Origin: a virus
IMG/VR virus record: IMGVR_UViG_3300025164_000635
Span: 31,305-95,304 of that record
DNA length: 64,000 nucleotides
Direction: 5' to 3' (one strand)
Shown: positions 1 through 64,000 of the stretch, one piece after another
Numbering within the stretch: position 1 is the stretch's first letter
How the letters are laid out: every line of letters begins with the position of its first letter
The notes under the pieces: generated by a model
What the model was told of the DNA's origin: nothing
Seen by the model: only the letters and a program-made list of their open reading frames with translations
The model's database searches: none
Made by a program: the position numbers and the translations under genes

Positions 1-1761
1 GATGCCTCGCTCAGAACGAGGAGCTCCTTCCATGCGGAACGGGGAGATGATGTTCCGACCCGTTTCAGGGGCCGCCGAGAGCATGTAGTCCCGGCGTGCA
101 GCCATCGACACCCGTTTGCGGATCTTGGCAATCTGCTCCAGCAGAAGACCCGCTCTGATTCTTCCCGGCGTAGAAACATGGCCGGGAAGAGCCTTGTTGA
201 GTTGCTCAATGTCATAGCCCAAGCTTGGATCACGTCCACGTGCCACCAGGCCGCCCGACTTCTCGTACCATCTCTGGACGGTCATCGGGTCGCCAGACTC
301 GCGTTCCTGACCTACTTGGTTGATCTTCACAGCCAACTGGTTCAGGGCTTCTCCGGCCGCGGTCGACGTCTCGCCAAAGACAGGCCCGACTCTGGGCATC
401 CCTTCCATGAGCTTGCGGCGTCTCTCGTTCACGAGACGCATGGCCGCCCGGGGAGTCATCCCCTCTCCAATGGATTTACGCCACACGTGCATCAACTCCG
501 AGAAGATCTCGGGCTGGACGGGCCTCATGCCGGCTTCAAACTGGACGGGCGTGACAAGCACATCATCGATCGTCGGCTGGCCACGGAACTCACCCAATCG
601 CCCTTCCTGGACGACCGGCATCTCCCCCGTTTCCTTCTCGGAGGCAATGTCGGGCAGAATGAAGCGGCCGCCCTGGGTGAGAATGGACTTGGCTCCCAGA
701 ATCTCTTTGACGCGGCCGTAGGCCACACGTGCAAAGCCCAGAGGGGATGTTTCGGCAACTGGCTCGGTTGGCTTTTCGGCAGCCCTCTGCGGGAGACGGG
801 TCGGATCAAAGCTACTGACCCCGATCTCTTGCATATGAGATTGAAGCTCTTTGATAGCCTCTTCTTCCGAGAAGTCTCCCTTCCGGGCGCCCTTCGCCAG
901 CATGCCGGCGATCTCGTACAGCGCCCGCATATCTCGCCGCCAAGCAAACGGGATGACAGGCGAGCCGGGTTCGCCAGTGCCTCTCTCGAACTCACTCAGT
1001 CGATGGGGGTGAAATCCAGTCCACTTCTCAATGAGACCTGCCTCATCAGAGGCGGCACGGATGGGGGTATAGAGAGTGCCGCCGGGCTGAAACTCTTTGG
1101 CCTCGGCCACAGGCCGCTCAGAATAGGTGATGTTCTTAACCGGTACTAGCTCCGAGGAAAGATGAGGGATTTCCTCGACGTTCTGACCCGTCATACGCCT
1201 CATGATCTGGCGGGCGTACTCAACCCGGTTCTCTTCGTTCAGGCCGTGCCAAGCGACGATGATGTCTGTCGCAATGGTCTTGGGAGCAAAGAACAGGCTG
1301 GCCTTTGCTCCTGGGGCAAGGCTTTCTCGGAGTGCGTGGGCATACATTTGGGGCTGGAGAAAATAGCCCTCTTCCTTCGGGGTGCCGGTGTATTTCTCAG
1401 GCTGGAAGTGGACCTTCTCGGTGGGCGTGGAGACCTTAACGTCTGAGACGTTGATGATCTTATCGCCACCGTTCCAGAGCACGACGTCAGGCCGTCCCTT
1501 ATAGGGAATATCGTAAGCTCTGCCGGTCAGCCCCTTGATCTGAGTGGAGATACGCGCAACGCCCGTCCCGGAAAGAGTCTCAGGATGGGCTTTTACGAAG
1601 GGGATCAGTGTGTCTGAGACAAACTGATCGAACTCTTCACCGTGCTTGATGTCTTCAGATGACCAGAAACCCTGCTTGGGATCGCTGGAGAGGTAGGGCC
1701 AGCCTTTAGCGGAATAAGCGGCCGCGCTCGGTCTGACTTCGGGACGATCAGGAGGAGGCAT
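1..1761 (-). CDS. Large virion protein at the tape-measure position (partial, >=587 aa, runs off window) with N-terminal PD-(D/E)xK nuclease-like domain
   Basis: Manual translation from ATG 1761 (MPPPDRPEVRPS...) is stop-free to base 1. It follows the tail tube and two chaperone genes. Motifs GRPDVV (D92), SDVK (D107/K109) and LQPQMYAHAL (Q136xxxY140). Confidence 0.75.
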   Translation of the reverse strand, partial: MPPPDRPEVRPSAAAYSAKGWPYLSSDPKQGFWSSEDIKHGEEFDQFVSDTLIPFVKAHPETLSGTGVARISTQIKGLTGRAYDIPYKGRPDVVLWNGGDKIINVSDVKVSTPTEKVHFQPEKYTGTPKEEGYFLQPQMYAHALRESLAPGAKASLFFAPKTIATDIIVAWHGLNEENRVEYARQIMRRMTGQNVEEIPHLSSELVPVKNITYSERPVAEAKEFQPGGTLYTPIRAASDEAGLIEKWTGFHPHRLSEFERGTGEPGSPVIPFAWRRDMRALYEIAGMLAKGARKGDFSEEEAIKELQSHMQEIGVSSFDPTRLPQRAAEKPTEPVAETSPLGFARVAYGRVKEILGAKSILTQGGRFILPDIASEKETGEMPVVQEGRLGEFRGQPTIDDVLVTPVQFEAGMRPVQPEIFSELMHVWRKSIGEGMTPRAAMRLVNERRRKLMEGMPRVGPVFGETSTAAGEALNQLAVKINQVGQERESGDPMTVQRWYEKSGGLVARGRDPSLGYDIEQLNKALPGHVSTPGRIRAGLLLEQIAKIRKRVSMAARRDYMLSAAPETGRNIISPFRMEGAPRSERGI

Positions 1762-1763
1762 CG

Positions 1764-2126
1764 CTAGGTCCGGTTGAAGAGGTTTTGAAGATCATTCTTG
1801 CCGTTCCCTTGTTGGAACTTCTGCTCCAGGACTTGATCCATCCACTCTCGGAAGTCGGACTCGCCCGAGGCGCACGCCTCGAACTCGTTCATCAGGATGT
1901 GTGGCTGTGAGGCAACACCACCTGGCCACCACAGGCTGTTCCAGGTTCGGCACTTGCGATAGAGCCAGTAGACCTCTGGCATCTTCTGAACTCCCTCCGG
2001 GAAGAGGGCTGACTCAGGCACCATGGAGAAGGTGTTGCCGAACTTGAGGCGTTCGGCTTGGTAATACTCGTACTTGAGTGCACCCGCTACCGCCTCCTGA
2101 ATCTGGCGATAGTGGGCGCTCATCAT
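1764..2126 (-). CDS. Putative second tail assembly chaperone
   Basis: ATGA overlap with upstream stop at 2123-2126. Lies between chaperone and tape-measure slot; WWPGGVASQP-type motif. Confidence 0.55.
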   Translation of the reverse strand: MMSAHYRQIQEAVAGALKYEYYQAERLKFGNTFSMVPESALFPEGVQKMPEVYWLYRKCRTWNSLWWPGGVASQPHILMNEFEACASGESDFREWMDQVLEQKFQQGNGKNDLQNLFNRT

Positions 2127-2599
2127 TTTGCTTGCTGCCAGTCCCAGTCTGGATTGAACTGACGAACCGCCCGATGGATGGTCTGGGCAACCAACGGGTG
2201 GAGCTTGCCCCATATCGAGGTGAACTCCTCCCACTTCATGATGTTGGCCGGCATCTTGGGGAAGACCGGCTTTCCGTTGCGTTCCAGGTTGCCCACGTCT
2301 TGCAGAGTCCAGTAGGCTTCGTGCTGGATCCGCTCACGCCAGTTATCATCAATCACTTCAGACACGGCCAATCCGCTTTCGTCGGCCCCGGTGTATCGTA
2401 CCTCTCGTTTCGACTGCAAATCCGTTCTCCGGATCTGATCTTCTTCGGTCGCCTGCCGGACAACGACCCACACCCGTTTGGCGTCCCGTTCCTCGTCAGG
2501 AAGGCCGTCCAACTGTTGGTCTTCCAGGGACTTGAAAGCTGGCGAGATGTCGGCCAATTTGATCGGCTCACTGATGGTCGGATAGAGTGCGAGATCCAT
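2123..2599 (-). CDS. Putative tail assembly chaperone
   Basis: 158 aa directly downstream of tail tube, with AGGAG RBS. Confidence 0.6.
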   Translation of the reverse strand: MDLALYPTISEPIKLADISPAFKSLEDQQLDGLPDEERDAKRVWVVVRQATEEDQIRRTDLQSKREVRYTGADESGLAVSEVIDDNWRERIQHEAYWTLQDVGNLERNGKPVFPKMPANIMKWEEFTSIWGKLHPLVAQTIHRAVRQFNPDWDWQQAK

Positions 2600-2612
2600 G
2601 GTATCTCCTGGT

Positions 2613-2638
2613 GGGTAGGGGGATTGCTCCCCCTACCC
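2613..2638 (-). other. Intergenic 11-bp hairpin with GCAA (GNRA) loop after tail tube gene
   Basis: GGGTAGGGGGA-ttgc-TCCCCCTACCC on + strand; no U-tract. Confidence 0.5.
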
Positions 2639-2645
2639 GGCTCGA

Positions 2646-3992
2646 TTAGCTGGTCGGTATGGCATACGCTGCGCTGACGGTATTCTGGAAGCGCACCTCG
2701 GCGTAAGGGGGGCTCACCGGCTTCTGGACGGTGCCGAGAAGAGTGATGATCACTGGCTGTCCAGCCGTGAACGGCAGAGCACCCTGCAACGCCCAGGACA
2801 CATTCCCCTGGGTGGTGCGAACATTCAGGGCGAACTGCCGTGCGCCCGATAGGTAAGTCAGGGGACTGTAAGCCCGGAAGTCCACGTCTCCCGTGAAGGG
2901 AGAGGCCGAGAATCGCTTCCCGGTCGTCGAGTTGGTGATCAGAGCCCGATATAGATCGTAGTTGCTGATCAGGGCTGTCGCCCGGAACGTGATCTGGCGT
3001 GTGATGTTCGGGAAGTCTAGAGGACTGTACTCCCCGATGATCATGGCCTGCTCGACCGGCAGCAGAGAGTTCGTGATGGTCACCGTCAGACCCGAACACT
3101 GCAACTGCTCGCCCTCAATGATGACCTGCGACTTCGGATCGGCTGCGATTGAAAACGCATCGTCGGAGTCGTAAGCATCGGTGAGCCAGTTGATGTTCAC
3201 ACTATGGCCAGCGCCGGCGATCTCGGTTGTCAGGGCCTCGGCCACCGTGATCTTGGCCGTCGTCGCCGTGACGACGGTGAACGTGCCATTGTTACCCGCT
3301 TCCGTGAAGCCCGACGTGACGATGGAGTCGCCCGGCTCGAAGCGCTGGAAACCGGATGCCGAGTCGTTGAAGCTGTCGTCTGTGGCACTCACAGAGATCG
3401 TGGCCGCCGTGTAGCGTTTCGGGACGAACAGGTCTTCGTCTTCCGGCGAGCGTGCCATCAAGTCCATGGTGGCCGAGAGCACGCCCATCGACGGCAGGTT
3501 GAGCTCTAGGCTGCCGATACGAGCGTCCTGCATCTGCTCGCCCAGAGCATCTACGCCCGTGGCCGTCACCCCTTCCAGGAAGCGCCGCACAGACATATAC
3601 GGCGTGTAGTTGGTCTGGGCCGAGTCGTGGGTGAAGGTGTGGATGTACGAGCCGGTCTCGGCTGAGTCGGCGCCGCCGCCGTCGATGTTGAAGGCGAAGT
3701 TGTCTGTGACAGTATCCTTGCCCATGGCCGCCAGGAGTATATGACCGATGTCATCCTGGAGACGAGGCAGGAAGGCGAGTTGGCCGGCTCCCCAGACACC
3801 GGTCTTGTACATACCGCGTGGCGTGATGTCCGAGCCCGCTTCTAGGGGTAGGTTCCGGGAAGGCTGTGTGGGGCCGAACGGCGCTGCGGTAAAGGGAAAC
3901 TTTCGCCAGGCGGGTGTCGCACTCATGAGGTTGTGGTCCCTCTGAATGGCAAGACCGAACTGGGATGCTGCTGCGATGTGAATTTGTCCCAT
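2646..3992 (-). CDS. Major tail tube protein with inserted accessory beta domain
   Basis: 448 aa, beta-rich; GHILLAAMG / YIHTFT / ITNSL / RQITF pattern typical of tube proteins; synteny. Confidence 0.75.
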   Translation of the reverse strand: MGQIHIAAASQFGLAIQRDHNLMSATPAWRKFPFTAAPFGPTQPSRNLPLEAGSDITPRGMYKTGVWGAGQLAFLPRLQDDIGHILLAAMGKDTVTDNFAFNIDGGGADSAETGSYIHTFTHDSAQTNYTPYMSVRRFLEGVTATGVDALGEQMQDARIGSLELNLPSMGVLSATMDLMARSPEDEDLFVPKRYTAATISVSATDDSFNDSASGFQRFEPGDSIVTSGFTEAGNNGTFTVVTATTAKITVAEALTTEIAGAGHSVNINWLTDAYDSDDAFSIAADPKSQVIIEGEQLQCSGLTVTITNSLLPVEQAMIIGEYSPLDFPNITRQITFRATALISNYDLYRALITNSTTGKRFSASPFTGDVDFRAYSPLTYLSGARQFALNVRTTQGNVSWALQGALPFTAGQPVIITLLGTVQKPVSPPYAEVRFQNTVSAAYAIPTS

Positions 3993-4024
3993 TGGGATTC
4001 TCCTGTTGACGACTTAGGTTGCGA

Positions 4025-4594
4025 TCACGACAAGGGGATGCCGGTGGGATAAGGCTTTGGCCCAGTCGTGGTGAGCGCAGACCAGCGAAGGAAGAAGCGG
4101 GTGGTATTCGCCGTCTTCGCTCCAGAGTCGTACTCCACCACACCTGCGACCAGGAAGAGGTGTACTCTCTCCCCGTACTCATCCACCAAGTCCCGTATAT
4201 CCATATTTCTGAGAGCAAACTTAGCACGCGCCAGTGCTTCCTGGATCACGGCGTCCGCCTCAACGGGGTCCTCACGAGATCGGGTGAGGAGCCCGACCGC
4301 CTCGACGACCCCCCGGATGAACTCGGAGGTATCACCGCCGATTATGGCCGGTGGCATGTGGAGACCGAGCGTGTTGGCCCTCCGGTCTGCCAGTGTGCCG
4401 TCCGTCCAGGCTGTATCCAGGATGGGATCGAAGTTGAGCAACACGAGTGCGATCCGATCCTTTCCAGGATTTCCCTGCGTTCTGAGGTATACCCCGTCCA
4501 CCCGCGTCGTATTGTTAGCCGACAGGTCGGTCATGCAGACCTTTTTCAGGGTGTCCAGGATTCGCACATTCAGCAGGTGCTTGATGGCCGACAT
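4025..4594 (-). CDS. Putative tail terminator / tail completion protein
   Basis: 189 aa between adaptor and tail tube; synteny only. Confidence 0.5.
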   Translation of the reverse strand: MSAIKHLLNVRILDTLKKVCMTDLSANNTTRVDGVYLRTQGNPGKDRIALVLLNFDPILDTAWTDGTLADRRANTLGLHMPPAIIGGDTSEFIRGVVEAVGLLTRSREDPVEADAVIQEALARAKFALRNMDIRDLVDEYGERVHLFLVAGVVEYDSGAKTANTTRFFLRWSALTTTGPKPYPTGIPLS

Positions 4595-4597
4595 ACC

Positions 4598-5263
4598 CTA
4601 CCTCGTCTGAGGAGGATGGAGTGCGATCAGGTTCTTATACCAGTTCCACATCTCGCGGGCCTGGGCCGCCCGTGAGTTGTCCACAGGCGTCCCGGAGTCA
4701 AGCTTGATGTTGTACTCTCGATTCATGGACGAGGCGACCGCCTGCGGCTGCAGGATGAACGCCCCGGCCAGGAAGGAAAGCGGGTGCTCGGCCCACATGG
4801 GAATGTAGATCTCAGGCTGCACCACGAGAACATTCCCATCCCCGTCCAGGCGATACTCTATCGCTGGCCAGGTAGCGTAGTAGTGCAGAACCAGTTCCCG
4901 ATTGCTCGATGGCGTCTCCAGGTGTAGAACATTTCCCCACACCCAGAAGGCCAACTCCTGATCGGTCTCGCTTCGGTAACCGTCTTCTTGGAAGCGTCTC
5001 TTTGCCCATATCTTCGAGTTGGCGGGATCGTAGATCATGCCCATCTCGAAGAAGTCGACGGGTAGGTCGGCCAGCCGGCCTCCTTCCCGGATAACCAGGC
5101 TTTGCTCTCGTTCGCGGGCGGTATGGGCGCAGAAAGCATCCTGCGCCCAGTTCCAGGCCGCAATCCTCATTGGAGTGACGTGTTGCGGCGTGACATCGGT
5201 CACAGTCACGTCATCCAGGAAGTAACTGAGCTTATCGTTGATCGTGCCCCAGGTCGTGCTCAT
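4598..5263 (-). CDS. Putative head-tail adaptor
   Basis: 221 aa right after capsid; N.AQ..F / LP.DF / L.YYA pattern of phage adaptor proteins. Confidence 0.6.
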   Translation of the reverse strand: MSTTWGTINDKLSYFLDDVTVTDVTPQHVTPMRIAAWNWAQDAFCAHTAREREQSLVIREGGRLADLPVDFFEMGMIYDPANSKIWAKRRFQEDGYRSETDQELAFWVWGNVLHLETPSSNRELVLHYYATWPAIEYRLDGDGNVLVVQPEIYIPMWAEHPLSFLAGAFILQPQAVASSMNREYNIKLDSGTPVDNSRAAQAREMWNWYKNLIALHPPQTR

Positions 5264-5267
5264 GAAA

Positions 5268-6692
5268 TTACTGGATGCTCACTGCACCACGATTGGCGAA
5301 TGACCCTTCACAGAAGAGGACCTCGTACACGTCCGGGTTCTGCTGATTCATTTCGCCGCGCTCCTGCCAGGTGACGCGCTCGATCGAGGGGAAGTCGGCG
5401 TTCTCGTCCGTTGGACGATTCCAAACGATCTTCTCGCGTCCTGCCCAGACCACCATCCCACGAGCGCCGACTGCGTACACGGGGTACACATGCTGCGCCT
5501 TGGTGACGTAGCCGTACACGCCCGCGGTGACCGCCTCGTTGAACTCTTCGGTGATCGGATAGCGGAACACCAGTCGATTATTGGTTGTATCCACAGCCTG
5601 AACTTCCATGATGATCGTCTTGCCGTCCAGGAAGTTCACGCCGTTCGTGATTCCCCAATCACTGGTTCGGGACGCATGCAGCGCCACGAAGTCACCGACC
5701 GCAAAGTCACCATCTGAGAAGTCGGAACACTGGACGTAGTGGGTGACGGCTGTGCCGCCCTGACCGGTGAGCCAGATGCCGTCGACCGAGCCGGTCTCGG
5801 GATCGGGGGCGCCATCGCCCCAGTTCACCGGGCTGGTGATGTTCACCTGTTTGTCGATCTTGCCGGCACACCACAAGGACATCCCGACCCCGTAGTCCTG
5901 GATCGTGATGTTGCGGTACTGGATGACCCCACCATTGATGATGCGCTGATCGTTCAACTGCCGTAGGTCAATCATCCAGTCACGCGCCGGTGAGTTCCAT
6001 AGATCCCAGTAAACTGAAGTCGGGACCGAGATCAGGACGTTGCTGCGGAAGTCCTGGCCGGGAACCGGGTTGGCGTAATCACCGTGTTGCTTCAGTGTAT
6101 CCTTGCTGCGGATCGCCATACGCAGCGACATCTCTTCCAGGTACTGGATGTCGAACTTGTACGTGCCCGACCTGTCCAGTGTCCCGAAGTCGTTGGCCGA
6201 TGACCAGACTGCGCCGTTGCCCAGGAACTTGTACATAGCGTTGTTGAGCACGGCATCTCGGGCGATCTTCTCGTGTACCTCAACGACATTGTTGAGAAGC
6301 TGCGCGTTCATGGCCGCCCGGATGAAGGCGTCCGTGTCGTTTCCGAAACGGGTGACCAACTCGTCGGCCTTGTCCCATTGCGCCTTGCCGCCGTAGCGGA
6401 ACCGGGAACGCAGGCGCCGCTCACGGGTGTCAACGTAGATACCAGACGTGTAGCGCTGGTACCAGCCAATCGGGTTGTGATTGGCGTGCGATGGGATCAG
6501 CTCACGACCCGTGTAGAAGAAGTTGTTCAGGCCGACCCCTACGGGAACCTGGACGTAATCCGCCCAGGGTGTGAACATCACGTCGGCTTGGTGGAACCGC
6601 GTGTCCACCGATGCGTCTCGTTCATCCCACGTACCACGGTTCCAGGCCGCCATGGGGTGAATGTCGAGATATTGTGCTAGTTCGAGTGCCAC
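5268..6692 (-). CDS. Major capsid protein
   Basis: 474 aa, GGAGG RBS, follows scaffold; RYGGKAQW, P.VYWDL, G.I.Y..I.I pattern consistent with HK97 fold plus insertion. Confidence 0.75.
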   Translation of the reverse strand: MALELAQYLDIHPMAAWNRGTWDERDASVDTRFHQADVMFTPWADYVQVPVGVGLNNFFYTGRELIPSHANHNPIGWYQRYTSGIYVDTRERRLRSRFRYGGKAQWDKADELVTRFGNDTDAFIRAAMNAQLLNNVVEVHEKIARDAVLNNAMYKFLGNGAVWSSANDFGTLDRSGTYKFDIQYLEEMSLRMAIRSKDTLKQHGDYANPVPGQDFRSNVLISVPTSVYWDLWNSPARDWMIDLRQLNDQRIINGGVIQYRNITIQDYGVGMSLWCAGKIDKQVNITSPVNWGDGAPDPETGSVDGIWLTGQGGTAVTHYVQCSDFSDGDFAVGDFVALHASRTSDWGITNGVNFLDGKTIIMEVQAVDTTNNRLVFRYPITEEFNEAVTAGVYGYVTKAQHVYPVYAVGARGMVVWAGREKIVWNRPTDENADFPSIERVTWQERGEMNQQNPDVYEVLFCEGSFANRGAVSIQ

Positions 6693-6713
6693 TGTGGCCT
6701 CCTAAGTTTGAGA

Positions 6714-7499
6714 TTACTGCTTGCCGACCAATGCAGTCCTTTTGAGCTCCCAATTCTTTCTCTCTTCTTCCTGGAGTGCCTTGTCTTTCATGCCGCCTGC
6801 AATCCAGGACTCGTGCGCGGCCATCGCCTTCTGGTGATAGAACTCCGGTGTCCCCTCTCCAACGGATTGCTCGGGAGGAGGGGGAACGGTGCCGGGAAGA
6901 ACGACCGAGGGAGACACCTGCTGCAGAGTGGCCGCAAGGGCCACGGCCTTCGTCTCAAGTTCCTCGGCGGTCATCTTGGAGTTCATGATCAAGTCGAGGA
7001 TCGGATTCGATTCCGTTCCATCCTCGGCCTTCACTGTGGCGGACAGAAGTTTTGGGTGCTTCATCAGGACAGCTTGGCGAGCAACCTGCCCTTGCAGTTG
7101 GGCTATCTGTGCGTTTGCGGCTTCCAGAGCTTGCTGTGTGGTGACCAGAGTGGCCGCCTGGGCACGCACGGCCTCCAGGTCGGTAGTTATTCGGGCAATC
7201 TGGTCATCTCGGGCACGAACCTCCATCTGGCCCGCTTCGATCTGGCCAGTCATCTTCCTCCAGCGTTCCTGGGCAGCGCCGATGACACCGTCGTACTTGG
7301 CACGCCAGTATTCAGGGGAAGTATCACCAGGCTCAGTCTCACCGGCCTGTCTCAACTGTCGGGACGAGGCAAAGGGAGGCGGTTCCGCCTGACCAAAGAC
7401 TTGTGGCTGAGGGGCAGGCACTGCGGGCGGCGGCGCGGCCGGTGTAGCAGGCAGCGTGGTCACTCCAGGGTCTGTTGCAGTCGTTCCATCGGGTGGCAT
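6714..7499 (-). CDS. Capsid scaffolding protein
   Basis: Pro-rich N-terminus and coiled coil, immediately upstream of capsid gene. Confidence 0.65.
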   Translation of the reverse strand: MPPDGTTATDPGVTTLPATPAAPPPAVPAPQPQVFGQAEPPPFASSRQLRQAGETEPGDTSPEYWRAKYDGVIGAAQERWRKMTGQIEAGQMEVRARDDQIARITTDLEAVRAQAATLVTTQQALEAANAQIAQLQGQVARQAVLMKHPKLLSATVKAEDGTESNPILDLIMNSKMTAEELETKAVALAATLQQVSPSVVLPGTVPPPPEQSVGEGTPEFYHQKAMAAHESWIAGGMKDKALQEEERKNWELKRTALVGKQ

Positions 7500-7521
7500 T
7501 TCTCAAGCTCCTTGATGTGGA

Positions 7522-8067
7522 TTAGTCCTCAAAGTAGCTGAGAACTTTCAGGTACAGCCGGCTCTTCCCGGCTGTGTAGACTTTGGTGGCCGCGCCGGCG
7601 AAATACACGATCAGTTCTTGCGGGGTCGCGTAAATCTTGGGCGGGATGGGTGTGGCCGCGGCTGCGAGATCCACGAAGCCAGCCGCAGCCGTGATGTCGG
7701 CGTCGGCCAGAAGTGCATCTGAGCCGAGAAAGACGCCGTCGATCTCTTCGCTGGCCGCGTCGTTGACCCAGGCGGTCACTGTTTCCAGGTAGCCGCCGAG
7801 AAGACGCAGCTTCTTGGGTAGCTCACCTAGGCTGACTTTCGTTCCGGCGCCGCCGCTGACGCCACCGGTACCCGTGCAGGCCGGCAGGTCGTTGAAGTCG
7901 AACTCGGCGCTGATGTAGTATTCCATCAGATGCTTCCCGGAATACTCATCGCGTGTTCGCTCAACCTGGACCCAAGCTGTCTGGGGCCGCTCCGGTGTTG
8001 AGACCGGGATCAGGCCCGTGTCAACGGTACCGCGCTTAGGAACTAACAGAGTCGTTGGAGTAGGCAT
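7522..8067 (-). CDS. Putative capsid decoration / minor structural protein
   Basis: 181 aa beta-rich; LGELP...TAW...AGK..L.L pattern; structural cluster. Confidence 0.45.
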   Translation of the reverse strand: MPTPTTLLVPKRGTVDTGLIPVSTPERPQTAWVQVERTRDEYSGKHLMEYYISAEFDFNDLPACTGTGGVSGGAGTKVSLGELPKKLRLLGGYLETVTAWVNDAASEEIDGVFLGSDALLADADITAAAGFVDLAAAATPIPPKIYATPQELIVYFAGAATKVYTAGKSRLYLKVLSYFED

Positions 8068-8081
8068 GTTCTATAGCCTCC

Positions 8082-8687
8082 TTAGAGTGATGTATCCTTC
8101 ATGAGCGCGAACAGGACGGTGATGTCGATAATGGCAGCCGCCGTCTTGTCCGACAAAGTCGCCACAATCGTCCGCACGCGGTCGGTGGTCACGGGTGAAC
8201 CGGGCATCACCAACTGCTGCGCGCCGACCGCTTCGGTGATCGTGACAGTCTCGCCGGCAGCGTCATCGACCAGGGTGGCATCCACTATGATCTTGGAGGG
8301 CGTGGCCGAGACGACTACCTTCGTGCCGTTGTTGCTCACGTCTCCTGTGAAGCCCGCCACGACGATGGAGTCCCCCTGTGAAATCCAGGTCGGGAAGGCA
8401 GCCGCCGAATCGTTGTAGGAGTTATCGGTCTCAGCCGCCGAGATCGTGGCCGCGCTGTACTTCCTGGCGCCGACGACAGCGGCATTGACCAGTTCCGTTT
8501 CCGTCCCGCCCTTGTAGCCGACCTTGAGAGTGGCGTTCTCGGCCGGCGCGTCCTGCACGCCCAACAGCGTTCCGACCACCATGGCGTCCCGTGGTAGCTC
8601 AAAGAGTTCCACGTCGTCAACATCGGCATCGGTCACAGTAGCCGTCAGGCGTCTCAGCCCGGTATTAGCTTGAAATCGGGTTTTCAT
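8082..8687 (-). CDS. Putative structural protein sharing a ~70-aa domain with the tail tube
   Basis: YSAATISAAETDNSYNDS...GDSIVVAGFT..SNNGT aligns by eye with tail tube YTAATISVSATDDSFNDS...GDSIVTSGFT..GNNGT. Confidence 0.55.
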   Translation of the reverse strand: MKTRFQANTGLRRLTATVTDADVDDVELFELPRDAMVVGTLLGVQDAPAENATLKVGYKGGTETELVNAAVVGARKYSAATISAAETDNSYNDSAAAFPTWISQGDSIVVAGFTGDVSNNGTKVVVSATPSKIIVDATLVDDAAGETVTITEAVGAQQLVMPGSPVTTDRVRTIVATLSDKTAAAIIDITVLFALMKDTSL

Positions 8688-8928
8688 GCATTCGCCTCCT
8701 TCCGTTTCGCCGCGAAACGGATCGATTATCCACAGCAGACATCACAATTTGCCCACTATGGCCTAAGCCAAGCGTGTTTCGCCAGGCGACGTGAATCAAC
8801 GGAGTGCGAGTGATGACGCGAATGGTTTTCGTCGAGCCACACTTGCAAACGACCGGCGAAGAATCCTCCATCATCCTCTGTACCTCGAACACGTCCTGAC
8901 ACGCCTGACACTCGTAGTCGTACCTCAC
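8665..8928 (-). CDS. FmdB-family zinc-ribbon protein
   Basis: MRYDYECQACQDVFEV...CKCGS...RVI. Confidence 0.7.
   Translation of the reverse strand: MRYDYECQACQDVFEVQRMMEDSSPVVCKCGSTKTIRVITRTPLIHVAWRNTLGLGHSGQIVMSAVDNRSVSRRNGRRRMHENPISS
8703..8719. repeat. parS-like palindrome copy 1
   Basis: CGTTTCGCCGCGAAACG (extends to 21 bp, 8701-8721). Confidence 0.8.
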
Positions 8929-9278
8929 GTCAAATCTGTCCTTTCCCGGATCGGGGCTTCTGTCCTTGCCAATAGTCGCTGGTTTCGGGCAGGTCCCTGG
9001 AGAAATAGTTTGAATCGCCCGGTTCGGTTAGTGTGCTGTCCAAAACCGACCCGCACGGGCATGTCTCCATCCACCTCGTCATCCCATAGCTCGCCAGGCC
9101 CTTCTGCCCAGACCGAGAAGGTGGGTTGGTCGAGATGCCGGTCGATGACGTGATAGATGGCGCCTCCTGCCGAGGACTCATAGTCAAACTGAGCAGGTCG
9201 GCCATTCTTTTCCCATAAGCCGAAGACGAAATCGTATTCATCGTCACCGGACTTAATCTGGCGTGGTTCGTCAGCCAT
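8925..9278 (-). CDS. Hypothetical protein
   Basis: 117 aa ORF overlapping neighbours in the operon. Confidence 0.55.
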   Translation of the reverse strand: MADEPRQIKSGDDEYDFVFGLWEKNGRPAQFDYESSAGGAIYHVIDRHLDQPTFSVWAEGPGELWDDEVDGDMPVRVGFGQHTNRTGRFKLFLQGPARNQRLLARTEAPIRERTDLT

Positions 9279-9516
9279 TTTGCCTCATCTGGATCAGGGG
9301 CCCTGAGTGTGGCTGTCTCTTCTGCCGGATCTCGCCCAGAAATTGAGCACCTTCTGCAGTGGTGATCTTCTGAAAAGTCCGAAGGGTTTCGACCTGCCTC
9401 TTCAAGGAGTTCAGGTAGAGGCCGCGTTGAATGGGCGGGACCGCATTCACTTTCTTGAGGGCCTCCACGATGTCTTCTCGGCCCCTGACCAGTCCTGGAT
9501 AGAGAACCATGCTCAT
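9271..9516 (-). CDS. Hypothetical protein
   Basis: Start reassigned to ATG 9516 (ATGA overlap, GAGGAG RBS). Confidence 0.55.
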   Translation of the reverse strand: MSMVLYPGLVRGREDIVEALKKVNAVPPIQRGLYLNSLKRQVETLRTFQKITTAEGAQFLGEIRQKRQPHSGPLIQMRQNG

Positions 9517-9713
9517 CTCCTCTTGTGAGACCACTTCCGGGCGTTGGATGCAAAATTCGCCTTCTTGCGAATGGCCGTACTCTTGGCCCTCTTCCCGGCA
9601 GCGATACAGGCGGACGTCACACCGCCGTACCCTTGCCGCTTGCACCAAGCCGTGAAGCTGCCCTCACGCGACTTCTTGATGTGGATACCGCTCCTGCGTT
9701 TTCGCTTAGCCAT
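9513..9713 (-). CDS. Small basic phage protein (IHIKKS..G.FT..C...V.S.CI..GK.....RK.A.FA.NARKW family)
   Basis: Start ATG 9713 after GAGGAGGA RBS; motif recalled from small proteins in phage structural regions. Confidence 0.65.
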   Translation of the reverse strand: MAKRKRRSGIHIKKSREGSFTAWCKRQGYGGVTSACIAAGKRAKSTAIRKKANFASNARKWSHKRR

Positions 9714-10038
9714 CGTCCTCCTCCTCATCCCACTCACCAGGTGGTCTGCCTCTAAAAAGAACCGGTTGGAACTCCAGGTCGTCCCGGGCATGGAAATCGG
9801 CCTGGACGTCTAGATCGACGACATGCACGGTCAGTCGGGCGACCACGGGGCCGGTCACCGGGATGAAGACGGAGGCATCGACCACGGCCAGCTCAATCTC
9901 GGCTTGCCCTGATTCTCCCAAGACGTAGATGTGGGTCTCGTGCCCTGTACCTTGAGACATAATGCGTAGTCGCCCAATACGCTCGGCCTTTTTCTGTACT
10001 TCTTCCCGGCTTTCCAGTCCCACGGACTGTGTGCTCAT
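9706..10038 (-). CDS. Hypothetical protein
   Basis: 110 aa ORF in operon. Confidence 0.55.
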   Translation of the reverse strand: MSTQSVGLESREEVQKKAERIGRLRIMSQGTGHETHIYVLGESGQAEIELAVVDASVFIPVTGPVVARLTVHVVDLDVQADFHARDDLEFQPVLFRGRPPGEWDEEEDDG

Positions 10039-10040
10039 GA

Positions 10041-10205
10041 TCAGGTCGATCCTTTCATTCGCATACGGCCCATGCTCTTTGGCATCTTCATATGTCTTCC
10101 TCTGGTCATCATTGAGTTGCTACTACTCTTCCGGCCACTATAGAAAGAGCCACGAGACCGGGAAGACGAGCGAGAACGATTCTTGGTGTATCGGTGTCCT
10201 GCCAT
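10041..10205 (-). CDS. Small Arg/Ser/Met-rich basic peptide (54 aa)
   Basis: MAGHRYTKNRSRSSSRSRGSFYSGRKSSSNSMMTRGRHMKMPKSMGRMRMKGST; GAGGTG RBS; fills the gap between flanking genes. Confidence 0.55.
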   Translation of the reverse strand: MAGHRYTKNRSRSSSRSRGSFYSGRKSSSNSMMTRGRHMKMPKSMGRMRMKGST

Positions 10206-10210
10206 AGGAA

Positions 10211-10543
10211 TCACCTCTTTCCTCTCACCTCGTACCAGGCGGATAAGGTGTTACCGTCCATGTTGAAAATCCAATAAATACGATAGTCCTTGTTGTGTGC
10301 CAGGCTCTTGACGAGAGGAGTCGTGAGTAATCGTCCTACGGCACTCCCACTCCCCTGCGTGCTGGCCGTCGTCACATCTTTGAATCCGCCACCCGTCACA
10401 TCGTAGACTTTTGCGACAAATGAGGTGGGGTCCTCAAGACCCCAGGAGGCTGGGATGGTGATGGCATAGGCCACCTTGGCCTCGACGCCATGTACCCGTT
10501 TGTCTTCGACAACCTTTCGATAGTCGATGATGGCGGTGGCCAT
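10211..10543 (-). CDS. Putative small structural / fibre-adaptor-like protein
   Basis: 110 aa all-beta, next to the repeat fibre gene. Confidence 0.45.
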   Translation of the reverse strand: MATAIIDYRKVVEDKRVHGVEAKVAYAITIPASWGLEDPTSFVAKVYDVTGGGFKDVTTASTQGSGSAVGRLLTTPLVKSLAHNKDYRIYWIFNMDGNTLSAWYEVRGKR

Positions 10544-10770
10544 TAGTGTTCCTCTCCTGGTCCGCCCGGCTCTTCTTCCAGAGTGAGCACGGGAACATTT
10601 TCCAGGGTCAGGCCAGGAAGACTAAGTAGAGTCAAAGAAAAGGTCAGACTGGCTAGGGTTAGTGTCGGCATGTCGTCCAGGGTCAAGAAAACTGTCTCGT
10701 TGAACTCACTGCCCGGTGGAAAATAGCCATTCGGAAAATAACTGGCTGGAAATAACAGATCGGGAAACAT
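10543..10770 (-). CDS. Hypothetical protein (FP..YFP..YFP N-terminus)
   Basis: 75 aa ORF coupled to neighbours. Confidence 0.55.
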   Translation of the reverse strand: MFPDLLFPASYFPNGYFPPGSEFNETVFLTLDDMPTLTLASLTFSLTLLSLPGLTLENVPVLTLEEEPGGPGEEH

Positions 10771-10773
10771 GGG

Positions 10774-12435
10774 TCACGTGAGATCATAGGTAATGGTCAG
10801 GCGATTCCCGTCCGCGTCCACGGTGGCCGAGATACGATTCTTGCTATCGGCCACCGCATTGCGGAAGATGGGACTGAGACCTGGTAGGCCGGAGAGCTTC
10901 CCGGCCAGGGCTGCGGCCATGATCGCCACAGCCTGTCGAAACGTCAGGCCCACCTCAATTGCATCTACCCGATCCAGCAGGGCGTCTGCGACCGCGTTCC
11001 TCTCTGCGACCGTCAGGGCAACTCCATCGGTTCCGGTATCGGCCAAGATAGATTGCGCGGTACTCTCCAGTGCTGCGGCCCCGGCCGATAGGTTATCGAG
11101 ATAGCCGGCTCGTAAGGCAGTCAGCCTTCCTTCCAGGTCGTCCACCTTTGATTCAATATCGGCCAGGTCTGCCGAAACAGAAGCACCGGTCGGCGTCCCT
11201 ACCTTAGTCTGGAGATCGTCTGTGTCGGCCAAAACGGATTGAGCGGTGCTTTCCAGAGCTGTAGCGCCCGCTGACAAGTTGTCCAGATAGCCGGCACGTA
11301 GTTCAGTGAGTCGGCCCTCCAGGTCATCTACCTTGCTCTCGATGTCAGCCAGGTCCGCCGAGAAGGATGTCCCAACTGGCGTCCCGAGCTTTGTCTGAAG
11401 ATCATCGGTGTCGGCCTGGATACTCACGGCGGTACTCTCCAGGGCGACTGCACCGCCCGACAGATTGTCCAGGTAGCCGGCCCGCAAGTCAGTTAATCGC
11501 CCTTCCAGGTCATCGACTTTCGACTCGATGTCGGCTAAGTCTGCCGAGAAGGAAATGCCCGTTGGCGTCCCTAGCTTGGTCTGAAGATCGTCCGTGTCGG
11601 CCAGAATTTCTGTGGCGGTACTTTGTAGCGCCACAGCACCACCTGACAGGTTATCCAAGTAAGCCGCGCGCACGGCGGTCAATCGTCCCTCCAGATCATC
11701 GGTCGCCGTCACGATAGACTGAGCCGTAGCTTCCAGTGCGACTGCCCCGGCTGATAGATTATCCAGGTAGCCAGCGCGCAGTGTGGTCAACCGTCCTTCC
11801 AGGTCATCTACTTTTGATTCGATGTCGGCTAAGTCTGCCGAGAAGGAACCTCCTGTGGGCGTTCCGATCTTGGCCTGGATGTCGTCCGTGTCGGCCAAGA
11901 TGGATTGAGCGGTGCTCTCCAGGGTCACTGCGCCCGCCGAGAGGTTATCCAGGTAGCCAGCGCGAGTGTCCGTAAGCCTCCCTTCCAGGTCATCGACTTT
12001 GCCCTCGACGTCTGCAATGTCGGCGGCCACAGAAACGCCCGTGGGCGTGCCAATCTTGGTCTGGAGATCGTCTGTGTCAGCTTGCACAGTAGCGAGTGCC
12101 GCGGCTGTGGAGAGAGCATCGATCTGATTGGTGCTCGTCTGAATGTTGACGCTTAGATCACACCATTCATTCCCAGCTACATCACTGAATGTGATATTTA
12201 TGTTGTCGGCGTTCATCTCTGAGGCCGACAACGTGACCTTGACCATCGTTCCGCTCGCGGGGGTAACGACTGGTAGTGTGGCTAGGTTGTTAAAGGGCCC
12301 TCCATCCAGGCTTACCTTGACATCGCCCGCCGCCAAGGTTGGATTCACCTGGAAGAGCTTCGTGTTAAATTGGCTAGTGAGACCAATGTAAAAGATGAAC
12401 TCTGTATTCTTCTTGGGCGGCAAATAGGAGGCCAT
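10774..12435 (-). CDS. Fibre-like virion protein with 62-aa tandem repeats
   Basis: Five full plus one partial copy of DTDDLQTKxGTPTG...DDLEGRLTxxRAGYLDNLSAGA...; 186-nt DNA period. Confidence 0.65.
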   Translation of the reverse strand: MASYLPPKKNTEFIFYIGLTSQFNTKLFQVNPTLAAGDVKVSLDGGPFNNLATLPVVTPASGTMVKVTLSASEMNADNINITFSDVAGNEWCDLSVNIQTSTNQIDALSTAAALATVQADTDDLQTKIGTPTGVSVAADIADVEGKVDDLEGRLTDTRAGYLDNLSAGAVTLESTAQSILADTDDIQAKIGTPTGGSFSADLADIESKVDDLEGRLTTLRAGYLDNLSAGAVALEATAQSIVTATDDLEGRLTAVRAAYLDNLSGGAVALQSTATEILADTDDLQTKLGTPTGISFSADLADIESKVDDLEGRLTDLRAGYLDNLSGGAVALESTAVSIQADTDDLQTKLGTPVGTSFSADLADIESKVDDLEGRLTELRAGYLDNLSAGATALESTAQSVLADTDDLQTKVGTPTGASVSADLADIESKVDDLEGRLTALRAGYLDNLSAGAAALESTAQSILADTGTDGVALTVAERNAVADALLDRVDAIEVGLTFRQAVAIMAAALAGKLSGLPGLSPIFRNAVADSKNRISATVDADGNRLTITYDLT

Positions 12436-12438
12436 CGA

Positions 12439-12768
12439 TCATCCTGGTTGATAGATCGTAATGGAGTCGTTCACATTCATGAGGTCAGCCCCGCCTGGGC
12501 CAACCTTTTTCTTGCCGCCTCCTCCACTGCCTCCCTTGTCCTTCGTCTTCTTGCCCTGCCCCATCGGGCCTAATTCAAGCATGACCATTAGAGTTGACAG
12601 TTGTCGTTTTCGGGGCTCTTGAATCTCGACATTGACACCGGTCTGGGTAGTACGCCGACTGGCGGGCTCTTGAATCTCGACATTGACACCGGTCTGGGTA
12701 GTACGCCGACTGGCGGGCTCTTGAACCTCAACATCGACATCAACTTGGGTAATACGTCTCGTGCTCAT
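12439..12768 (-). CDS. Small protein with 17-aa tandem repeats
   Basis: RRTTQTGVNVEIQEPAS x3; two near-identical 51-nt DNA units around 12612-12725. Confidence 0.55.
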   Translation of the reverse strand: MSTRRITQVDVDVEVQEPASRRTTQTGVNVEIQEPASRRTTQTGVNVEIQEPRKRQLSTLMVMLELGPMGQGKKTKDKGGSGGGGKKKVGPGGADLMNVNDSITIYQPG

Positions 12769-12771
12769 AGA

Positions 12772-13131
12772 TTAGGGCCATTGGCGCACGATCATATTGA
12801 CGAGCCGAGCTTCTTCTTGTTCAACAGGCGTAGCCGCCGTGCCACTCCTGACCTGGAGAAACTTGACGCCTGCAAATCGTAACGGATTGGCGAGGGTGAT
12901 GTAGCGATCCTCTGCGGCCTGTACCGTAACCTCATTGTCATCGTCTCCGTAGAGATCCCGAACGACATCCGGGACGGAGCCCGCCAGGAAGGTAAAATCG
13001 GCGGCCGTCCACTCTGCCGGCATCTCAATCCCGACAAGCAGCAGACCATTCAGAGAGACTGCCTCGGACAGTGTGCCTGCCGCGGCGAAATGAACAGGAA
13101 GTACGAACAGTCTTGACATGCTTTGGCTCAT
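12772..13131 (-). CDS. Putative structural protein
   Basis: 119 aa; MPAEWTAADFTF...VRSG pattern of small beta-sandwich phage proteins. Confidence 0.55.
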   Translation of the reverse strand: MSQSMSRLFVLPVHFAAAGTLSEAVSLNGLLLVGIEMPAEWTAADFTFLAGSVPDVVRDLYGDDDNEVTVQAAEDRYITLANPLRFAGVKFLQVRSGTAATPVEQEEARLVNMIVRQWP

Positions 13132-13460
13132 TCGAGTACCCCCAGAAGTACAATCTTGAGTGTGGCTCCCAGGGGAGCCACCACGGAAACGCCGGTCAAG
13201 GTAGCGCCTCCTAGGTAAGCGACCGTGCAGTCATACCCTGAGACAGCCCCGTTCAGCCGGAGCTCAATCACTTCGTCACTCGACAGGAAAAGAGAGGTGA
13301 CGCTTGACAGAGGGGCCGGGAAGAGATCGACTGCGCTGGCCGAGGCTGGCAGCTCCATCTCGTATTGCATCATCTCAGCATCCCCGGTCAGGAGGTTCTC
13401 AAACAGGGGTGAAATGCGATCACCGTTTGTGTCCAGCACCGATAGGAAGACCTGCTTCAT
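13128..13460 (-). CDS. Hypothetical (putative structural) protein
   Basis: 110 aa, ATGA-coupled to portal. Confidence 0.55.
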   Translation of the reverse strand: MKQVFLSVLDTNGDRISPLFENLLTGDAEMMQYEMELPASASAVDLFPAPLSSVTSLFLSSDEVIELRLNGAVSGYDCTVAYLGGATLTGVSVVAPLGATLKIVLLGVLE

Positions 13461-15073
13461 TTGGGTACTCCTGCAGGAACAGGTACGGGCGCGTTCTGCC
13501 CATTCCCGGACGGCTGGCCACCCCCGAAGGGAGCCGGCTTCGATTCCGCGATCGCCGTAGCCCGTTTGATCTCAAGCTCGTTCTCAAATTCCATGTCGGC
13601 CCGGATGCGGTCCTGCTCTGCTTCGGGATCGTGGACGCCAATCTCGGTCAGGTAGCTCAGGAGACTGATACCGCCCTTCGTGAGGCGGTTATTGAGCATG
13701 TCGGCTCGTTCGCTTACTTCCAGGGGGATTTGAGGATTCCAGATCAATAGTTGATTGAGGCGAAGATGGTCTTCCGAGAGGTTGACTGGCAAAGTAACGC
13801 CGGCCTGGGTCAATGCATTTCCATAGCCCATCAGGCCGGCCAAGATGATGCGATTTAAGTGCCGCATGGCGGTCGAGAAGTCGATGCGCTCAGCTTGTGT
13901 GTGCGCCATCGTCGGCCACATCCGGTAAGCCGTCACCGGGCCCGTGATCCGGCCGCCCGACACATCATCGTCACCCAGAGCGACGGCTGCAATGTCGGCC
14001 TGCCGGCGGATCTCGTTCCAAAGCTCAGCATCGTAATTGGCAAGACTGGCTGGCACTTCGGGATAGCGCAGGAAGTCGGCCTTGGGATCGCCTGAGTTGG
14101 GAGCTGCTCTCTTCACGCCCAAATTGAGAGCAGTCGATACTTCCCGGCCATGCTCATCGAGAACGGGCTGCATCTTCAGACCCTTCTCAACATTGGCAAC
14201 AGTCATGATCGGATGGGTGACTTCCCGGACGGCATCCCCTTTGTCAGCCGATCTGAAATTCTTCTCTCGCGTCAATCCTACCAGGTCGGGAATGTGACTA
14301 TTGCCCCAGAATCCATCGTCTCGAATGTGGGGGATATAGACGATGGGCACTCTCTTGAATGGGTGTGGCCCTTCCAGGATACCGTATCCTTCAACTTGGG
14401 CCACTTTGCCGTTCACCCGAATGACATAGCTGTCCGGCGTCCAGTGCTCCATGTAGAGGGCATCTTCATTCTCATCAACCTTGACCCCGTAGCGTGCGGC
14501 ATCCACAGATGAGATCAGATAGCCAATGTAGCACTCCCGCAGGTTCCACCATTGGCCCTTGTCGTAAACGGGTAGCAGCGTTCCTGGTGTGACCGGGAAG
14601 ATACGCAGGCGGGTCGCTAACTCAGTATCTTGGGGTTGCCACAGGACTTGCAGGCCATACCCGCCGAACACCTGGGTCATCAAGCCCACCCTCTGAATGA
14701 GCGCAGTCGCTTCTGAGTCATCCCAAGTGGAGCGTAAGAGGTCCTGAATAGAGGTCGCCTCAGCTCGTGAGGTGCTACTATCACCGCCCGGTTTCACGAC
14801 GATCTGGACAGGGTTTGAGAGGACATTGTGAGGCTGAATCCCGATCAGTACGTCACGGTGGACGCGACACACTTTCCCGATCGGGTTCAGGGCAAGGGGA
14901 TAGAGCTTGGGGCGATCTCCGGTCGCCGGATCGGAGATACTAGACTCAGGATCACGAATGGAGTCCCCGCGAAACCACGACAGATAATCCGCGTAGGCGG
15001 TTCGCCGGGCAGCCCACTCGTCTGAATTGTAGAGTTCTTCGTCTGGATTCTTGACCAGGCCAAAGCGTGCCAA
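13457..15073 (-). CDS. Portal protein (SPP1 gp6-like)
   Basis: 538 aa downstream of terminase; HPFKRVPIVYIPH...WGNSHI..L; C-terminal IS...L..IG..DPEAE..RI..D. Confidence 0.8.
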   Translation of the reverse strand: MARFGLVKNPDEELYNSDEWAARRTAYADYLSWFRGDSIRDPESSISDPATGDRPKLYPLALNPIGKVCRVHRDVLIGIQPHNVLSNPVQIVVKPGGDSSTSRAEATSIQDLLRSTWDDSEATALIQRVGLMTQVFGGYGLQVLWQPQDTELATRLRIFPVTPGTLLPVYDKGQWWNLRECYIGYLISSVDAARYGVKVDENEDALYMEHWTPDSYVIRVNGKVAQVEGYGILEGPHPFKRVPIVYIPHIRDDGFWGNSHIPDLVGLTREKNFRSADKGDAVREVTHPIMTVANVEKGLKMQPVLDEHGREVSTALNLGVKRAAPNSGDPKADFLRYPEVPASLANYDAELWNEIRRQADIAAVALGDDDVSGGRITGPVTAYRMWPTMAHTQAERIDFSTAMRHLNRIILAGLMGYGNALTQAGVTLPVNLSEDHLRLNQLLIWNPQIPLEVSERADMLNNRLTKGGISLLSYLTEIGVHDPEAEQDRIRADMEFENELEIKRATAIAESKPAPFGGGQPSGNGQNAPVPVPAGVPK

Positions 15074-15134
15074 AAGCCGAACCTCAGTAGCGCCTTCCTG
15101 CGCTCTGATTTCTCGGCTTCTCTAAAGCCCTGGC

Positions 15135-15341
15135 CTAACTTGTGGTCGTGGTGGGGGAAGGAATCGGGTAACGATCGACTTGAACCGAATTGCACTCAGG
15201 ACAGTTCAACTCAATCATCACTATGCCTTGTTCCATGTCGAAGGTCAGGTTGTAGAGGAATCTTGGTTTCTTTCCTCGGTCGGTCAGCCTGTTCACACAT
15301 GGTCTGCTTTTACACTCTGCCCGATAGGAGCCGTTCGGCAT
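15135..15341 (-). CDS. Small Cys-motif protein
   Basis: CKSRPC...CPEC; start uncertain. Confidence 0.4.
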   Translation of the reverse strand: MPNGSYRAECKSRPCVNRLTDRGKKPRFLYNLTFDMEQGIVMIELNCPECNSVQVDRYPIPSPTTTTS

Positions 15342-15371
15342 CCATCGCCCTCAACCCAATTGTGGAACATC

Positions 15372-15599
15372 TTACAAGAATCTCTGTCGTTTGTCAATAT
15401 GGCGTCTCGTGACCACGCGCCTGAACCTTCCGCTTGCTCTAACCGACCGCAGACCGCCTCGGCTTCTCGGCTCGACCTGAATCTGAGGATTTGCAGTGTC
15501 TTCGATGAGCTGGGCCTGCCAGCGTATAACAATCTGCAACATTCGGCGTAACATTGACTGAACCTTGTCCAGTGACCAAAGTCCCATACGTTTGATCAT
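15372..15599 (-). CDS. Hypothetical protein
   Basis: 75 aa, ATGA-coupled to terminase stop. Confidence 0.45.
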   Translation of the reverse strand: MIKRMGLWSLDKVQSMLRRMLQIVIRWQAQLIEDTANPQIQVEPRSRGGLRSVRASGRFRRVVTRRHIDKRQRFL

Positions 15600-17455
15600 C
15601 GCCGATCCCTCCGGGTCTGTGTTCGTGCTCCTCGATAGGAGCTTCTCGGCAGCCTCACCATCTCTTCGTCATCACTGGCCGGCATGGGTTTCAGATCTTC
15701 GTTGATCCTGAACTTATCGACCACCCTACTCCAAAGAGTCCCTTCGTACCTGACCGCCAAGCAGTATACAAACAAAGAGGCAATCACGTCATCGGACAAC
15801 TTATCGTGCCCCGGCCCCTTTTCCCGGTAAACGCCGCCTTGATACCAAAGAGCGGTCAGCTTCGGCCAGGCAAAATGACTATCTTGCGCCAAGAGCGTAA
15901 ATAGAGACCGAGCCCAGGCTTTGTTGTTACCGGCAAACGTGACCGGCACAGTCTGATAGCTAGCGAAAACACCACTGTCCTCGAACCCGGTCAGTCCCAG
16001 ATTGGTCGCGTCGTAATAGCCCATGGCTGCGTAATCATCCATGCACTGCTTGAACGCGCTCAGCCACGGATCGTAAGTCCCATCCCCATCCAGCATCCCA
16101 AAATAGACTAACGGGATTGGTTTCACCATGAAGGTCGTCAAATCAAGCGCCAATACGGTCGGCACATTCTGGTCACTCAGCTGGGCCGGATACGACTTTC
16201 CCGGATCGCCCACCACAATGTAGCTATGTCGCGCAATTGGCGGCACTCGATACCGGATGACGCCCATTTCCCCTCGACTCTCAGACGGGATCCGCTCGGC
16301 CAGTAAGTCCTTATCCATCTCTTCATCGTGGCACCGATTGAAAAGCACTTCTGGCAATAGCCGATTCAGGCTCGAGGAGTTCGTATCCCCACCCAACCAA
16401 CGCCTCTGCTCGGCCTCAGATAGCAAGGCCCCATGAAATGCCTTCTGCCGATCGGTGATGTAGACGTTCGCGTCTCGGTGAATCCCCTCCACGTAGCGTG
16501 CCTTCACCAAAGGATCGTTCTTCTCGGCCAGCGTCCTGATGCGTCCTTTGAGCACTTCCAACTCAGGATTCAACATCCCGTCTTCGGGTGGGTTCGTCAG
16601 CATGGTCAGTTTCGACCACATATCCTCACCATTCGCCCGTTGTCCGCGCGAACGGGTCATGAGTGTTCCCAAAGCGGCCACAATACCCATGAGGTACTGC
16701 ACCTCGTCCACATTCAGCCAATCCACATTCTTCCCGGTAATGTTCTGCGCTGTGCCATCTCGCCCAATCGTTTGACACACAAACCGGCTCTCATATTGCG
16801 GCCCAAAGGGACTCCGAATCACCACGGTCGGGTGTGGCTTTGAGACAAACAACTCGCCCCCACGAGTCATCTCTACAAATTTCGTGAAGGGCGTATCGGT
16901 GCACCACTTTGTCAACTCTTCCACCATCAATACGGCCTGATTCTCGGTGGGCGCCACGTTCAGGAACCGGAAGCCCGGATACAACGCACAGCACCCCAGG
17001 CCCGCCACGGCTACCGCACTCGTCTTGCTCGTCCCGGTCCCCGTGATGGCCAGCACGACCGCCACACTCGGATCGATCAACCCATTCTGTATCACCCACG
17101 GCAAAAAGAGATACCCATGCGGATACAAGAAGTCTGGCTCAGCCAGCTCTGTCCAGCGCGTCTCAATACGCATGAGGCCAAACCCCTCGACCTCCAGTTT
17201 CATCTCCTGCTCCGGCCGGCCCGCCTGCACCCACATCTCGTGCAACTGACCGTACTCAAAAAGAGACCGGTAATGGCCAGTCTCACCCCCTTCCGCCCGC
17301 CAGCGAGTCCCCCCGCCTGGCAAGCGCATGTAGTAGTTCGTCAGCACATTCAGGTCACCGTCGCGTGCCTCCTTCAATACCCGCATGTCTGACGGCTCCG
17401 CCAGCGACTCAAATCGCTTCATCCACCTCGATAACGCCCTCTCGTCCGCCCTCAT
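15596..17455 (-). CDS. terL: Terminase large subunit
   Basis: Walker A-like GTGTSKT, APTENQA, Walker B WLNVDEVQ, LTNP, nuclease VGDPG and DDVIASL. Start moved to ATGA overlap at 17455. Confidence 0.85.
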   Translation of the reverse strand: MRADERALSRWMKRFESLAEPSDMRVLKEARDGDLNVLTNYYMRLPGGGTRWRAEGGETGHYRSLFEYGQLHEMWVQAGRPEQEMKLEVEGFGLMRIETRWTELAEPDFLYPHGYLFLPWVIQNGLIDPSVAVVLAITGTGTSKTSAVAVAGLGCCALYPGFRFLNVAPTENQAVLMVEELTKWCTDTPFTKFVEMTRGGELFVSKPHPTVVIRSPFGPQYESRFVCQTIGRDGTAQNITGKNVDWLNVDEVQYLMGIVAALGTLMTRSRGQRANGEDMWSKLTMLTNPPEDGMLNPELEVLKGRIRTLAEKNDPLVKARYVEGIHRDANVYITDRQKAFHGALLSEAEQRRWLGGDTNSSSLNRLLPEVLFNRCHDEEMDKDLLAERIPSESRGEMGVIRYRVPPIARHSYIVVGDPGKSYPAQLSDQNVPTVLALDLTTFMVKPIPLVYFGMLDGDGTYDPWLSAFKQCMDDYAAMGYYDATNLGLTGFEDSGVFASYQTVPVTFAGNNKAWARSLFTLLAQDSHFAWPKLTALWYQGGVYREKGPGHDKLSDDVIASLFVYCLAVRYEGTLWSRVVDKFRINEDLKPMPASDDEEMVRLPRSSYRGARTQTRRDRR

Positions 17456-17640
17456 CCATCCCCCTTCCCTACAGGTGGAGTCTTGCCCCACCATTCCGTG
17501 CGTCTGGAGACCGCCTCATCAAAGGCGTCCAGACAGCTAATTAGAAACTGCGCCAGGATGAAGTCCGGCGTGTCCGACCGATTCTCCATGCTGTTCTCGT
17601 TCAGCAACACCGTCAGCTTGTCCCGAAATCCGTCACTCAT
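17452..17640 (-). CDS. Conserved small phage protein (N..S.EN.SDTPDFILA..L..CL)
   Basis: 62 aa, GAGGT RBS. Confidence 0.6.
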   Translation of the reverse strand: MSDGFRDKLTVLLNENSMENRSDTPDFILAQFLISCLDAFDEAVSRRTEWWGKTPPVGKGDG

Positions 17641-17906
17641 ACCTCGAGAGCCTCCGTTATACTCTCAACCTGCCTTACCAACTCCTCCAGGCGCGTGACC
17701 CGTTCCTGAAACTGGTTTGCCAACGCCACATACACCCCATTCGACTGCTCCCTGAGCGTCGGCGCCTCCATCATCGGCCGCATGACGCCCGACAGCCGCC
17801 CCTCCAGTCTCCCCAGACCCTTCTGGAGTTGCTCCAGGCTCACATCCAGCTTAACCAGTACCTCCTGCATGTGTGTCTGTTTAGCCATCTGGTCATGCTG
17901 CTGCAT
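17637..17906 (-). CDS. Small coiled-coil protein
   Basis: 89 aa, AGGAGG RBS. Confidence 0.55.
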   Translation of the reverse strand: MQQHDQMAKQTHMQEVLVKLDVSLEQLQKGLGRLEGRLSGVMRPMMEAPTLREQSNGVYVALANQFQERVTRLEELVRQVESITEALEV

Positions 17907-18162
17907 CTTGCCCCTCCTTGAGATATTCTCGACTTGCCTGAATGTACGCAGGCGGCTGTGTCCAGCCCGACAACAGTGCTAACCACACCCGCCCAAATAC
18001 TAGAGCCGATAGCCTTTCTCGCAAACTCAGCCGCCAGCAGGATACGCACTGCTCCCCATCTGACCATACTGCCAGCGGCACCACTCCCCCTACCCTCTCC
18101 GAGTAACTGTGACTGCTTGGAAACAAGACCTTGTTCGCTAACCCAAAAGCCACTGGCCTCAT
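17893..18162 (-). CDS. Conserved hypothetical phage protein (DGEQCVSCW...RERL...GRVWL...TQPP)
   Basis: Start reassigned to ATG 18162 (ATGA overlap). Confidence 0.6.
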   Translation of the reverse strand: MRPVAFGLANKVLFPSSHSYSERVGGVVPLAVWSDGEQCVSCWRLSLRERLSALVFGRVWLALLSGWTQPPAYIQASREYLKEGQDAAA

Positions 18163-18338
18163 CCCCCACCCCACCCCACCTGCTCCATCAGGGCTACCAA
18201 CGCTTCCGTCACCCGTATCCACTCGTCCCACTGCGCCACCAGACGCCTTGGCGCGTTCGCTCTCATCATCGACGCCCTCTCTATCAGCGCCCTCAACTCC
18301 CCCACCCCCAACGGCCTCAAACTCTCTTCGGTCACCAT
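18159..18338 (-). CDS. Hypothetical protein (59 aa), first gene of the left arm
   Basis: MVTEESLRPLGVGELRALIERA...; GAGGAGGTG RBS; not in ORF track. Confidence 0.5.
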   Translation of the reverse strand: MVTEESLRPLGVGELRALIERASMMRANAPRRLVAQWDEWIRVTEALVALMEQVGWGGG

Positions 18339-18507
18339 CCCTCACACCTCCTCTTACAGAGTCCCCCTATTCTACCACTCCCCACCCTTCTCGGCCTCAC
18401 CCACGCATACAACTTGGCCGCCGGAAAAGGGAGAAATATATAAGAACAGATGGCCTTTTAGTGAAGTATAGGGCTTTCTGTCCACATCCAGGAAAGGAGA
18501 AAGTGTC

Positions 18508-18615
18508 ATGTCACAGGTTGGTTCGTTCATTCTGTTGGTCGTGGCCGCCGTGTTCATTCTGGCTGGTGGTGGCGCAGGCGTCATCATCGGGCAACTGTTC
18601 ACGATGGGCTTCTAA
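18508..18615 (+). CDS. Small membrane peptide (35 aa)
   Basis: AAAGGAG RBS; MSQVGSFILLVVAAVFILAGGGAGVIIGQLFTMGF. Confidence 0.6.
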   Translation: MSQVGSFILLVVAAVFILAGGGAGVIIGQLFTMGF

Positions 18616-18715
18616 CTGAATAGCAGAGGCAGAGGGGCAACCGAAAGGTTGTGTCCCTCGCCCTCTGGGATTCAGCCGAAAGGCTATACCAAGAATCCTG
18701 GAAAGGAGAACAGCC

Positions 18716-18961
18716 ATGTTGCAGATCAACCATGTCGAGATCAGGACAATCGAGGCCGCGAAACTGATGGACTTCGTGGGCAAGGCGCAACCGTCTGCTT
18801 GGGGTATCGGTCGGTATGCCCTGCAGGCAGGGCAGCCCACCATCCAGGTTGAGCAGCGGGTGTGCCATGCCGCCGCTCTTGAACTGCGCCAGTTGGCCGC
18901 AGAGAAGGACATCGCCAACCCGGCGCTGTTCGCTATTGCGGCCTATCTCGGCAATCTGTAA
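18716..18961 (+). CDS. Hypothetical early protein
   Basis: AAAGGAGAACAGCC-ATG leader, identical to that of the RNAP gene. Confidence 0.65.
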   Translation: MLQINHVEIRTIEAAKLMDFVGKAQPSAWGIGRYALQAGQPTIQVEQRVCHAAALELRQLAAEKDIANPALFAIAAYLGNL

Positions 18962-18974
18962 AACAACTGAATAT

Positions 18975-19036
18975 CGCAGAGAGGGGCTAGGCCATAGGCT
19001 TAGCTCTAATGCGGCATACCGGTCTCAAGCCCGGTA
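18975..19036 (+). ncRNA. Twister ribozyme, circularly permuted (P1 closed by a loop)
   Basis: CGCA-GAGAG-[GGGCTAGGCC ata GGCTTAGCTC]-TAA-TGCG-GC-ATA-CCG-GTCTCAAGCC-CGG. P1, P2, P4, T1 (CTC/GAG) and T2 (GC/GC) are all satisfied; predicted cut U19007^A19008. Confidence 0.85.
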
Positions 19037-19065
19037 AACCCATGTCGCATAAAGGAGAAAGAGTC

Positions 19066-19257
19066 ATGCGTACAGTTATCCAGGACCGGGTAGCTTCAGA
19101 AGCTACTCGGAGAGCATACGAACGTATGATGGAGAGCAACCCAAGACCCAGCTACCAGCCTCAGTCTGAGGCCGAAGCCTGGAGACAGGCGTGGATCTCA
19201 GGCAAGGTCAGCCTAGGGGATGTCCCGGCTCGCTATCGCTCCCTCGTTGCTCGCTAA
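19066..19257 (+). CDS. Hypothetical early protein
   Basis: AAAGGAG RBS, start 19066. Confidence 0.6.
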   Translation: MRTVIQDRVASEATRRAYERMMESNPRPSYQPQSEAEAWRQAWISGKVSLGDVPARYRSLVAR

Positions 19258-19263
19258 CAATCG

Positions 19264-19365
19264 AATATCTGCCTTCTTCCAGGAAGGCAGAGCAGGCTCA
19301 TTCTCTCGGAGGAGGATGGGCCTGCTCTGCTTTCTGGGACTAGAGCCCAGAGCAGAGAAAAGGAG
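19264..19365 (+). ncRNA. Repeated structured leader element, copy A
   Basis: Three hairpins ending in TCTGGG-ACTAGAG-CCCAGA, then GCAGAGAAAAGGAG. Confidence 0.7.
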
Positions 19366-19372
19366 AATCACC

Positions 19373-19567
19373 ATGACGTACCCGAAAGGCTACACCAACG
19401 ACTACGCTACCATCTGGGAGCAACGCATGAGCAAGGCCATCGGCCTGCACCTACACTGGCTGACTGAGGCATGCTACCAGGCCGCTCTTTACAGCGACCG
19501 CCTCACCATCCAGGCTCAGGTCAAGCTGGGCAAGCTCTACATGGCTGCCAGCAAGGGCGGCAAGTAG
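19373..19567 (+). CDS. Hypothetical early protein
   Basis: AAGGAG RBS, start 19373. Confidence 0.6.
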   Translation: MTYPKGYTNDYATIWEQRMSKAIGLHLHWLTEACYQAALYSDRLTIQAQVKLGKLYMAASKGGK

Positions 19568-19572
19568 TCGTC

Positions 19573-19672
19573 AATCTACTTCTGTCTTCCCCTCCGGGAA
19601 GGCAGAGGCTTGGGTATCACGGTATCCAAGCCTCTGCCTTTCGGGACTAGAGCCCGAAGCAGAGAAAAGGAG
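19573..19672 (+). ncRNA. Repeated structured leader element, copy B
   Basis: Same three-hairpin layout; TTCGGG-ACTAGAG-CCCGAA (stem sequence differs but pairing kept). Confidence 0.7.
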
Positions 19673-19678
19673 AAACCC

Positions 19679-19948
19679 ATGTCTCACAAGATCATCTTCG
19701 TGCTGGTGCTGGTCGGGCTGATGCTGGCCTTCACGGCCTGTGATGCCTCGAAAGAGGCAGGCTGGACGACCTCCTGTATCCGGGAGTACAAGGCCGCCAA
19801 CGATGGGGCTGATCCGGATGCGGACACACTCAAGGCGTGCGTTGAGGCCAAGAGAGATGCTGCTGAGTCTCTCAACAAGACACTCAATCAGGGCAAGCAG
19901 CAGGCCGAAGCCCTGGTTGCTACACCCGTCCCTGACCCCAATAAGTAG
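19679..19948 (+). CDS. Small lipoprotein
   Basis: MSHKIIFVLVLVGLMLAFTA-C lipobox. Confidence 0.65.
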   Translation: MSHKIIFVLVLVGLMLAFTACDASKEAGWTTSCIREYKAANDGADPDADTLKACVEAKRDAAESLNKTLNQGKQQAEALVATPVPDPNK

Positions 19949-19965
19949 CAAGCTATAGACAACCA

Positions 19966-20072
19966 AATATCGCTTCACCCCTGCTCCCTCATGGGAGCAG
20001 ACCAGAGCCACTCTCCTGCGAGGGCGGCTCTGGTCTGCTTCTGGGACTAGAGCCCAGGCAAACAGAAAGGAG
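19966..20072 (+). ncRNA. Repeated structured leader element, copy C
   Basis: Same layout; CTGGG-ACTAGAG-CCCAG, then AAAGGAG. Confidence 0.7.
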
Positions 20073-20080
20073 TAGTAGCC

Positions 20081-20575
20081 ATGTTACACAATCCGTTGTT
20101 CTGGTTCTGTGTTGCAGCTCTGCTTGTTGCTATCCATGAGCTGATCGTCCGCAATCGCAACCCCTTCTACGAGCTGGACTTGCGGGAGTATTACGAGCCG
20201 AGCTCCCAGGAAGGGGATGAGTGCCCCATCTGCGGTGTCATGGGCGGGCACGATGCCGAGATATGCACGGGTGATGAGTATGCCGGCGTGTGCCGTGAGG
20301 ACTTCTATGTCCAATTCGGCAACACCCCAGAAGTTCGGGAGCTGTATCACATCTGGGTCTCTGAGGCTAATGTGGAGTTCCGCTGGATGGTCATGGATAT
20401 GTGCGGCATGTACGGTGCCTCCGAGACCTTGGGCCGCCTCCGGGAAGCCATCAACGAGGAGCGGCCTCTCGACTTGCCATCCAGCAAAGAGATGCACCGC
20501 CGCATCCTCCGGGCTTGCCCCGATCCCGACCTCGCCCGCGGTATGGGTGAGGAGACCCTCTACAGAGTGCGATAG
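20081..20575 (+). CDS. Membrane-anchored protein with CPIC...H...C zinc motif
   Basis: N-terminal TM segment; CPICGVMGGHDAEIC. Confidence 0.6.
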   Translation: MLHNPLFWFCVAALLVAIHELIVRNRNPFYELDLREYYEPSSQEGDECPICGVMGGHDAEICTGDEYAGVCREDFYVQFGNTPEVRELYHIWVSEANVEFRWMVMDMCGMYGASETLGRLREAINEERPLDLPSSKEMHRRILRACPDPDLARGMGEETLYRVR

Positions 20576-20583
20576 GAGGAACA

Positions 20584-21003
20584 GTGGATAAGTATGTACG
20601 GGTCCGTCTGACGAGCGCTAGCCTCTTGGCGCAGTCAGATCCCTTCCCAGTGTTGTTGTGGTACGACGCCAGGAAGCGGGCCGTCCACCTGAAGGTCATC
20701 TCCAGCGCGGGTGGGCGGTATGACGTGCACCTTCGGTTCCAGGTGCACGAGGGCAAGGCTTACCTCATGGATCGGATGTGCTTCTGTGAGGACTTCGAGT
20801 CCTCGATGAAGCACTTCGACATGCTCCAGGAGCTCGGGATGCCGGTTGAGGGGAGTGCCTTGCCTCTCTATCGGGGCCTGCCCATCTGCAAGCACATCCT
20901 GCTCGGCGGTCTGAAGGTGATCGCCGAGAACTGGGTGGCCCTCTTCCTGGATGGGCAGCCGCAGGCTAAAGCCTTCCAGGAAGATGAAGTCCTGCCGTTC
21001 TAG
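20584..21003 (+). CDS. SWIM-type zinc finger protein
   Basis: CFCEDF...ICKHIL (CxC...CxH); GGAGG RBS. Confidence 0.65.
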   Translation: MDKYVRVRLTSASLLAQSDPFPVLLWYDARKRAVHLKVISSAGGRYDVHLRFQVHEGKAYLMDRMCFCEDFESSMKHFDMLQELGMPVEGSALPLYRGLPICKHILLGGLKVIAENWVALFLDGQPQAKAFQEDEVLPF

Positions 21004-21172
21004 CACGAGCAAAACAACACACGTGCCTCTTGTGCACTCCAATGACGCCACTGGTGTCTGGACATGCAAGAGAGGCATGTGCCATATCATGCCGAAAGGC
21101 AGCGCTTGGCCGCGTTACAGCCGATTGAACGACCTGATAGGCAGGAATCAACCTACATAAAGGAGAACAGCC

Positions 21173-23575
21173 ATGTCGTTCACGTCATTTCGCTCTACCC
21201 GTAAGGTGGTTGTGGTGGACCGCTTCGGGCGACCCACCGGAGAGGAAAGGATTCTCTCTAACAGCCCGATCGACGCCCTGTTCCCTGACGAGAAGATCGT
21301 CATGGTGAACTGGAAGTACGAGGGCGCGAAGGCGCCCACCGCTGAAGAGTTGCGCCGGCCGATCCGCCACGGCGGCAACGAGTACCGTGGTGACTGGGCC
21401 TGGGGCAGCAGCGTCAAGCGCGGATACACTGTGGGCCTGACCCGTGACCTGCTGGTGGACACGGGATTGCTGAACTGCTGTGAGGACGCCCACCGATTCG
21501 GTCGGGCGTTCCTTGCCAACGGCCTGTATGGGGCCGGGAAGGGTGAGCTGCACATCAAGTTCGTGCCCGAAGGGACTCAGACCCTGGCCGGCCCGGTGGC
21601 GGACGGCTTCGGGTATGTGAGACGCTCGGTGGCCGAGAAGATGAATGCCGGACACGACAAGATCAAGTTCGGCACCGCGCGCGACTCGTCGCACTGGTGG
21701 CAGCGCATTCCCTGGACATCCGAGATCCAGGAAGAGCTGGAGCCGCTTCTGCGTGACAACCTGGTGGAGGCTGGTGACCCCGGGTTGTGGATGTTGAGGC
21801 AGTTAGGCGACCGCGATCAGGGTCGCCGCCACCTGGTCGAAGCCGAGCCGTTGATGGCTGAGCACCCGTATGTGGCGAACATGCTCATGAGGGTGTCCTC
21901 AGACATCCTGGCCCGGGCGGCCACGACGGTCCCCCTGAATCACGCGGTGAAGGTTACTGTGCCCGCGAACGTCCCCAACATCGCTGTGGACGGGAAAACA
22001 CTGAGCACGCGCTACCCGATCGATGCCAAGAACTCCATCCGGGCGAACAACAACACGCTCAACACCGTGGAAGCCGAGATGGAGCGGATTGCCGAGATGG
22101 AGCGGATTGCCCAGATGGAGGTCATTCAGTATGGCATGACCTCCATGGGTGACCATCCCTTCTCGGCTAAAGGCTGCGCCGGGATCGTTGACGATGATCT
22201 CCTCGATGCCGACTTCGTGTTGTGCACGAAGGACATCAAGATGGGTGACAAGAAGTTGGTGGACATCAAGGCGGAGATCGTGGTCTCGGTGACCCAGTGG
22301 TTTGCCCAGGGCGAGGCGGTCGGTGTGAATACGAAGTTCTGGGCCGACCAGGGCGGTGATTGCGACGGCGATCTGGCGTTGATCGCCGATTGCAGTGAGT
22401 TGCCCCGCCTGTGGGAGGCGGTTAGCGGGTTTGGGCTCCAGCCCACGCCCAAGCTCATCAAGACTCACACGAAGCTGGAGGACGAGGACATCCGGGGTGA
22501 GTTGGCTGAGAAATCCATGCTGAATGTGGTCGGCATGGCAGTCAACCTCATGGCTGCGACGTTTGTCACGGCCAACCGGGAAGAGATGGCCCACCGCCTG
22601 GGCTATGCGAGTGAGGCTGCCCTGGATAACGCCCTGAATTACTGGGTGAAAGCAGGCACGGATCTCTTCAAGGTGTCTGTCGACACCAAGCAGCTCATGC
22701 AAGATCTCTCTCGGTTCCAGAGCAAGCTGGTCAATGTGCTCGGTACGCTGCCGCCGTGGGTGAGCTGGCCCAACGACTGGGCCTTCACGCACGGCGTCCC
22801 GTCCTTCTGGAACGAGGACGAGATGGGTCACCTGAAGAGCGACGATCCTGTTCGGAAGAATGCCGTTCCTACCAATTCCTGGTACGACGGGACCATCGTC
22901 CAGATCATGAGGCTGACCCTGCTCGCCCTCAGCGCGATGCTGAGCCATACCCTGGCTGTGCGGCCGCTGCATGACTTCCAGAGATGGGCCCTGGTTGTGC
23001 CGGACAGTGTTCTGGGGCCCGCGATCGGTCTCCAGAAGATGTTCGTAGCCGAGTCCCAGCGCGTCAACTGGGAGTGGCCCCAGGATGTCGTCCGCTTCAG
23101 CCAGTGGTGGGCCGAGAAGGTCGCCACCTGGAAGAACGAGATGGGCCTGGATGACACCCTAGCCTGCGCTGCTATCTGGCGCGCGGCCCATGACATGCGG
23201 AGCAAATACGCCGGGGCGTCGTCTGTGTTCATGGCCTTCCCGGAAGAAGTACTGGATATTCTCCGGGATAAGCCCGGCCTCTCCAAGTTGGTGTCTGGTG
23301 TCATCCTCGGCCTGCCCGAAGTGACCGAGGAGACGGTCATCCAGGGCACCGTTCGGGAGTTCAAACGCAAGGACTCACAGTCCGGCCGGACCGTCATCCG
23401 CAAGTGCTTGGTGGACGGTAACTCGGGCCTACCCCATATGCCCGACATCAACTACCCGGGCGCGATTGCCGTCTTTGCTTCGGATCACCCGTCGCCCGAG
23501 AATGGGCTGAAGGTGACCGTCAAGGTCACCCGGCGCACCAAGAAGTCCTGGTTCGCTGATTGCATCTGCCAGTAG
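21173..23575 (+). CDS. Single-subunit double-psi-beta-barrel RNA polymerase (YonO / RdRP-like)
   Basis: 800 aa; ADGFGYV (aa 144), RYP (280), SAKG (333), catalytic GGDCDGD (396-400). Confidence 0.75.
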   Translation: MSFTSFRSTRKVVVVDRFGRPTGEERILSNSPIDALFPDEKIVMVNWKYEGAKAPTAEELRRPIRHGGNEYRGDWAWGSSVKRGYTVGLTRDLLVDTGLLNCCEDAHRFGRAFLANGLYGAGKGELHIKFVPEGTQTLAGPVADGFGYVRRSVAEKMNAGHDKIKFGTARDSSHWWQRIPWTSEIQEELEPLLRDNLVEAGDPGLWMLRQLGDRDQGRRHLVEAEPLMAEHPYVANMLMRVSSDILARAATTVPLNHAVKVTVPANVPNIAVDGKTLSTRYPIDAKNSIRANNNTLNTVEAEMERIAEMERIAQMEVIQYGMTSMGDHPFSAKGCAGIVDDDLLDADFVLCTKDIKMGDKKLVDIKAEIVVSVTQWFAQGEAVGVNTKFWADQGGDCDGDLALIADCSELPRLWEAVSGFGLQPTPKLIKTHTKLEDEDIRGELAEKSMLNVVGMAVNLMAATFVTANREEMAHRLGYASEAALDNALNYWVKAGTDLFKVSVDTKQLMQDLSRFQSKLVNVLGTLPPWVSWPNDWAFTHGVPSFWNEDEMGHLKSDDPVRKNAVPTNSWYDGTIVQIMRLTLLALSAMLSHTLAVRPLHDFQRWALVVPDSVLGPAIGLQKMFVAESQRVNWEWPQDVVRFSQWWAEKVATWKNEMGLDDTLACAAIWRAAHDMRSKYAGASSVFMAFPEEVLDILRDKPGLSKLVSGVILGLPEVTEETVIQGTVREFKRKDSQSGRTVIRKCLVDGNSGLPHMPDINYPGAIAVFASDHPSPENGLKVTVKVTRRTKKSWFADCICQ

Positions 23576-23578
23576 CAT

Positions 23579-23790
23579 AGGTTCCGAGGCCGATCTTCGG
23601 ATCGGCTCTCGGCTTCTGGGTAGGTGAAAGCCCATCCAGAAGCCGGGAAGGAACTTACCTTCTCTAGCGTGGAGTCTCACCACACTCTCCCTCCCACGGG
23701 GCACGGCAGCCTACTTCCGGGCTACCGCCGTCTTCCCCCTGGGGCTAACGCCGCACTAAAGCTCCGAGAGGAAGCAAACTCCTATAGGAA
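23579..23790 (+). ncRNA. Structured intergenic RNA candidate
   Basis: TAGGTTCC/GGAACTTA closes a UUCG hairpin and a long GAAA-capped hairpin; further nested stems follow. Confidence 0.45.
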
Positions 23791-23802
23791 AGGTGGTGTA
23801 GC

Positions 23803-24126
23803 ATGTCCAAGTTCCTGAACCGTGACGTTGACCTGAAGGCGAAGGTCGCTGGCAAGCCCGGTACCGGTACGCCCGGCCCGCGGCAGCCCGTAGCCACGAC
23901 CGACATCAACGTGACGCAGCTCGAGGCGTTCGCGGCCAAGCTGGAAGCGACGTACCCCAAGCTGGAGCCCAACGACCGCGCCATCGCCAACAGCATGAAC
24001 CCGGCGACGGGCAAGGCCAATATCCTCCTGGCCGGCATCAGTCGCGCCCGGGGTGACAAGGCCAGCGTGACCGTGTACAGCACCGGCCGCGTTGTCTGGG
24101 CGGGCGTCCCCGCGTTCACTCTGTAG
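23803..24126 (+). CDS. Hypothetical protein
   Basis: 107 aa, strong codon bias, GAAAGGTGG RBS. Confidence 0.65.
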   Translation: MSKFLNRDVDLKAKVAGKPGTGTPGPRQPVATTDINVTQLEAFAAKLEATYPKLEPNDRAIANSMNPATGKANILLAGISRARGDKASVTVYSTGRVVWAGVPAFTL

Positions 24127-24191
24127 CCCACAGTGGAGGGGTCCGACATAGGGCCCCTCCCCCCCCACCCTTTCCTGGAAGGAATCGAACC

Positions 24192-24302
24192 ATGAAACTC
24201 AGCCTGTCCGAACTCATCCTACTGGCCGCTGGGTTGCTTGCAACGGCTACATCTGGCTATCACTCCAGCCCTGGGTCACTGGTGATAGCCATCATCCCCT
24301 AA
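24192..24302 (+). CDS. Small hydrophobic peptide (36 aa)
   Basis: GAAGGA RBS; MKLSLSELILLAAGLLATA... Confidence 0.4.
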   Translation: MKLSLSELILLAAGLLATATSGYHSSPGSLVIAIIP

Positions 24303-24314
24303 CAACATGGCTAT

Positions 24315-24353
24315 GGAGCCGGTGCCCGCGGCGGGTGCCGGCTCCCCTCTTTT
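24315..24353 (+). terminator. Rho-independent terminator
   Basis: GGAGCCGGTGCCCG-cgg-CGGGTGCCGGCTCC followed by CTCTTTT. Confidence 0.55.
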
Positions 24354-24354
24354 G

Positions 24355-25345
24355 AACAGGTGCCCTGAGAGCAGCCCCAGATGACGGGCGGGGTATTAAA
24401 GCAGGCCAAAACCCTCACCCCGATGACCGTTCCAAATATCATCCCAGGCTGCTCTTAGGGAATCTGTCCTTAAAAAGGCAACAGGCTCTCGCATGAGGGT
24501 CACCCAGGGGCACACCAGGGGCCCTGAAGGGGTGCAATCCCTGTGGCCCGTTGGAACTTCCGGGAAGTACACGGTGGTAGAACGGGCGTTCTATTGAGGC
24601 GGGACTGAGTAGGCGTCGGCAGATTATGAGGGGAGTCACCCTGGAGCGGGCTCTCACGAGTCGTGACGTGAGTGGTGCCGTGCGGACTGAACGTGAGGTG
24701 GCCCGTGCGGACTGCCCTCATAGTCTGCCGAGGCGGACACAGTTCTGCCACGGTGGGGTGGAAGGCCCTGCGGGGCGTGCATGCGCTTGAATCATGCAGC
24801 CGGCAAGTAATGGCTAGAGTAGCCTCTGGTCCCGTGATCACTATGCGGGGAAAGGCAGGCTTGAGCAGGGAATGCGTGCACGCGCCCTGTCAAGGGAGTT
24901 CTGCCGGGCGTGTCTCTAACCCTGGGCACGCAGCACAATCCTAAGCCGGACTTTGAGGGCCGTGATGGATGGTGGGGGAGAGGCCGGGAAGAGTCTATGA
25001 CCGCCGGTGTTTCGGCACCAGGGCGACGGGCTCTTCCTGGCTGGCTCCCATGACCTGTTTCTCTCATGTGTCCGATGGCCGAGAAGGGCTTCAAGGCAGG
25101 CAGTGGAGGCGTGTGGACGATAATTCCTACGCTGGAAACTGCCGTCACAGTTAGGTTCGTGTGACTACGTGGCCGGCTGTGGCCGAGTGGACTGGTCATC
25201 CACTCGTAATGTGCGGGTTCGACTCCCGCCAGCACGCTTTCATGAGCAGTATAGACGCTTTTTGGTTTGAGGCTATCGGGCATTCATACTGGCCTCAAAC
25301 CCAAACGGGCGATCTATCCTATTGTTTCGGCAATGGGATAGTGAG
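24355..25345 (+). ncRNA. Large ornate non-coding RNA, GOLLD-like candidate
   Basis: ~1 kb with no credible ORF, many long G-U-containing nested stems and two T-loop-like hairpins. GGCAGTGGA...ATAAT...AAACTGCC block resembles the GOLLD 3' domain as I recall it. Confidence 0.6.
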
Positions 25346-25379
25346 ATAAGGAACACATTGCCTGGAAGGGAGGCAACCG

Positions 25380-25592
25380 ATGAAGAGACGTGTCGTCATC
25401 AGAGGGCAGCCTATGAAGTACATCGTGAAGTACATCAAAGACCCAGTAAGGGACAGGCGAGGGGAGCCGCCCTACCGAGCCCTCATTGACGGGGAAGAAT
25501 GTGGCGAGTGGAAGCGAACCGCCATACAAGCGAGCACTGAACACGATCGGATTGTGGCCGAGAAGGCTGCAACCAAGATAAAGGAGGCATGA
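25380..25592 (+). CDS. Hypothetical protein
   Basis: GGAGG RBS, coupled operon. Confidence 0.55.
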   Translation: MKRRVVIRGQPMKYIVKYIKDPVRDRRGEPPYRALIDGEECGEWKRTAIQASTEHDRIVAEKAATKIKEA

Positions 25593-25834
25593 TGTACACC
25601 ACAACGACATTTCCACCCATCTTTCAGCACGGCCCAGTGTCCTCGACCATGCAGTTGCACGTGCCTACCAGCGGCTATGGCCGGAGTGTCGCCATCGTCC
25701 GAACACTGCACAACGGATCGGTCACCCACGAGTATCTGCCGGAATTCCTGGCCGAGCTGGTCGTCGCCATGATCCCGTTCGACGAGCCACTGGTCGCGTC
25801 GGTGAGGATCGCCTACTCGGAGATGGGACAATGA
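25589..25834 (+). CDS. Hypothetical protein
   Basis: AAGGAGG RBS, ATGA overlap. Confidence 0.55.
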   Translation: MMYTTTTFPPIFQHGPVSSTMQLHVPTSGYGRSVAIVRTLHNGSVTHEYLPEFLAELVVAMIPFDEPLVASVRIAYSEMGQ

Positions 25835-26061
25835 TCATCCTCAACGTCCTGTACCCCTATGCCGATCCGACAACCGAAGTGCTGCACGTGAACGCGGCCA
25901 CCCTAGAGAATGCCGAGACATACGCCATCCGCCGACTTGTGGAGGAAGCGGTCAATACTCTGAACGCCTCGGCCGGCTCCAAAAGCATGAGCCGTACCTA
26001 CCACGGGCACGAGCTTTGGTGGTGGAAGAATCTGGCGACCAAGCTGGAGATCCCGCGATGA
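25831..26061 (+). CDS. Hypothetical protein
   Basis: ATGA overlap. Confidence 0.55.
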   Translation: MIILNVLYPYADPTTEVLHVNAATLENAETYAIRRLVEEAVNTLNASAGSKSMSRTYHGHELWWWKNLATKLEIPR

Positions 26062-26267
26062 CCGTCAGCGAAGCCTACGAGCAAACCAATGCCTTTGGTC
26101 GGCCCAGATACGCTATGTTCCTGAGAGATGGAGCCGGCCATCTGCATCAGATTCATCGCATCAATAGGCTCGATGACAACTACCTCCTTGATACTGAGCA
26201 CGGCTCTTTCCCCAGATTGGGGATGGAACAGTGCATCACAGCAGAGCAGAGTGAACATTACCGCTGA
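26058..26267 (+). CDS. Hypothetical protein
   Basis: ATGA overlap, start 26058. Confidence 0.5.
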   Translation: MTVSEAYEQTNAFGRPRYAMFLRDGAGHLHQIHRINRLDDNYLLDTEHGSFPRLGMEQCITAEQSEHYR

Positions 26268-26273
26268 ATGGCC

Positions 26274-26382
26274 GGGAAGATGACCTTCCCTGGGGGTGAG
26301 CGGATTGGACTCCCTAAGCCATTGAAGGTTGGCTGCGGCCAGCCGGACGAGGGTTCGACTCCCAAGCGGTAACTCCCCACCA
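26274..26382 (+). ncRNA. Degenerate tRNA-like element
   Basis: GGGTTCGACTCCC T-arm, long variable-arm hairpin GGTTGGC-tgcg-GCCAGCC and 3' CCCCACCA; cloverleaf imperfect. Confidence 0.4.
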
Positions 26383-26479
26383 AGCGGACGTCCCGTGGCG
26401 GTGTACGGCCCATGACGTGGCCGTGAAGACCGGACAATCGGGACGTTCGCTTTGTGGGCATTTTCTTCCGAGGTGAAAC

Positions 26480-26791
26480 GTGGAAGTCTCTACCTATAAC
26501 GGTACCATTCGGATCCAATTCAGTGAGGGCAGCAAACGACACCAATGTATCCTCACCATCATGCTTGAGGACGGGAAACCCATTGTCACCAGTGGCCGAG
26601 GAGTGTGGCCGGGAAAGGAACGCCTGGCGGCCATTGATAACAGTGAATTGCAGGACTTCCTGGACAAGCTACAGGCCAGCACCGAGAAGACACTCAAGAT
26701 GGCCGACCTGCGCCAGATACTGGCCAAAAGCGAACCGTTCTTCCAGGTCCAGGAGTCCAGGTCGTCCGCGAACCGTGCCAATCGCTTCTAG
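26480..26791 (+). CDS. Hypothetical protein
   Basis: GAGGTG RBS, GTG start. Confidence 0.55.
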   Translation: MEVSTYNGTIRIQFSEGSKRHQCILTIMLEDGKPIVTSGRGVWPGKERLAAIDNSELQDFLDKLQASTEKTLKMADLRQILAKSEPFFQVQESRSSANRANRF

Positions 26792-26836
26792 GCGGAAGGG
26801 GCTGCGGCCCTGAAAGCAGTAGGTTACCCGAACCTG

Positions 26837-26875
26837 CGTCTTCTAAACGTTTCGCCGCGAAACGTTTAGAAGACG
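26837..26875. repeat. 39-bp palindrome containing parS-like copy 2 (26848-26864)
   Basis: CGTCTTCTAAACGTTTCGC-C-GCGAAACGTTTAGAAGACG, perfect 19-bp arms. Confidence 0.85.
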
Positions 26876-26987
26876 AAACGAGTGAAGTAGGGAAGCTGAA
26901 CCTGTAAAGAGCCCTGAGTGGCTGCCGCCGATGAAGGAAGGGGGATGGAGAAATCCATTCCCCTTTGCCTTTTGTATGAGGTGAGAC

Positions 26988-27077
26988 ATGAAATTGGACA
27001 TTCCCGAGAAGATCGCCATCTGGGGTTTTGTGCTATCCATGGCAGCCCTGATCGTGCGTATCGTCACCAGTTTGTGA
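26988..27077 (+). CDS. Small membrane peptide (29 aa)
   Basis: GAGGTGA RBS; MKLDIPEKIAIWGFVLSMAALIVRIVTSL. Confidence 0.5.
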   Translation: MKLDIPEKIAIWGFVLSMAALIVRIVTSL

Positions 27078-27123
27078 AACCCCGATGCCAGCGGACAATC
27101 TGGCAGAGACGAAAGGAGACAGA

Positions 27124-27915
27124 GTGAACATCGGAATCTGGGCACAGCCGGCATTCTTCCCGGCCACGCCCCCCGCTCCCCGTGACTTTGAGGCAGTCAC
27201 GGAAACGGGTGAAGAGGTCGAGCCTCAGCGTGAGAATCGCTACCGTTTCCATAATGGGAGCGTAGGCGATTGGATTGAGATCGAGAACGTAAGTGAATCC
27301 AGTGAGTACAACGACGAGCTATTCGACCGCCTGGAGGCACTGCGCCAGGCCGATCGCAATGCTTGGAGTGCTACCCTGGACGAACTGGACAGCGACACCT
27401 ACCGGCAGTACATGATCGACCGTACTTCCCGGTGGCACATGGAGAAGGCCCGGCCCGCTCTGAAATGTGAACGGGAAGGGCTGGAAGCCGCGGTCAAGGC
27501 CATGCGTGACTGCACCCGGGCGGAAGCCTATGACCGGAAAGGGCAGTCGATGAAGTTGGCTCAGTCCATCCGGGAGCGGGCCACTCAGGCCAAGTCACTC
27601 GATGACCTGTGCAAGCTGGCCGATGAGGCCGACGCCTTTGACAATCGGACGCAGCAACTCGTCAGTGTGAAGGCGCTGTTGCCGAAGTACATCCCGGATA
27701 CCATCTGGAACTACATCGAAGGCGCCATTGAGAGGGCGCACGAACGCATCAAGGCTGAGAAGAATCGCCACATTCGCTCCTGCCCACCCGAAGTGGATGC
27801 CTGGATCAGGGCGAACGGCTCCAAGGTCGTTGAGTACAGAGGCGTCCAGCGACCCATGAGGATCCTACCACGCCACGTTCAGGTGAATGTGGCGACCCAG
27901 GAGATAAGACGATGA
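27124..27915 (+). CDS. Hypothetical protein
   Basis: AAAGGAG RBS before GTG 27124; helical. Confidence 0.65.
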   Translation: MNIGIWAQPAFFPATPPAPRDFEAVTETGEEVEPQRENRYRFHNGSVGDWIEIENVSESSEYNDELFDRLEALRQADRNAWSATLDELDSDTYRQYMIDRTSRWHMEKARPALKCEREGLEAAVKAMRDCTRAEAYDRKGQSMKLAQSIRERATQAKSLDDLCKLADEADAFDNRTQQLVSVKALLPKYIPDTIWNYIEGAIERAHERIKAEKNRHIRSCPPEVDAWIRANGSKVVEYRGVQRPMRILPRHVQVNVATQEIRR

Positions 27916-28115
27916 AGCAAACTCGTATCAAAATCAATGCCCGGCCCAATGTGCCGGCAGTCCTCATCGTAGGCACCAGCGACGAGATGGTCATGAACTT
28001 GATGCTGAATGGCTACCTCGGTATGTTCCCCCTGATAGGGGATGAGAGAGTGACCTTCCAGGTCTCCGAGGAAGAGACGGTATACTCACCCCTCGCCATG
28101 CTGACCATTCTGTAA
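27912..28115 (+). CDS. Hypothetical protein
   Basis: ATGA overlap, AGGAG RBS. Confidence 0.55.
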   Translation: MKQTRIKINARPNVPAVLIVGTSDEMVMNLMLNGYLGMFPLIGDERVTFQVSEEETVYSPLAMLTIL

Positions 28116-28303
28116 CGGGCGCCACGCCGGTCGGGGTTGCAGCCCCGATCAGTACCGGTTAATCCGTCCAGAACCCTCCAAAGAAGCCTTTTACCTGTGT
28201 CGTGTGTCACGCCAGGCATTTCAGCTTCCCGGACACCCTCTGAGACGGTGTAAAAACCGGTTGATCGTACCCGACGAGAATCCCGGCCGGCGTATTTTCC
28301 CCC

Positions 28304-28335
28304 TTGACAAACTCTTGATTGGGTGTATAATCAAG
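28304..28335 (+). promoter_or_regulatory. Sigma70-type promoter with overlapping inverted-repeat operator
   Basis: TTGACA-16-TATAAT; CTTGATT-N8-AATCAAG spans the -10. Confidence 0.75.
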
Positions 28336-28505
28336 TCCAAGAATGGGGAAGGGGAGAAGCAAGCCGACTGGGGATACCTTCGTATTGACTCCCCTACCCT
28401 CTTCCTGGCTGAGGATTGAATGTGCGAGTGTTCTCTCATCCTTCTTACCCACGTGTGGACATTGCGCTCCGTTTCGATTCTCCCCTGTCCGAGAAGGAAT
28501 AGGTC

Positions 28506-28832
28506 ATGAATTGCGTCATCAACTTCTCACATCCGCTGACCGAATATCAGTACAAGGATCTCTCAGAGCAGCTTGGCCACTTCACCGAAGTATATAAGCC
28601 TGTCCAGTTCGATATGGTCACGGGCAACCTGCGCCGAGAAGTGGAGACCCTGCTGAATGACACCGTGCAAGACATCTCGGAGATTGTCGCCATTATCCCG
28701 CCAAAGTTGAGCGTGGCGGCCTATTGGATGGCGCTCGAGATGGAAGCGCTGGGATGGCACAATGTACCAGCCGTCTACTTTATTCATGACTCCAGCGTCC
28801 CCCCTCAGTTTGTCGTGGGCGGTGTAGAGTGA
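28506..28832 (+). CDS. csx15: Csx15-like protein (CRISPR type III associated family), phage-encoded
   Basis: INFSHPLT..Q...L......PVQFD...V..L....I.PP.L..A...A.......P.......S.PPQF.V matches the Csx15 signature as recalled. Confidence 0.7.
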   Translation: MNCVINFSHPLTEYQYKDLSEQLGHFTEVYKPVQFDMVTGNLRREVETLLNDTVQDISEIVAIIPPKLSVAAYWMALEMEALGWHNVPAVYFIHDSSVPPQFVVGGVE

Positions 28833-28993
28833 TCTGGCTATTCTTCGCACTCATCATGTTTCTGGTCATCGACTACCATCGCTTGCGAAGGGCCTGGAAG
28901 GGACCCGGGCCTTTCGATGGACAAGGCTATCCCAGCTCAACGCTGCGGCTTCTGATCGTAGCAACGGTAGTCGCCATACTCCTGCTGAGGTGA
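28829..28993 (+). CDS. Small two-TM protein (54 aa)
   Basis: GTGA overlap; MIWLFFALIMFLVIDY...LLIVATVVAILLLR. Confidence 0.5.
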   Translation: MIWLFFALIMFLVIDYHRLRRAWKGPGPFDGQGYPSSTLRLLIVATVVAILLLR

Positions 28994-28997
28994 AATC

Positions 28998-29255
28998 ATG
29001 AAAGTCTATCGACAAACATTCCAAGTCACCGGGTTAGGCTCCTTCCCACTCGACATGCTCCGATATGATGAGTGCTATCCGCGCACAGAGCGAGATACAG
29101 CTCTGATCGATCAGTCTTTCCAGGAAGCCAACGTGCAATACATTGGCCTTGAGCGCATCCTCACCGATGAGGCGAAAGACCCCACATTCGATCGCTGGAA
29201 GTCATTCCTGTGGGCAGTTGTGAAGAATAGCATCGTGACAGAGCAAATCAAATGA
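28998..29255 (+). CDS. Conserved hypothetical protein (F.V.G.G.FP.DMLRYD.C.P...PT..RW.SF.W)
   Basis: GAGGTG RBS; recognisable small phage protein motif. Confidence 0.65.
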   Translation: MKVYRQTFQVTGLGSFPLDMLRYDECYPRTERDTALIDQSFQEANVQYIGLERILTDEAKDPTFDRWKSFLWAVVKNSIVTEQIK

Positions 29256-29488
29256 GCTCCGATCTCAGACCCGAGAAGGTCATATTGCAATTTGTCCAGG
29301 AAGCCGAAGAGCAGGGCCGGACACTGGCCGAGATTGCCAAGCACACCGGTCTCTTCCAGGCGCAGGCCGCTGTCATGCTCCAGACCTGGGAGAACGAGGG
29401 CTACCTTGTCCGGCACATTAACACCTATGGGGCACCGGGAAAGGAAAGGACGGTCGCGCGCTGGTACGCGACCCCCAAGAAGGACTGA
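29252..29488 (+). CDS. Winged-helix DNA-binding protein
   Basis: TLAEIAKHTGL...L..WE.EGYLVR. Confidence 0.6.
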   Translation: MSSDLRPEKVILQFVQEAEEQGRTLAEIAKHTGLFQAQAAVMLQTWENEGYLVRHINTYGAPGKERTVARWYATPKKD

Positions 29489-29520
29489 AGAACCCACAGT
29501 GCAAAGGAGACCACACCACC

Positions 29521-29847
29521 ATGGATCCCTCTTCAACAACCATCTTTCTATCCATCATGACCCTCATCACGCTCATGCTGGGCGGCCTGATCGCCGTAGA
29601 CTATTACGATCGGTCCATCGCCCGATCGCGTGACTACGAGGTGAGGAAGCTCATCGTCGCTCCAGACGAAGTGGAGTTCACTGTTTACTTCCAGCGCCGG
29701 GCAGGATTTCGGTGTATCTCTCACACCGAAACCCTACGCGGGAAGAGGGAACTCCTCTTCGAGACGGGCAATATCCCAGAATGGGCCTTTGCTCGGGTGT
29801 CCACCATGCAGAGATACACGACACGACCCAGGAGTGCCCATGCCTGA
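29521..29847 (+). CDS. Membrane-anchored hypothetical protein
   Basis: N-terminal TM, AAAGGAG RBS. Confidence 0.55.
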   Translation: MDPSSTTIFLSIMTLITLMLGGLIAVDYYDRSIARSRDYEVRKLIVAPDEVEFTVYFQRRAGFRCISHTETLRGKRELLFETGNIPEWAFARVSTMQRYTTRPRSAHA

Positions 29848-30559
29848 TGAAGGACAATTGTCCTTCGTAGTTCAAGATGGAACCCACACTGAAAAACCTA
29901 AAAGAGTAATCCGAGAAGTCATTGCCCGAGAGAACGTGACCTGGCGAGCCGATAACATAGGCGTGAAGTCGTTATCAACCCTGGAGCTCTTGTCCCTCGT
30001 CACGGGCGACGCCGAAGCTGCTGCAAACCTACTGGCCAGCAATGACATTGCCGACATGATGAAGATGAGTTGCGCCGAGATGACCAAGACCAAGGGAATC
30101 GGGAGGAAGCGTTCCTACCAGATATTGGCCGCTCTGGAACTGGGACGACGTTCCCTCACCACAGCGCCTATTGAGAGGACACAGATCCGCGCACCCGCCG
30201 ATGCCGGCGACATCTTCATGGCCGACATGCAGAATCTGACCCAGGAAGAACTGCGTGTGATGGTGTTGGACACACGCAATCGAATCCTGGCAGTACCCAC
30301 CATCTACAAGGGATCTCTGAACACAACCTGGATTCGCACAGCCGAAGTATTCAAGCCGTGCATCTCCAGAGACGGGGCCGCCATCATTGTCGCGCACAAT
30401 CATCCAAGCGGTGATCCATCTCCTTCCTCAGAGGACATCAGCCTCACGAAGGAGATCATCAACGCCGGGAAGTTGCTGGACATCGAGGTACTCGATCATC
30501 TCATCATCGGCCATCAGCGTTTCATCTCACTCAGGGAACGCGGCCTGGCCTTTGAATAA
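29840..30559 (+). CDS. radC: RadC-family JAB/MPN domain protein
   Basis: LS..ELL, KGIG...A.LELGRR, QEE.....LD..N, AHNHPSGDPSPSSED, LDHLIIG. Confidence 0.9.
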   Translation: MPDEGQLSFVVQDGTHTEKPKRVIREVIARENVTWRADNIGVKSLSTLELLSLVTGDAEAAANLLASNDIADMMKMSCAEMTKTKGIGRKRSYQILAALELGRRSLTTAPIERTQIRAPADAGDIFMADMQNLTQEELRVMVLDTRNRILAVPTIYKGSLNTTWIRTAEVFKPCISRDGAAIIVAHNHPSGDPSPSSEDISLTKEIINAGKLLDIEVLDHLIIGHQRFISLRERGLAFE

Positions 30560-30573
30560 AGGAGAACATAGCG

Positions 30574-30981
30574 ATGAACCACCTAAGCGCCTCTGAAGCA
30601 TGTGAAGCGCACCGAAAGAGAATCACTGATAGGTTCGCTTCCATCCTGCGACAGCGATTCGAGGACCTCGACGAGGGTCATACCCTGCAAGCTGCAGAGC
30701 ACGCGGCCTCTGCCTACATCGGATACCCTGAAGATTGGATCCGCAGACCCGAGACGGCCTTACTGAATTATCCCAAGCTGGTCGTCTGTGAATGCGGCAA
30801 ACGATCGGTCGCGGAGTATCACTACGGAATCGGCTGGACACCGGTGGATCCCGAGTGGAAGATGCACCTGGGCTTTGAGCCGATGGTTTCTTACTGGTCA
30901 TGTGGTCAGCCAAACCATAAGGCGACTGTTTGGCAGGAGTTGTTCATCCTGGAAGACATCCAGCAGGTGACCGAGCCATGA
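30574..30981 (+). CDS. Hypothetical protein
   Basis: AAAGGAG RBS. Confidence 0.6.
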   Translation: MNHLSASEACEAHRKRITDRFASILRQRFEDLDEGHTLQAAEHAASAYIGYPEDWIRRPETALLNYPKLVVCECGKRSVAEYHYGIGWTPVDPEWKMHLGFEPMVSYWSCGQPNHKATVWQELFILEDIQQVTEP

Positions 30982-31490
30982 TAAGGTTCAAGCTCATCAT
31001 CTACACCGATGGCTGTTGCTTCCCGGTGCCTAACTCAGCCGGGACAGGTGGCTATGCCGCCGTCCTACGCTATGGAGAGAGCACCAAAGAGATTGTCGGC
31101 GGTTTCCTGATGACCAATGCGCCTCGGATGGAACTCTACGGGGCACTCACGGCCCTGGAAGCACTCAAGAGGCCATGTCATGTCATCATCAGGAGTGACA
31201 GCAAGTACCTGGTCAATATGTTCGGGCAAGGGTGGGCCAGGAAGTGGAAGGCACAAGGATGGTACCTTGATCCCAGGGCCACCGTCCCACAGTTGGCCAA
31301 GAACGTTGACCTTGTGAGCCGGCTCCTGAACATGATTGATTCACACTTCTCGGTCAGGTTTGAGTGGGTGAGGGGCCACAACGGGGACCCCGATAACGAG
31401 CGGTGTGACAAGCTGGCCCAGCAAGGAGCCGAAGAGGCTTACGAGCCGGACCCAGGCTACCAACCCAGACAGGAGGAGAGTGATGGGTAG
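30978..31490 (+). CDS. rnhA: Ribonuclease HI
   Basis: IYTDG, GGYAAVL, RMEL, SDSKY, KNVDL, WVRGHNGDPDNERCDKLA. Confidence 0.92.
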   Translation: MIRFKLIIYTDGCCFPVPNSAGTGGYAAVLRYGESTKEIVGGFLMTNAPRMELYGALTALEALKRPCHVIIRSDSKYLVNMFGQGWARKWKAQGWYLDPRATVPQLAKNVDLVSRLLNMIDSHFSVRFEWVRGHNGDPDNERCDKLAQQGAEEAYEPDPGYQPRQEESDG

Positions 31491-31761
31491 CCAACCCAAG
31501 TACCGAGTCTGGTATGATGAGATGTCCGACCTCCTTCAGGAACCACTCACTCCTCGTGAGCAAGAAGTGGCGACCCTGGTTGTAGCCGGCCTGCGAAACA
31601 AAGAGATTGCTAACCGGCTCTGCATCAGTGTAGAGACGGTCAGGACGCATGTTGCCAATATCCTTGCCAAGCAGGGCATTTTAAGCCGGAAAGACATCCG
31701 GTTGGGCGACTTGCAACCTGCCCCTTCCCTTGGCGTTCAAGCGGGAGAAAGCAAACCATGA
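31483..31761 (+). CDS. LuxR-type HTH protein
   Basis: LTPREQEVATLVVAGLRNKEIANRLCISVETVRTHVANILAK. Confidence 0.88.
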   Translation: MGSQPKYRVWYDEMSDLLQEPLTPREQEVATLVVAGLRNKEIANRLCISVETVRTHVANILAKQGILSRKDIRLGDLQPAPSLGVQAGESKP

Positions 31762-32498
31762 AGACTAACCTTCTCGGATTCCACATCGAAGTCACGCATA
31801 ACAGGCTCGCTAGTCTCAACATTCACCATGTCGATCGGCGCGCAGCATTGGAATACCCTGAGTTCACCACTACTAGCCCCACTCGGGTAAAGCTCATGCG
31901 GATTAAGGCGGTGCTTCAGCTTCAGCCAGGAACATCAATGGCGGACGCCAAAGCTTGGGTCGAAGCCCAGAACTGGGGAGACCAAGTGCCTTCTGAGCAG
32001 GACGACAGCGATAGCAGGTCTGAGTATTACGGTTCACGCCAGGAAGAAAGGTGGGGCCTGGATGAGCCTCCAGATGAGAAGAGAGAGGCTGAGATCGCGC
32101 TGGTCAACAGACTCAGGGCCAGGCATCAGTGCCCCATCTGGCGCGGGAAGGACGGCTCACTCCATCCCATCTCACTCATGTCTCCCGGGCATCTCACCAA
32201 TGCCTTACGCCAACTCTATCGGAGACTGGCCAAGATCGCATCGGCCAGGATGTTCTACCACGATCCCTTCTGGGGCCCTCACGGTGATGGAGCCCAGGAT
32301 GCAGCAGAACGGGCCATGGATGAGGCAGACGAGATCGAGTACCAGGTAGGGCTTTGGGCTACTGCCCTGGAAGGTGAGCTCGAGAGACGTGGCCTGCCCC
32401 TACCGGAGAGAGTGAAGGCCGAGCCGCCGCCCCGGGTCAAGAATGTCTGGGTTGAGGGAGCCTTCACCATTGCGGAGATCGATCGTGAAAAAGAGTAG
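31758..32498 (+). CDS. Hypothetical protein
   Basis: 246 aa; W..KDG....I..M...HL.N motif. Confidence 0.6.
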   Translation: MKTNLLGFHIEVTHNRLASLNIHHVDRRAALEYPEFTTTSPTRVKLMRIKAVLQLQPGTSMADAKAWVEAQNWGDQVPSEQDDSDSRSEYYGSRQEERWGLDEPPDEKREAEIALVNRLRARHQCPIWRGKDGSLHPISLMSPGHLTNALRQLYRRLAKIASARMFYHDPFWGPHGDGAQDAAERAMDEADEIEYQVGLWATALEGELERRGLPLPERVKAEPPPRVKNVWVEGAFTIAEIDREKE

Positions 32499-32546
32499 AG
32501 AGAAGCGTTTCCAGTGGGTCTCCCGCTGGCACTTCTCGCCCAAGAA

Positions 32547-32565
32547 GTGACGCTAGGTGACACAC
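32547..32565 (+). repeat. 19-bp direct repeat, copy 1
   Basis: GTGACGCTAGGTGACACAC, identical at 39565-39583. Confidence 0.8.
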
Positions 32566-32585
32566 CTTTCGGATAGGATGAAGAC

Positions 32586-32846
32586 ATGAGCCTGGAAGAC
32601 ATCCTCAGAGACTACGCCCACCAGTTCGGCATCGATGATTCGTTCATTGAGGCGAGTGACCACCCCTACACCTGCGGCTGTAGCAAATGTAAGAATTGGT
32701 GGGTGGATATGGGCCCAGACCCAGACACAGGCCGGTGTGGCCCATTCACCCTGGAAGAGATCAATGTCGTCCGGCGAGTACGTGGCCTGCCGGCGTATAT
32801 CCTGGAAGAAGAGCCGGATGAGACCTACTCCGAATCCGAGGGTTGA
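32586..32846 (+). CDS. Hypothetical Cys-containing protein
   Basis: HPYTCGCSKC. Confidence 0.55.
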   Translation: MSLEDILRDYAHQFGIDDSFIEASDHPYTCGCSKCKNWWVDMGPDPDTGRCGPFTLEEINVVRRVRGLPAYILEEEPDETYSESEG

Positions 32847-33174
32847 ACCCTACCGGGTGAAGAGAGGCCGCTACGCCGGCGCCATCGGTAATAACGGGGC
32901 CTTCCTGATCCCTGGTCCCGATCACGGTAAGCTACTCTACTTAATCGTCTCGGACGGTGGAGAATGGGAGCACGTGTCCGTCTCTAAGAAAGGGGCAGTC
33001 ATCCCTTCCTGGGATGAGATGTCCTTTGTGAGACACCTGTTCTGGGAGCCCGAGGAGTGTGTCGTTCAGTACCACCCGCCCCAGTCCAGGTACATAAACA
33101 TCCATCCCGGTGTGCTGCATCTATGGCGGCCTATTCATCGGGCTATCCCTATGCCACCCCTGGAGTTTGTGTGA
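32818..33174 (+). CDS. Conserved phage protein (WEHVSVS...PSWDEM...FW...QYHP...HP..LHLW family)
   Basis: Recognisable motif set; start 32818. Confidence 0.7.
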   Translation: MRPTPNPRVEPYRVKRGRYAGAIGNNGAFLIPGPDHGKLLYLIVSDGGEWEHVSVSKKGAVIPSWDEMSFVRHLFWEPEECVVQYHPPQSRYINIHPGVLHLWRPIHRAIPMPPLEFV

Positions 33175-33674
33175 TGAAAAAGATAGCGCGTTGGTCTAAC
33201 CTGCCCTTTAAGAGAGCCGACGATCTACAGATCCGCATCTGGCTCAGCGATGTGGAGTGTGACCAGGCCCAGGAAGCCGGCCTTCCTGGATACGATTGGC
33301 CGGTCACTGCCGAGAATATCATCAAGGCCATCCGACGCAAGATGTCGCCTACCCCTTACTTCCGCCTGGGTACTTTCAGAGGTGCGTTTGATTGTCTCCG
33401 ACACACGCTTAATCGCATGGGTGATCATCACGAAGACACCATCACCTTCCGGGGAGACAGAGTAGACATCGCCCCCTGGAACAATGCAGACGAATACTAC
33501 TGGGGTGGAATCGGCGGCCCAAGCGGGGAACCCCATCTCCCGCTCTTGCTCGCCTTAGCCTGTGTTCTGTACTACCCCGATGCTGAGTGGGGAGATCAGA
33601 ATGTGTTCTCGTGGTGGGATACCACTCACAAGAACACAGCATCATCTCACAAACACACCCGAGTAGATGAGTAG
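33174..33674 (+). CDS. Hypothetical protein
   Basis: TGATG coupling. Confidence 0.55.
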   Translation: MKKIARWSNLPFKRADDLQIRIWLSDVECDQAQEAGLPGYDWPVTAENIIKAIRRKMSPTPYFRLGTFRGAFDCLRHTLNRMGDHHEDTITFRGDRVDIAPWNNADEYYWGGIGGPSGEPHLPLLLALACVLYYPDAEWGDQNVFSWWDTTHKNTASSHKHTRVDE

Positions 33675-33677
33675 CCC

Positions 33678-33953
33678 ATGCCTGCCGTCGTTAAGAAAAA
33701 CACCATGAAGATCGTTCTGCAGGGCGAGTTGGAGGGTGAAGCCGAGTTCAACCTACCGAGTGTCCTAGTGCAGGAACTCAGAACGCTCGTCACGATGGCC
33801 CAGTTCAAAAGCAAGATCGACACCAACCCTGCCTCAGTAGCAGGCATTCTCATCTCTCTTGGGATTGATGTTGCACTTGGTGAGTATGCCAGGCACCAAC
33901 TCAGGGCCAGGAAGGAAGAGATTGCTTCCCTACTAGCCAGAGAGGCAAAGTGA
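33678..33953 (+). CDS. Hypothetical protein
   Basis: 91 aa in operon. Confidence 0.55.
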   Translation: MPAVVKKNTMKIVLQGELEGEAEFNLPSVLVQELRTLVTMAQFKSKIDTNPASVAGILISLGIDVALGEYARHQLRARKEEIASLLAREAK

Positions 33954-34894
33954 TCGCCGTCGTCAACGCTCGTGACTGGAAGCAGGATGGGGAGTACATC
34001 GGGTGGGCCAACCAGCCCCGCTTCCCGGTATCCTCACCGCTTGCCAATCCCTTTCTGGGCTTGCTCAAACGAGGGATAAGCCGGGAAGATGTGGTTGCCC
34101 GCTACCGCGGCTGGCTGAGAAATCAGTACCGCGTGAATGGGCCAGCCAAGCGAGAGTTGCTACGCCTATCGCACAAGCATAAGGCGGGTGAGAACATTGT
34201 CCTCGTCTGCTGGTGTAAGCCCGATCCATGTCACGGTGATGTCGTTGCCGAGGCCATAGCAGGCATTGAGAAAACTCTGAAAGTGTCAACTACCACGACA
34301 GAAGAACCCAAATATCCATCCTACACTTTGTCAAACGAGTCTGCCATGGTCAGGGTGGTGGGAGCCACCTACGATCCTGGAACACAGACCCTCGTGGCAG
34401 CCCAGATCGTGACCAATGCGAAAGAACTACAGGTGGCTGTCCGAGCAAGTCTGTCGGTGAACAGGAAGAACAGCTTTCTATATCTCAATGGCCCGGCCAT
34501 GCATGTCGAGCTTCTTGGCGCTCGAAGGGGCTACCAAGTCATCACCGCCAACCTGGAAGCCAAAACAGGGGCGCAAGGACTGACCAGCTTCCTGCTTCAT
34601 CCAGGCGCGGGCAATCCGGCCGGTCTGGAAAATTTCTATGTCGTCTCTATGGAGCACGAGGACCCTGTTCGGAAATTTATCCAGCGCCTAGCTCTGGCAA
34701 CTCCCTGGGGCTACCTGGATGAGTGGGGCAGTGCTCTTTACGAGCACGGCTTACATGAAGGGCTGATTGAGAGTCTGCCCGTGGTCGGTGTCTCGGACAT
34801 CAGGAACGCCATCCGGGTAAGCTCTAGCACAGATGCTTGGAGAGACATCATTCGACTTGCACTCTATTCCGGCGAGATCACGCTCGCCGGTTAA
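33950..34894 (+). CDS. DUF4326-like N-terminal domain fused to an unknown domain
   Basis: YIG...SPLANPF...R..V...Y..WL...L.CWCKP.PCHGDV. Confidence 0.7.
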   Translation: MIAVVNARDWKQDGEYIGWANQPRFPVSSPLANPFLGLLKRGISREDVVARYRGWLRNQYRVNGPAKRELLRLSHKHKAGENIVLVCWCKPDPCHGDVVAEAIAGIEKTLKVSTTTTEEPKYPSYTLSNESAMVRVVGATYDPGTQTLVAAQIVTNAKELQVAVRASLSVNRKNSFLYLNGPAMHVELLGARRGYQVITANLEAKTGAQGLTSFLLHPGAGNPAGLENFYVVSMEHEDPVRKFIQRLALATPWGYLDEWGSALYEHGLHEGLIESLPVVGVSDIRNAIRVSSSTDAWRDIIRLALYSGEITLAG

Positions 34895-34902
34895 GGAACT
34901 CA

Positions 34903-37900
34903 ATGGCACGTTTGGAATCACAGAGCAAACTGTTGTACTACCCCACTGAGCCAGCCATCATTGAGATGATTGCTTCCTGGTTTACGGTCAAGACACCGAT
35001 TCGCCTGGTTGATCCGGCCTGCGGTATGGGCGCCGCCCTGCGGCAGTTCGCGGACCTTCTCGGCGGATCTGCGGAAACCTGGGGCATCGAGCTCTCCTAC
35101 TCCCGATCGGTCGAGGCTGCTAAGGTACTGGATCGGGTGCTGCCTACCACCTTCTATGGTGTGAGCTGGGCGAGACGCTCTGTCTCTCTGGCGTTCAACA
35201 ATCCACCTTACGACTGGTCGGAGACACGGGACGAGTCCGGGAAGAGGTTGCGGCACGAGTACCTCTTCGTCACTAAGACGACCGACAAGATCATCGCAGG
35301 CGGCCATCAGGTGATTCTCATTGGGCAGAGTCAGATGGAAGAACGACTGGCCCGTCACCTGGCCGGCTGGTATGAATCCTTCCAGGTATTCAAGTCGGGC
35401 GAGGACTATGAGAAATTCGGTCAGATTGTGATCCTGGCCTGCAATCGGGGAGCGGCCTATGTCCATCCGGGGAGCAAGGCCATTCAGGAACTCACCTGCC
35501 TGACCGATGACCACCTGATCATGGGATGGGGGAAACAGGAAGAGTCTTATACCGATGAAGAGACTGGTGAGGAGAAGACACGCAAGGTGGAAGTGCCGGT
35601 CTTCACCGACATCCCGCCCATGCGTGCTCGCCAGGAAGATGAGCCTGCCTGGGTCATCCCTTCCCGGCCCGATGAGGATCGGTTTAGTTATGCGCCCGTC
35701 TCTCACACCGATATGGTGGATGCCGCCCTGCGCTGTAAACTGACCGCGGCCGAGGAGTTTCGGAAAGTGACTCATGTCAAGCCGGTCGGCTCTCCCTTCC
35801 AGACAGCCGTGCCGCCCAAGATTGGGCACGTGAGTATGCTTCTCGGTGCGGGCGAGATTGGAACACTCCCGATCATATTGCCCGATGGGCGCCGAATGCT
35901 ATTGCGTGGTCTGTCCCAGAAACAGAAGGTGCAGACCTCCCTGCCCGTCATGGATAGTAAAGGACAGGTGACCCACTACAACGTGGAGGAACGGGAGAAG
36001 CCTTGCACTGTCATTACCACGATCACGGACAAAGAAATTGAACTGGTGTCCGACATCAACAGTGTGGGCGATCTCATCACTCGCTATGCCGATCCTCTAG
36101 CCTCTGCTATCTTGCAGAGGAATCCGGCCACCTATGGCTTCGACCCCACTGAATCTGAATGGCGTTCCCTGGACGGCGTGGCGGCCCAGCTACCGCCCCT
36201 TCCAGGAAGAGACGAGCGTGGCTTGTTCAACGCCCAGAGACATCTTGCCATCGCCGGGAAGAGAGTACTCCAGCAACATGGCCACCTGATCATCAACGGG
36301 GAAATGGGTATTGGCAAGACGGCTATGGCTGTCTCCATCTTGGTGCTGATGAATAGCACACTGGGGCTGGTGAGGGAGATGAACCAGTGGCCAGCCCTGA
36401 TCTACTGCCCAGGTCATATGGTCGGCAAGTGGCGTCGGGATACGGAAGCCATCGCCAAGCCAGATGAGCCGATTGCCGCGCGGATCATCAGTGATCCCGT
36501 GCGCCGTGGCCGAACCTTCTACCACAATGTGATTCTGCCTCTCATCGAGGAGGCGGAAGGCGAGGTCACCAGCCGGGAAAGGACGCAGGTCGATCCGATA
36601 GCCGACAGCGATTCCGGCGGCCGCTGTAGGCTGACCGTCCGCGTTTCGCCGCGAAACAGGACCCGTCTAGTCAGGGCGCTGGAACAGGCAACCCGTGTGA
36701 CCTTCCGGGCCAAGAGGCGCAACGGTGACTCAGGCAGCCCGAGTGTCAGGCTGACCATGACGACCCAATTCACCATCGATGGCTTCCAGGCACATTACTT
36801 CGATCAGGATGAGTACACCCTGTTCGATTTCGCGTCTGACTGGCAGGCAGGCCGGCTTGGAAAGAGGGCCGTCGCCATCGTTGCGTTTGACCCTGGCAAG
36901 TATGGGGCTGGAGCGGTCCAGATAGTGCCAGAGCACTACTCCTCCAAGATGGGGCCGTCCAAGCATTACACACCCTGGGATAGAACTCAGGATGACAAGG
37001 ATGTCCGGCCCATCCCGGCCCTGTTTGGAGCCGGTGAGGTTCTCAAGGAACGGCTTCTACTGCGCTGGAAGAAAGGCATCACCGTCGTCGATAGTGAGGA
37101 CGGTAAGAGTGCTGTTGAGGAAGAGAGGAAAGTCAGAGCGTTCCAGTGCCCCATATGTGGCTGTCACTACATGGACTGGAACAAGATTCCTGACTTCTGT
37201 GCCGGGAAGGTGGACAAGGGCTACTGGCACTTCGATGAATCTGAGCGGACCGATGGGAAGGAAGGAAAGTGGAAGTGGCAAAAGGTTGAGGGTAAGTGTC
37301 AGACCCCTCTATTTGAGATGTCGAGATGGCGCCGGGAAGGGGTTGCCCGTCTTATCCAGAAGAAATTCAGACATCTGTTCAAGATTTACATCGCCGATGA
37401 AGTGCATAAGGCCCAGGCGGCCCGCACAGACATCGGCGTGGCCGACTCCCGGTTCATTGCCGGCACTCGGTACTCGATTGCTTTGACTGGCACTCTGTTC
37501 GGTGGAACCGCCTCCTCTCTGTTCTATCTGCTCTACCGGAGAAATCCAGAAGTGAGACAGAACTACTCCTATGAGGACGGCCACAGTCTATGGGTCAATC
37601 ACCATGGTTTGTTGAAATACACCTACTCTCAGGACGAAGCACCCCGGCCAGGGGATCGGGGAGCCACGACCAACATCAAGCGTTGGAACTATCGATCCAC
37701 AGAGCTTCCCGGCATCATGCCCTCGGTCATAAGGTTTCTCTTGCCCATCACCTTGTTTGCAAGGATTACCGACCTGGGCTACCAGTTGCCGCCTCTCCAC
37801 GAGCACATTGAGCGTATTCCGATGAGTCCTGAGATGGTGGAAACATACGCTAAAATCACCGGCCCTATGCTCAAGAAGGCGGTGACGATCGCCAAAGAGG

Positions 37901-38949
37901 ACAAGGACCCAGGCTGTTTGTCGATCTGGTTCCGAGCGGCCTGGATGTGGCCGAACGCCGCCTTCCGGGACGCCCACTTCACGCGAGGTGAGTTCGACTG
38001 GAAGTTCAAAGCCTGCCCTGGTATCCTGCCGAAGGAAGCCCGACTCCGTGAGATTGTCCGTGAGAACCGGGAAGCAGGGCGCAAGACCTTGATCTTCGTC
38101 GAGCAGTCCGCGACGAGAGACATCCGGGAAAGGCTGCGAACCGTCATCAGGAACGGACATGACGACGTAGAGATTGCTGTCATCGAGGACAGTGAACTCA
38201 CCGAGAACGAGAACGGGATTGATCTCGATCTGAAGGTATCCCTGCTCAGCGCCGGTGACATGAGTCCAGCCAAGCGGGAGAGATGGATCAAGCTGCACGC
38301 GCCCACGATGAGCGCACTCATCGTGAATCCAAAGCTGGTCGAGACCGGGCTGGATCTCGTTATGTTCAACCACATCGTGTTCTACGAGCTGCCCCTATCC
38401 CTGTACGTCCTATGGCAGGCGCAGAGGCGAGTGTGGCGACTAGGTCAGAAGTCAGACGTCGACGTCACCTTCCTGGTCTACGTCGATGAAACCGGCCATA
38501 GCATGGAGGCTCGTCTGCTGGACTTGATGGGCTTGAAGATGAAGTTCGCCCTGGTGCTGTACGGAGACGAGGCGACCGGCGCCCTCATCTCGATGGATGA
38601 CGATGACCTGGAACGGGAGATCATCCGGGCAGCCCTGGAAGGCAAGAGCTACGCTGACTTGGGAGAAGTGGTGCAAGTGGGTCATATCTTCTCGACCAGC
38701 GAGACGGGAAGAGAGTCGGGTCAGACCGCCATCAGCGCCAGCCCCTTCGGAGAGCCTACGGCCACCTCGGTCAACTTTATGGAGATTGAGGAAGCCCTGG
38801 AGCCCGAGCCGGTGCTCGTTGTGGACGACCCTGAACTAGAAGCCATGACCATCCCGGTTCCAGCCGGGAAGGTGACTGCTCAACTGGATATGTTTGGCGG
38901 CCTGGTGAACATCGGGTCGCTGCCGCGTTCCCGGAAGAGGAAATGGTAA
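34903..38949 (+). CDS. Methyltransferase-SF2/SNF2 helicase fusion (DarB-like)
   Basis: YYPT, DPACGMG, GIEL, NPPY; GEMGIGKT, IADEVH, LTGT, VETGLDL, QAQRRVWRLGQ; 1348 aa. Confidence 0.85.
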   Translation: MARLESQSKLLYYPTEPAIIEMIASWFTVKTPIRLVDPACGMGAALRQFADLLGGSAETWGIELSYSRSVEAAKVLDRVLPTTFYGVSWARRSVSLAFNNPPYDWSETRDESGKRLRHEYLFVTKTTDKIIAGGHQVILIGQSQMEERLARHLAGWYESFQVFKSGEDYEKFGQIVILACNRGAAYVHPGSKAIQELTCLTDDHLIMGWGKQEESYTDEETGEEKTRKVEVPVFTDIPPMRARQEDEPAWVIPSRPDEDRFSYAPVSHTDMVDAALRCKLTAAEEFRKVTHVKPVGSPFQTAVPPKIGHVSMLLGAGEIGTLPIILPDGRRMLLRGLSQKQKVQTSLPVMDSKGQVTHYNVEEREKPCTVITTITDKEIELVSDINSVGDLITRYADPLASAILQRNPATYGFDPTESEWRSLDGVAAQLPPLPGRDERGLFNAQRHLAIAGKRVLQQHGHLIINGEMGIGKTAMAVSILVLMNSTLGLVREMNQWPALIYCPGHMVGKWRRDTEAIAKPDEPIAARIISDPVRRGRTFYHNVILPLIEEAEGEVTSRERTQVDPIADSDSGGRCRLTVRVSPRNRTRLVRALEQATRVTFRAKRRNGDSGSPSVRLTMTTQFTIDGFQAHYFDQDEYTLFDFASDWQAGRLGKRAVAIVAFDPGKYGAGAVQIVPEHYSSKMGPSKHYTPWDRTQDDKDVRPIPALFGAGEVLKERLLLRWKKGITVVDSEDGKSAVEEERKVRAFQCPICGCHYMDWNKIPDFCAGKVDKGYWHFDESERTDGKEGKWKWQKVEGKCQTPLFEMSRWRREGVARLIQKKFRHLFKIYIADEVHKAQAARTDIGVADSRFIAGTRYSIALTGTLFGGTASSLFYLLYRRNPEVRQNYSYEDGHSLWVNHHGLLKYTYSQDEAPRPGDRGATTNIKRWNYRSTELPGIMPSVIRFLLPITLFARITDLGYQLPPLHEHIERIPMSPEMVETYAKITGPMLKKAVTIAKEDKDPGCLSIWFRAAWMWPNAAFRDAHFTRGEFDWKFKACPGILPKEARLREIVRENREAGRKTLIFVEQSATRDIRERLRTVIRNGHDDVEIAVIEDSELTENENGIDLDLKVSLLSAGDMSPAKRERWIKLHAPTMSALIVNPKLVETGLDLVMFNHIVFYELPLSLYVLWQAQRRVWRLGQKSDVDVTFLVYVDETGHSMEARLLDLMGLKMKFALVLYGDEATGALISMDDDDLEREIIRAALEGKSYADLGEVVQVGHIFSTSETGRESGQTAISASPFGEPTATSVNFMEIEEALEPEPVLVVDDPELEAMTIPVPAGKVTAQLDMFGGLVNIGSLPRSRKRKW
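36642..36658. repeat. parS-like palindrome copy 3
   Basis: CGTTTCGCCGCGAAACA inside the helicase gene. Confidence 0.8.
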
Positions 38950-39055
38950 TCGGCCTCCGAAGGGAGCAGAATGGGGTTTGGGGAAGCCTGGTGAACTTCC
39001 CCCCGGCCTGACACGCCGGCCTCCTTTACCCGTTCTGCTCCTCTCGGTGGCCGAG
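38950..39055 (+). other. Long imperfect intergenic stem-loop
   Basis: TCGGCC.CCGA.GGGAGCAGAATGGG ... CCCGTTCTGCTCCT.TCGG.GGCCGA enclosing two small hairpins. Confidence 0.5.
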
Positions 39056-39068
39056 GAGGAAAGAAAAG

Positions 39069-39278
39069 ATGCTACAAGAAATAACACTCAACGGTGTGGA
39101 GACGCGCGAAATATGCCCGGTATGCCTGGAGGAGAATGTGCAAGTTCAGCATGGGCATAATGTGAATGGAGGTCCGTGCCACTATTGGCACTGCCCTAAT
39201 CCAGAATGTAGCAACCGGGGGATCGTCCACGTCGGATACCCCTGCTCAGGCTGTGGTGAGGAAGGTCAAGGAACATGA
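39069..39278 (+). CDS. Small Cys-rich zinc-binding protein
   Basis: CPVC, CPNPEC, CSGC. Confidence 0.55.
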   Translation: MLQEITLNGVETREICPVCLEENVQVQHGHNVNGGPCHYWHCPNPECSNRGIVHVGYPCSGCGEEGQGT

Positions 39279-39568
39279 AAGCCTACAAAATCACCTATGA
39301 TGTGAGAGATGGAGACCACGAGTATGTCCAACACTTATTCTTCTCGGCCGGTGATGAGCTGACCGAGGAAGTGAGGATGTTCGGGCACCAGCTCTTCCTG
39401 GAAGAAGCAGTACCCGATGGTACTCTTCTACTGGATGATGGGTCCGGTTGGTGGAGTATTCGCGATGGGCGTGCCTACCAGCTCTACAGCATCGAGCCGT
39501 TCCAGACGATGGTGTTGCCTAACCCAGACGGGCACAATCACCGATTCGCACTTGTATGCCTATGGTGA
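39275..39568 (+). CDS. Hypothetical protein
   Basis: ATGA coupling. Confidence 0.55.
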   Translation: MKAYKITYDVRDGDHEYVQHLFFSAGDELTEEVRMFGHQLFLEEAVPDGTLLLDDGSGWWSIRDGRAYQLYSIEPFQTMVLPNPDGHNHRFALVCLW

Positions 39569-39583
39569 CGCTAGGTGACACAC
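39565..39583 (+). repeat. 19-bp direct repeat, copy 2
   Basis: GTGACGCTAGGTGACACAC. Confidence 0.8.
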
Positions 39584-39668
39584 GACTGGAGTATCTTGAT
39601 GATGATGTTTTCCGTACCGCCCTCCCCCAGTCTTCTTGCCTGGAAGAGACACCAACAGGAGAGACATC

Positions 39669-39875
39669 ATGAGTGATGAAGTGAAGGAACTCGTCTTCTA
39701 CGATTGGTCAGAAGATGACTTGCGTCGAGAGTTCAGGACCTTGCTCAAGCATGAGCCAACCGAGGCTGAGATGAAGCAGATCATCGGCCTGCTGTTCACC
39801 CTGGCAGAGCGTATCGAAACGGAGATCATCGACACCGTGCAGGCCGCCATACGAGAGGCAGGGATAAGCCAATGA
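39669..39875 (+). CDS. Hypothetical protein
   Basis: AGGAG RBS, start 39669. Confidence 0.55.
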   Translation: MSDEVKELVFYDWSEDDLRREFRTLLKHEPTEAEMKQIIGLLFTLAERIETEIIDTVQAAIREAGISQ

Positions 39876-40399
39876 CCATCCAAAGACCTTGCTACCGCGT
39901 CACCATCGTCATGCTAGGGAACTGGACACAGGTGGGGCCCCATTCCCCATCCTACCGCTGGCGTCTTCTACTGATGGAAGCCTTCGACATCGGGCGTGCC
40001 GAGGCGATTGCCATGAGTGAGCCATTCTACTTCGTTTCGACCAAGAAGACCCAACTGGACTACTACTTCTCGCCCGTCTGGGACATAGACGCAGAGCGCA
40101 TAGCCCGCTTCATTCTTCTATCGGGCAAACACTTTGCAGAAGCACACATTGAGATCTGGGGGAGAAGCAGCATCGAGATGACCGTAACACCCTTGGAGAA
40201 AAACCAGGCCAATCTCATCCTGGAGAGGCTGCGTGAGATCGATAACAAGCTATCGCCAGAGAACCTGACGTGTGACGGCGAGCTGCCGTACCAGGAAGTC
40301 GAAGAGAGGCGTTTCCCCTTACTCAAGGAGAGGGGTTGGCTCGTCGAGATGTTGGGTCGGGAGCCGACCGAGGCCGAGCTCTTCCCGGAGGACACATGA
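39872..40399 (+). CDS. Hypothetical protein with LSPENLTCDGE motif
   Basis: ATGA coupling; C-terminal motif common in phage small proteins. Confidence 0.6.
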   Translation: MTIQRPCYRVTIVMLGNWTQVGPHSPSYRWRLLLMEAFDIGRAEAIAMSEPFYFVSTKKTQLDYYFSPVWDIDAERIARFILLSGKHFAEAHIEIWGRSSIEMTVTPLEKNQANLILERLREIDNKLSPENLTCDGELPYQEVEERRFPLLKERGWLVEMLGREPTEAELFPEDT

Positions 40400-40605
40400 C
40401 CGATCAAGCTGAAGTCAGAGCGATCCGAACGATCACCATTGAAGTACGCGGCGGCTGCGTCGATGAAGTACGTGGCCTACCGAAGGGTTGGAACTACCGA
40501 GTCATTGACCACGACCTGCCCGAAGTAGGCGAGTGTCCCATGGGCTGTGGCCCATTGAACAACGATGACACCTGCCCCGTTTGTGGCTGGAAAGAGGACG
40601 CATGA
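40396..40605 (+). CDS. Small zinc-ribbon protein
   Basis: I.V.GG.V..V...P......D.D; CPMGC, CPVC. Confidence 0.55.
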   Translation: MTDQAEVRAIRTITIEVRGGCVDEVRGLPKGWNYRVIDHDLPEVGECPMGCGPLNNDDTCPVCGWKEDA

Positions 40606-40967
40606 AAGCCACCGTTGCTATCAAAGGACGTCGCAATACAATCCAGGGTGAAGTCTTCGCCCTGCCGGAAGGCGGCGCCTTAGTGTATCTGCCCACTCTG
40701 AACCTGGAAGGGGATGCTCCCTTCCCGGACAATACCACCGGCCTCTACTACCAGGTTGAGGATTCCGATGAAGATTTTATGTGCCCCAAGTGCCGAGACC
40801 CTCTTCCCGACATCCAGAGAACCGGTACACGACTGATCAACGCGAAGGAGTACCTGTCGGCGGACGGGAAAGTCGAGGAACACGAGGACGAGCGAGACAT
40901 TGAGCTGCCTCGTGTCGGCCAGTGGGTCTACGAGTGTCTAAGTTGTGGGCACACCTGGAAGGAGTGA
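40602..40967 (+). CDS. Zinc-ribbon protein
   Basis: CPKC...CLSC. Confidence 0.55.
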   Translation: MKATVAIKGRRNTIQGEVFALPEGGALVYLPTLNLEGDAPFPDNTTGLYYQVEDSDEDFMCPKCRDPLPDIQRTGTRLINAKEYLSADGKVEEHEDERDIELPRVGQWVYECLSCGHTWKE

Positions 40968-40969
40968 TC

Positions 40970-41173
40970 GTGAGAACCTTTCATGTTGAGCTGGCTGTTT
41001 GCTACGAGGACAAATCCTGGGAGAGTGAGAGCGTGTCACTTGACCTCAACATCGACCGAGAGCCGAAGGATCATGAGTTGCTGGACAAGGCCGAGAAGAA
41101 GTACCGGCGTGAGAATCCCAAAACAGAAGCCGTCGCCTTTGGCCTGCTGTCTGTTTGGGATCAGGAGGACTGA
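40970..41173 (+). CDS. Hypothetical protein
   Basis: AAGGAG RBS before GTG. Confidence 0.5.
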   Translation: MRTFHVELAVCYEDKSWESESVSLDLNIDREPKDHELLDKAEKKYRRENPKTEAVAFGLLSVWDQED

Positions 41174-41712
41174 TGAATCCCTTCCAGTTCTACCCCATCG
41201 GCAGTTACCACATGGACTGGCTCAATCATCGGGTCGTCCAGATCGTCGCCCACATTAAGAGCCAATGGCTCTCAGTCGGCGGTGACTGGTATGGAGTCGC
41301 CAGTGTCCAGGTGTCTCCCTCAGTTCAGGACCACCGGTCGGCTGCTTACCGGAGCATGAAAGAGGCTGCCGAGACACCCCTCTGGATGACCCAGGACGAG
41401 CACGCCAGGGCACACAGAGAGATCGTAGCCGGCGAGTTACCCGACCTGTTTTACGTGACCTGTATTAACAGAAATCACGGGGGTCCCTGGCTGGAGCCCG
41501 TTAAGTCGCACCGTATCCTCCACCCGGCAGACAACCTGACCCTTGTGGTCTCGGCCAGCCGGAAACATTACGTCATCGTGGAGCACGATCCGGGTGACCC
41601 CAGCGTGGGCATTTCCGGCACAGAAAGAGCCTTACTCCCCTGGTGCAACTCCAACCGGGCTACCCTGGAAGTTGCAAACTGGCTTATCTGGAAACGAACG
41701 GAGAAAGAATGA
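41173..41712 (+). CDS. Hypothetical protein
   Basis: AGGAGG RBS, TGATG coupling. Confidence 0.6.
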   Translation: MNPFQFYPIGSYHMDWLNHRVVQIVAHIKSQWLSVGGDWYGVASVQVSPSVQDHRSAAYRSMKEAAETPLWMTQDEHARAHREIVAGELPDLFYVTCINRNHGGPWLEPVKSHRILHPADNLTLVVSASRKHYVIVEHDPGDPSVGISGTERALLPWCNSNRATLEVANWLIWKRTEKE

Positions 41713-41999
41713 TCACTCTCAAGTTGCCTGATGAGACGTGGGCCTTCTTGAAGGGGAGACTCATGCTTAGTGCAGCCGGCACTGTCTGGCCCGAGATGCG
41801 GGCGGGCATCAAGGCAGCACTGGCAAGCATCGTTCAGATGGAGCCGGCCACCCTGCCTGAGATCACGGCAGCCCGGGCTCTCTACCAAGACGACACCGTT
41901 CGCATCGATGACGATGCCTTGGCTTCCCGGACAGACGGGGGCACCGTTTGGGTAGAAGCCTGGGTGTTGATCGTGACACCAGAGGACTCCCATGGGTGA
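41709..41999 (+). CDS. Hypothetical protein
   Basis: IDDDA..S...GG..WV.AWV motif; ATGA coupling. Confidence 0.6.
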   Translation: MITLKLPDETWAFLKGRLMLSAAGTVWPEMRAGIKAALASIVQMEPATLPEITAARALYQDDTVRIDDDALASRTDGGTVWVEAWVLIVTPEDSHG

Positions 42000-42294
42000 A
42001 ACGTTTGACGCTAATGGCGTTGTCTTCACTGGGTCGGATGACGGCAAGACCGAGTGGTGGGAGCACAAGGACATCCAGGGCTGGTACTGGCTGGTGTTCA
42101 AGCATCGTGGTGGTAGGCAGTGGCAGGCGGTGGTCGTCAACAAAGACCGATCCCGAACGCTAACCTGCGCTGTGAGGGGCAGTGACGGCAGTCTGGAAAA
42201 AGAGGACATCCTCTATCGGGAGGCGCCCTACAACAAGGAGATCCTGATGAAGGCTGTGTCTGACCTGGTGAAGGTCGCGGAGTGGCCTGAATGA
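41992..42294 (+). CDS. Hypothetical protein
   Basis: GAGGA RBS. Confidence 0.55.
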   Translation: MGETFDANGVVFTGSDDGKTEWWEHKDIQGWYWLVFKHRGGRQWQAVVVNKDRSRTLTCAVRGSDGSLEKEDILYREAPYNKEILMKAVSDLVKVAEWPE

Positions 42295-42467
42295 TCATTC
42301 TCTACGAAGCCACCACCATTAAGAAGACCGGGAAGTACACGGTCTATGAGCGGCTCCACTGGCGGCGTGAGCATATCGCCCGCTACTCCATCTGTGAGGG
42401 CAGTCTCCAGGTCAAAGAGTGTCGTACCAAGAGAGAGGTGAAAGCCTACCTCAGAAGGAACACATGA
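42291..42467 (+). CDS. Hypothetical protein (58 aa)
   Basis: ATGA overlaps at both ends; not in ORF track. Confidence 0.5.
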   Translation: MIILYEATTIKKTGKYTVYERLHWRREHIARYSICEGSLQVKECRTKREVKAYLRRNT

Positions 42468-42694
42468 ACAAGAACCAGTACAACCAACTCCGGGTCGGAG
42501 ATGTAGTCAGGTTTATCTCCGGGTCAGTAAAGCCCGGCCCGAAGCACACGACCCGCTATCTCCATATTGAGGATGACCTGGATGTGATTTCGGTGGACGG
42601 CAAGGAAGCACTCATTCGATCGAACCGGCCCTGTGGCTGCTCCTTCCAGGTTACGGTTGAGGAAATCACCCTGGTCAGGAAACAAACACCATGA
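42464..42694 (+). CDS. Hypothetical SH3-like small protein
   Basis: LRVGDVVRF; start 42464. Confidence 0.5.
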   Translation: MNKNQYNQLRVGDVVRFISGSVKPGPKHTTRYLHIEDDLDVISVDGKEALIRSNRPCGCSFQVTVEEITLVRKQTP

Positions 42695-42811
42695 GTGACT
42701 GGAAGAATACTCCTTCAAAGAGGGCGAGTTGGTGATTGTGGCCCTTACGATCCGTGCGCCCGAGGGCGCTTAGTGTACCCGGCCAGCGGCCGGGAAGAAT
42801 GGAGAACTCTC

Positions 42812-43228
42812 ATGTTTCAGACGATCATCATTGCAGGTAACCTAGGCCGTGATCCCGAGATGCGCTACACCCCCAACGGGACGGCGGTCACCAATTTCAA
42901 CATGGCGACCAACCGGAAGTACACCGGCAGCGATGGGCAGCAGGTCAAAGAGACCACGTGGTTTCGGGTGAGCGTGTTCGGCAAACAGGCCGAGGCCGTC
43001 GCCCAATACATGAAGAGGGGCAGCGGCGTGCTCGTCGAGGGACGTCTGTCGGCGGACAATCAGACAGGTGGGCCGCGTATTTGGACACGCCAAGACGGGA
43101 CGCCAGCAGCCTCCTTCGAGGTAGTTGCCAACACCGTGCGCTTCCTGTCCAGCGGACAGAGGGCCGAGGGCGGTGAAGAGACGGCTGCCGCCGAAGGCGA
43201 AGAGGAAGAGCAGAACATTCCCTTCTAG
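42812..43228 (+). CDS. ssb: Single-stranded DNA-binding protein
   Basis: GNLGRDPEMRYTPNGTAVTNF, TTWFRVSVFGKQAE, VEGRL, acidic tail ending IPF. Confidence 0.95.
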   Translation: MFQTIIIAGNLGRDPEMRYTPNGTAVTNFNMATNRKYTGSDGQQVKETTWFRVSVFGKQAEAVAQYMKRGSGVLVEGRLSADNQTGGPRIWTRQDGTPAASFEVVANTVRFLSSGQRAEGGEETAAAEGEEEEQNIPF

Positions 43229-43272
43229 CCTCAAAGCTGGGACCCCAGCTAGGGCCCGTGGGGTCACTGTCC

Positions 43273-43302
43273 GGGGAGGGGGAGCAGTCCCCCTCCCCTT
43301 CT
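43273..43302 (+). terminator. GC-rich hairpin after ssb (possible terminator/stabiliser)
   Basis: GGGGAGGGGGA-gcag-TCCCCCTCCCC-TTCT. Confidence 0.45.
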
Positions 43303-43314
43303 CGGAGAACACGT

Positions 43315-43770
43315 ATGAAAACCTTTACGGCAGGTCAGTTCAAGAACGAGAAATTCTTCACGGCGGACATGAAGGAACGCTTCTCTAATCACTTCGTCAA
43401 GTTTGTGGAAAGTGGATTCAAGCGAGAGTTGTTCTACCAATGGTTCTACGAGAGGCTCACAAACCTCTTTGGCATGATCGCCCACCACAACCGAGAAGGA
43501 TTCTACGAGACCTTCTTCACCACGGCGGCCCGCCAACTCCGATTCGTGGATGCCCTGGTTGAGTGGGGCTACAAGGACGATCTGGAAGGCATCTTGACCG
43601 CCTGGCTTCTGACTTCCCGCATCCCTGCCCAGATTGAGAGGCTGCGTGACCTGGACGAGGAAGCCCAGGAACGGGCGATGCTGGCCTATCTGCTCCAGAA
43701 GTATGATGGGAAGCCTGTCTCGCCTGAGCTACTACCAGATGAGGAACAGCTACCCCCGGCGTTGCTCTGA
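43315..43770 (+). CDS. Conserved hypothetical protein
   Basis: F.KF....F....F...FY..L...FG.IAH....GFY..FF motif; GGAG RBS. Confidence 0.65.
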   Translation: MKTFTAGQFKNEKFFTADMKERFSNHFVKFVESGFKRELFYQWFYERLTNLFGMIAHHNREGFYETFFTTAARQLRFVDALVEWGYKDDLEGILTAWLLTSRIPAQIERLRDLDEEAQERAMLAYLLQKYDGKPVSPELLPDEEQLPPALL

Positions 43771-43816
43771 TCGCGTGTGCGTGTGGGGCAGTACAAAACT
43801 GTTCAAGGTTGTTCAA

Positions 43817-44014
43817 ATGACCATGGTTTCCTGCACAAATTGCCGGTATTACCACAGTGATTCGTGGCTCGATACATGGTGGATGCTGTGTACCCACCCT
43901 TCCTGGAAAGATGAGGGCCGAATTTTGCCCAACCGGGAAGACCCCACTACCCCGCCCTGGTGCCCCCTGAACCAGCCGGAGGAAAAACTAACCCTTGACA
44001 ACTATCTTGAATAA
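43817..44014 (+). CDS. Small Cys-rich protein
   Basis: SCTNCRY...C.HP...PPWCPL. Confidence 0.5.
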   Translation: MTMVSCTNCRYYHSDSWLDTWWMLCTHPSWKDEGRILPNREDPTTPPWCPLNQPEEKLTLDNYLE

Positions 44015-44027
44015 GTATACAATCAAG
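43995..44027 (+). promoter_or_regulatory. Sigma70-type promoter with the same operator as 28304
   Basis: TTGACA-17-TACAAT; CTTGAAT-N8-AATCAAG. Confidence 0.75.
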
Positions 44028-44029
44028 CC

Positions 44030-44197
44030 ATGAAGAAGAGATGGTCTTTCCCCTACGTCTATTACTGTAGGAACTGCAAGCGCACACATGCGCGGAATGT
44101 ATCCAGGCGCAATTACCCCTGGGGATGCCCCTACTGCAAGAGTAATAACTTGGTGACAAGCCGGTCCAAAGGAGTCCCTTCCAGGAAGGAACCATGA
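44030..44197 (+). CDS. Small zinc-ribbon protein, probably leaderless (55 aa)
   Basis: YCRNC...CPYCKS; ATG 7 nt after the -10 box; ATGA overlap with next gene. Confidence 0.55.
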   Translation: MKKRWSFPYVYYCRNCKRTHARNVSRRNYPWGCPYCKSNNLVTSRSKGVPSRKEP

Positions 44198-44526
44198 ATA
44201 ACGTTTCGCGGCGAAACAAGGGAAAAGCTTCAGCTTCACTCCGCACACACGGCGGTCGCCGGCCTGGGGCCGGGCCCCGCTGGAAGACACTGGGGTTCCT
44301 GAAGGTAGGGGACCGGGTGAGAGTGACCGTTGTAAAAGTGGAAGGCACCGGTGTTCTGAGAACCGAGTGGCCGACAACGCACACTCGACCGATTCTCTCT
44401 GAGTATGGGGTCATCCAGGCTGAGATCACCCGCACGGGAAGAGAGAACGTCGTCAAGATCACCCTGGATACAGAGCCTCAGATGGTCTTGATCCTGGAAG
44501 GACCTGTCCATGAAGAACGAAAGTAA
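44194..44526 (+). CDS. Hypothetical protein with HGGRRPGAG motif
   Basis: Basic GGxRxGAG motif seen in small DNA-binding proteins. Confidence 0.55.
   Translation: MNNVSRRNKGKASASLRTHGGRRPGAGPRWKTLGFLKVGDRVRVTVVKVEGTGVLRTEWPTTHTRPILSEYGVIQAEITRTGRENVVKITLDTEPQMVLILEGPVHEERK
44202..44218. repeat. parS-like palindrome copy 4
   Basis: CGTTTCGCGGCGAAACA. Confidence 0.8.
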
Positions 44527-45340
44527 CTACCAGCCCTGCCGAATCCGCATCTTCCGGGACGAGGGCTACGAACACACGAATCGTGTTGCCATCTTTGACA
44601 TGGTTAGGCAGGTCGTGATCAAGGTATGGCACCATAGGAATGGATGGAAGGACCCGAGTCCCCATCCTGCCCATAGCCCCTTTGATGTCTGTGGTCGATA
44701 CGACCTTGCTCTAAAGGACTGCCTCCAGATTGCCAAGAACCAGGCAGCCATCCTCAACCTGCCTTTTCGGCAGGCCAGTGACATTGTGTCTGCAGACGAC
44801 ATCCTAGAAGGCGAAAAACGAGGCTGTCTGATCTGTGGTAAAAACGACAAGCGATCAAGAGACAACTTCATCTGCAATCCTTGCCTCAAGATCATCGCAG
44901 CAGGGCAGATGGCTGCCGCCGACAAGGGAGAATATGGCATCTCCACGGAGTTCGGCTATCCTCTGCGCTTGAATCGTGAGCAAGGGGAGAGTCTCGCCCA
45001 TCTCATCTGTAAACTGGCGGGAACGAGCCTGGGAACTTCCGGCTTCTATCTCAACCTTGACCGTATAGGGGACCCCGGTGGCTCTTTCAATACCTCCTAC
45101 AAGTGGCCAATCACCTTAACGCTTGACCAAAAGAATGCCCTGGTTGAGCTTCTTAACCTCATCGGGGCAGCTTGTCAGAATAACTACACGGTCGGCCTGG
45201 AAGAGGGAGCCCGGTTCGTGCAGGGCATTGCGACCGGTCGTTACTCTGTCGCGGAAATCAACGAGAAAGAAGCCGGGCTAAGTGCTTCCCGGAAGAAGAT
45301 CGACAAAGACCTGAGCAAATGGGATGGAGGAGACGAATGA
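44510..45340 (+). CDS. Hypothetical protein with CxxC-CxxC finger
   Basis: CLICG...ICNPC. Confidence 0.6.
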   Translation: MKNESNYQPCRIRIFRDEGYEHTNRVAIFDMVRQVVIKVWHHRNGWKDPSPHPAHSPFDVCGRYDLALKDCLQIAKNQAAILNLPFRQASDIVSADDILEGEKRGCLICGKNDKRSRDNFICNPCLKIIAAGQMAAADKGEYGISTEFGYPLRLNREQGESLAHLICKLAGTSLGTSGFYLNLDRIGDPGGSFNTSYKWPITLTLDQKNALVELLNLIGAACQNNYTVGLEEGARFVQGIATGRYSVAEINEKEAGLSASRKKIDKDLSKWDGGDE

Positions 45341-46188
45341 CCACCTGCTGTTTCTATCACAGGGGGTGCACGGACGGGTTCGGCGCGGCTCTAGTCGTCC
45401 GCTTGCACTTGCAGATGAAACGGGATTTTGTACCGCTTGTAGAGGTTGAGTTCATTCCCGTCCAGTATGGTGACGAGGCGCCCGACGTGACCGGGAAAGA
45501 TGTGATCATCGTGGACTTCAGTTGGCCGCGTGAAGTCTTGCTTCGTATGGAGACGCAGGCCAACAGCATAGTTGTCCTCGATCACCACCAGTCCGCCGAG
45601 AGCGAGCTGGCCGACCTGGACTTCTGCATCTTCGACACGAGCAAGTCAGGCGTCGTGCTGGCCTTTGAGTTCTTCTTCCCGGACTCCATCATACCTGACT
45701 TATTCCTCTATCTTCAGGACCGTGACTTGTGGCAGTGGAAGATGCCACAAAGCCGGGAAGTCAACGCCGCCATCCGCAGCTACCCGTTCGACTTCGAGCT
45801 CTGGACATCCTTCCTGGAATACGGCAAGATGAAGAACCTGGTGGTGGAGGGAAAGGCCATTGTCCGTTACCAGGATCAGCAGATCCGGATTGCCCTGCCT
45901 CACGCTGAACTGGTTGAAATCGGCGGCCACCAGGTCCCTTGCCTGAACGCCACACATCTCACTTCCGAGATTGCCCATGAGCTTATCGGTGACTATCCCT
46001 TTGCCGCTGTGTACTATGACGTGAAGGACAACAAGCGGGTGTTCCAGTTACGGTCCAAAGAGGGTGGCATCGATGTGTCCGAGATCGCCAAGTTGTACGG
46101 TGGCGGTGGACATCGGGCAGCGGCCGGCTTCACGATCCAGATTGGTCATACTGGCCTGGAAGAGTGGGGACTCGAGAGACTTCTTTGA
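45337..46188 (+). CDS. DHH/DHHA1 phosphoesterase (NrnB-like)
   Basis: YH..C.DG, VDFS, LDHH, DRDLW, LRS...DVS.IA..YGGGGH..AAGF. Confidence 0.9.
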   Translation: MTTCCFYHRGCTDGFGAALVVRLHLQMKRDFVPLVEVEFIPVQYGDEAPDVTGKDVIIVDFSWPREVLLRMETQANSIVVLDHHQSAESELADLDFCIFDTSKSGVVLAFEFFFPDSIIPDLFLYLQDRDLWQWKMPQSREVNAAIRSYPFDFELWTSFLEYGKMKNLVVEGKAIVRYQDQQIRIALPHAELVEIGGHQVPCLNATHLTSEIAHELIGDYPFAAVYYDVKDNKRVFQLRSKEGGIDVSEIAKLYGGGGHRAAAGFTIQIGHTGLEEWGLERLL

Positions 46189-46230
46189 CACGGACGTACT
46201 GATTGCCATTCCTGAACCTGGAAAGGATCT

Positions 46231-46437
46231 ATGAGGCAGCTTACCGCCTACCAAAACGAAACCCTCTCTCGTATCAAGGACAAGAAGCTTTCTGAAGCAA
46301 TCAAGAAAGCCTGGGAGGGCGGCCGTGCCTATACCGGCACGGTCGGCTTGGACGGGATGGTTGGTATGATCGCTCGCTGCAACCGGGAAGCGACCAAACG
46401 TCTCACTCGTCGCAAGTCCACAAAGGAGTACACATGA
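46231..46437 (+). CDS. Hypothetical protein
   Basis: AAAGGA RBS. Confidence 0.5.
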   Translation: MRQLTAYQNETLSRIKDKKLSEAIKKAWEGGRAYTGTVGLDGMVGMIARCNREATKRLTRRKSTKEYT

Positions 46438-46691
46438 GGCATAGATACTGGGTAAGCTGGTTCAGTACCAGCGCTGAGCCCCTTGAGGAAGTGCCCTTCC
46501 CGGTGTGGAATACCGGGAGTAGTGATGCCTGGAATATCTTCTGTGCGGTCATCGACGCCGAGGATGTCGTGGATCTCTGGGATAAGGTCAAGCTCTTCTT
46601 CCCGGACCGCAAGGCGCGTTTCTGTGACCTCAAGCCGACCGACTGGATGCCGATCGGTGATCAATTTTCCTTGTATGGAGACACTGCATGA
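46434..46691 (+). CDS. Hypothetical protein
   Basis: AAAGGAG RBS, ATGA overlap. Confidence 0.6.
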   Translation: MRHRYWVSWFSTSAEPLEEVPFPVWNTGSSDAWNIFCAVIDAEDVVDLWDKVKLFFPDRKARFCDLKPTDWMPIGDQFSLYGDTA

Positions 46692-46742
46692 CTATCTGTG
46701 AACCCTGTGGCAAACTGGCGCGGTGCATGTAAGGAGTTTTAA

Positions 46743-47381
46743 GTGATACTCCGAGATAAGGCCGCCGACCTCTTGACTTCCCTCTCGCCTGGTACTTCCC
46801 GGATTGCCCTTGCCGGTAGCATCCGGCGTGGGATGAAGAATCCCAAGGACATCGAGATCGTTGCCATCCCACTCTATGAGCACACCCTTCACTTCCGGGA
46901 AGTAGGGCTTCAGGGCGAGATGTTCGGTGATCGTCTTCCGGTGCCGGAGTCGGTCAGCCTCCTGGATGCTGAGCTCGACAAGCTGTACGCTTCCACTTCC
47001 TGGAAGTTGCGCGCTGACCGAGGGGCGGGCCTTCGCGCTCGCTTCCTGATCGATCGCGACGGTGATAAGCTGGACTTGTTCATCACCGACGCGAGACTGT
47101 GGGGGATCATCTACACATTCCGCACGGGTCCTGCCCAGTTCAGCCACGGATTGGCAAGCCTGGCACTGAAGCGGGGTTGGCATATCGAGAGTGGTCTGCT
47201 GCACCGGCATGCTCGGCCGGTGAGAAACAATCGGCGAGTGTCCTGCCTTCTCGGTGAGGAATGTCACCTGATCGCAGACACACACGAAGAGCATCAGGTC
47301 TTCCAGGCACTTGGTCTCCCTTGGCTTGAGCCGGAAGAACGTACCGACACCTGTCTCAACCAATACCTTTGGGGAGCGTAA
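46743..47381 (+). CDS. Minimal family X DNA polymerase / nucleotidyltransferase
   Basis: AGSIRRG....KDIEIV, LDLF, RTGPAQFS, E..VF..LGLPW.EP.ER. Confidence 0.85.
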   Translation: MILRDKAADLLTSLSPGTSRIALAGSIRRGMKNPKDIEIVAIPLYEHTLHFREVGLQGEMFGDRLPVPESVSLLDAELDKLYASTSWKLRADRGAGLRARFLIDRDGDKLDLFITDARLWGIIYTFRTGPAQFSHGLASLALKRGWHIESGLLHRHARPVRNNRRVSCLLGEECHLIADTHEEHQVFQALGLPWLEPEERTDTCLNQYLWGA

Positions 47382-47383
47382 CC

Positions 47384-47599
47384 ATGGCCGATACAATTAA
47401 GATCTACGCCCCTCTCGTAAACGGAGCACAGTGGATTCATTCGCTGCCCCCCATGAAGGGGATAGAGGGCCCTTACAGTGACGGAGCCTACGTAGGAGCT
47501 AGGCTCTATGCCGTGATCAGCAAGAAGAATGCAATCGCGGCCTACAAGAGGGCACGCGGGAAGAACAGACGTATCATTAAGGAAGTATGCAAGCTATGA
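47384..47599 (+). CDS. Hypothetical protein
   Basis: GGGGAG RBS, start 47384. Confidence 0.5.
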   Translation: MADTIKIYAPLVNGAQWIHSLPPMKGIEGPYSDGAYVGARLYAVISKKNAIAAYKRARGKNRRIIKEVCKL

Positions 47600-47777
47600 G
47601 GAGACAACCCATGAAGGGAATAGAGCATGATTGAGATCGAGCCCTGGAAACTCATCCTCGCTGCGTGTCTCCTCCTGCCCTCTGCCGGCTGGATAGGCTT
47701 TCTTCTCGGTGTGGTATGGTCACGCCGGCGCCACTAACCTCTCCCTCCCGGTTTGCAACTGGTTGGAAACATGCCCC

Positions 47778-47814
47778 TTGACAATCTGTGATAAATTGGG
47801 ATAATCTGTGATAT
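47778..47814 (+). promoter_or_regulatory. Sigma70-type promoter overlapped by direct repeats
   Basis: TTGACA-16-GATAAT; AATCTGTGATA twice with 20-nt period. Confidence 0.6.
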
Positions 47815-47866
47815 ATATGTTCTAGTGTTTCTGACGATAGAAGCACTAGAATCCCAAGGAGGGGCG

Positions 47867-48283
47867 ATGCCAACAAGACGAGGCTCTAGCAGGTCTGGTA
47901 GGAACAAACGTACTACATTAGGACCGCTAGAGTATGTTACTTCTCAAGCAGAGCTCAGGAGGTTCCAGAAACTCCTGATTGAGTTGCGAGAGTTCTTTAC
48001 CCTCGATGAGATCTCAGAGATGACCTGGAGGGGCGACAAGAACTCAGCCCGCTTGTCGCACGCCGAGCAAGGGAAGCACCTGGGCAAGAAACCGAAGGTA
48101 CGAATCGCCCGCCAGGACTACAAAGACATCCTTTATGCTCACAAGTTCCTGATGTTCTTCGTTGGATTTCGACAGGAAGTGCGAGTCAAGGTCCTCGCCG
48201 TGATACGCCAGTGGGCCCGTGTGGAGCATGACATGATGGAACTCATCTCACTGGTTCATGACGCGACCAAGAAGAGGAAGTGA
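47867..48283 (+). CDS. Putative HTH regulator
   Basis: AGGAGG RBS; LRE.FTLDEISE...RLSHAEQG resembles an Xre HTH. Confidence 0.5.
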   Translation: MPTRRGSSRSGRNKRTTLGPLEYVTSQAELRRFQKLLIELREFFTLDEISEMTWRGDKNSARLSHAEQGKHLGKKPKVRIARQDYKDILYAHKFLMFFVGFRQEVRVKVLAVIRQWARVEHDMMELISLVHDATKKRK

Positions 48284-48711
48284 TGGGGCGTCTAATTGGA
48301 TTGATAGGGTGTCTGCCGATCGGTGTCATCCTGGCATTGGCGCTGTTGGCACAGGGAACTGCCAACATCGGCTTCGGTGTAGCGTCTGCTGAGATGGGCG
48401 CTACAGTCCTGACCCAGACCCTCATGCAGCCGATCCTCATGCTGGTCTGTGGGGCAGGGGGGTTCCTGCTCGCCCTCCCAGTCCTGGCTGCACTCTACAT
48501 CTACGCGCAGATAAGGCTCGGTAAGAAGGCAGCCGACCTCTGGGAGAATACACCACGGCTTCCTCTACCGAGCCGGGAAGAACGGAAGCCCAAGCCCGCC
48601 CTACCGACCGCCGCAGATGCTTTGGCGCTACCGAAGTCTGACGAGAGCATGGTGGTTCGGCGCCGGCGTGTGCCGGCCCACCGAGAGATTCATATTCCGA
48701 GGAACTTCTAA
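48280..48711 (+). CDS. Membrane protein
   Basis: Two to three hydrophobic segments. Confidence 0.6.
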   Translation: MMGRLIGLIGCLPIGVILALALLAQGTANIGFGVASAEMGATVLTQTLMQPILMLVCGAGGFLLALPVLAALYIYAQIRLGKKAADLWENTPRLPLPSREERKPKPALPTAADALALPKSDESMVVRRRRVPAHREIHIPRNF

Positions 48712-48712
48712 G

Positions 48713-50581
48713 ATGAAGCACAGGATCGCCGCAGGGTTGCTCTTCCTGGCACTGGTGATGGGATTCACCGGATGCGTGAACGATCCTTGCACGGGTGCCA
48801 GTCCTGAGTTGTGTGGCCAGTTCCGGGCACAGGTAGCAGGCACGGCCACCGTAGGAGCCGCCAGCGCGCGTGCTCAGGCTACCCAATCTGCCATTGACGC
48901 AGGCTTGGCTGCTGCGAAAGCGACGGCCATCATCAAGGAGGCCAATGCGGAGGCAGATAGAGCAGCAGCCGAAATCAGGCTGGCTCAGGAGAAGGCGGAC
49001 CGGGAAGCAACTCTGGAGGCCCGAGCCGCAGAGCAGCAGGCCACGATCACCCAGGGTAAGGCCGATCTAGAAGCAACCACGACTACAGGTGAAGCCTACA
49101 TGGCTGCAACCGCTACCCTGACGGCCATCCAGACTAAGAGCCATCAGGATACGCTCAACGCAATCGGCATGTTTGTCCGAGATGTGGTGTTTTACGCGGG
49201 CGGCCTGACTATTCTCTTCCTAGCCTGCTACTGGGCCGTGAACTACATTCGCCGCAAGTCGGCGATTTCCGATACACCGGCTGGCACCATTCTGGTGTTA
49301 CCAAGTGGCAACCCGTTTGCTGCCCGGCTGATCATCCCGCTTCTGGCTGAGCGTGCCGTGATCGACTCTCATGATGCGCCCGAGAGGGCCAGCGACGACA
49401 CCATCCGGCGCAAGCAGGTGATCGACCTGGCGCTGGCGGCCGCACGTGCCAATGCAGATGTGGTCAATGAGGCTGACGTGATTGAGGGAAGTGGGTGGGC
49501 TGAGGCGGGCCGCACTCCGCAGCCGGAACTGCCCGCAGCCATTGCCTTGCCTCTTCCCAGTAACATCGATCGCTCTCGGCTCGTGTTGCCCCCTCCCTAC
49601 CGGGAGATTGCAGCATCCTGGAGGCCGACTGCCGAACGGATGCTGCTTGGCTACACGCCCGATGGTCAGCCGCTCTATGGCAAGATCGATGATCTCCTGT
49701 CCGTGACGGTCATCGGCCGGCAGGGGACCGGGAAGACAACGCTGGAGCGCTTCATCTATGTCCAGTGTGTCCAGCTCGGGGCGCGCGTTATTGTCTGGGA
49801 CCCACACGATGACATCGTGGATAGTCTCCCTGGTACAGAAGCCTGCATCGAGGCCGAGACTATTCAAAGGTCCGCGTCTCAAGTCTTGGCTATTCTGAAT
49901 GGCCGCCGTCAGGCCAAGCTACATCACGAGCAGGTCATTCTCGTTATTGTGGACGAGTACAACGCGCTGGTGCACGCAGCCGAGGTCGCTCCCGTGATCC
50001 AGGAGCTCGTCACACAGGGACGGAAGTACCGGCTGTTCTGCATCGTTTCCGTGAAGGGCGCCCCGGCTGCCTCCTTTGGCGGTGCTTGGATTCGGGATGC
50101 CTTCTCGGCCCACTACGCTTTCAACTGCCGGCCTTCCACGGCCCGACAGATTGGGTTTGACGGTGAGGCGGCCCGACAAGTCGAGCTGCTCCGCCCTGGG
50201 GAGGCGCTCCTGGAAGGGAGTGCCCCGCCCCAGATGGTGCTCATCCCACAGACAACCATTGATGACGTAAGGGCCATTTTCCCCACTTCCAGCAATGGAA
50301 ATGGGGCTGGAAGTGGGGCTGGAAGTGGGGAAACGGTCATTGACCAGCTTCCCGGAAACGGGCTTGGAAGTGGGCTGGAAACGGGCCTGGAAGTGGGCTC
50401 GGAAATGGGGGCCGTAGACCCCCAAAAGCTGGAGCTCGTCCGGCTGGCGATGATGCGTGGCGCATCCGTCAAGGACATCCTTCAGCAGGTCTTCGCTAGT
50501 TCTACGAGTGGCAGCGGCTACAAGGACGCCCTGGCCGAGCTACGGCGCTACCAGGCCGTGATTGCATCCCAAGGAGGATAA
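48713..50581 (+). CDS. Membrane-anchored FtsK/HerA-superfamily ATPase (TraB/FtsK-like)
   Basis: Signal/lipobox FTG-C, Ala-rich coiled coil, TM, GRQGTGKT, WDPH, VIVDEYN, GRKY, short helical C-terminal domain. Confidence 0.75.
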   Translation: MKHRIAAGLLFLALVMGFTGCVNDPCTGASPELCGQFRAQVAGTATVGAASARAQATQSAIDAGLAAAKATAIIKEANAEADRAAAEIRLAQEKADREATLEARAAEQQATITQGKADLEATTTTGEAYMAATATLTAIQTKSHQDTLNAIGMFVRDVVFYAGGLTILFLACYWAVNYIRRKSAISDTPAGTILVLPSGNPFAARLIIPLLAERAVIDSHDAPERASDDTIRRKQVIDLALAAARANADVVNEADVIEGSGWAEAGRTPQPELPAAIALPLPSNIDRSRLVLPPPYREIAASWRPTAERMLLGYTPDGQPLYGKIDDLLSVTVIGRQGTGKTTLERFIYVQCVQLGARVIVWDPHDDIVDSLPGTEACIEAETIQRSASQVLAILNGRRQAKLHHEQVILVIVDEYNALVHAAEVAPVIQELVTQGRKYRLFCIVSVKGAPAASFGGAWIRDAFSAHYAFNCRPSTARQIGFDGEAARQVELLRPGEALLEGSAPPQMVLIPQTTIDDVRAIFPTSSNGNGAGSGAGSGETVIDQLPGNGLGSGLETGLEVGSEMGAVDPQKLELVRLAMMRGASVKDILQQVFASSTSGSGYKDALAELRRYQAVIASQGG

Positions 50582-50731
50582 ATGAGCGACCAACTACTGT
50601 GGTGGGCCTACCGGCACATCAACGGCGGAATCCATGTCAAGCCCTACTTCCCGGCCGAGAATCGGGCCGAGGCTGAAGCCAAAGCTAAGGACAGGTTGTC
50701 ATTGTCATTAGATGACACACCCCAAGAGTAG
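50582..50731 (+). CDS. Hypothetical protein (49 aa)
   Basis: AGGAGG RBS; MSDQLLWWAYRHINGGIHVKPYF. Confidence 0.5.
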   Translation: MSDQLLWWAYRHINGGIHVKPYFPAENRAEAEAKAKDRLSLSLDDTPQE

Positions 50732-50743
50732 ACTGGAGATACG

Positions 50744-50953
50744 ATGCCCGATCAACAACTCCCTGGTTTCCAAGCCGAGTATCCCAATACTGAGGGCTGG
50801 ACAACCGAGCAGGCCCAAGAAGTCTACACATTTTAAGGATTCGGTGCCGGCTTGGCTATTGTCATCCGCAAGGCAGACGGCGTGCGCGGCACCCTGAACT
50901 TCAACCGCTTCCGGGAAGGCCGAATTTACTTCGACTTCGAGGCTATCAAATGA
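50744..50953 (+). pseudogene. Small gene interrupted by an in-frame TAA (50834-50836)
   Basis: GGAG RBS; ...WTTEQAQEVYTF*GFGAGLAIVIRKADGVRGTLNF...RIYFDF; terminal TGA overlaps next ATG. Confidence 0.6.
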
Positions 50954-51300
50954 GCGCATTCAGTATCCCCTATACGGTCACGCTTGATCTCAATCTGGTA
51001 GATGGCAGCCAAGTCCTGCCTACCGAGAAACACCTGAAAGAGATGGGTGCTCTCTCGGTGAGTGTCCTCGGCTTACAGGTCGTGGCTGTGTTTGAGTTGC
51101 ATCACTCCGTGGTGACCAGCCAGGCCGACCTGGGCTGGCACATCCGTACCCGCTATGTGGAATCCCTGATGGGCTTTCCCATCGGCAGCTTGGGGGTACA
51201 CGCCCATCCTACCTGGAAGCCCCCAGTCTTGGAGTGGCAGGGATTCAGAGTGGAGAGCTTCATCATCTCATTCCCCTACCCGGAAGACGAAGGAAAGTGA
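50950..51300 (+). CDS. Hypothetical protein
   Basis: 116 aa in operon. Confidence 0.55.
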   Translation: MSAFSIPYTVTLDLNLVDGSQVLPTEKHLKEMGALSVSVLGLQVVAVFELHHSVVTSQADLGWHIRTRYVESLMGFPIGSLGVHAHPTWKPPVLEWQGFRVESFIISFPYPEDEGK

Positions 51301-51301
51301 C

Positions 51302-51508
51302 ATGGACATCGACACAGCAACTAATCTTCTATTGGCCCGTCTGGACAATGCCTATTCTGATATGCGGTCTGTCATCGCGGACATGACCCACCTCAACAAT
51401 CAGACTGCTTCATTCAAGCAGGCTGTACAGAACTTCCAGGATGCCGCGACTGACATCTGGGAGTGGAAGCAAATCGTCCACAGAGTAAGGAGTAATAGTA
51501 AGGAGTAA
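51302..51508 (+). CDS. Hypothetical protein
   Basis: 68 aa helical. Confidence 0.5.
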   Translation: MDIDTATNLLLARLDNAYSDMRSVIADMTHLNNQTASFKQAVQNFQDAATDIWEWKQIVHRVRSNSKE

Positions 51509-51511
51509 TAC

Positions 51512-51772
51512 ATGAGTAGCGGTTATAAATTCGTCAATAAGGCGTCCACCCGACCAAGCGAGTTACGGCCGGGCATGGCGATGGCCGTGAAGGTGGTCGC
51601 CGTGCTGCACACAGACTTCCCGTCCTGGTGTGCCTACCAGGGACCCACCGACTGGTCAGACCAGCAGGTGGCCGACCAGGGAGACGAGATTCTCCAAGAG
51701 GCTGCCGAACGTCTGTTCCCGACCATGAGAAATCATGCTAAGGAACACGCCCTCGAATACTACAATCCATAG
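51512..51772 (+). CDS. Hypothetical protein
   Basis: AAGGAG RBS. Confidence 0.6.
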   Translation: MSSGYKFVNKASTRPSELRPGMAMAVKVVAVLHTDFPSWCAYQGPTDWSDQQVADQGDEILQEAAERLFPTMRNHAKEHALEYYNP

Positions 51773-51783
51773 GAGGATAGTGT

Positions 51784-52161
51784 ATGTCTCAAGCCATCAT
51801 TGATAAGTTGGATCGACTCGCTGAATATCAGTCTCAGCGGGACGTCCTAAACATGGACAAGCAGGCTGCGATCGACAGTATCCTGACGCCAGAGATCAAG
51901 GAACGGTTGGCCGAAGTTGAGGCCGAGTTCGGCGGCAAGGTTGAGGCAGTTACAGAAAACCTTGCTGCTCTTGAGGCGGAGGTGAGGGCTGATGTCCTGA
52001 CACAAGGCGAAACTGTACGTGGGTTTCGTCTGCAGGCAGTGTGGAGCAAGGGTCGCACTTCCTGGGACGACAGGGCCCTGCAGGGCTACATGAAGGCACA
52101 TCCTGAGCTTGCCGAATTTCGCAAGCAGGGTGAGCCATCGGTCAGCATTCGAGTGATCTGA
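51784..52161 (+). CDS. Coiled-coil protein, Gam/Gp157-like architecture
   Basis: AGGAGG RBS; coiled coil then GR.SWD...L......HPE...FRK.G.PSVSIR. Confidence 0.55.
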   Translation: MSQAIIDKLDRLAEYQSQRDVLNMDKQAAIDSILTPEIKERLAEVEAEFGGKVEAVTENLAALEAEVRADVLTQGETVRGFRLQAVWSKGRTSWDDRALQGYMKAHPELAEFRKQGEPSVSIRVI

Positions 52162-52182
52162 AATCTGAAAGGAGTAAACAAC

Positions 52183-53001
52183 ATGGCTGAGGGTGCATTA
52201 GTCCCCACCGGGGGACGTGGGTGTGGTAACCGAAAAGTAGGCAGTATCTACGCTGAGTGCGGGCTGAGTCCCTTCGGCTCACCCATCGAGAGCTTCTTGT
52301 ACTGTCCACCGGTACGTGTGCCGGCAGACTTCATCGTCAAAGCCCAGGGGATTACCCTCCTGGAAGACCCAACCGATCCCCGTCTGTTCCATATCGTTGA
52401 TCACCTGGGCGTCAACTCCTGGCCGAATGTGGCCGACTGGTTTGAAGAGGCGCGGCGTTTCGGGCTGAGTCACAACATCTCTGGATCGGGTGTTGAGTAC
52501 GCCAAGCTGACACCGGGAAGCCGTATCATGCCTATCCATCCGCACGCCTGGGTACACAACTTCCCAGTCTTTGCCGCAGCCTGGATTCCTGGCCTGAAGC
52601 CGGGCGACAGGCACGCCTACGACTTCTGCCCGAAAGAGATCACTGAGCACAACATCCTCTTCGATGGTCCCCGACCCGAAATGTGCGCCGGCGTGTGGTA
52701 CCAATCTCTTCTCAAGGGTCAGTTCCCGGTCTACGAGGACGAGATGATTGAGCACTGGAAGGCCGAAGTTCCGACCATGCTGGAGACCGCGAAGAGGCTG
52801 GTCATCCGAACGATGCCCTCGTTCGAGTATCAGGGGTTCTGCCCGCCCGATGGCGTGACACCTCAGTTCGAGGCAGCCTTCATCGGAAGCTGGCCGATCA
52901 CTCGCTTGGTGGTCATAAATGACCCGGTGGACGGCAAGCATGAGAAGGCCCTAAAGAGGGCGAGCGAGTCCAGCCTACCGGTGGAGGAGGTCAATGAATA
53001 A
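52183..53001 (+). CDS. Conserved hypothetical protein (RGCG.R..G..Y)
   Basis: AAAGGAG RBS, 272 aa. Confidence 0.65.
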   Translation: MAEGALVPTGGRGCGNRKVGSIYAECGLSPFGSPIESFLYCPPVRVPADFIVKAQGITLLEDPTDPRLFHIVDHLGVNSWPNVADWFEEARRFGLSHNISGSGVEYAKLTPGSRIMPIHPHAWVHNFPVFAAAWIPGLKPGDRHAYDFCPKEITEHNILFDGPRPEMCAGVWYQSLLKGQFPVYEDEMIEHWKAEVPTMLETAKRLVIRTMPSFEYQGFCPPDGVTPQFEAAFIGSWPITRLVVINDPVDGKHEKALKRASESSLPVEEVNE

Positions 53002-53200
53002 GAAACAACTCAAGAAGGCGGCCGAAGAGAAAGGGCATCGACTGGGGCGCTTCACGAGACGCAAGTATCAGACCCCCTACATGGCCGGGAAGACCATGTA
53101 CTATGTTGCGTGGTGTCTTTGGTGTGGAGATGCCGCGCTCACTGGCAGTGATGATGACTCACCTGTTCTCAAAAACACCTGTACCGGGAGGAGGAATTAA
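52994..53200 (+). CDS. Small zinc-binding protein
   Basis: GH.L..F...C..CG; GGAGG RBS. Confidence 0.55.
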   Translation: MNKKQLKKAAEEKGHRLGRFTRRKYQTPYMAGKTMYYVAWCLWCGDAALTGSDDDSPVLKNTCTGRRN

Positions 53201-53203
53201 CAC

Positions 53204-53617
53204 ATGCACTGGCGAATTGAGCAGATAATAGATCAGATGGGCGGCCGCGGCGTGCGTGGCGCCTTGGGCTACATCGGGGCCAGCGAGATTGCCTATCACT
53301 GCCGGAAGGACGACAGCAAGCCGGTCAACAGCACGGTAGACGACCACGGCCTGATTGAGTTCGAGATCGGCCTGATGTTCAGGGTGAATGGCAAAGAAAG
53401 GGAAGCCTGGAAGATGGTCGTCAGCCTGGAGTCGGATGATACCTACACCGTCCGGCTGTTCCGTAAGGCCACACCCGAAGAGTGGGGTCGGAAGATCCTG
53501 GCAGTCGTCCTGGATACCGACACAGATGTCTACTGTGACAATCTCCAGGCTGTAGTCGAGGGCATGTACGACCAGGCCATCAAGAAGTACAATCGGGGCA
53601 TGATTCGGATCGCATGA
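53204..53617 (+). CDS. Hypothetical protein
   Basis: I..Q.GG...DTY.V...DVYCD.L motif; GGAGG RBS. Confidence 0.6.
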   Translation: MHWRIEQIIDQMGGRGVRGALGYIGASEIAYHCRKDDSKPVNSTVDDHGLIEFEIGLMFRVNGKEREAWKMVVSLESDDTYTVRLFRKATPEEWGRKILAVVLDTDTDVYCDNLQAVVEGMYDQAIKKYNRGMIRIA

Positions 53618-53744
53618 TGTCAGCCGAAGCCCTGCTCCAGTTCCATGTGATTGTAGTCATCATTGTCAGCCTGCACCTTCTCACCGCTTGCTACCTGGTC
53701 GTGAAGTGGCTGGAGAAGAAAGGCTGGCTACAGAGGAGAAACAC

Positions 53745-54629
53745 ATGAGCAAGAAGAAGATAACTGAAGTCGTCGTTGACGAAGATGCAGCAACAACCCA
53801 GCTTGATTTCGCCCTCCTGGAGGCTGCCGAGGCGGCCCTGGAGGGTATCAAGTACACTGCCAAAGACCTCGACATCACACTCTTCCCGGACTCCTATCCG
53901 GGTCGGCGCGTCAGCCCGGAAGAGGTACGGGTGGCTGCAACAGTGGGCATCCTCCAGCCAATCGACCTGGAAGAGGACGACAAGGGCGGTTACATCGTCC
54001 GTGATGGGCATCGCAGGATCATGATGGCGCATGCCGCCGTGAAAGAGTATGACAGCAAGCGATGCCGCAAGATACGGGCGCACATCTACCCCAGTGACGG
54101 GGTGGTGGGCTCCATGCAGACCCTGATCCTCAACAATACACGTTCCAGCAACCCGCTCGCCGAGTTCAGTGCTATCCTTGAGCTTGAGAAGGAAGGCTAC
54201 TCAGACCGGCAGATTGCTGTGGGAACCGGCATGGATACTGTGACGATCAAGAAACGCCGGAAGTTGGCGAAGCTGGACAAGAGGCTCCGAAGGGCGTGGG
54301 CAGCCGGGAAGATGACCAACCTAGGAGCCGAGGTCGTGGCCGCCTGGAGCAAGACCTACCAGGACCGCCTAGCCGAGATGCTGGAAGACGGAGAGCACGA
54401 AAAGATCACGGCGAAAGACCTTGCCGAAGTGAGGACGGAACGCCGGGAAGCCGCAACTGCGTCCCTGCCGACTTCCATGTTCCAGAATGTGCCTACCGGC
54501 ACGGTGGAGTCTTGGGCGGCCGTTTCGCGGCGAAACGTTCAGCGCATCCTGGCTGGCGTCCCCCAGAAGGCCCAGGACGTCCGGGAGGCGCTGGAGGACG
54601 TCCTGGCTACCCTGGAGAGGTATCCATGA
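53745..54629 (+). CDS. parB: ParB/Spo0J-family protein
   Basis: GILQPI...YIVRDGHRR (GxxRxxA-type box), N..R...PL.E, HTH GYSDRQIAVGTGMDTVTIKKR. Confidence 0.8.
   Translation: MSKKKITEVVVDEDAATTQLDFALLEAAEAALEGIKYTAKDLDITLFPDSYPGRRVSPEEVRVAATVGILQPIDLEEDDKGGYIVRDGHRRIMMAHAAVKEYDSKRCRKIRAHIYPSDGVVGSMQTLILNNTRSSNPLAEFSAILELEKEGYSDRQIAVGTGMDTVTIKKRRKLAKLDKRLRRAWAAGKMTNLGAEVVAAWSKTYQDRLAEMLEDGEHEKITAKDLAEVRTERREAATASLPTSMFQNVPTGTVESWAAVSRRNVQRILAGVPQKAQDVREALEDVLATLERYP
54521..54537. repeat. parS-like palindrome copy 5 (inside parB)
   Basis: CGTTTCGCGGCGAAACG. Confidence 0.8.
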
Positions 54630-54838
54630 GCCCACACAACAAGATCGTCAAGTTCGTGCTCAAGGGAAGGGAGATTGTCTACACAAGTATCCCCGAAGGG
54701 GTTACTTTAGTTGTGGACGATGAGGACACTCGAACTACCCTCCAGGTTCAAGCCAATGGTTTCAAGACCCGTTACGACTGGTTCGACAAGGATGGCAAGC
54801 CAACCAAGCACCACCCGGACGTAAAGAGGAGATTGTAA
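54626..54838 (+). CDS. Hypothetical protein
   Basis: ATGA overlap, start 54626. Confidence 0.55.
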   Translation: MSPHNKIVKFVLKGREIVYTSIPEGVTLVVDDEDTRTTLQVQANGFKTRYDWFDKDGKPTKHHPDVKRRL

Positions 54839-54839
54839 G

Positions 54840-55058
54840 TTGAAAATCCAACTCGTGTTCGATGACTGGCGGCGGGCTAGAGGGAAGAAGGAGTCGATTT
54901 ACTATACCGATGAGGGCGTCGAGCTCTCAATGGGCGAATTCCACTCTGGCACTACCTTTAATGCCACGATCGATGTGGAGTATGAAGAGGACTGGTTGCG
55001 TGAGCAACTCGAGGCTGGCTACGAACCGGTCTTCTATGTCATCCTACCGGAGAAGTAG
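54840..55058 (+). CDS. Hypothetical protein
   Basis: GAGGAG RBS, TTG start. Confidence 0.55.
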   Translation: MKIQLVFDDWRRARGKKESIYYTDEGVELSMGEFHSGTTFNATIDVEYEEDWLREQLEAGYEPVFYVILPEK

Positions 55059-55060
55059 CT

Positions 55061-55285
55061 ATGTCTGACCCACTGAAAGCCCCATGCGGCAAGACGAATA
55101 GCCGATCCGGGAAACCCTGGACTTGGAAAAGCCTGGAAAACCATATCACCCAGTGCAAGGCTTGTCGGGCGGAACCGGTAGAAGAAGAAGACCTGGGCCT
55201 GGAGATGACCGAGCTCATCGCGGCGGGCGAGGAGCTCGACGGTGTTTTCTGGGGGATTGCCTTCGAGATGGGCGAGGGGTGGTGA
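55061..55285 (+). CDS. Small zinc-finger-like protein
   Basis: PCGK...L.NH..QCKAC. Confidence 0.55.
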   Translation: MSDPLKAPCGKTNSRSGKPWTWKSLENHITQCKACRAEPVEEEDLGLEMTELIAAGEELDGVFWGIAFEMGEGW

Positions 55286-55297
55286 GATGAATGGGGC

Positions 55298-55326
55298 TTG
55301 ACAGCCTTCTCGGAAACCCCTATAAT
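55298..55326 (+). promoter_or_regulatory. Perfect consensus sigma70 promoter
   Basis: TTGACA-17-TATAAT. Confidence 0.8.
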
Positions 55327-55332
55327 CTCTGA

Positions 55333-55482
55333 CTGTAGGGCCTCAGCGTACTCGCACCACGCAGAGCCCTCAGCCAGGCCGGGCCTCGCAGAACCCCATG
55401 CTGCGGGCCCGCCAGGATAAACCCTTGGGGCCTTGTGCCCCGTGATGGGAGCGCCAGTGTGATCGTCATCACACTGGCGCTC
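55333..55482 (+). ncRNA. Structured leader or small RNA downstream of the promoter
   Basis: Four consecutive hairpins; the last is a perfect 16-bp stem GGAGCGCCAGTGTGAT-cgtc-ATCACACTGGCGCTCC. Confidence 0.5.
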
Positions 55483-55504
55483 CGTGCTTGTGAAAGGTGA
55501 AGCA

Positions 55505-55810
55505 ATGCTACAGTTTGCACTCATCACCTACCATCCCTGCGATGACTACTCTCGGCAGTTGTGTCTGCTCCGGGAAGAGTATGACGGCGGCTGGTGGGTG
55601 AAGCACCTAGATGGGAAGACCAACTACTACTTCAACGACCGGCTACGTCCCCTCAGCATCTATCGGCTCACTCGCCGGCGTGAAGTCGAGGCGGCCGCCA
55701 TCATTGGTCAGGATGACGATCTTGCGGCCGTCCGTCTTCTTAGCCAATTCAGCCAAATCCGCGAACGGCGTCGGCTTCCAGGACTCATGCGGGGCAGGGG
55801 CAGCCGGTAA
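55505..55810 (+). CDS. Hypothetical protein (3' end overlaps antisense gene)
   Basis: AAAGGTG RBS. Confidence 0.4.
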   Translation: MLQFALITYHPCDDYSRQLCLLREEYDGGWWVKHLDGKTNYYFNDRLRPLSIYRLTRRREVEAAAIIGQDDDLAAVRLLSQFSQIRERRRLPGLMRGRGSR

Positions 55811-56242
55811 AGCTGCGGGGTCGCGCTCGATGGCCCGCTCACGGGGGGTCATCACCCCCTCGGGCAACATCCGTCCAAAGAAGATCTCGAAGATTCGAGC
55901 GCGCGCAATCTCCGATTCACCGTTATGTAGCATGTCCATCATGGCTGAGAAGACACCATCGGCCTCATCAAGCACTCGACGATTCAGACGAATGCTGGCC
56001 TCGGCCCGGGCTGTGGTCAGGGCAGCCGCCTCCATCTGACGCACCACCTCTAGCTCTCCCACAACTGCCTCTTCGATAGCCTTCACATCCTCTTCGTGCT
56101 CTCGGAGAAGCGCATAGAAGGTACTGCGGCTCATTCCTAGGTTTTCTTCCTGGAAGACCTGGGCAACGCTCTTTCCCTCACCGTGTACCTTCTGGAAGAC
56201 TGTCCAGAGGGAAATCCTGTAAACTTGCAAGTCAGTTCCCAT
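55643..56242 (-). CDS. HTH protein, possible terminase small subunit
   Basis: N-terminal HTH GKSVAQV...GMSRSTFY, long helices; only minus-strand gene in the right arm. Confidence 0.5.
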   Translation of the reverse strand: MGTDLQVYRISLWTVFQKVHGEGKSVAQVFQEENLGMSRSTFYALLREHEEDVKAIEEAVVGELEVVRQMEAAALTTARAEASIRLNRRVLDEADGVFSAMMDMLHNGESEIARARIFEIFFGRMLPEGVMTPRERAIERDPAALPAAPAPHESWKPTPFADLAELAKKTDGRKIVILTNDGGRLDFTPASEPIDAEGT

Positions 56243-56363
56243 ATACCAAGTTTAACACAGATGGGGCCTGCCGGCCTATAGGAGAAATGGAGACATCCCC
56301 GACGCAACCAGGGATGTCTCTTCGAGAGGGAGAACACACACTCATCGCCAGGAGTATTATACT

Positions 56364-56636
56364 ATGAGACTCTACATACTAGGCACTGATTACACCAGCA
56401 CAAAGGTAGATTGGGTAGACCTGGAGAACTTCGCCAACCCCAACGGACACACACTCCTGCTGCTTGATGATCACAACGATCTCGTCGGCTCCCAGCTCTC
56501 TGAAAGATTCCCAGTGGATGTGACAGAGTTCGTCGCGGAGCGCAAACGGGAGGCCGAGTTCTGGTCAGCTATTGATAAGTTATCCTCCGAGAAGGCGATT
56601 GCGCTACTTACCGCCTGGCTCGAGAGGAGCCGGTAG
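56364..56636 (+). CDS. Hypothetical protein
   Basis: AGGAG RBS. Confidence 0.55.
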   Translation: MRLYILGTDYTSTKVDWVDLENFANPNGHTLLLLDDHNDLVGSQLSERFPVDVTEFVAERKREAEFWSAIDKLSSEKAIALLTAWLERSR

Positions 56637-56700
56637 AACGGCTGTTCTTCCTGGTTTGAAACTTGGCCTGAAACTCTAACCGGAAATATCCCAAAGGGGC

Positions 56701-56729
56701 TTGACTTTCCCGGTTTCGTGGGTTACACT
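56701..56729 (+). promoter_or_regulatory. Sigma70-type promoter for the replication operon
   Basis: TTGACT-17-TACACT. Confidence 0.55.
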
Positions 56730-56849
56730 GAAGCCGCGTTTCAGACGCGCGTTCAGTGTAACCCACCCCGGAGCCGGGGAGCACTTAACAGAGTATCTAC
56801 AGAGTGTCCAGGAAGTCCCACTTCCTGGATTGGCTGAGGAGAATTAGCG

Positions 56850-57755
56850 GTGCGAGTGGATCTTCGCCCCCTGGGCGATGATGGTTCAACTGTTGCACAT
56901 TCCCCCTCCCTTGAGGAAATCCGTTCACGTCTACCGACCCTAGAAGAGATCGACGCCAAGATCGAGTCCGGTGAGTGGTCTGACGAAGGCCGTGAACTCA
57001 CCGAGGATGAGAAGGCTCGGGCCAGAGAAGAGAGAGCCGAGAAGCCCATCCGCAACGACCTCGCGGCCAAGGGGGAGCAGGTCATCATTTCACTGCTCAA
57101 GACACAACTCTTCCAGGCCGTCAACGTTCGCAAAGCTCCAACTCGTCTCCAGAACATCTTCAGTCAGGGTCATGTCGTCGGCCAGTTTCGGGAATCGGTC
57201 GACGTCGACGTCCTGTCTGACCGAATCCCACTTCTGGTGAACGGTGACATCCTCTGGCCGGCCCTTCGTTGTGAAGTCAAGTCCATTTCCGGTCCAAGCT
57301 GGCCTCTCAGCAAGCTCTCCCATACCGAAGTTTCCTATCTGGACGACGCTGTTCACGCTAATCAGGCTGCTTGGTTAGCGTTGGTGTGGTTCTCTCAGAC
57401 GGTGACATGCAAATGGTGTGGTCACTTCTTCGTGGCAAAACGATCCAAGAGGGAGGTTTTATGCGTCCAGTGTAAGGGAATGACGTCGGCCCGCAAGACC
57501 AAGCTGGACGCCTACCTGATCCATCTATTCTCGTGGCGCCGGTGGAATCTCGTCTTGGACTTGATGCAAAGCAGGGTAGCGGGCAACTACCAAGGCAAGT
57601 CGATCAGGCTCCAGGAGCATCCCCACCTGGAAGAGTACGCCATTCACAAAGTGAAGGGACGCTGGATCCTGAGTGATAACCACTGGCTCCGAGCACTCCT
57701 ACCGTCTCTGCATGGCCTACAGCCTGAATACGAACAGGTGGAGATGTCGATATGA
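56850..57755 (+). CDS. PD-(D/E)xK nuclease (resolvase-like) with zinc ribbon insert
   Basis: KGEQ, VDVDV, CEVKS; CKWC...CVQC. Confidence 0.6.
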   Translation: MRVDLRPLGDDGSTVAHSPSLEEIRSRLPTLEEIDAKIESGEWSDEGRELTEDEKARAREERAEKPIRNDLAAKGEQVIISLLKTQLFQAVNVRKAPTRLQNIFSQGHVVGQFRESVDVDVLSDRIPLLVNGDILWPALRCEVKSISGPSWPLSKLSHTEVSYLDDAVHANQAAWLALVWFSQTVTCKWCGHFFVAKRSKREVLCVQCKGMTSARKTKLDAYLIHLFSWRRWNLVLDLMQSRVAGNYQGKSIRLQEHPHLEEYAIHKVKGRWILSDNHWLRALLPSLHGLQPEYEQVEMSI

Positions 57756-57934
57756 AGAAGCCCACCGAAAAGCAAGAGGATGGCCCGTTAGCCACCTGGG
57801 CCAAGGAACATGGCTTCCCGGCCCTCACCGATGAGGCACTTAGGGAGGCTACAGAACAACAAGAGGACAAGCGCCTGGCTCACATGGCTCGCTTCGTAAT
57901 CTTCTTTCGTCAGGCGACAAAGAGAGAGAGATGA
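57752..57934 (+). CDS. Hypothetical protein
   Basis: ATGA overlaps. Confidence 0.5.
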   Translation: MKKPTEKQEDGPLATWAKEHGFPALTDEALREATEQQEDKRLAHMARFVIFFRQATKRER

Positions 57935-58818
57935 CCAACACCTCCCTAATAAAAATTCCATCGCCAGATATTCCCGTCATCAGCACGGGCCTGGAAGAAC
58001 TCGCTATCGAGTCGGCACGTGATGCCGCGCTCAGAACACTCGGCCTAAATTCCGAAGAGAACGAGCCACTTGTCCTGACGGCAGAGCAGAACGCCCAGTG
58101 CAACCATTTGGCGCTTCGCAAGATGGTCGTGGCCGAGGGGGTCACTCAGGCAGCGATCATGCGGCTGGCACTCCGTGTCTACGCGAACTCTGAATGGACG
58201 CTACTTGACCTAGAGACCTTCGACCAGTACGTGAACTCTGTACTGACGCACGAGGACGGGGACGGCCCCATCCCGGCCGCCATGCGGAAGTACCGTCACC
58301 TGCTGCGTTCCAGCATACCTGTCCTGCACGCACTGGACATCAATCCCGTCAAGGTTGTCATTCCCGGAGAAAATGGGGATGATCCAGAAAAGGTCGAAGT
58401 CAGGGCGCAGCATTTCATAGACAGACCGAGCCTCTTCCAGGAGATTGACTCGTTGCTCCGAGACGTAGTTCCATCGACCCCGAAGGGACGTGCTCGCATT
58501 AAGAAAGCAGTCACTCTGGCCGTCACTGCCAAGAGCCGGGAAGAACTCAGGCGTCAGCGCTTCCTGGTCAGAAATCCTCAGCCTCCTCCATCCCGATCAA
58601 GAGGACGGATCCAGCTCGTGAGTTTCCTGGAGCCGACCCTGGACGAAAATGGGAATCCTGTCCTTGAGACAGTCAAGAGGCACGGCCTGCCCTGGGAGCG
58701 TCAGCGTGTGGACTCACGGCCTGGTTGGCGTATCACCATCGAAGCGACTGACCAGGAACACCTGGAGTACATCCAAGACGTGCTCAGTACGCGCGTCGAG
58801 TTCGTCGAGGAGAGTTAG
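57931..58818 (+). CDS. Hypothetical protein
   Basis: 295 aa in replication operon. Confidence 0.65.
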   Translation: MTNTSLIKIPSPDIPVISTGLEELAIESARDAALRTLGLNSEENEPLVLTAEQNAQCNHLALRKMVVAEGVTQAAIMRLALRVYANSEWTLLDLETFDQYVNSVLTHEDGDGPIPAAMRKYRHLLRSSIPVLHALDINPVKVVIPGENGDDPEKVEVRAQHFIDRPSLFQEIDSLLRDVVPSTPKGRARIKKAVTLAVTAKSREELRRQRFLVRNPQPPPSRSRGRIQLVSFLEPTLDENGNPVLETVKRHGLPWERQRVDSRPGWRITIEATDQEHLEYIQDVLSTRVEFVEES

Positions 58819-58821
58819 AGA

Positions 58822-59295
58822 ATGCCACAGATTGACGTGCCTACCGGCACACGTGAGATAAGCTGTCCGCAGTGCGCGGCCGCCATTGTGATTTCCAGAC
58901 GGAAGTACGACAATCCGATCTACTGTGAGGCTTGCGGATGCTCACTGCAAATCAGAGATGAGGATACAGGAGACTGGCTGAACCTGTGGTGGGCTCCCCT
59001 GGAGTCTGAGCTTGCCCGCTTCATGGGCAAGACCTTCGGTGTCATACGGTTCCCGTCCGAGGCGATGTCGCTGCGATGGGGACGGTTCGAGAGACGGCAC
59101 GAGGCCGAGAGGATCAAAGCGGCCGCCCATGTGGCCCTGGAGAGGATGTCAGCCCACCCCATGCGAGATCTGTGCTTCTCGACGGTGATCGCTATGATCG
59201 AGAAGCGGGACAGCGTTTCGCCGCGAAACGTTGATGACGCTCAGGACACTGAGGTTGTGGTAGGAATCAATCCTCTCAGGAGCAGGCGATCGTGA
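58822..59295 (+). CDS. Zinc-ribbon protein
   Basis: CPQC...CEAC. Confidence 0.6.
   Translation: MPQIDVPTGTREISCPQCAAAIVISRRKYDNPIYCEACGCSLQIRDEDTGDWLNLWWAPLESELARFMGKTFGVIRFPSEAMSLRWGRFERRHEAERIKAAAHVALERMSAHPMRDLCFSTVIAMIEKRDSVSPRNVDDAQDTEVVVGINPLRSRRS
59214..59230. repeat. parS-like palindrome copy 6
   Basis: CGTTTCGCCGCGAAACG. Confidence 0.8.
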
Positions 59296-60896
59296 GCCTA
59301 GCCACCGAAACCCGAAAGGTTGAACTCAGATTGTTGGGCTTGTCGGTCGTTCTGCCGACCGACAATGGAGCGCTGGATGTGATTCGGTCTATCGTCCGGG
59401 ACATAGCTATGCGCTTCCCAGTGGATAGTCAGCTAGATTGGCTCTTTCATGATGTACAGATTCGTGCCATCATGAAGGTAGCTGTGGATGCCGTAAAGCT
59501 CGGGGCCGATCCCGATCCGCACAACATTGCCCAGGCCATTATTGCTTATGGCCTAAGCGATGCCTTTAAGTCGCTTGATTCTGATGTGATTGCTAAGCGC
59601 ATTGAGACTCTAGTCCAGGAAGGGCGGGGGGATCAAGTTCCGACGCCGGCTCTGGCTCGCTTTGTGAGTGGGTCTCTGACCAAGCTCAGCCAACAGAGAC
59701 GCTTGGAAAGTGCTGGTCACATGGTGCTTGATGAGGTAGAGCACGGGGAAGGAGACGCTTCCCGGCGCTACCGTCAGGCCACCCAGATCTGGGAGTCGGC
59801 TGCTCCTCCTGTGGCAAACCTGGCTTCCAGGACCGGAACAGAAATGGCTGCAATCCACGGGTATGAGATGGCATTACGTGCAGCCGGGACCGAGAAGGGG
59901 TTACCACGCATGGAATTGCCGGGTGTCTTTGGCCTGGGCCGGGCTAGAACCCTGTCGGGCGGACAGCGGTCTGTAGTGCCGCTACACCTTTCCCCTGGCT
60001 TGGCGACTCTGGTCACTGCCAAAAGCGGATTCGGCAAGACTATGATGGCAAACGAAATCGCGTTCACCAATGCGGTCAGGGGTCTCAGAGAAGGATACCC
60101 ATACATTCAAGTCCTGTTCCTGCACGATGAGGACATTCCGCCACTCGTGATGGATCGATACGCGGCGCGTGTGACCGGCTTCCCGGTTGGGGAGCTGGAA
60201 GAGGGCTACCACCAAGAAGAAGTGGCAGCCGCCTTCACTGACTGTGCTGACTGGCTGGATCAGATTCACTTTGTCCACTGTCCAGGTGCTCGAATCCCAG
60301 ACCTGATCGATTCTGTCCGGGATCACGCGGCCCGCCTGGATCAGGGTCAACAACTCCTGGTCATCATGGACTACATCAGTGGACAGAAACTCAACTTGAT
60401 TGACATGCCGGGTGACAACGATGCGTACAAGCTGAATGCTGCCTTCAATGAATTCAAGAAGGCTGCGGAGGCACTTACTCGGCAGGAAGGTGAGGGCTCC
60501 ATGTATCGGGGAGAGGTACATGTTGTCATGCTGAGCCAGTTGAATGACCAGGACACGCCATATGGCAACCGGGGCGCGGCTTTCTTTGGTCAGTTGTGGA
60601 TTAACTTGGTACGCCGGGAAGTGGAAATGGATGAGCTCAACATGACCGACCTCATCAACAAGGCATACGAGCGGGTGTATGGGCTACCGCCCGAACGCCA
60701 GGAAGAGCACATCATCACCCGTGGCAACATGGCGCCCATCGCCATGCTCAAGGTCGTGAAGCAAAACATGGGCCCCACGCCGGCTTCTTGGGTGTTGTTG
60801 GACCCGAGGCGCTTCCTTTTCCTGGGGCCACATCCAGATGCCAAGACTTTGTGGTACGAGAGCTGTTGCGCCTACCGGCGCATCGACAAAGACTAG
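59292..60896 (+). CDS. DnaB-like replicative helicase
   Basis: AKSGFGKT, VIMDYI, LSQLN, VVKQN.G. Confidence 0.8.
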   Translation: MSLATETRKVELRLLGLSVVLPTDNGALDVIRSIVRDIAMRFPVDSQLDWLFHDVQIRAIMKVAVDAVKLGADPDPHNIAQAIIAYGLSDAFKSLDSDVIAKRIETLVQEGRGDQVPTPALARFVSGSLTKLSQQRRLESAGHMVLDEVEHGEGDASRRYRQATQIWESAAPPVANLASRTGTEMAAIHGYEMALRAAGTEKGLPRMELPGVFGLGRARTLSGGQRSVVPLHLSPGLATLVTAKSGFGKTMMANEIAFTNAVRGLREGYPYIQVLFLHDEDIPPLVMDRYAARVTGFPVGELEEGYHQEEVAAAFTDCADWLDQIHFVHCPGARIPDLIDSVRDHAARLDQGQQLLVIMDYISGQKLNLIDMPGDNDAYKLNAAFNEFKKAAEALTRQEGEGSMYRGEVHVVMLSQLNDQDTPYGNRGAAFFGQLWINLVRREVEMDELNMTDLINKAYERVYGLPPERQEEHIITRGNMAPIAMLKVVKQNMGPTPASWVLLDPRRFLFLGPHPDAKTLWYESCCAYRRIDKD

Positions 60897-60897
60897 A

Positions 60898-62118
60898 ATG
60901 GGAACTCAACGATTAAGCGTGCGAGAAAAAGCCTTTCCCTACGACGAATACAAGGGGCGCTATTCGATGTTGGCTGTGGTGCAGGCGAGTGGCATTGCCA
61001 AGGCCGGCCCACAGCACAGCCGAACGGGCGTCCAGTTCTTCTGCCCATTTCACGCGGACACGAAGAGTGCGAGTTTCCACATCCGGTCGCGTTTCGGCCA
61101 GTGTTTCGGCAGTTGTGGATGGAAAGGAGACATCTTCGACTTCATCCGAGAGTGGTGGAGGCGGGACGGCATCCCCTTCCCGGAAGATCATTTTGAGAAG
61201 GCCGCGGTTGAGTGGCTGGAGAAGGCCGAGCGGGACAACCTGCTGCGCTCTGGCGTCGTTCCCGATGTCAACGGCCGGGACTGGTCTATCGAGGCTCACT
61301 GGCCGTACATGCGCGCCGACGTATACCACCAGAACCTTCTCCAGGACGAGAATCACATCTTGTACTTCCTGATGAGGGGTTGCAACTGGGATACCATCAC
61401 CCGGCACTACCTAGGGTACAATCGGGGCAATCACCGATATACCATCCCGATCCGGAATCATATTGGACTGTACGGCGTGAAGATGCGTCGGGATGAGGAG
61501 CACTACCGGGCGACCTTCGCCGAGAAGGGTGACGAGTGGCTGCGGCACCAAATGAGTGTGATGCGCTACCACCGGCTGGAGCATGCCCAGACGACCGGCG
61601 TCCTTCCGGTTGAGCCGACTGAAGAGGATGTATACAATTCATTCTGTGCCAAGTACATCTGGGGTAAAGGAGACTGTGTCTGGTTCTGGAACGAGGACCG
61701 TCTACTGGTTCGACCCCAGACCTATCTCCCCTACGTCTTTCTCACAGCCGATGAGATGTCTGGTCTCATCCTAGAGCAGTTGGGCTACGCAGCGGTGGCA
61801 ATGGGCAGTGACGCCAGTTTCCCGAAGGGCGACACCATCCTGCACTACCGAAGTGAGGGGAAGACATTCCAGATCAGGATAGCCGACGTATTCCAGCATG
61901 TCATGAAGGTGTACCTGGTAGCCGACAATGATGATTCAGGCTTGGCCGGCGCAAAGCGGAGAGCATTGGCCATTGGGCCATCCAAGTGTGAGATTCTCCG
62001 TGTGCCGGACAAGCAGTTCAAGGACCCCGCGGACTTCTACGTTGGAGAAGGGGAGACGGCTTTCCGGCACTGGCTGGTAGGCATCCCAACATTAAGTGAG
62101 TTGGGCCTGAGTCGTTAG
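60898..62118 (+). CDS. DNA primase (CHC2 zinc finger + TOPRIM)
   Basis: CPFHAD...SF...CFGSCGWKGDIFD; YLVADNDDSG; KDPAD. Confidence 0.85.
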   Translation: MGTQRLSVREKAFPYDEYKGRYSMLAVVQASGIAKAGPQHSRTGVQFFCPFHADTKSASFHIRSRFGQCFGSCGWKGDIFDFIREWWRRDGIPFPEDHFEKAAVEWLEKAERDNLLRSGVVPDVNGRDWSIEAHWPYMRADVYHQNLLQDENHILYFLMRGCNWDTITRHYLGYNRGNHRYTIPIRNHIGLYGVKMRRDEEHYRATFAEKGDEWLRHQMSVMRYHRLEHAQTTGVLPVEPTEEDVYNSFCAKYIWGKGDCVWFWNEDRLLVRPQTYLPYVFLTADEMSGLILEQLGYAAVAMGSDASFPKGDTILHYRSEGKTFQIRIADVFQHVMKVYLVADNDDSGLAGAKRRALAIGPSKCEILRVPDKQFKDPADFYVGEGETAFRHWLVGIPTLSELGLSR

Positions 62119-62246
62119 ATGTCACAGGTCTGAGCTACAATAGACTCCAGAAGGGAGTACAGAGTGGTCGAGTTCTTCAGCTATCCCCTTGTTATTGGTC
62201 TCATGGTCTACCGGGCATTCAGAAACGCCACCAGGAGGTAATTCAC

Positions 62247-62762
62247 ATGGTAACTGTGTTGGACGAACTGCGTCGTGTTCTGTATACCCAACGTCTGGGT
62301 ATGCTGAATGTACTCGTGAACGATGCCGTGCGAGAGTCGGACGGCTCGGTTCTCTTCCCGGCCAGTATGTTGAAAAACTTGGAGGATCAGGCGGGTATCC
62401 CGTTTGATCGATTGTCGGGCGCCGAGAAGGACGATTGGGCGCCTGTCAAGTTGGCCGAGTGGCCCCTACTGGTTATCCCATGTCCTTCCTGCCATCTGGT
62501 AGAGGTCTTGACCTTCGGAAGGCTCGGCATCCAGTGTCACCACTGCGGTCACCGGCCCTGGCGCTTCGGGGTAGTTCAGGCGAGTGGCGCAACTGCTCTC
62601 ATGGACACCTCTCACCAAGTAGCGGCCTATTTGATTGGCCGCGATCTGGCAAACTACAAAATCTACAAGGACGGTCAGGAGGTTCCTCTTCAGGGAGCTT
62701 CAGTGGCAGACATTGAGCTTGAGCTGACCGTGGCTGGTACCAGGATGGAAAGAGATGTTTAA
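62247..62762 (+). CDS. Hypothetical protein with zinc ribbon
   Basis: AGGAGGT RBS; CPSC...CHHC. Confidence 0.6.
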   Translation: MVTVLDELRRVLYTQRLGMLNVLVNDAVRESDGSVLFPASMLKNLEDQAGIPFDRLSGAEKDDWAPVKLAEWPLLVIPCPSCHLVEVLTFGRLGIQCHHCGHRPWRFGVVQASGATALMDTSHQVAAYLIGRDLANYKIYKDGQEVPLQGASVADIELELTVAGTRMERDV

Positions 62763-63165
62763 CCGAGAAGAACAGCGGGAACTCAATATCTATCGATCAC
62801 AACTGCGCTACCTGGATAAGCACTCTCATGGCCCTGCTTCCCGGCCGTCCGTGCAAGCCTTAGTCATCTCGCTCAACAAGGCTTTCTCGGCATCCCTCAC
62901 ACACGAGGAACGCATTGCCATCTGGCTTGGGTTGTGCGAGTACAATCCAACCTACTTCGACACAACTAATCTGTTCACACGAGGGGCTGCCTGGCTGACC
63001 ATTCAATGGCTGCACTTTGAATTGGATGATCAGGAACACTCTGAGAGTATTGTGAACCTACCGGTTCGGGAAGTGGTGGTCACCATCTTGAAGAAGGTGG
63101 CCATGGAAGCGCTTGGATACATCCCCTTCCAGGAAGAAGTCGAAGAAGAGGTTATGATTGCATGA
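62755..63165 (+). CDS. Hypothetical protein
   Basis: 136 aa in operon. Confidence 0.55.
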   Translation: MFNREEQRELNIYRSQLRYLDKHSHGPASRPSVQALVISLNKAFSASLTHEERIAIWLGLCEYNPTYFDTTNLFTRGAAWLTIQWLHFELDDQEHSESIVNLPVREVVVTILKKVAMEALGYIPFQEEVEEEVMIA

Positions 63166-63602
63166 ATGAAATCAGACGTAAACTCAAGGCATACCTGAGA
63201 CGGGACGACCCGAAGCAGGAGCGGGACCAATATGGTCTTCCCGTCTGTCCACTTACAGGTAAGATCGCAACCCAGATGCACGAGATCATCGAGTGGCCAG
63301 GCCGGAGATACGGTGACAAGTACGGCCATCGTGTCCGGGACAAAGAAGGCTTTGACTGCCTGGCCGAGATCTACTTCGTCAAGGAGCTATGTGTCCTCCT
63401 AGACGGCGAGGTCAATGTCAACCAAGCAAACATCAAGAGAGACTGGCTCCTGGGGCATCAGGCCGGGAAGTACGGCGTCCAGGCCGTCGTGACCGCTCTG
63501 GTGCGCCTGGGCCGCCATCTGAATCATCCCTACGAGTTCATCCCTCGCTTCATCATGGTGGGGGACAAGTTCAACGACATCACCATTGAGGAGAAACGAT
63601 GA
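63162..63602 (+). CDS. Hypothetical protein (possibly degenerate HNH-like)
   Basis: CP.TG......MHEII pattern; ATGA overlaps. Confidence 0.5.
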   Translation: MNEIRRKLKAYLRRDDPKQERDQYGLPVCPLTGKIATQMHEIIEWPGRRYGDKYGHRVRDKEGFDCLAEIYFVKELCVLLDGEVNVNQANIKRDWLLGHQAGKYGVQAVVTALVRLGRHLNHPYEFIPRFIMVGDKFNDITIEEKR

Positions 63603-64000
63603 AGACAAGTGAAAACATCAGTAACCTGACGACGGCATTGGCCGCTGCACAGGCCAAGATGAAACCGGCCAAGATGAACGCATTCAACCCGTTCCTCAAA
63701 AATAAGTACGCGGATCTGGGAAGCATCGTGGATGTCATCCAGTCCTTGCTCGCTGAGCAAGGGTTGTCCTACGTCCAGATGCCGAGCATGACAGATGGCG
63801 AACGGATCGGGATCGCTTTGACCACGCGCCTGATGCACAACAGCGGTGAATGGCTGGAGGACACATTCTTCATGCCAATGCCCGCCTCTGAGCCCGGCAA
63901 AAGCCTGATGCAGGTCGCAGGCAGCGCGATCACTTATGCACGCAGATATGCCTTGTCCGCTATGCTCAGTGTTGTGTCGGACGAGGACATGGACGGAAAT
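63599..64000 (+). CDS. erf: ERF-family single-strand annealing protein (partial)
   Basis: MKTSENI..L..ALA.AQ...NPFLKNKYADL...H.SGEW...GSAITYARRYAL......DED.DGN; runs off window. Confidence 0.9.
   Translation, partial: MKTSENISNLTTALAAAQAKMKPAKMNAFNPFLKNKYADLGSIVDVIQSLLAEQGLSYVQMPSMTDGERIGIALTTRLMHNSGEWLEDTFFMPMPASEPGKSLMQVAGSAITYARRYALSAMLSVVSDEDMDGN

Follow-up and report, generated by a model that had tools for sequence, protein, structure and literature searches.

Seven copies of a parS-like palindrome and an orphan ParB-family protein in a 95-kb phage genome: candidate loading sites for a KorB/Noc-like clamp

The window is a stretch of 64,000 nucleotides of viral DNA, which comprises bases 31305-95304 of a 95,304-bp IMG/VR virus record with a CheckV completeness of 100%. 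It features six copies of a perfect palindrome, a gene for a ParB-like protein, and an upstream gene for an uncharacterized protein, referred to here as the partner. A seventh palindrome and a gene for a LexA DNA-binding domain (LexA-DBD) protein are located in the genome outside the window. The original prediction regarded the palindromes as a candidate centromere; the upstream partner gene, the analogous KorB operator OB, and the LexA-DBD protein as a rival binder are three points that it did not contain. The features are:

Genome 8019-8369: LexA-DBD protein, 116 aa (Pfam LexA_DNA_bind, PF01726, E 3e-15)
Genome 8298: palindrome, site 1, outside the window
Window 8704, 26849, 36643, 44203, 54522, and 59215: palindrome, six exact copies
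Window 52183-53001: partner, uncharacterized 272-aa protein (family A3), upstream of parB
Window 53745-54629: parB, ParB-family protein

An exact search for the palindrome, GTTTCGCSGCGAAAC, confirmed the six predicted copies in the window, although the starts first assigned to them were each one base too low. The proposed count over the full genome gave seven exact copies and none with one or two mismatches, and the single match with three mismatches is at chance level. No matches were found in 100 dinucleotide shuffles, and within-gene codon shuffling yields ~0.003 coding copies compared with the six observed. At 14 of 15 positions all seven copies agree. The base before the palindrome is C in 7/7 copies and the base after it is G in 5/7, which in effect extends the palindrome to 17 bp. 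The central base is C in five copies and G in two; as had been predicted, these are one site in two orientations, and the choice of C or G is unrelated to the direction of transcription. The seven copies are spaced 4.7-31.7 kb apart, and the closest spacing is found around the copy inside parB.

Five of the window copies are located in coding sequence and the copy at 26849 is intergenic, as originally described, and the copy within parB is toward the 3′ end of that gene. Two sites are deep within genes, one in a methylase-helicase gene and one in parB. Site 1 is located at the 3′ end of the LexA-DBD gene, 31 bp ahead of the next start codon. Four of the seven sites fall at -80 to +20 of a start codon (P ~0.01, a post-hoc test), and ribosome-binding sites or start codons adjoin several copies. 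Four of the six strongest sigma-70-like promoter matches are within 1.5 kb of a site, which is also a post-hoc result in a phage that carries its own RNA polymerases. All six coding copies are read in the frame GTT-TCG-CSG-CGA-AAC, which is the mirror-symmetric frame with the palindrome center at codon position 2. The mirror-symmetric frame is also favored by an unrelated palindrome of the same genome (12 of 17 copies), so the common frame probably reflects a coding constraint rather than translation, and it was not counted toward a translational role.

The product of 53745-54629 is the only ParB-family protein in the genome. As a single query it has no Pfam match because it is too divergent, and a PHROG search matched a ParB-like family with an E of 8e-10. 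A profile of 61 homologues matches ParB, Spo0J, and Noc at 1e-26 to 1e-22, including M. xanthus ParB at 1.6e-26 with an alignment that spans the helix-turn-helix (HTH) of that protein; the match to KorB, at 4e-13, is weaker than that to chromosomal ParB. Pfam ParB_N (PF02195) is matched by 57 of the 61 homologues and HTH_ParB (PF17762) by 38. The Pfam KorB-specific domains (KorB and KorB_C) were found neither in the query nor among the 17 families matched by the homologues. The AF2 model has a pLDDT of 90, Foldseek returns only ParB, Noc, and KorB among its top matches, and the model aligns with the DNA-binding domains of 1r71 (KorB) and 6s6h (ParB). The protein is, as judged by profile and modeled fold, a genuine ParB-CTPase-family protein with an N-terminal CTPase fold and an HTH domain, in agreement with the original assignment of a phage ParB.

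Alignment with known ParB proteins shows which residues of the CTP-binding/hydrolysis boxes are retained. Box I retains its Gln (GILQPI) and box III (ENxQR) retains Asn and Arg (LNNTRSSNP). Box II (GERR) reads DGHRRI, which retains the Arg-Arg pair, however, the catalytic Glu is replaced by His in this protein and by Arg in the family, so that CTP hydrolysis may be lost. The recognition helix of the HTH, TGMDTVTIKKR in the phage versus VGKERSTVANA in M. xanthus ParB, is unlike that of canonical ParB, and the resemblance of the site to parS can therefore not be read as shared base contacts. Searches with the ParB query gave no match among isolate phages and plasmids, and no relatives were found in IMG/VR with ParB or TerL or in JGI metagenomes with ParB. 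An identical ParB is present on 24 contigs, the longest of 107.8 kb, and a fragment, P0004, is 84% identical.

A ParA ATPase (PF13614, PF01656) has no match across the whole 95-kb genome, which extends the earlier statement that none is visible in the window. ParA is also absent by the same families from 14 other phage records with the same ParB family, 7 of which are at least 90% complete. A regular-expression search for [LFI]G[KR]G[LFI], the motif with which the ParB N-terminus binds ParA (taken from PMC12704722), matched none of the 61 family members, the query among them. With both ParA and this motif lacking, the centromere reading finds no support. The proposed phage-plasmid lifestyle fares no better, with no ParA, integrase, or resolvase found in the genome and ParA lacking in the other 14 records. 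The role of the phage ParB is probably not plasmid-style segregation.

The ParB gene is instead accompanied by the partner. The partner family is encoded directly upstream of, and in the same direction as, a ParB-family gene in 14/14 other IMG/VR phage loci, and in this phage two small ORFs stand between the two genes. ParB and partner form a strict two-gene module, with the partner present in 15 phage genomes. Sequence searches of Pfam, PHROG, NCBIfam, and the PDB gave no match for the partner, and a Foldseek search of the PDB found no structure with an E of 0.001 or lower. The partner's best VIA-wide match is to SRA domains with a Z of 3.4, a faint SRA/PUA-like similarity that is below significance, its best BFVD match is an uncharacterized haloarchaeal virus protein (E 0.01), and the protein atlas gave no usable match. 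The protein keeps conserved Cys, His, and Asp residues that are possibly metal ligands.

Covariation of ParB and palindrome was compared in 13 other phage genomes with the same ParB family, in 12 of which the full module was confirmed. A dispersed and strongly enriched palindrome was found in 3 of the 13 and a local cluster in one. The palindromes of genomes G011, G001, and G013 resemble promoter or RNA-hairpin elements, so no family-wide ParB-palindrome rule emerges. In IMG/VR, the 16-mer form of the site is found on 20 contigs with one site each, and no site is beside a clear ParB-family or partner gene, with one marginal match at E 3.5e-4. Homologues of the methylase-helicase protein in metagenomes are 36-61% identical and occur in unrelated elements that carry neither the motif nor the ParB module. 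In bacterial genomes, the 17-mer was found only as single copies among the at least 116 loci listed. Wherever flanking genes recur between these loci the 17-mer is inside coding sequence, the largest such group (17 of the at least 116) encoding a PFR(G/R)ET peptide in apparent Ser/Thr kinases.

The favored explanation, which we consider about as likely to be right as wrong, is that the seven palindromes are loading sites for the phage's orphan KorB/Noc-like ParB. The sites behave like the target of a symmetric dimer, with seven exact copies where none is expected, no degenerate copies, and a center base unrelated to the direction of transcription. By sequence, the palindrome falls in the operator space of the ParB family, and the presence of a site within parB itself, where the spacing is tightest, was counted in favor of ParB, as were the residues retained in boxes I, II, and III. 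Perfect, all-or-none copies that are tolerated in ORFs are typical of ParB nucleation sites such as parS, OB, and those of N15. PMC3235114 documents centromere-like sites that are dispersed in N15, RK2, and pSM19035. In the proposed mechanism, the invariant CGTTTCGC-S-GCGAAACG palindromes would serve as specific docking sites for a dimer of the phage ParB, which, on the model of KorB on plasmid RK2 and of Noc on the chromosome of Bacillus, would nucleate there. If CTP binding is kept, ParB would then form a closed clamp that slides onto the neighboring DNA, and it could act over the genome's early/replication half with no ParA motor. Its probable output would be to regulate genes, or to deliver or activate the co-inherited partner. 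The more specific proposal that ParB loads at the palindromes, spreads, and delivers or activates the 272-aa partner as a site-nucleated DNA-modifying or DNA-reading system is speculative and probably not correct as a whole; such a system would be undescribed and would parallel the ParB-dependent thymine dioxygenases, but with a ParB that binds DNA. Points against the ParB reading are the noncanonical recognition helix, the replaced Glu of box II, the lack of a family-wide palindrome rule, the existence of a rival binder, and the four sites near start codons, which would equally suit an ordinary operator.

The main rival binder is the LexA-DBD protein, and the palindrome could be its operator, or that of host LexA, with gene junctions controlled by a repressor network of the conventional type. 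LexA boxes are palindromes of 14-16 bp with GTTC...GAAC arms in some phyla, and the positions of site 1 and of the sites near start codons fit such a network. The 116-aa protein also matches NCBIfam lexA (TIGR00498) with an E of 3.9e-13, however, the match covers model positions 8-70 only, the DNA-binding domain alone, and the protein has no S24 peptidase/dimerization domain. The invariance of the copies at 14/15 positions without degenerate copies is unusual for a transcription-factor regulon, two sites are deep within genes, and the motif was in no shared regulatory setting among the at least 116 listed bacterial loci. This operator reading is unlikely.

Action of another factor or at another level is similarly doubtful. 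The palindrome could form an RNA hairpin with a 6-bp stem and a CSG triloop, be a nuclease, nickase, or modification target, or act as a replication or recombination signal. The proximity of several copies to ribosome-binding sites or start codons and the single frame of the coding copies would suit such roles, as would the intergenic copy, which is the center of a perfect 39-bp palindrome with a DNA hairpin of -20.3 kcal/mol (z -6.8), and the phage encodes four DNA methyltransferases. However, the center base is patternless in the mRNA sense and the stem shows no covariation, which points to recognition of symmetric double-stranded DNA, a length of 15-17 bp far exceeds that of a methylase target, and terminators or cleavage sites within long genes would be harmful. 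The common frame, being the mirror-symmetric one, probably stems from coding constraints.

Recruitment of host chromosomal ParB or SMC machinery, the hijack suggested originally, is very improbable: the half-site is identical to that of parS at 6/7 bases, however, the extra central base alters the half-site spacing and phase, the phage has no canonical parS with three or fewer mismatches, and the 17-mer never occurs more than once per bacterial contig among the at least 116 loci listed, with the recurrent cases coding.

Most of what is understood about ParB-type CTP clamps concerns partition, and the exceptions that have been studied are KorB, Noc, and VirB. Orphan ParBs, which are common on mobile elements (PMC12704722), have few described sites or roles. 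One small genome here offers a complete testable set, namely a 17-bp site in seven copies, a single HTH ParB, no ParA, and a co-inherited partner. If binding is confirmed, a KorB/Noc-like clamp would be in use by a phage without detected lysogeny or plasmid genes, and the role of the partner would gain a handle. The site, with parS-like arms and OB-like odd spacing, would be a natural data point on the evolution of ParB specificity and half-site spacing.

Among known systems, chromosomal parS is TGTTTCACGTGAAACA. Both sites have GTTTC/GAAAC arms and both are perfect palindromes that can sit inside genes, however, the phage half-sites (GTTTCGC versus GTTTCAC) are split by one extra central base, as the original prediction had recognized. 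N15 is a precedent for dispersed ParB-type sites in a phage genome (PMC3235114, citing Ravin and Lane 1999). ParABS and N15 SopB are true partition systems that have a ParA ATPase and an N-terminal peptide which stimulates ParA, whereas the phage has neither.

Noc binds a parS-derived palindrome that is scattered over the chromosome, often within genes. Like the phage protein it is an orphan ParB-family CTPase without ParA, but Noc carries a membrane-targeting helix at its N-terminus and functions in the choice of the division site, and its binding site, NBS, is an even 14-bp palindrome of which the phage has no copy with two or fewer mismatches. Noc has been named as an orphan ParB (PMC12704722). 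The ParB-dependent phage thymine dioxygenase 5mYOX176/ParB176 features a phage ParB functionally dedicated to a partner acting on DNA (PMC13229309). The likeness lies in a phage ParB homologue that is co-encoded with a non-ParA partner, here in 14/14 other contigs. Those ParBs, however, have no obvious DNA-binding domain, whereas an HTH is predicted here, and the partner has no recognizable fold, with no Tet_JBP dioxygenase (PF12851) found in the genome.

KorB and the phage ParB are both ParB-CTPase-family proteins with an HTH, and both replicons carry multiple near-perfect sites dispersed around them. Some OB copies of RK2 are located within, or far away from, the genes under their control. 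The RK2 OB is TTTAGCGGCTAAA (PMC11790492). The OB sequence TTTAGCSGCTAAA and the core TTTCGCSGCGAAA of the phage site are identical at 11/13 positions, both are odd 13-bp palindromes with an S center, and the only OB-like sequences with two or fewer mismatches in the genome are the seven sites. Once loaded at OB, the clamp formed by KorB reaches distant promoters by sliding (PMC11790492, PMC13768133). KorB differs in having the co-repressors KorA/TrbA and a ParA partner, IncC, which is listed among ParA homologues (PMC3235114), whereas the obligatory neighbor in the phage is the 272-aa partner. The phage family is also nearer to chromosomal ParB/Noc than to KorB by profile and lacks the KorB-specific domains, and the replicon is a phage. 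Taken by analogy, the phage system most likely resembles plasmid KorB, with its clamp loaded at dispersed operators, more than it resembles a chromosome-partition centromere.

An exact search confirmed the dispersed palindrome of the original prediction, since the window contains six copies of GTTTCGCSGCGAAAC, starting at 8704, 26849, 36643, 44203, 54522 and 59215, and 100 dinucleotide shuffles of it contain none. All six predicted copies were recovered, each predicted start being one base too low. The window spans bases 31305-95304 of a 95,304-bp IMG/VR virus record, which is rated 100% complete by CheckV, and a seventh copy lies outside the window at genome position 8298. The whole genome holds seven exact matches to the 15-mer; matches with one or two mismatches are absent, and the only one with three is at chance level. 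Six copies are coding, compared with ~0.003 expected from within-gene codon shuffling. The 5' flanking base is C in 7/7 copies and the 3' flanking base is G in 5/7, so the conserved unit is a 17-bp palindrome, CGTTTCGC-S-GCGAAACG. Gene direction has no bearing on whether the central base is C or G, as expected of a symmetric double-stranded target that is read by a dimer.

Locations of the seven palindrome copies (window coordinates unless marked genome)
Site 1, genome 8298: outside the window, at the 3' end of a 116-aa gene, with the next start codon 31 bp on
Site 2, 8704: in the tail of a small gene; the ATG at 8687 is 17 bp on, and the site adjoins the ribosome-binding site of that ATG
Site 3, 26849: intergenic, within a ~290-bp non-coding gap
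Site 4, 36643: mid-gene, between both domains of a 1370-aa methyltransferase-SNF2 helicase
Site 5, 44203: codons 4-8 of a 110-aa ORF with coding potential
Site 6, 54522: within the ParB-like gene, in its C-terminal portion
Site 7, 59215: near the end of a 157-aa gene, ~70 bp ahead of the next start

The small gene that hosts site 2 encodes an FmdB-type zinc ribbon (Pfam, E 3.8e-9). A perfect palindrome of 39 bp (26837-26875), with a DNA hairpin of -20.3 kcal/mol (z -6.8), is centred on site 3, and it is followed by a terminator-like hairpin at 26937-26966 that features a 13-bp stem and a T tract. The site 3 region could serve as an origin, mark a transcription boundary, or be where nucleation primarily begins. 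Four of the seven sites fall between -80 and +20 of a start codon, an interval picked post hoc that covers 14% of the genome (P ~0.01). Strong sigma-70-like promoter matches number only six in the genome, two of them perfect (12/12) and two at 11/12; they include window 28304-28331, 55298-55326, 43995-44023 and 47778-47805, and 4/6 are at most 1.5 kb from a 15-mer site.

The six coding copies all use the frame GTT-TCG-CSG-CGA-AAC, which is mirror-symmetric and puts the centre of the palindrome on the second codon position. Because a different, unrelated palindrome of this genome, CTTCCNGGAAG, prefers the equivalent frame (12/17 coding copies), we do not read the shared frame as a translational signal; it is probably the easiest fit of a palindrome into coding DNA. 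This second over-represented odd palindrome is present in 18 copies, compared with 0.17 (Markov) or ~0.3 (codon shuffle) expected, at positions that include window 3572, 19276, 20973, 36199, 44178, 61176 and 63126, and one copy is located 25 bp ahead of site 5. It consists of two overlapping copies of the octamer CCNGGAAG, which together with its complement occurs 286 times in 95.3 kb (~1 per 333 bp), compared with 42 ± 5 in within-gene codon shuffles. Additionally, CCGAGAAG occurs 72 times where 10.6 are expected. Both orientations are present, with a strong lock to the frame C-CNG-GAA-G.

The DUF6094 methyltransferase-SNF2 helicase that contains site 4 is conserved together with the gene at 33950-34894 (the pair spans 33950-38949) in at least 20 unrelated metagenome contigs (loci L184-L209), with 36-61% identity to the metagenome homologues over the best aligned segment. 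It is one of four phage DNA methyltransferases, which are of the C5-cytosine, Dam-like, D12 N6-adenine and DUF6094 types.
DNA methyltransferase genes: genome 3121-5037, 7199-7729 and 9225-10046 (locus L168); window 34837-38949
PD-(D/E)XK/Hjc-like nuclease: genome 5042-5524

The product of ORF 53745-54629 has no Pfam match on its own, and it matches PHROG ParB-like families with an E value of 8e-10. An exhaustive HMMER search returned 838 homologues at ~35% identity, and among 61 aligned homologues Pfam ParB_N is found in 57 and HTH_ParB in 38. The homologue profile matches Myxococcus ParB at 1.6e-26, Thermus Spo0J, Noc and Caulobacter ParB at 1e-25 to 1e-22, and KorB at 4e-13. The AlphaFold model (pLDDT 90) retrieves solely ParB, Noc and KorB structures as its top Foldseek hits. 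The predicted ParB assignment is upheld by these results, and the protein is the only ParB-family member in the genome. In the alignments, box I preserves its Gln, box II its Arg-Arg pair and box III its Asn/Arg, but the Glu of box II is replaced by His in this phage and by Arg in most family members, which makes nucleotide binding plausible and hydrolysis doubtful. The HTH recognition helix differs from that of canonical ParB, so the parS-like site cannot be read as conserved base contacts.

BLAST against four other phage contigs with a ParB homologue revealed almost no genes in common besides a 272-aa protein (52183-53001), a homologue of which adjoins ParB in 4/4 of them. A RadC-like JAB-domain protein at 29789-30559 (Pfam E 6.5e-40) is one of the very few shared with two of the ParB-module phages, G001 and G003. 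A search of IMG/VR with the alignment of the 272-aa partner family identified 14 loci, and a ParB-family gene is directly downstream on the same strand in 14/14. None of the 14 records holding partner and ParB contains ParA, and seven of these records are at least 90% complete. The partner family features conserved Cys, His and Asp residues, and its structure model is confident (pLDDT 88). The partner has no match in Pfam, PHROG or NCBIfam and no sequence match in the PDB. A Foldseek comparison of the model with the PDB returned nothing at E 0.001 or better, the best VIA score, to SRA domains, fell short of significance (Z 3.4), and BFVD gave one uncharacterised haloarchaeal virus protein (E 0.01). 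From the strict linkage and the lack of ParA it follows that the ParB family of this phage is dedicated to a non-ParA partner without an assigned family or fold.

We infer that the ParB-like protein acts on the palindrome. In the reading that we consider the most likely, at about even odds, an orphan KorB/Noc-like clamp would load at the seven sites and work together with this partner. A rival explanation is that the palindrome is bound by the product of the site 1 gene, a 116-aa candidate binder with a LexA DNA-binding domain (E 3e-15) and no peptidase domain.

The original prediction is supported in part: its ParB and parS-like site are borne out, and its centromere and phage-plasmid lifestyle are not supported. 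The whole genome has no ParA-type ATPase (PF13614, PF01656), the ParA-binding peptide motif as defined in PMC12704722 is present in 0/61 ParB family members, and no integrase or resolvase was found in the genome, which leaves both readings without their defining parts.

Thirteen other phage genomes with this ParB family, the full ParB-partner module being confirmed in 12, show no consistent dispersed palindrome. In the 80-kb genome G011 (L217-L221), TTGACA-N2-TGTCAA occurs 12 times, in most cases at gene boundaries, G001 (L033-L036) has six of GTAGCC-N4-GGCTAC with a TAGTATA-like (-10-like) element after several, and G013 (L222-L225) has eight hairpins with four-base loops, of GNRA pattern in most. 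The remaining phages have a local cluster at most, or palindromes near chance expectation. Use of the motif by the host, as in the predicted hijacking of host ParB, finds no support among the 116 bacterial loci listed (L057-L100 and others), where the 17-mer is single-copy per contig and the only common flanking genes are ones holding it inside coding sequence: in the largest shared group (17/116 loci), whose homologous genes look like Ser/Thr protein kinases, it encodes a conserved PFR(G/R)ET, and two other shared groups likewise hold it inside genes.

A published parallel for a ParB with a non-ParA partner is provided by phage thymine dioxygenases that depend on ParB; however, those ParBs are without an obvious DNA-binding domain (PMC13229309), and their Tet_JBP enzyme is absent from this phage genome. 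The outer arms GTTTC/GAAAC of the sites are the same as in chromosomal parS, and the genome contains no canonical parS or Noc-binding site (NBS). The ParB-like protein falls outside the KorB family proper, since KorB-specific Pfam domains were not detected, and by profile it is nearer to chromosomal ParB than to KorB. The core of the sites, TTTCGCSGCGAAA, is identical at 11/13 positions to the KorB operator OB of plasmid RK2, TTTAGCGGCTAAA (PMC11790492), both being of odd length with an S centre, and the genome has no OB-like sequence (at most 2 mismatches) besides these seven sites. Dispersed ParB-type sites are on record for RK2, the N15 prophage and pSM19035 (PMC3235114). Together with the OB-like core, this precedent suggests that the phage system would work most like KorB-OB or Noc-NBS.

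Follow-up and report, generated by a model that had tools for sequence, protein, structure and literature searches.

The DNA analysed here, called the window in the following, comprises 64,000 nucleotides and covers positions 31305 to 95304 of an IMG/VR virus record with a length of 95,304 bp, which CheckV rates as complete. It belongs to an uncultured 95-kb phage. Genes on the minus strand, including those for the portal protein and the large terminase, extend up to position 17494 of the window. From 18508 onwards there is a run of small genes on the plus strand, which encode proteins of 35, 81, 63, 64, 89, 164 and 139 amino acids, each of them with an AAAGGAG-type ribosome binding site (RBS), and this run closes with the gene for an 800-aa protein. 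From the layout alone it is plausible that these are early genes. The present study is concerned with the spacer between the genes for the 81-aa protein (18716-18961, plus strand, stop codon at 18959-61) and the 63-aa protein (19066-19257, plus strand). The ATG of the latter occupies 19066-68 and its Shine-Dalgarno sequence GGAG lies at 19054-57 within AAAGGAG. Neither of the two proteins matches a Pfam or PHROG family or has relatives in IMG/VR, and a blastn search against a phage collection gave no match. A simple scan of the region 17400-23800 detected no sigma-70-type promoter and no convincing terminator. The first gene of the operon (18508-18615) encodes a very hydrophobic 35-aa peptide, MSQVGSFILLVVAAVFILAGGGAGVIIGQLFTMGF, that is probably a small membrane protein.

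An Rfam cmscan search identified a type-P5 twister ribozyme at 18975-19034 (plus strand), on the coding strand between the co-directional genes for the 81-aa and 63-aa proteins. It starts 13 nt behind the stop codon of the upstream gene and ends 31 nt ahead of the ATG of the downstream gene. The match to Twister-P5 (RF02684) scores 50.0 bits, compared to a gathering score of 37.6, and spans the full model (positions 1-58 of 58), with an E-value of 2e-7 for the window against all families and of 7e-11 for the genome against RF02684 alone. It is the sole Rfam hit at threshold in the whole 95-kb genome, which hence possesses one twister copy. In the cmscan alignment every upper-case consensus position of the model is identical (GCAGAG.G, UAAUGC.GCA and CGGUC.CAAGCCCG). 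The preliminary description had already proposed an intact permuted twister in the spacer between two genes and had named a scan with Infernal twister models as a check; the scan confirms this assignment, and all the elements that had been read by eye were recovered at their positions.

The strand order is the permuted one, P2'-L1-P1-UAA-P2-P4, with the termini at the position of P5. The 5' strand of P2, CGCA (18975-18978), pairs with UGCG (19010-13) to form a stem of 4 bp. It is followed by L1, GAGAG (18979-18983), of which the bases GAG at 18981-83 pair with CUC at 19024-26 as pseudoknot T1. P1 is a hairpin of 10 bp (18984-93 with 18997-19006), including two G-U pairs and closed by the loop AUA. 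The cleavage triplet UAA, conserved in the model alignment, occupies 19007-09 and is followed by the 3' strand of P2 together with the GC of pseudoknot T2 (19010-19015). P4 comprises 4 bp between CCGG at 19019-22 and CCGG at 19031-34 with L4 being UCUCAAGC (whole element 19019-19034); Rfam draws it as a 3-bp stem with the loop GUCUCAAGCC. Both strands of T2, GC at 19014-15 and GC at 19029-30, are present, and since these positions are invariant, T2 is assigned on sequence evidence only. A closing P5 stem was not seen by eye, as in most viral examples. The only match of this kind between the 5' flank and the 3' tail, 4 bp of ATAT with ATGT, is not claimed as a stem. Compared to the Rfam family (RF02684, clan CL00120), the element has the same strand order, the same conserved nucleotides and both pseudoknots, and its core shows no differences.

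Twister ribozymes cleave themselves and leave a 2',3'-cyclic phosphate and a 5'-OH end. The predicted scissile bond is U19007^A19008, which is the position given by the model and which we take to be the site of cleavage from the known chemistry of the class.

A further argument for a genuine ribozyme comes from pseudoknot T1. For 77 dereplicated twisters from viral contigs, among the matches listed, the variable base of L1 (GCAGAG-N-G) was compared with the variable base of L4 (GGUC-N-CAAG). The two bases form a Watson-Crick pair in 76 of these comparators, and all four pair types occur: U:A in 60/77, G:C in 10/77, A:U in 3/77 and C:G in 3/77, with a single U:G (1/77) as the remaining case. 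The twister in the window possesses the pair A18982:U19025 and thus one of the rarer types. Relative to the more frequent U:A and G:C pairs this is a compensatory exchange, which argues for an RNA that has been selected to fold as a twister and not for a chance look-alike. We have hardly any doubt that the element is a genuine twister, and it is likely that it cleaves in the transcripts of the phage.

Neither the kind of element nor its placement is new. The 2019 review PMC6765202 credits Roth et al. 2014 with the description of the twister class. The same review reports twisters and hammerheads near phage genes, names the processing of polycistronic transcripts as a suggested role and regards the purpose of bacterial and phage twisters as not yet defined. 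A search of IMG/VR with one narrow pattern, TAATGCNGC-N2-6-CCGGTCNCAAGCCCGG, revealed at least 118 contigs with similarly placed twisters, that is, after a stop codon and shortly before the next start. Among the matches listed, dereplication left 57 type-P5 and 21 type-P1 twisters, nearly all of which directly follow a stop triplet, with a median of 26 nt separating P4 from a start codon that has a Shine-Dalgarno sequence. A second pattern retrieved 33 type-P5 copies from bacterial MAGs and genomes of several phyla. The window therefore contains a real, intact type-P5 twister in the ordinary position of phage twisters, the intergenic spot after a stop codon and before an RBS, for which the same kind of message processing has been proposed. 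It differs from other phage-operon twisters in that there is only one copy instead of an array of 4-20, and in that the other four spacers of the operon hold structured leaders without a ribozyme. An example of an array is the 5.4-kb contig L013 (IMGVR_UViG_3300012948_000209), where five type-P5 twisters lie within 2.7 kb (2723-5405), one ahead of each small gene. Most of these are accompanied by a CGCAU box, and in some cases an additional small hairpin precedes the RBS region that they share, GAGGAGACATCTCA.

What sets the twister in the window apart from its class, next to the rarer A:U pair in T1, is a stretch further downstream that is complementary to the P2/T2 strand over an unusual length of 8-9 bp. 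The strand AUGCGGCAU at 19009-19017, which includes the 3' strand of P2, can alternatively pair with AUGUCGCAU at 19042-19050, a stretch that contains a second CGCA (both on the plus strand). Such a competing helix just before the RBS had been pointed out in the preliminary description and stands up to closer examination. It comprises 9 bp with one G-U pair, ends one base ahead of AAAGGAG and outdoes 299 of 300 shuffles. Its duplex energy amounts to -12.4 kcal/mol, compared to -5.4 kcal/mol for shuffled tails (z -4.4, reached by 0/200 shuffles), and its longest contiguous run is 8 bp, compared to 4.1 in shuffles (p 0.003).

Nested folding of the whole leader places the alternative helix instead of P2 both in the minimum-energy and in the centroid fold, and for the uncut RNA it gives -33.6 kcal/mol for the alternative and -26.0 kcal/mol for the secondary structure of the ribozyme. 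This preference for the alternative helix in the uncut RNA means that the helix could hinder cleavage instead of following it. If so, it would compete with P2 and T2, only a fraction of the transcripts would be cut, and the helix would govern how much of the message stays polycistronic and how much is processed; cleavage could in this way even be tied to transcription speed, temperature or ribosome traffic. Such a limiting role would fit the advantage of 7.6 kcal/mol of the alternative fold, and also the short distance of 8-16 nt at which the competing strand follows P4 in transcription. Rough duplex terms for T1 (-4.8 kcal/mol) and T2 (-4.1 kcal/mol), together approximately -9 kcal/mol, roughly close the energy gap and make the two folds about equal. 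On the other hand, the strands of the ribozyme are all made before the competitor and twisters are fast, as is known for the class. Once the ribozyme has folded, nearly all of the 5' strand of the alternative helix is occupied, so that a toehold of only about 2 nt is left. No ligand-binding or sensing element is evident, and the CGCA box fits a refolding after cleavage equally well. Since the two folds are close in energy, a helix that throttles cleavage still has to be considered, but we regard it as quite unlikely.

For the products of cleavage, the predictions are as follows. The 3' product (19008-19068) would start with a hairpin at its 5' end (-18.2 kcal/mol, z -3.1) and keep the Shine-Dalgarno sequence unpaired, and the 5' product would finish with a hairpin of 11 bp (-16.9 kcal/mol).

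A general duplex-energy test, in which the 5' end of the 3' product was compared with the tail of 49 viral type-P5 twisters, gave a mean z of only -0.53, which was no better than a control with the coding region. The helix is thus not a universal feature, and the question was narrowed to a test of one specific 4-mer, CGCA. It has the sequence of the upstream strand of P2 and is perfectly complementary to the other strand, UGCG. The choice of this 4-mer followed from the helix in the preliminary description, and its occurrence was scored in the spacer between P4 and the start codon. CGCA is present in 27 of 57 viral type-P5 tails (among the matches listed), compared to a shuffle mean of 6.0 and a maximum of 14 in 1000 shuffles. 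In the same 57 tails, other 4-mers of the same composition occur 0-13 times, and CGCA itself was found 6 times in the downstream coding stretch. When the last 30 nt of viral type-P5 tails (among the matches listed) are considered, 25 of 53 (47%) contain CGCA. Among 921 SD-ATG leaders without a twister, taken from these contigs and from the strands that carry the twisters, the share is only 8.4%, which corresponds to an odds ratio of 9.8. The twisters from bacterial genomes show a weaker effect in the same direction (9/33 compared to 5.1 expected, p 0.04). The pooled and cluster-weighted count, 14.4/34, exceeds the expectation of 5.7 +/- 2.0 and is reached by 0/2000 shuffles. The comparator twisters are mutually related, so that the p-values overstate the independence of the data. 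In the tails, CGCA is the third commonest 4-mer behind GGAG and GAGG. It follows from the specific 4-mer test that a subset of the type-P5 twisters has a downstream P2 complement.

This box is usually located 0-12 nt ahead of the Shine-Dalgarno sequence. It occurs in 34 of 66 tails of at least 22 nt and in only 2 of 24 tails below 22 nt. For 29 of the 36 twisters that possess a box, UGCG is paired to it in the predicted minimum-energy fold of the 3' product. Among the comparators, there is no variation in the 5' strand of the helix. P2 itself is CGCA/UGCG in 55 of 57 type-P5 twisters and UGCA/UGCA in 17 of 21 type-P1 twisters (collected twisters L008-L155, among the matches listed), and a type-P5 twister with a UGCA P2, which was sought with regard to covariation of the box, was not present in IMG/VR. 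The literature surveyed yielded no description of a CGCA box before the RBS. The enrichment of CGCA favours the view that the 3' product would refold and form a hairpin at its 5' end. The earlier suggestion of such a stem thus finds indirect support in the predicted hairpin and in the recurrence of the P2-strand complement far above chance.

It is also possible, that the twister is real and the alternative helix has no function, either as a chance complement or as a leftover, for instance the remnant of a permuted or tandem ancestor with CGCAGAG after P4. In type-P1 twisters, CGCAGAG or UGCAGAG is indeed found exactly downstream of P4, and many of the tails examined here read CGCAG(A)(G). The weak result of the general duplex test and the existence of short-spacer twisters without the box point in the same direction. 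However, the box in the window reads CGCAU, which lengthens the helix to 8-9 bp and does not mimic GAGNG, and the enrichment over other leaders is tenfold. A remnant would also decay unless it is selected. There are also tails that do not show, by eye, the T1 pairing to be expected of a remnant (L017, L133 and L134). For the same reason we rejected the idea that tails reading CGCAGAGG are L1 mimics which re-form T1 with L4, as the variable T1 pair is not kept in these three cases. A helix without any function appears unlikely to us.

We therefore prefer the reading that a functional type-P5 twister cleaves itself in the plus-strand message of the small phage genes and that the product then refolds, to which we assign a probability of about 60%. 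In detail, P2, P1, P4 and the two pseudoknots would form while the RNA is being synthesized. As all strands of the ribozyme are transcribed before the competitor, the twister would fold and cut first, between U19007 and A19008. The upstream RNA with the gene for the 81-aa protein would then end in the P1 hairpin of 10-11 bp with a 2',3'-cyclic phosphate, and the downstream RNA, carrying the gene for the 63-aa protein and the rest, would begin at A19008 with a 5'-OH. After the cut the pieces would be joined only by P2 (4 bp) and T1 (3 bp), so that the freed AUGCGGCAU might re-pair with AUGUCGCAU. This strand swap would release the 5' piece, and the new 5' end would be locked in a hairpin, made up of the alternative helix and P4, with only a few bases left between it and the Shine-Dalgarno sequence. 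The net result would be an intercistronic cut with both products capped by a hairpin. It is in this sense that we infer a self-processing of the transcript by the phage; likewise, cleavage in vivo, the folding order and any effect on stability or translation are what we infer from the arrangement described. That the refolding of the 3' product is a function under selection seems to us slightly short of an even bet.

A cut of this kind would resemble the processing of the early operon of phage T7, where RNase III cuts between cistrons and the upstream message is left with a 3'-terminal hairpin. In the proposed mechanism, the cut is similarly intercistronic and leaves an upstream 3' hairpin. However, it would be a self-cut with 2',3'-cyclic phosphate and 5'-OH ends, whereas RNase III generates 3'-OH and 5'-phosphate ends. 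The arrangement also recalls the synthetic insulator RiboJ, reportedly introduced by Lou et al. in 2012, in which a self-cleaving ribozyme and then a hairpin are said to be placed upstream of the RBS. The layout of ribozyme, hairpin at the new 5' end and RBS is the same, as is the defined 5' end independent of the upstream sequence. The difference is that RiboJ is based on the sTRSV hammerhead, while the window contains a natural twister and its hairpin would arise from a strand swap that reuses strands of the ribozyme. If the strand swap is real, it would represent a natural counterpart of such engineered insulators and would explain both the product release of type-P5 twisters and their fixed short distance to the RBS. 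If the box does nothing, the element is one more phage twister. In any case, the locus offers a clean single-copy test case with one ribozyme and one long competing helix, in an operon whose neighbouring spacers appear to solve the same problem without a ribozyme.

A different role for the twister would be the trimming of a 5' leader instead of the separation of cistrons. In this case a phage RNA polymerase would use CAACTGAATATC (18964-75), directly adjacent to P2, as its promoter, and the ribozyme would remove a triphosphate leader of approximately 33 nt and leave a 5'-OH mRNA. The motif, CAAYYRAATATC, recurs after the stop codons of successive genes (18964-75, 19258-69 and 19960-71), with variants at 18614 and 19571, and it is also found in leaders of two related loci upstream of the RNAP-like gene (L169:2265-2303 and L171:5524-35). 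Together with the lack of a sigma-70-type promoter in the scanned region and the presence of an RNAP-like gene downstream (see below), this makes the motif a candidate for a promoter or a protein site. On the other hand, the count of three matches in the window is also attained in 7 of 100 shuffles, a transcription start inside the last bases of the motif would truncate P2, and most viral twisters abut a stop codon without such a motif. Leader trimming is thus a very unlikely explanation for the presence of the twister.

The preferred reading of an intercistronic self-cut followed by refolding can also be viewed in the context of the remaining spacers of the operon. No twister was detected in the other four, and leaders B (19258-19372), C (19568-19678) and D (19949-20080) have no Rfam hit at E-values up to 1. 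These three share a triple-hairpin layout, in which a short hairpin is followed by a near-perfect hairpin of 19-24 bp and by an invariant GGGACUAGAGCCC hairpin ahead of AAAGGAG and ATG. Their fold z-scores range from -4.5 to -5.4, and the sequences of the stems differ while the pairing is kept. Helices of 19-24 bp are typical of RNase III substrates. In leaders B and C, GCAGAG occurs before the long hairpin and again after the last hairpin, and since both copies are complementary to CUCUGC, mutually exclusive pairings are possible. The order GCAGAG...CUCUGC...GCAGAG would permit a strand swap in the same way as CGCA/UGCG/CGCA does in the twister slot, which speaks for the preferred reading. 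The pattern suggests that the ribozyme and the hairpin leaders are interchangeable processing modules.

Taken together with the CGCA statistics, a broader but tentative proposal can be formulated, which we regard as possible without favouring it. Phage type-P5 twisters might carry an accessory CGCA box, a second P2 5' strand, that captures the P2 3' strand after the cut, drives out the 5' fragment and encloses the 5'-OH end in a hairpin directly in front of the Shine-Dalgarno sequence. The same strand-swap logic might apply to those leaders of the operon that lack a ribozyme. In that case, ribozymes and hairpins of the RNase III type could replace one another as modules that yield messages of single genes with hairpins as caps.

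Two other interpretations of the leaders B, C and D were discarded. They are not hidden twisters, as they give no Rfam hit, lack the UAA internal loop and have a different L4. An H-type pseudoknot between their ACUAGAG loop and the upstream CUCUG is not claimed, because no loop would be left to cross the helix. A search of IMG/VR for the loop motif yielded six chance hits and no relatives. Leader A (18616-18715) is of another kind. It starts with AACUGAAUAGCAGAGGCAGAGGGG, which resembles the first 25 nt of the twister slot, and forms a single long hairpin closed by CUGAAU/AUUCAG (-43.5 kcal/mol, z -4.8) in which the core of UAA and L4 is missing. This leader could represent a decayed module or an unrelated one.

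The 800-aa protein at the end of the gene run (21173-23575) gave access to relatives of the phage. It has no Pfam, PHROG or PDB sequence match and, as a single query, retrieved nothing from IMG/VR. An alignment of RNAP-like proteins, however, led to 21 loci, one from IMG/VR (L158) and 20 from metagenomes (L159-L178), at 32-48% identity, except for L165, a 100%-identical fragment that is taken as the same phage. As far as these contigs reach upstream of the RNAP-like gene, none of the loci has an Rfam hit, with the reservation that they are distant and many of the contigs short. The twister is hence not a conserved part of the gene cluster, and approximately 20 distant relatives without it indicate that it is dispensable for this gene layout. 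It was probably gained sporadically.

Nine homologues of the 800-aa protein, with 33-41% identity, share an invariant GGDFDGD-type motif, which is the signature of two-barrel RNA polymerases. On the basis of this motif, the protein is a candidate for a single-subunit two-barrel (YonO-like) RNA polymerase. Its gene is preceded by a structured leader of 169 nt (21004-21172) with a fold z-score of -3.6, which comprises an irregular hairpin of approximately 24 pairs (21020-21081) and a GAAA-capped hairpin.

Follow-up and report, generated by a model that had tools for sequence, protein, structure and literature searches.

An invariant 13-base hairpin box, repeated three times ahead of a candidate two-barrel RNA polymerase gene, as a possible hairpin-type phage promoter

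The window analyzed here is a stretch of 64,000 nucleotides (positions 31,305 to 95,304) from a complete virus record of 95,304 bp, IMGVR_UViG_3300025164_000635. It carries a leftward structural module that includes the terminase gene and, from about position 18500, a rightward row of small genes whose last member encodes an 800-aa protein. Structure is present in every spacer of this row, and three consecutive spacers each hold one copy of an element built around an invariant 13-base box. The features are listed below in window coordinates.

1..1761, minus strand: 5' part of a 3153-aa gene in tape-measure position (genome coordinates 23604-33065), with RRP...DADGD at residues 1122-1175 of the protein
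15596-17494: terminase (phrog_2), in the leftward structural module
18616-18715: spacer with a long imperfect hairpin
18962-19065: spacer containing a true type-P5 twister, with an AT box at 18969
19258-19372, 19568-19678 and 19949-20080: spacers holding the three box elements, one each
19263..19269, plus strand: AT box GAATATC of copy 1, immediately 3' of the stop codon
19573: AATCTAC, at the AT box position of copy 2
19965: AT box AAATATC of copy 3
19269..19290, plus strand: hairpin 1 of cassette 1, CTGCCTTC/GAAGGCAG, its apex being the genome-wide word TTCCAGGAA and its 3' arm overlapping hairpin 2
19586..19601, plus strand: hairpin 1 of cassette 2, CTTCCC/GGGAAG
19981..20000, plus strand: hairpin 1 of cassette 3, CTGCTCCC/GGGAGCAG
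19278..19339, plus strand: hairpin 2 of cassette 1, 28 bp with five G-U pairs, with UUUCU after it; may end transcripts or be cut by RNase III
19593..19646, plus strand: hairpin 2 of cassette 2, 24 bp with three G-U pairs
19992..20043, plus strand: hairpin 2 of cassette 3, 22 bp with three G-U pairs
19336..19348, plus strand: 13-mer box GGGACTAGAGCCC, copy 1; full hairpin 3 with outer stem, 19325-19357
19643..19655, plus strand: 13-mer box, copy 2; full hairpin 3, 19632-19664
20043..20055, plus strand: 13-mer box, copy 3; full hairpin 3, about 20033-20066, with a weaker outer stem
19356..19357, plus strand: predicted transcription start of copy 1, 13 nt past CTAG, extrapolated from Thermus phage P23-45
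About 19663 and about 20063, plus strand: predicted transcription starts of copies 2 and 3, extrapolated likewise
19360..19375, plus strand: AAGGAG and ATG (19373) of copy 1, opening a 64-aa gene
19667-19672: AAGGAG of copy 2, with ATG at 19679
20067-20072: AAGGAG of copy 3, with ATG at 20081
21173..23575, plus strand: two-barrel RNA polymerase by fold, of 800 aa and with RYP...DCDGD, downstream of the three boxes; candidate non-virion polymerase

All three elements follow the same order: the AT box after the stop codon, the short hairpin 1, the very long hairpin 2, the box GGGACTAGAGCCC, AAGGAG and the ATG. The first-pass annotation had described one layout common to the three intergenic regions, and this was confirmed for each of them. 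The AAT(AT)C start that it had included in the layout is found in copies 1 and 3 and in the twister spacer (GAATATC or AAATATC), but copy 2 departs from it. The frames opened by the ATGs behind the three boxes are 64, 89 or 164 aa long. In the whole 95,304-bp record, the 13-mer occurs in three exact copies, all on the plus strand, with no others at one mismatch or fewer, and no degenerate copies stand before other genes of the genome. In each copy the distance from the box to AAGGAG is 11 nt and that to the ATG 24-25 nt. A literature search for the 13-mer returned nothing relevant.

The box forms the core of hairpin 3, in which GGG and CCC enclose the 7-nt loop ACTAGAG. This core is extended by two to three more pairs, which vary among copies by two-sided changes, and then by an outer stem of 6-7 bp. 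The stem adjoining the 13-mer reads CTGGG/CCCAG in one form and TTCGGG/CCCGAA in another, so that the claim that stem pairing is kept across copies is borne out by compensatory changes on both sides. The two pairs beside GGG/CCC are of the CG, UA, GC and UG types, with a covariation score of 0.34 against 0.14 for shuffled sequences (0 of 500 shuffles reach 0.34). Covariation in the elements is real, strong in hairpin 2 and modest in the 13-mer hairpin. As DNA, copies 1 and 2 fold with z of -3.5 to -4.5 on either strand; pairing is weak in copy 3 and in the copies found on three other contigs (L001, L003 and L004, below). Two sets of candidates were set aside for the box and its loop: likeness to a sigma-54 or T7-type promoter was ruled out by spacing and sequence alone, and an anticodon arm, T-loop, k-turn, boxB and preQ1 mimic were dropped as poor fits to the loop.

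Neither DNA strand has a folding advantage in hairpin 3, in contrast to hairpin 2. The three copies of hairpin 2 are the longest hairpins genome-wide, are mutually unrelated in sequence, and have their G-U pairs on the plus strand only. Their plus strands fold at -49, -43 and -42 kcal/mol, against -36, -33 and -38 kcal/mol for the minus strands, an advantage of 4-14 kcal/mol, and the three intergenic regions compared with shuffles reach folding z of -4.5 to -4.9. The G-U pairs, the strand asymmetry and the rank in length together show that hairpin 2 was selected as plus-strand RNA, and it is an RNA feature whether the box itself acts in DNA or in RNA. Hairpin 2, once extended, takes in GGGA of the 13-mer as a pairing partner, and the sequence of its 3' arm also provides hairpin 3 with the 5' arm of its outer stem. 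Since the two hairpins share these arms, their folds are mutually exclusive, which agrees with the overlapping helix arms recorded from the first reading of the sequence.

The gene at the end of the row encodes a protein with no sequence match in Pfam, PHROG or PDB and no tblastn match in cultured phage records, while GDxDGD is invariant in 10 homologues. The best structural matches of its AF2 model, which has a low pLDDT of 59.8, are two-barrel polymerases only. They comprise QDE-1 by Foldseek (E 2e-5) and, by VIA-align, RDR2 (Z 10.3), QDE-1 (Z 8.4) and P32 gp64 (Z 7.5 over 257 residues, rmsd 4.9), with weaker matches to P74 gp62 (Z 6.9) and P23-45 gp96 (Z 4.6). By the fold of this model, the 800-aa protein is a gp64-like two-barrel RNA polymerase. 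The 3153-aa protein has no sequence match in Pfam or PDB, and RRP...DxDGD is kept both in it and in its only homologue; a motif of this type was used as a filter for such enzymes by Chaban et al. 2024 (PMC10770324). Because the structure model of residues 800-1500 is too poor to use (pLDDT 41), it is on its motifs that we regard this protein as a candidate virion polymerase fused to a tail protein. When the polymerases of this phage and of the related contigs described below are compared by sequence with gp64, gp96 and YonO, the catalytic motif alone aligns, except for the L002 protein against YonO. The virion polymerase of P23-45, which is fused to the tape-measure protein, transcribes the pre-early genes, gp64 among them, and the early genes are then transcribed by gp64 (PMC10770324). 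With a gp64-like polymerase and the motif in a protein at the tape-measure position, the phage studied here looks like the P23-45 type.

The mapped promoters of P23-45 offer a direct comparison for the box. Transcription by gp64 starts behind GC-rich boxes such as GGGTCTAGAGGC, GAGTCTAGAGGC, GTTTCTAGGGGC and others (PMC10770324, supplementary figure 4b, data 1), about 8 nt past the motif [G/T][G/T]TCTAG[A/G]GGC, and a ribosome-binding site follows (PMC10770324). At TSS20 in the P23-45 genome, 8 nt separate the box from the start; AGGAGG comes 4 nt after the start, and ATG a further 6 nt on. Our box has 10 of 13 bases in common with TSS20. With the P23-45 promoters it shares the CTAGAG core, a 5' flank rich in G, a C two bases past the core, and the spacing of about 12-13 nt to the ribosome-binding site. 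A weight matrix built from seven P23-45 sites ranks the box 56th of 190,586 positions, with a score of 6.2 bits against 14-18 for true sites, a likeness that is suggestive but not decisive. The differences are threefold. The box has A for the invariant T before CTAG and C for the invariant G after CTAGAG; it forms a hairpin (GGG...CCC with pairing flanks), whereas the P23-45 boxes do not; and its sequence does not vary and is found at three sites only, all ahead of the polymerase gene, whereas P23-45 has degenerate boxes scattered across 38 kb.

Copies of the box were also sought in other genomes. A pattern scan of viral contigs gave four matches, against five for a reversed-motif control, so that the numbers alone prove nothing. 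An unbiased pattern that left out the ribosome-binding site matched nothing beyond L001, L003 and one position within a coding sequence, seen on two contigs. Despite the control count, L001, L002 and L003 are good evidence. They are AT-rich viral contigs, mutually related and syntenic, in which the identical box lies 12-34 nt past strong intrinsic terminators and just before a ribosome-binding site. CTAG is depleted about 10-fold in these contigs, yet it is present in the box. The box units lead to large polymerase-like genes: the L002 protein matches YonO (E 1e-7), and the L001 protein has GADYDGD and a weak match to PF05183 (RdRP-family). In L001 and L003, as in the window copies, the box is preceded by GC(C)TTT and followed by AG. 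The only protein families found in common between the phage and these three contigs are RNase H and SSB. The remaining match, L004, may be due to chance, and the extended stems of L001, L003 and L004 pair no better than shuffled flanks.

Outside phages, two candidate-phyla-radiation genomes (L030 and L031) carry the same hairpin about 25 nt downstream of a TTGACA-17-TATACT promoter, which means that the hairpin is transcribed there. We considered and rejected a universal RNA module on this basis: the two represent one orthologous locus, the matches are within chance expectation, and the exact box occurs in 1 of 401 genomes of the phylum. No copy was found in cultured phage records, and no similar box lies in SPbeta yonN-yonK or upstream of yonP/yonO. 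As of a 2017 study (PMC5467207), the promoter recognized by YonO of SPbeta had yet to be defined, and our literature search found no later paper defining YonO promoters. One relative of the 800-aa protein, L024, has ACTAGAGCC in front of a gene.

We tentatively favor, at a little short of an even chance, the reading that the box is a DNA promoter of hairpin type for one of the phage's own two-barrel RNA polymerases, set in terminator-promoter modules with a logic like that of phage N4. Hairpin promoters for a phage RNA polymerase had been among several options raised for these elements; they are now the best-supported one, given the two-barrel fold predicted for the gene at 21173, the P23-45-like box and spacing, and the position of the box after terminators. 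The lack of a sigma-70 consensus promoter in the early region, the even folding of hairpin 3 on the two DNA strands, the retention of CTAG in the box of the CTAG-depleted contigs and the polymerase-like genes to which their units lead also speak for it. Under this reading, transcripts of the upstream gene would end, or be cut, at the very long plus-strand hairpin 2. The polymerase would bind the invariant 13-mer, the flanks needing only to pair, and would start about 13 nt past CTAG, giving a short leader that holds only the ribosome-binding site. The three units would thereby lead into the 800-aa polymerase gene. Such a cassette scheme would parallel P23-45, where the virion polymerase and gp64 divide the early genes, and also N4, where an injected polymerase uses three hairpin promoters to express the genes of the next polymerase. 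What the analysis establishes is the sequences, the hairpins, the fold of the polymerase and the resemblance to mapped P23-45 promoters; we infer the promoter function itself, the choice between the two polymerases, the start sites and the role of hairpin 2.

The N4 virion polymerase is a T7-like single-subunit enzyme, and its promoter hairpins are extruded by the action of gyrase and stabilized by SSB. The three N4 promoters, at the early genome end, have a conserved GC-rich core and inverted-repeat flanks whose variable bases need only pair, and they drive early genes that include those of the next polymerase (PMC4496689). Our box resembles them in its three copies toward the early genome end, its core and its paired flanks, in the polymerase gene that it is predicted to drive, and in the distance of 11-14 nt from the hairpin center to the start, which is likewise a prediction in our phage. 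As a promoter, the box would probably be read in, or aided by, its hairpin form. The two systems differ in their enzymes, as the candidate polymerases of our phage are of the two-barrel type, and in the loop, which has 3 nt in N4 and 7 nt here, and they have no likeness in sequence.

The promoter reading explains why 13 bases are invariant across phages whose proteins barely align, as well as the order of terminator, box and ribosome-binding site, the P23-45 likeness and the neighborhood of polymerase genes. Together with the N4 precedent, it would also explain the hairpin form and the number three. Several findings count against it. Of the four units of L002 that are bounded by terminators, only one has the box, and all four have a T-run with AACGGC behind it, a combination that may be the true promoter. 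The box departs from the P23-45 consensus at two positions that do not vary there: the T that precedes CTAG and the G that lies three bases beyond it. The box is also absent from 21 loci encoding relatives of the 800-aa protein (at two mismatches or fewer, and by covariance model R1), most of which are short. Moreover, because there are only three copies and no degenerate ones, the box cannot serve the 800-aa enzyme as its general promoter; a promoter for the virion polymerase, or a self-reinforcing promoter, would fit three sites better. A start within the downstream GCAGAG would also leave this sequence, which is complementary to the 3' arm of hairpin 2, without a role.

A bolder version, which we hold to be rather unlikely, is that the box represents a new class of hairpin promoter serving an injected, tape-measure-fused two-barrel polymerase. 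An N4-like logic would then have evolved independently in the polymerase fold of cellular type, with a box conserved base for base from GC-rich to AT-rich phages and set in cassettes in which a ribozyme or giant hairpins end or cut the upstream transcripts. For phage RNA polymerases of the two-barrel type, promoters have been identified in only a handful of phages, namely P23-45, AR9 and phiKZ. An invariant 13-base box beside polymerase genes of distant uncultured phages offers a concrete in vitro template, and allows a test of whether the two-barrel fold, like the N4 enzyme, is able to work from structured promoters.

The box could instead act in RNA, as a 5'-leader hairpin that serves as an operator or stabilizer after processing at hairpin 2, a reading that is credible but doubtful. 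Longer early transcripts would come from the AT box or an upstream promoter, and host RNase III would cut hairpin 2. The cut would free the 5' arm of the outer stem, so that a full 12-bp hairpin 3 would form at the new 5' end beside the ribosome-binding site, where it would shield the mRNA from decay while its loop ACUAGAG would bind a phage protein that times translation. This reading draws on the selection of hairpin 2 as plus-strand RNA and on its length of 22-28 bp, which suits RNase III (at least about 20 bp of double-stranded RNA). We base this judgement of length on the RNase III sites of T7 early mRNA, which are likewise long double-stranded hairpins in early-gene spacers, each followed by a ribosome-binding site. 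The T7 sites, however, span about 20 bp with internal loops, whereas hairpin 2 is near-perfect, and no invariant box stands behind them.

The twister cassette would yield the same end product, a 5'-terminal hairpin that encloses P4 and abuts AAAGGAG after cleavage. The RNA reading also gains from the covarying flanking pairs of hairpin 3, from the transcribed hairpin of the two candidate-phyla-radiation genomes, and from the long structured leaders that follow the common T-run and AACGGC in the L002 units. It accounts for the complementarity of GCAGAG and for the competition between the outer stem of hairpin 3 and hairpin 2, which is seen in all three copies. Against it, a stabilizer has no need of 13 invariant nucleotides, and an operator needs a conserved binding partner, for which only RNase H and SSB are common to the phage and L001-L003. 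In L001 and L003 the hairpin lies 12-16 nt past a strong terminator with no promoter between, so that it could be transcribed by read-through only, and in L001, L003 and L004 the extended stems do not surpass shuffled flanks. The candidate-phyla-radiation matches are within chance, and the likeness to P23-45 promoters would have to be a coincidence. The promoter and RNA readings are not exclusive and can both hold.

A role for the box as a hairpin at which the virion polymerase terminates or pauses in a sequence-specific way is improbable. The idea comes from the P23-45 termination motif, a conserved 26-nt hairpin containing CTAG at seven pre-early transcript ends (PMC10770324), in which the GC hairpin GGGGGCGTCTAGCCCC is followed by a T-run between pre-early genes. 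In our elements, no T-run follows hairpin 3 in any copy, hairpin 3 directly adjoins the ribosome-binding site of the following gene, and in L001-L003 a canonical terminator already stands upstream of the box.

Even less probable is a twister-derived or variant self-cleaving ribozyme. The first-pass annotation had proposed a twister-related cis-RNA family, having noticed a true twister one cassette upstream. That twister is genuine (type P5, RF02684, 50 bits, 18975-19034, plus strand) and occupies the equivalent position in the preceding cassette. The elements have a skeleton in common with it, in which GCAGAG and a hairpin are followed by a linker containing GC and then by a small hairpin whose loop includes AGCC; the 5'-proximal hairpin lies beside the ribosome-binding site. 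A cmscan of 18300-21300 at E ≤ 10 returned only the true twister, with spurious miRNA-type hairpin matches to copies 1-3. The twister, twister-sister, pistol, hatchet, hammerhead and HDV models gave no match to the three elements at E ≤ 10, and no Rfam family was assigned to the elements in the window and six outside loci, at gathering thresholds or at E ≤ 10. A match to a described family, which had been named as grounds for dropping the elements as new, is thus absent at E ≤ 10. The helix in which the UAA/GAGAG catalytic loop would be expected (the would-be P2/P1) is continuous over 22-28 bp, with no internal loop and no UAA, and partners for the T1/T2 pseudoknots are lacking. The upstream helix is wholly missing from the copies of other phages, and L003, L004 and the candidate-phyla-radiation copies lack the GC that precedes the stem. 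Membership of a twister-related family is unsupported, and the likeness is one of layout only.

Least probable of all is the proposal that the repeats are recombination points for cassette exchange of the attC kind: each small, unrelated gene is indeed flanked by an imperfect palindrome whose structure is kept while its sequence varies, but GTTRRRY and RYYYAAC core sites are absent from all six spacers, the G-U strand asymmetry points to RNA, and the relatives compared give no sign of shuffled cassettes. A small part of the probability is assigned to none of these readings.

The row brings together three kinds of message-separating device, namely one twister ribozyme, three hairpins of 22-28 bp and one imperfect long hairpin, which makes it a natural comparison of ways to separate early messages. 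No sigma-70 consensus promoter was found in 17400-24400, against about two expected. A weaker sequence, TTGGCC-17-TATATA, was read by eye at 18414-18442.

A 3153-aa protein encoded at the tape-measure position is, judged from its sequence, a candidate for a virion RNA polymerase that is fused to a tail tape measure. Its residues 1122-1175 carry the motif pair RRP...DADGD, and the sole homologue of the protein (2987 aa, 33% identity) keeps it as RRP...DFDGD. The proposed arrangement is the same as that of gp96 of Thermus phage P23-45, in which a virion polymerase is likewise fused to the tape measure. This gene and the signals of the early region are listed below.

Tape-measure gene and early-region signals
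Genome 23604-33065 (window up to 1761), minus strand: 3153-aa protein, tape-measure position; also locus L047
Window 18969, 19263 and 19965, plus strand, and 17928, minus strand: AT box, GAATATC/AAATATC
Window 18414-18442: TTGGCC-17-TATATA, in the divergent spacer, 5' of the first rightward gene
Window 18616-18680: long imperfect hairpin of ~27 bp and, 3' of it, a small GAAA hairpin, in the first spacer

The AT box could correspond to the AT-rich promoter that the virion polymerase of P23-45 uses, or else be an RNase E-type site. In three early spacers it lies immediately 3' of stop codons, and the first leftward gene has the minus-strand copy directly 5' of its ribosome-binding site. TTGGCC-17-TATATA is a possible host promoter, though one that the strict promoter scan does not list, and the imperfect hairpin may be a further processing site.

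Features in other genomes
L024:82-150: ACTAGAGCC, 24 nt 5' of the ribosome-binding site that serves a 57-aa gene; the locus encodes a protein related to the 800-aa polymerase family
L002:9300-11000, minus strand: a set of four small transcription units
L030:5500-5780 and L031:7060-7330 (-): GC-rich unit of ~230 nt, in two candidate-phyla-radiation genomes

ACTAGAGCC could be a copy of the 13-mer box that has diverged. The tetranucleotide CTAG is strongly avoided both in the window genome (107 copies against ~357 expected) and in L001-L003, the related viral contigs that carry the same box (4-5 copies in 6-13 kb, where 23-50 would be expected). In one of these contigs, L002, strong terminators bound each of the four small units; a T-run and AACGGC stand 3' of every terminator, with a long structured leader next in three of the four. 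The T-run with AACGGC may represent another promoter or start motif in this phage group.

The GC-rich unit of the two candidate-phyla-radiation genomes starts with the same hairpin as the box, a 12-bp stem around ACUAGAG; its promoter is close to consensus and its terminator is intrinsic. The two copies share no conserved reading frame, and no Rfam family matches the unit. It sits between clpB-like and dus genes.

One word is heavily over-represented across the whole 95-kb genome: CCNGGAAG has 154 copies and its complement CTTCCNGG has 132, where ~8 would be expected, and the palindrome TTCCNGGAA has 32 against ~1. Copies of CCNGGAAG are scattered through coding and non-coding DNA (for example at window 3573, 19277, 20974, 23237, 36200, 44179 and 63127), and in cassettes 1 and 2 of the early small-gene units the same word makes up the apex of hairpin 1.
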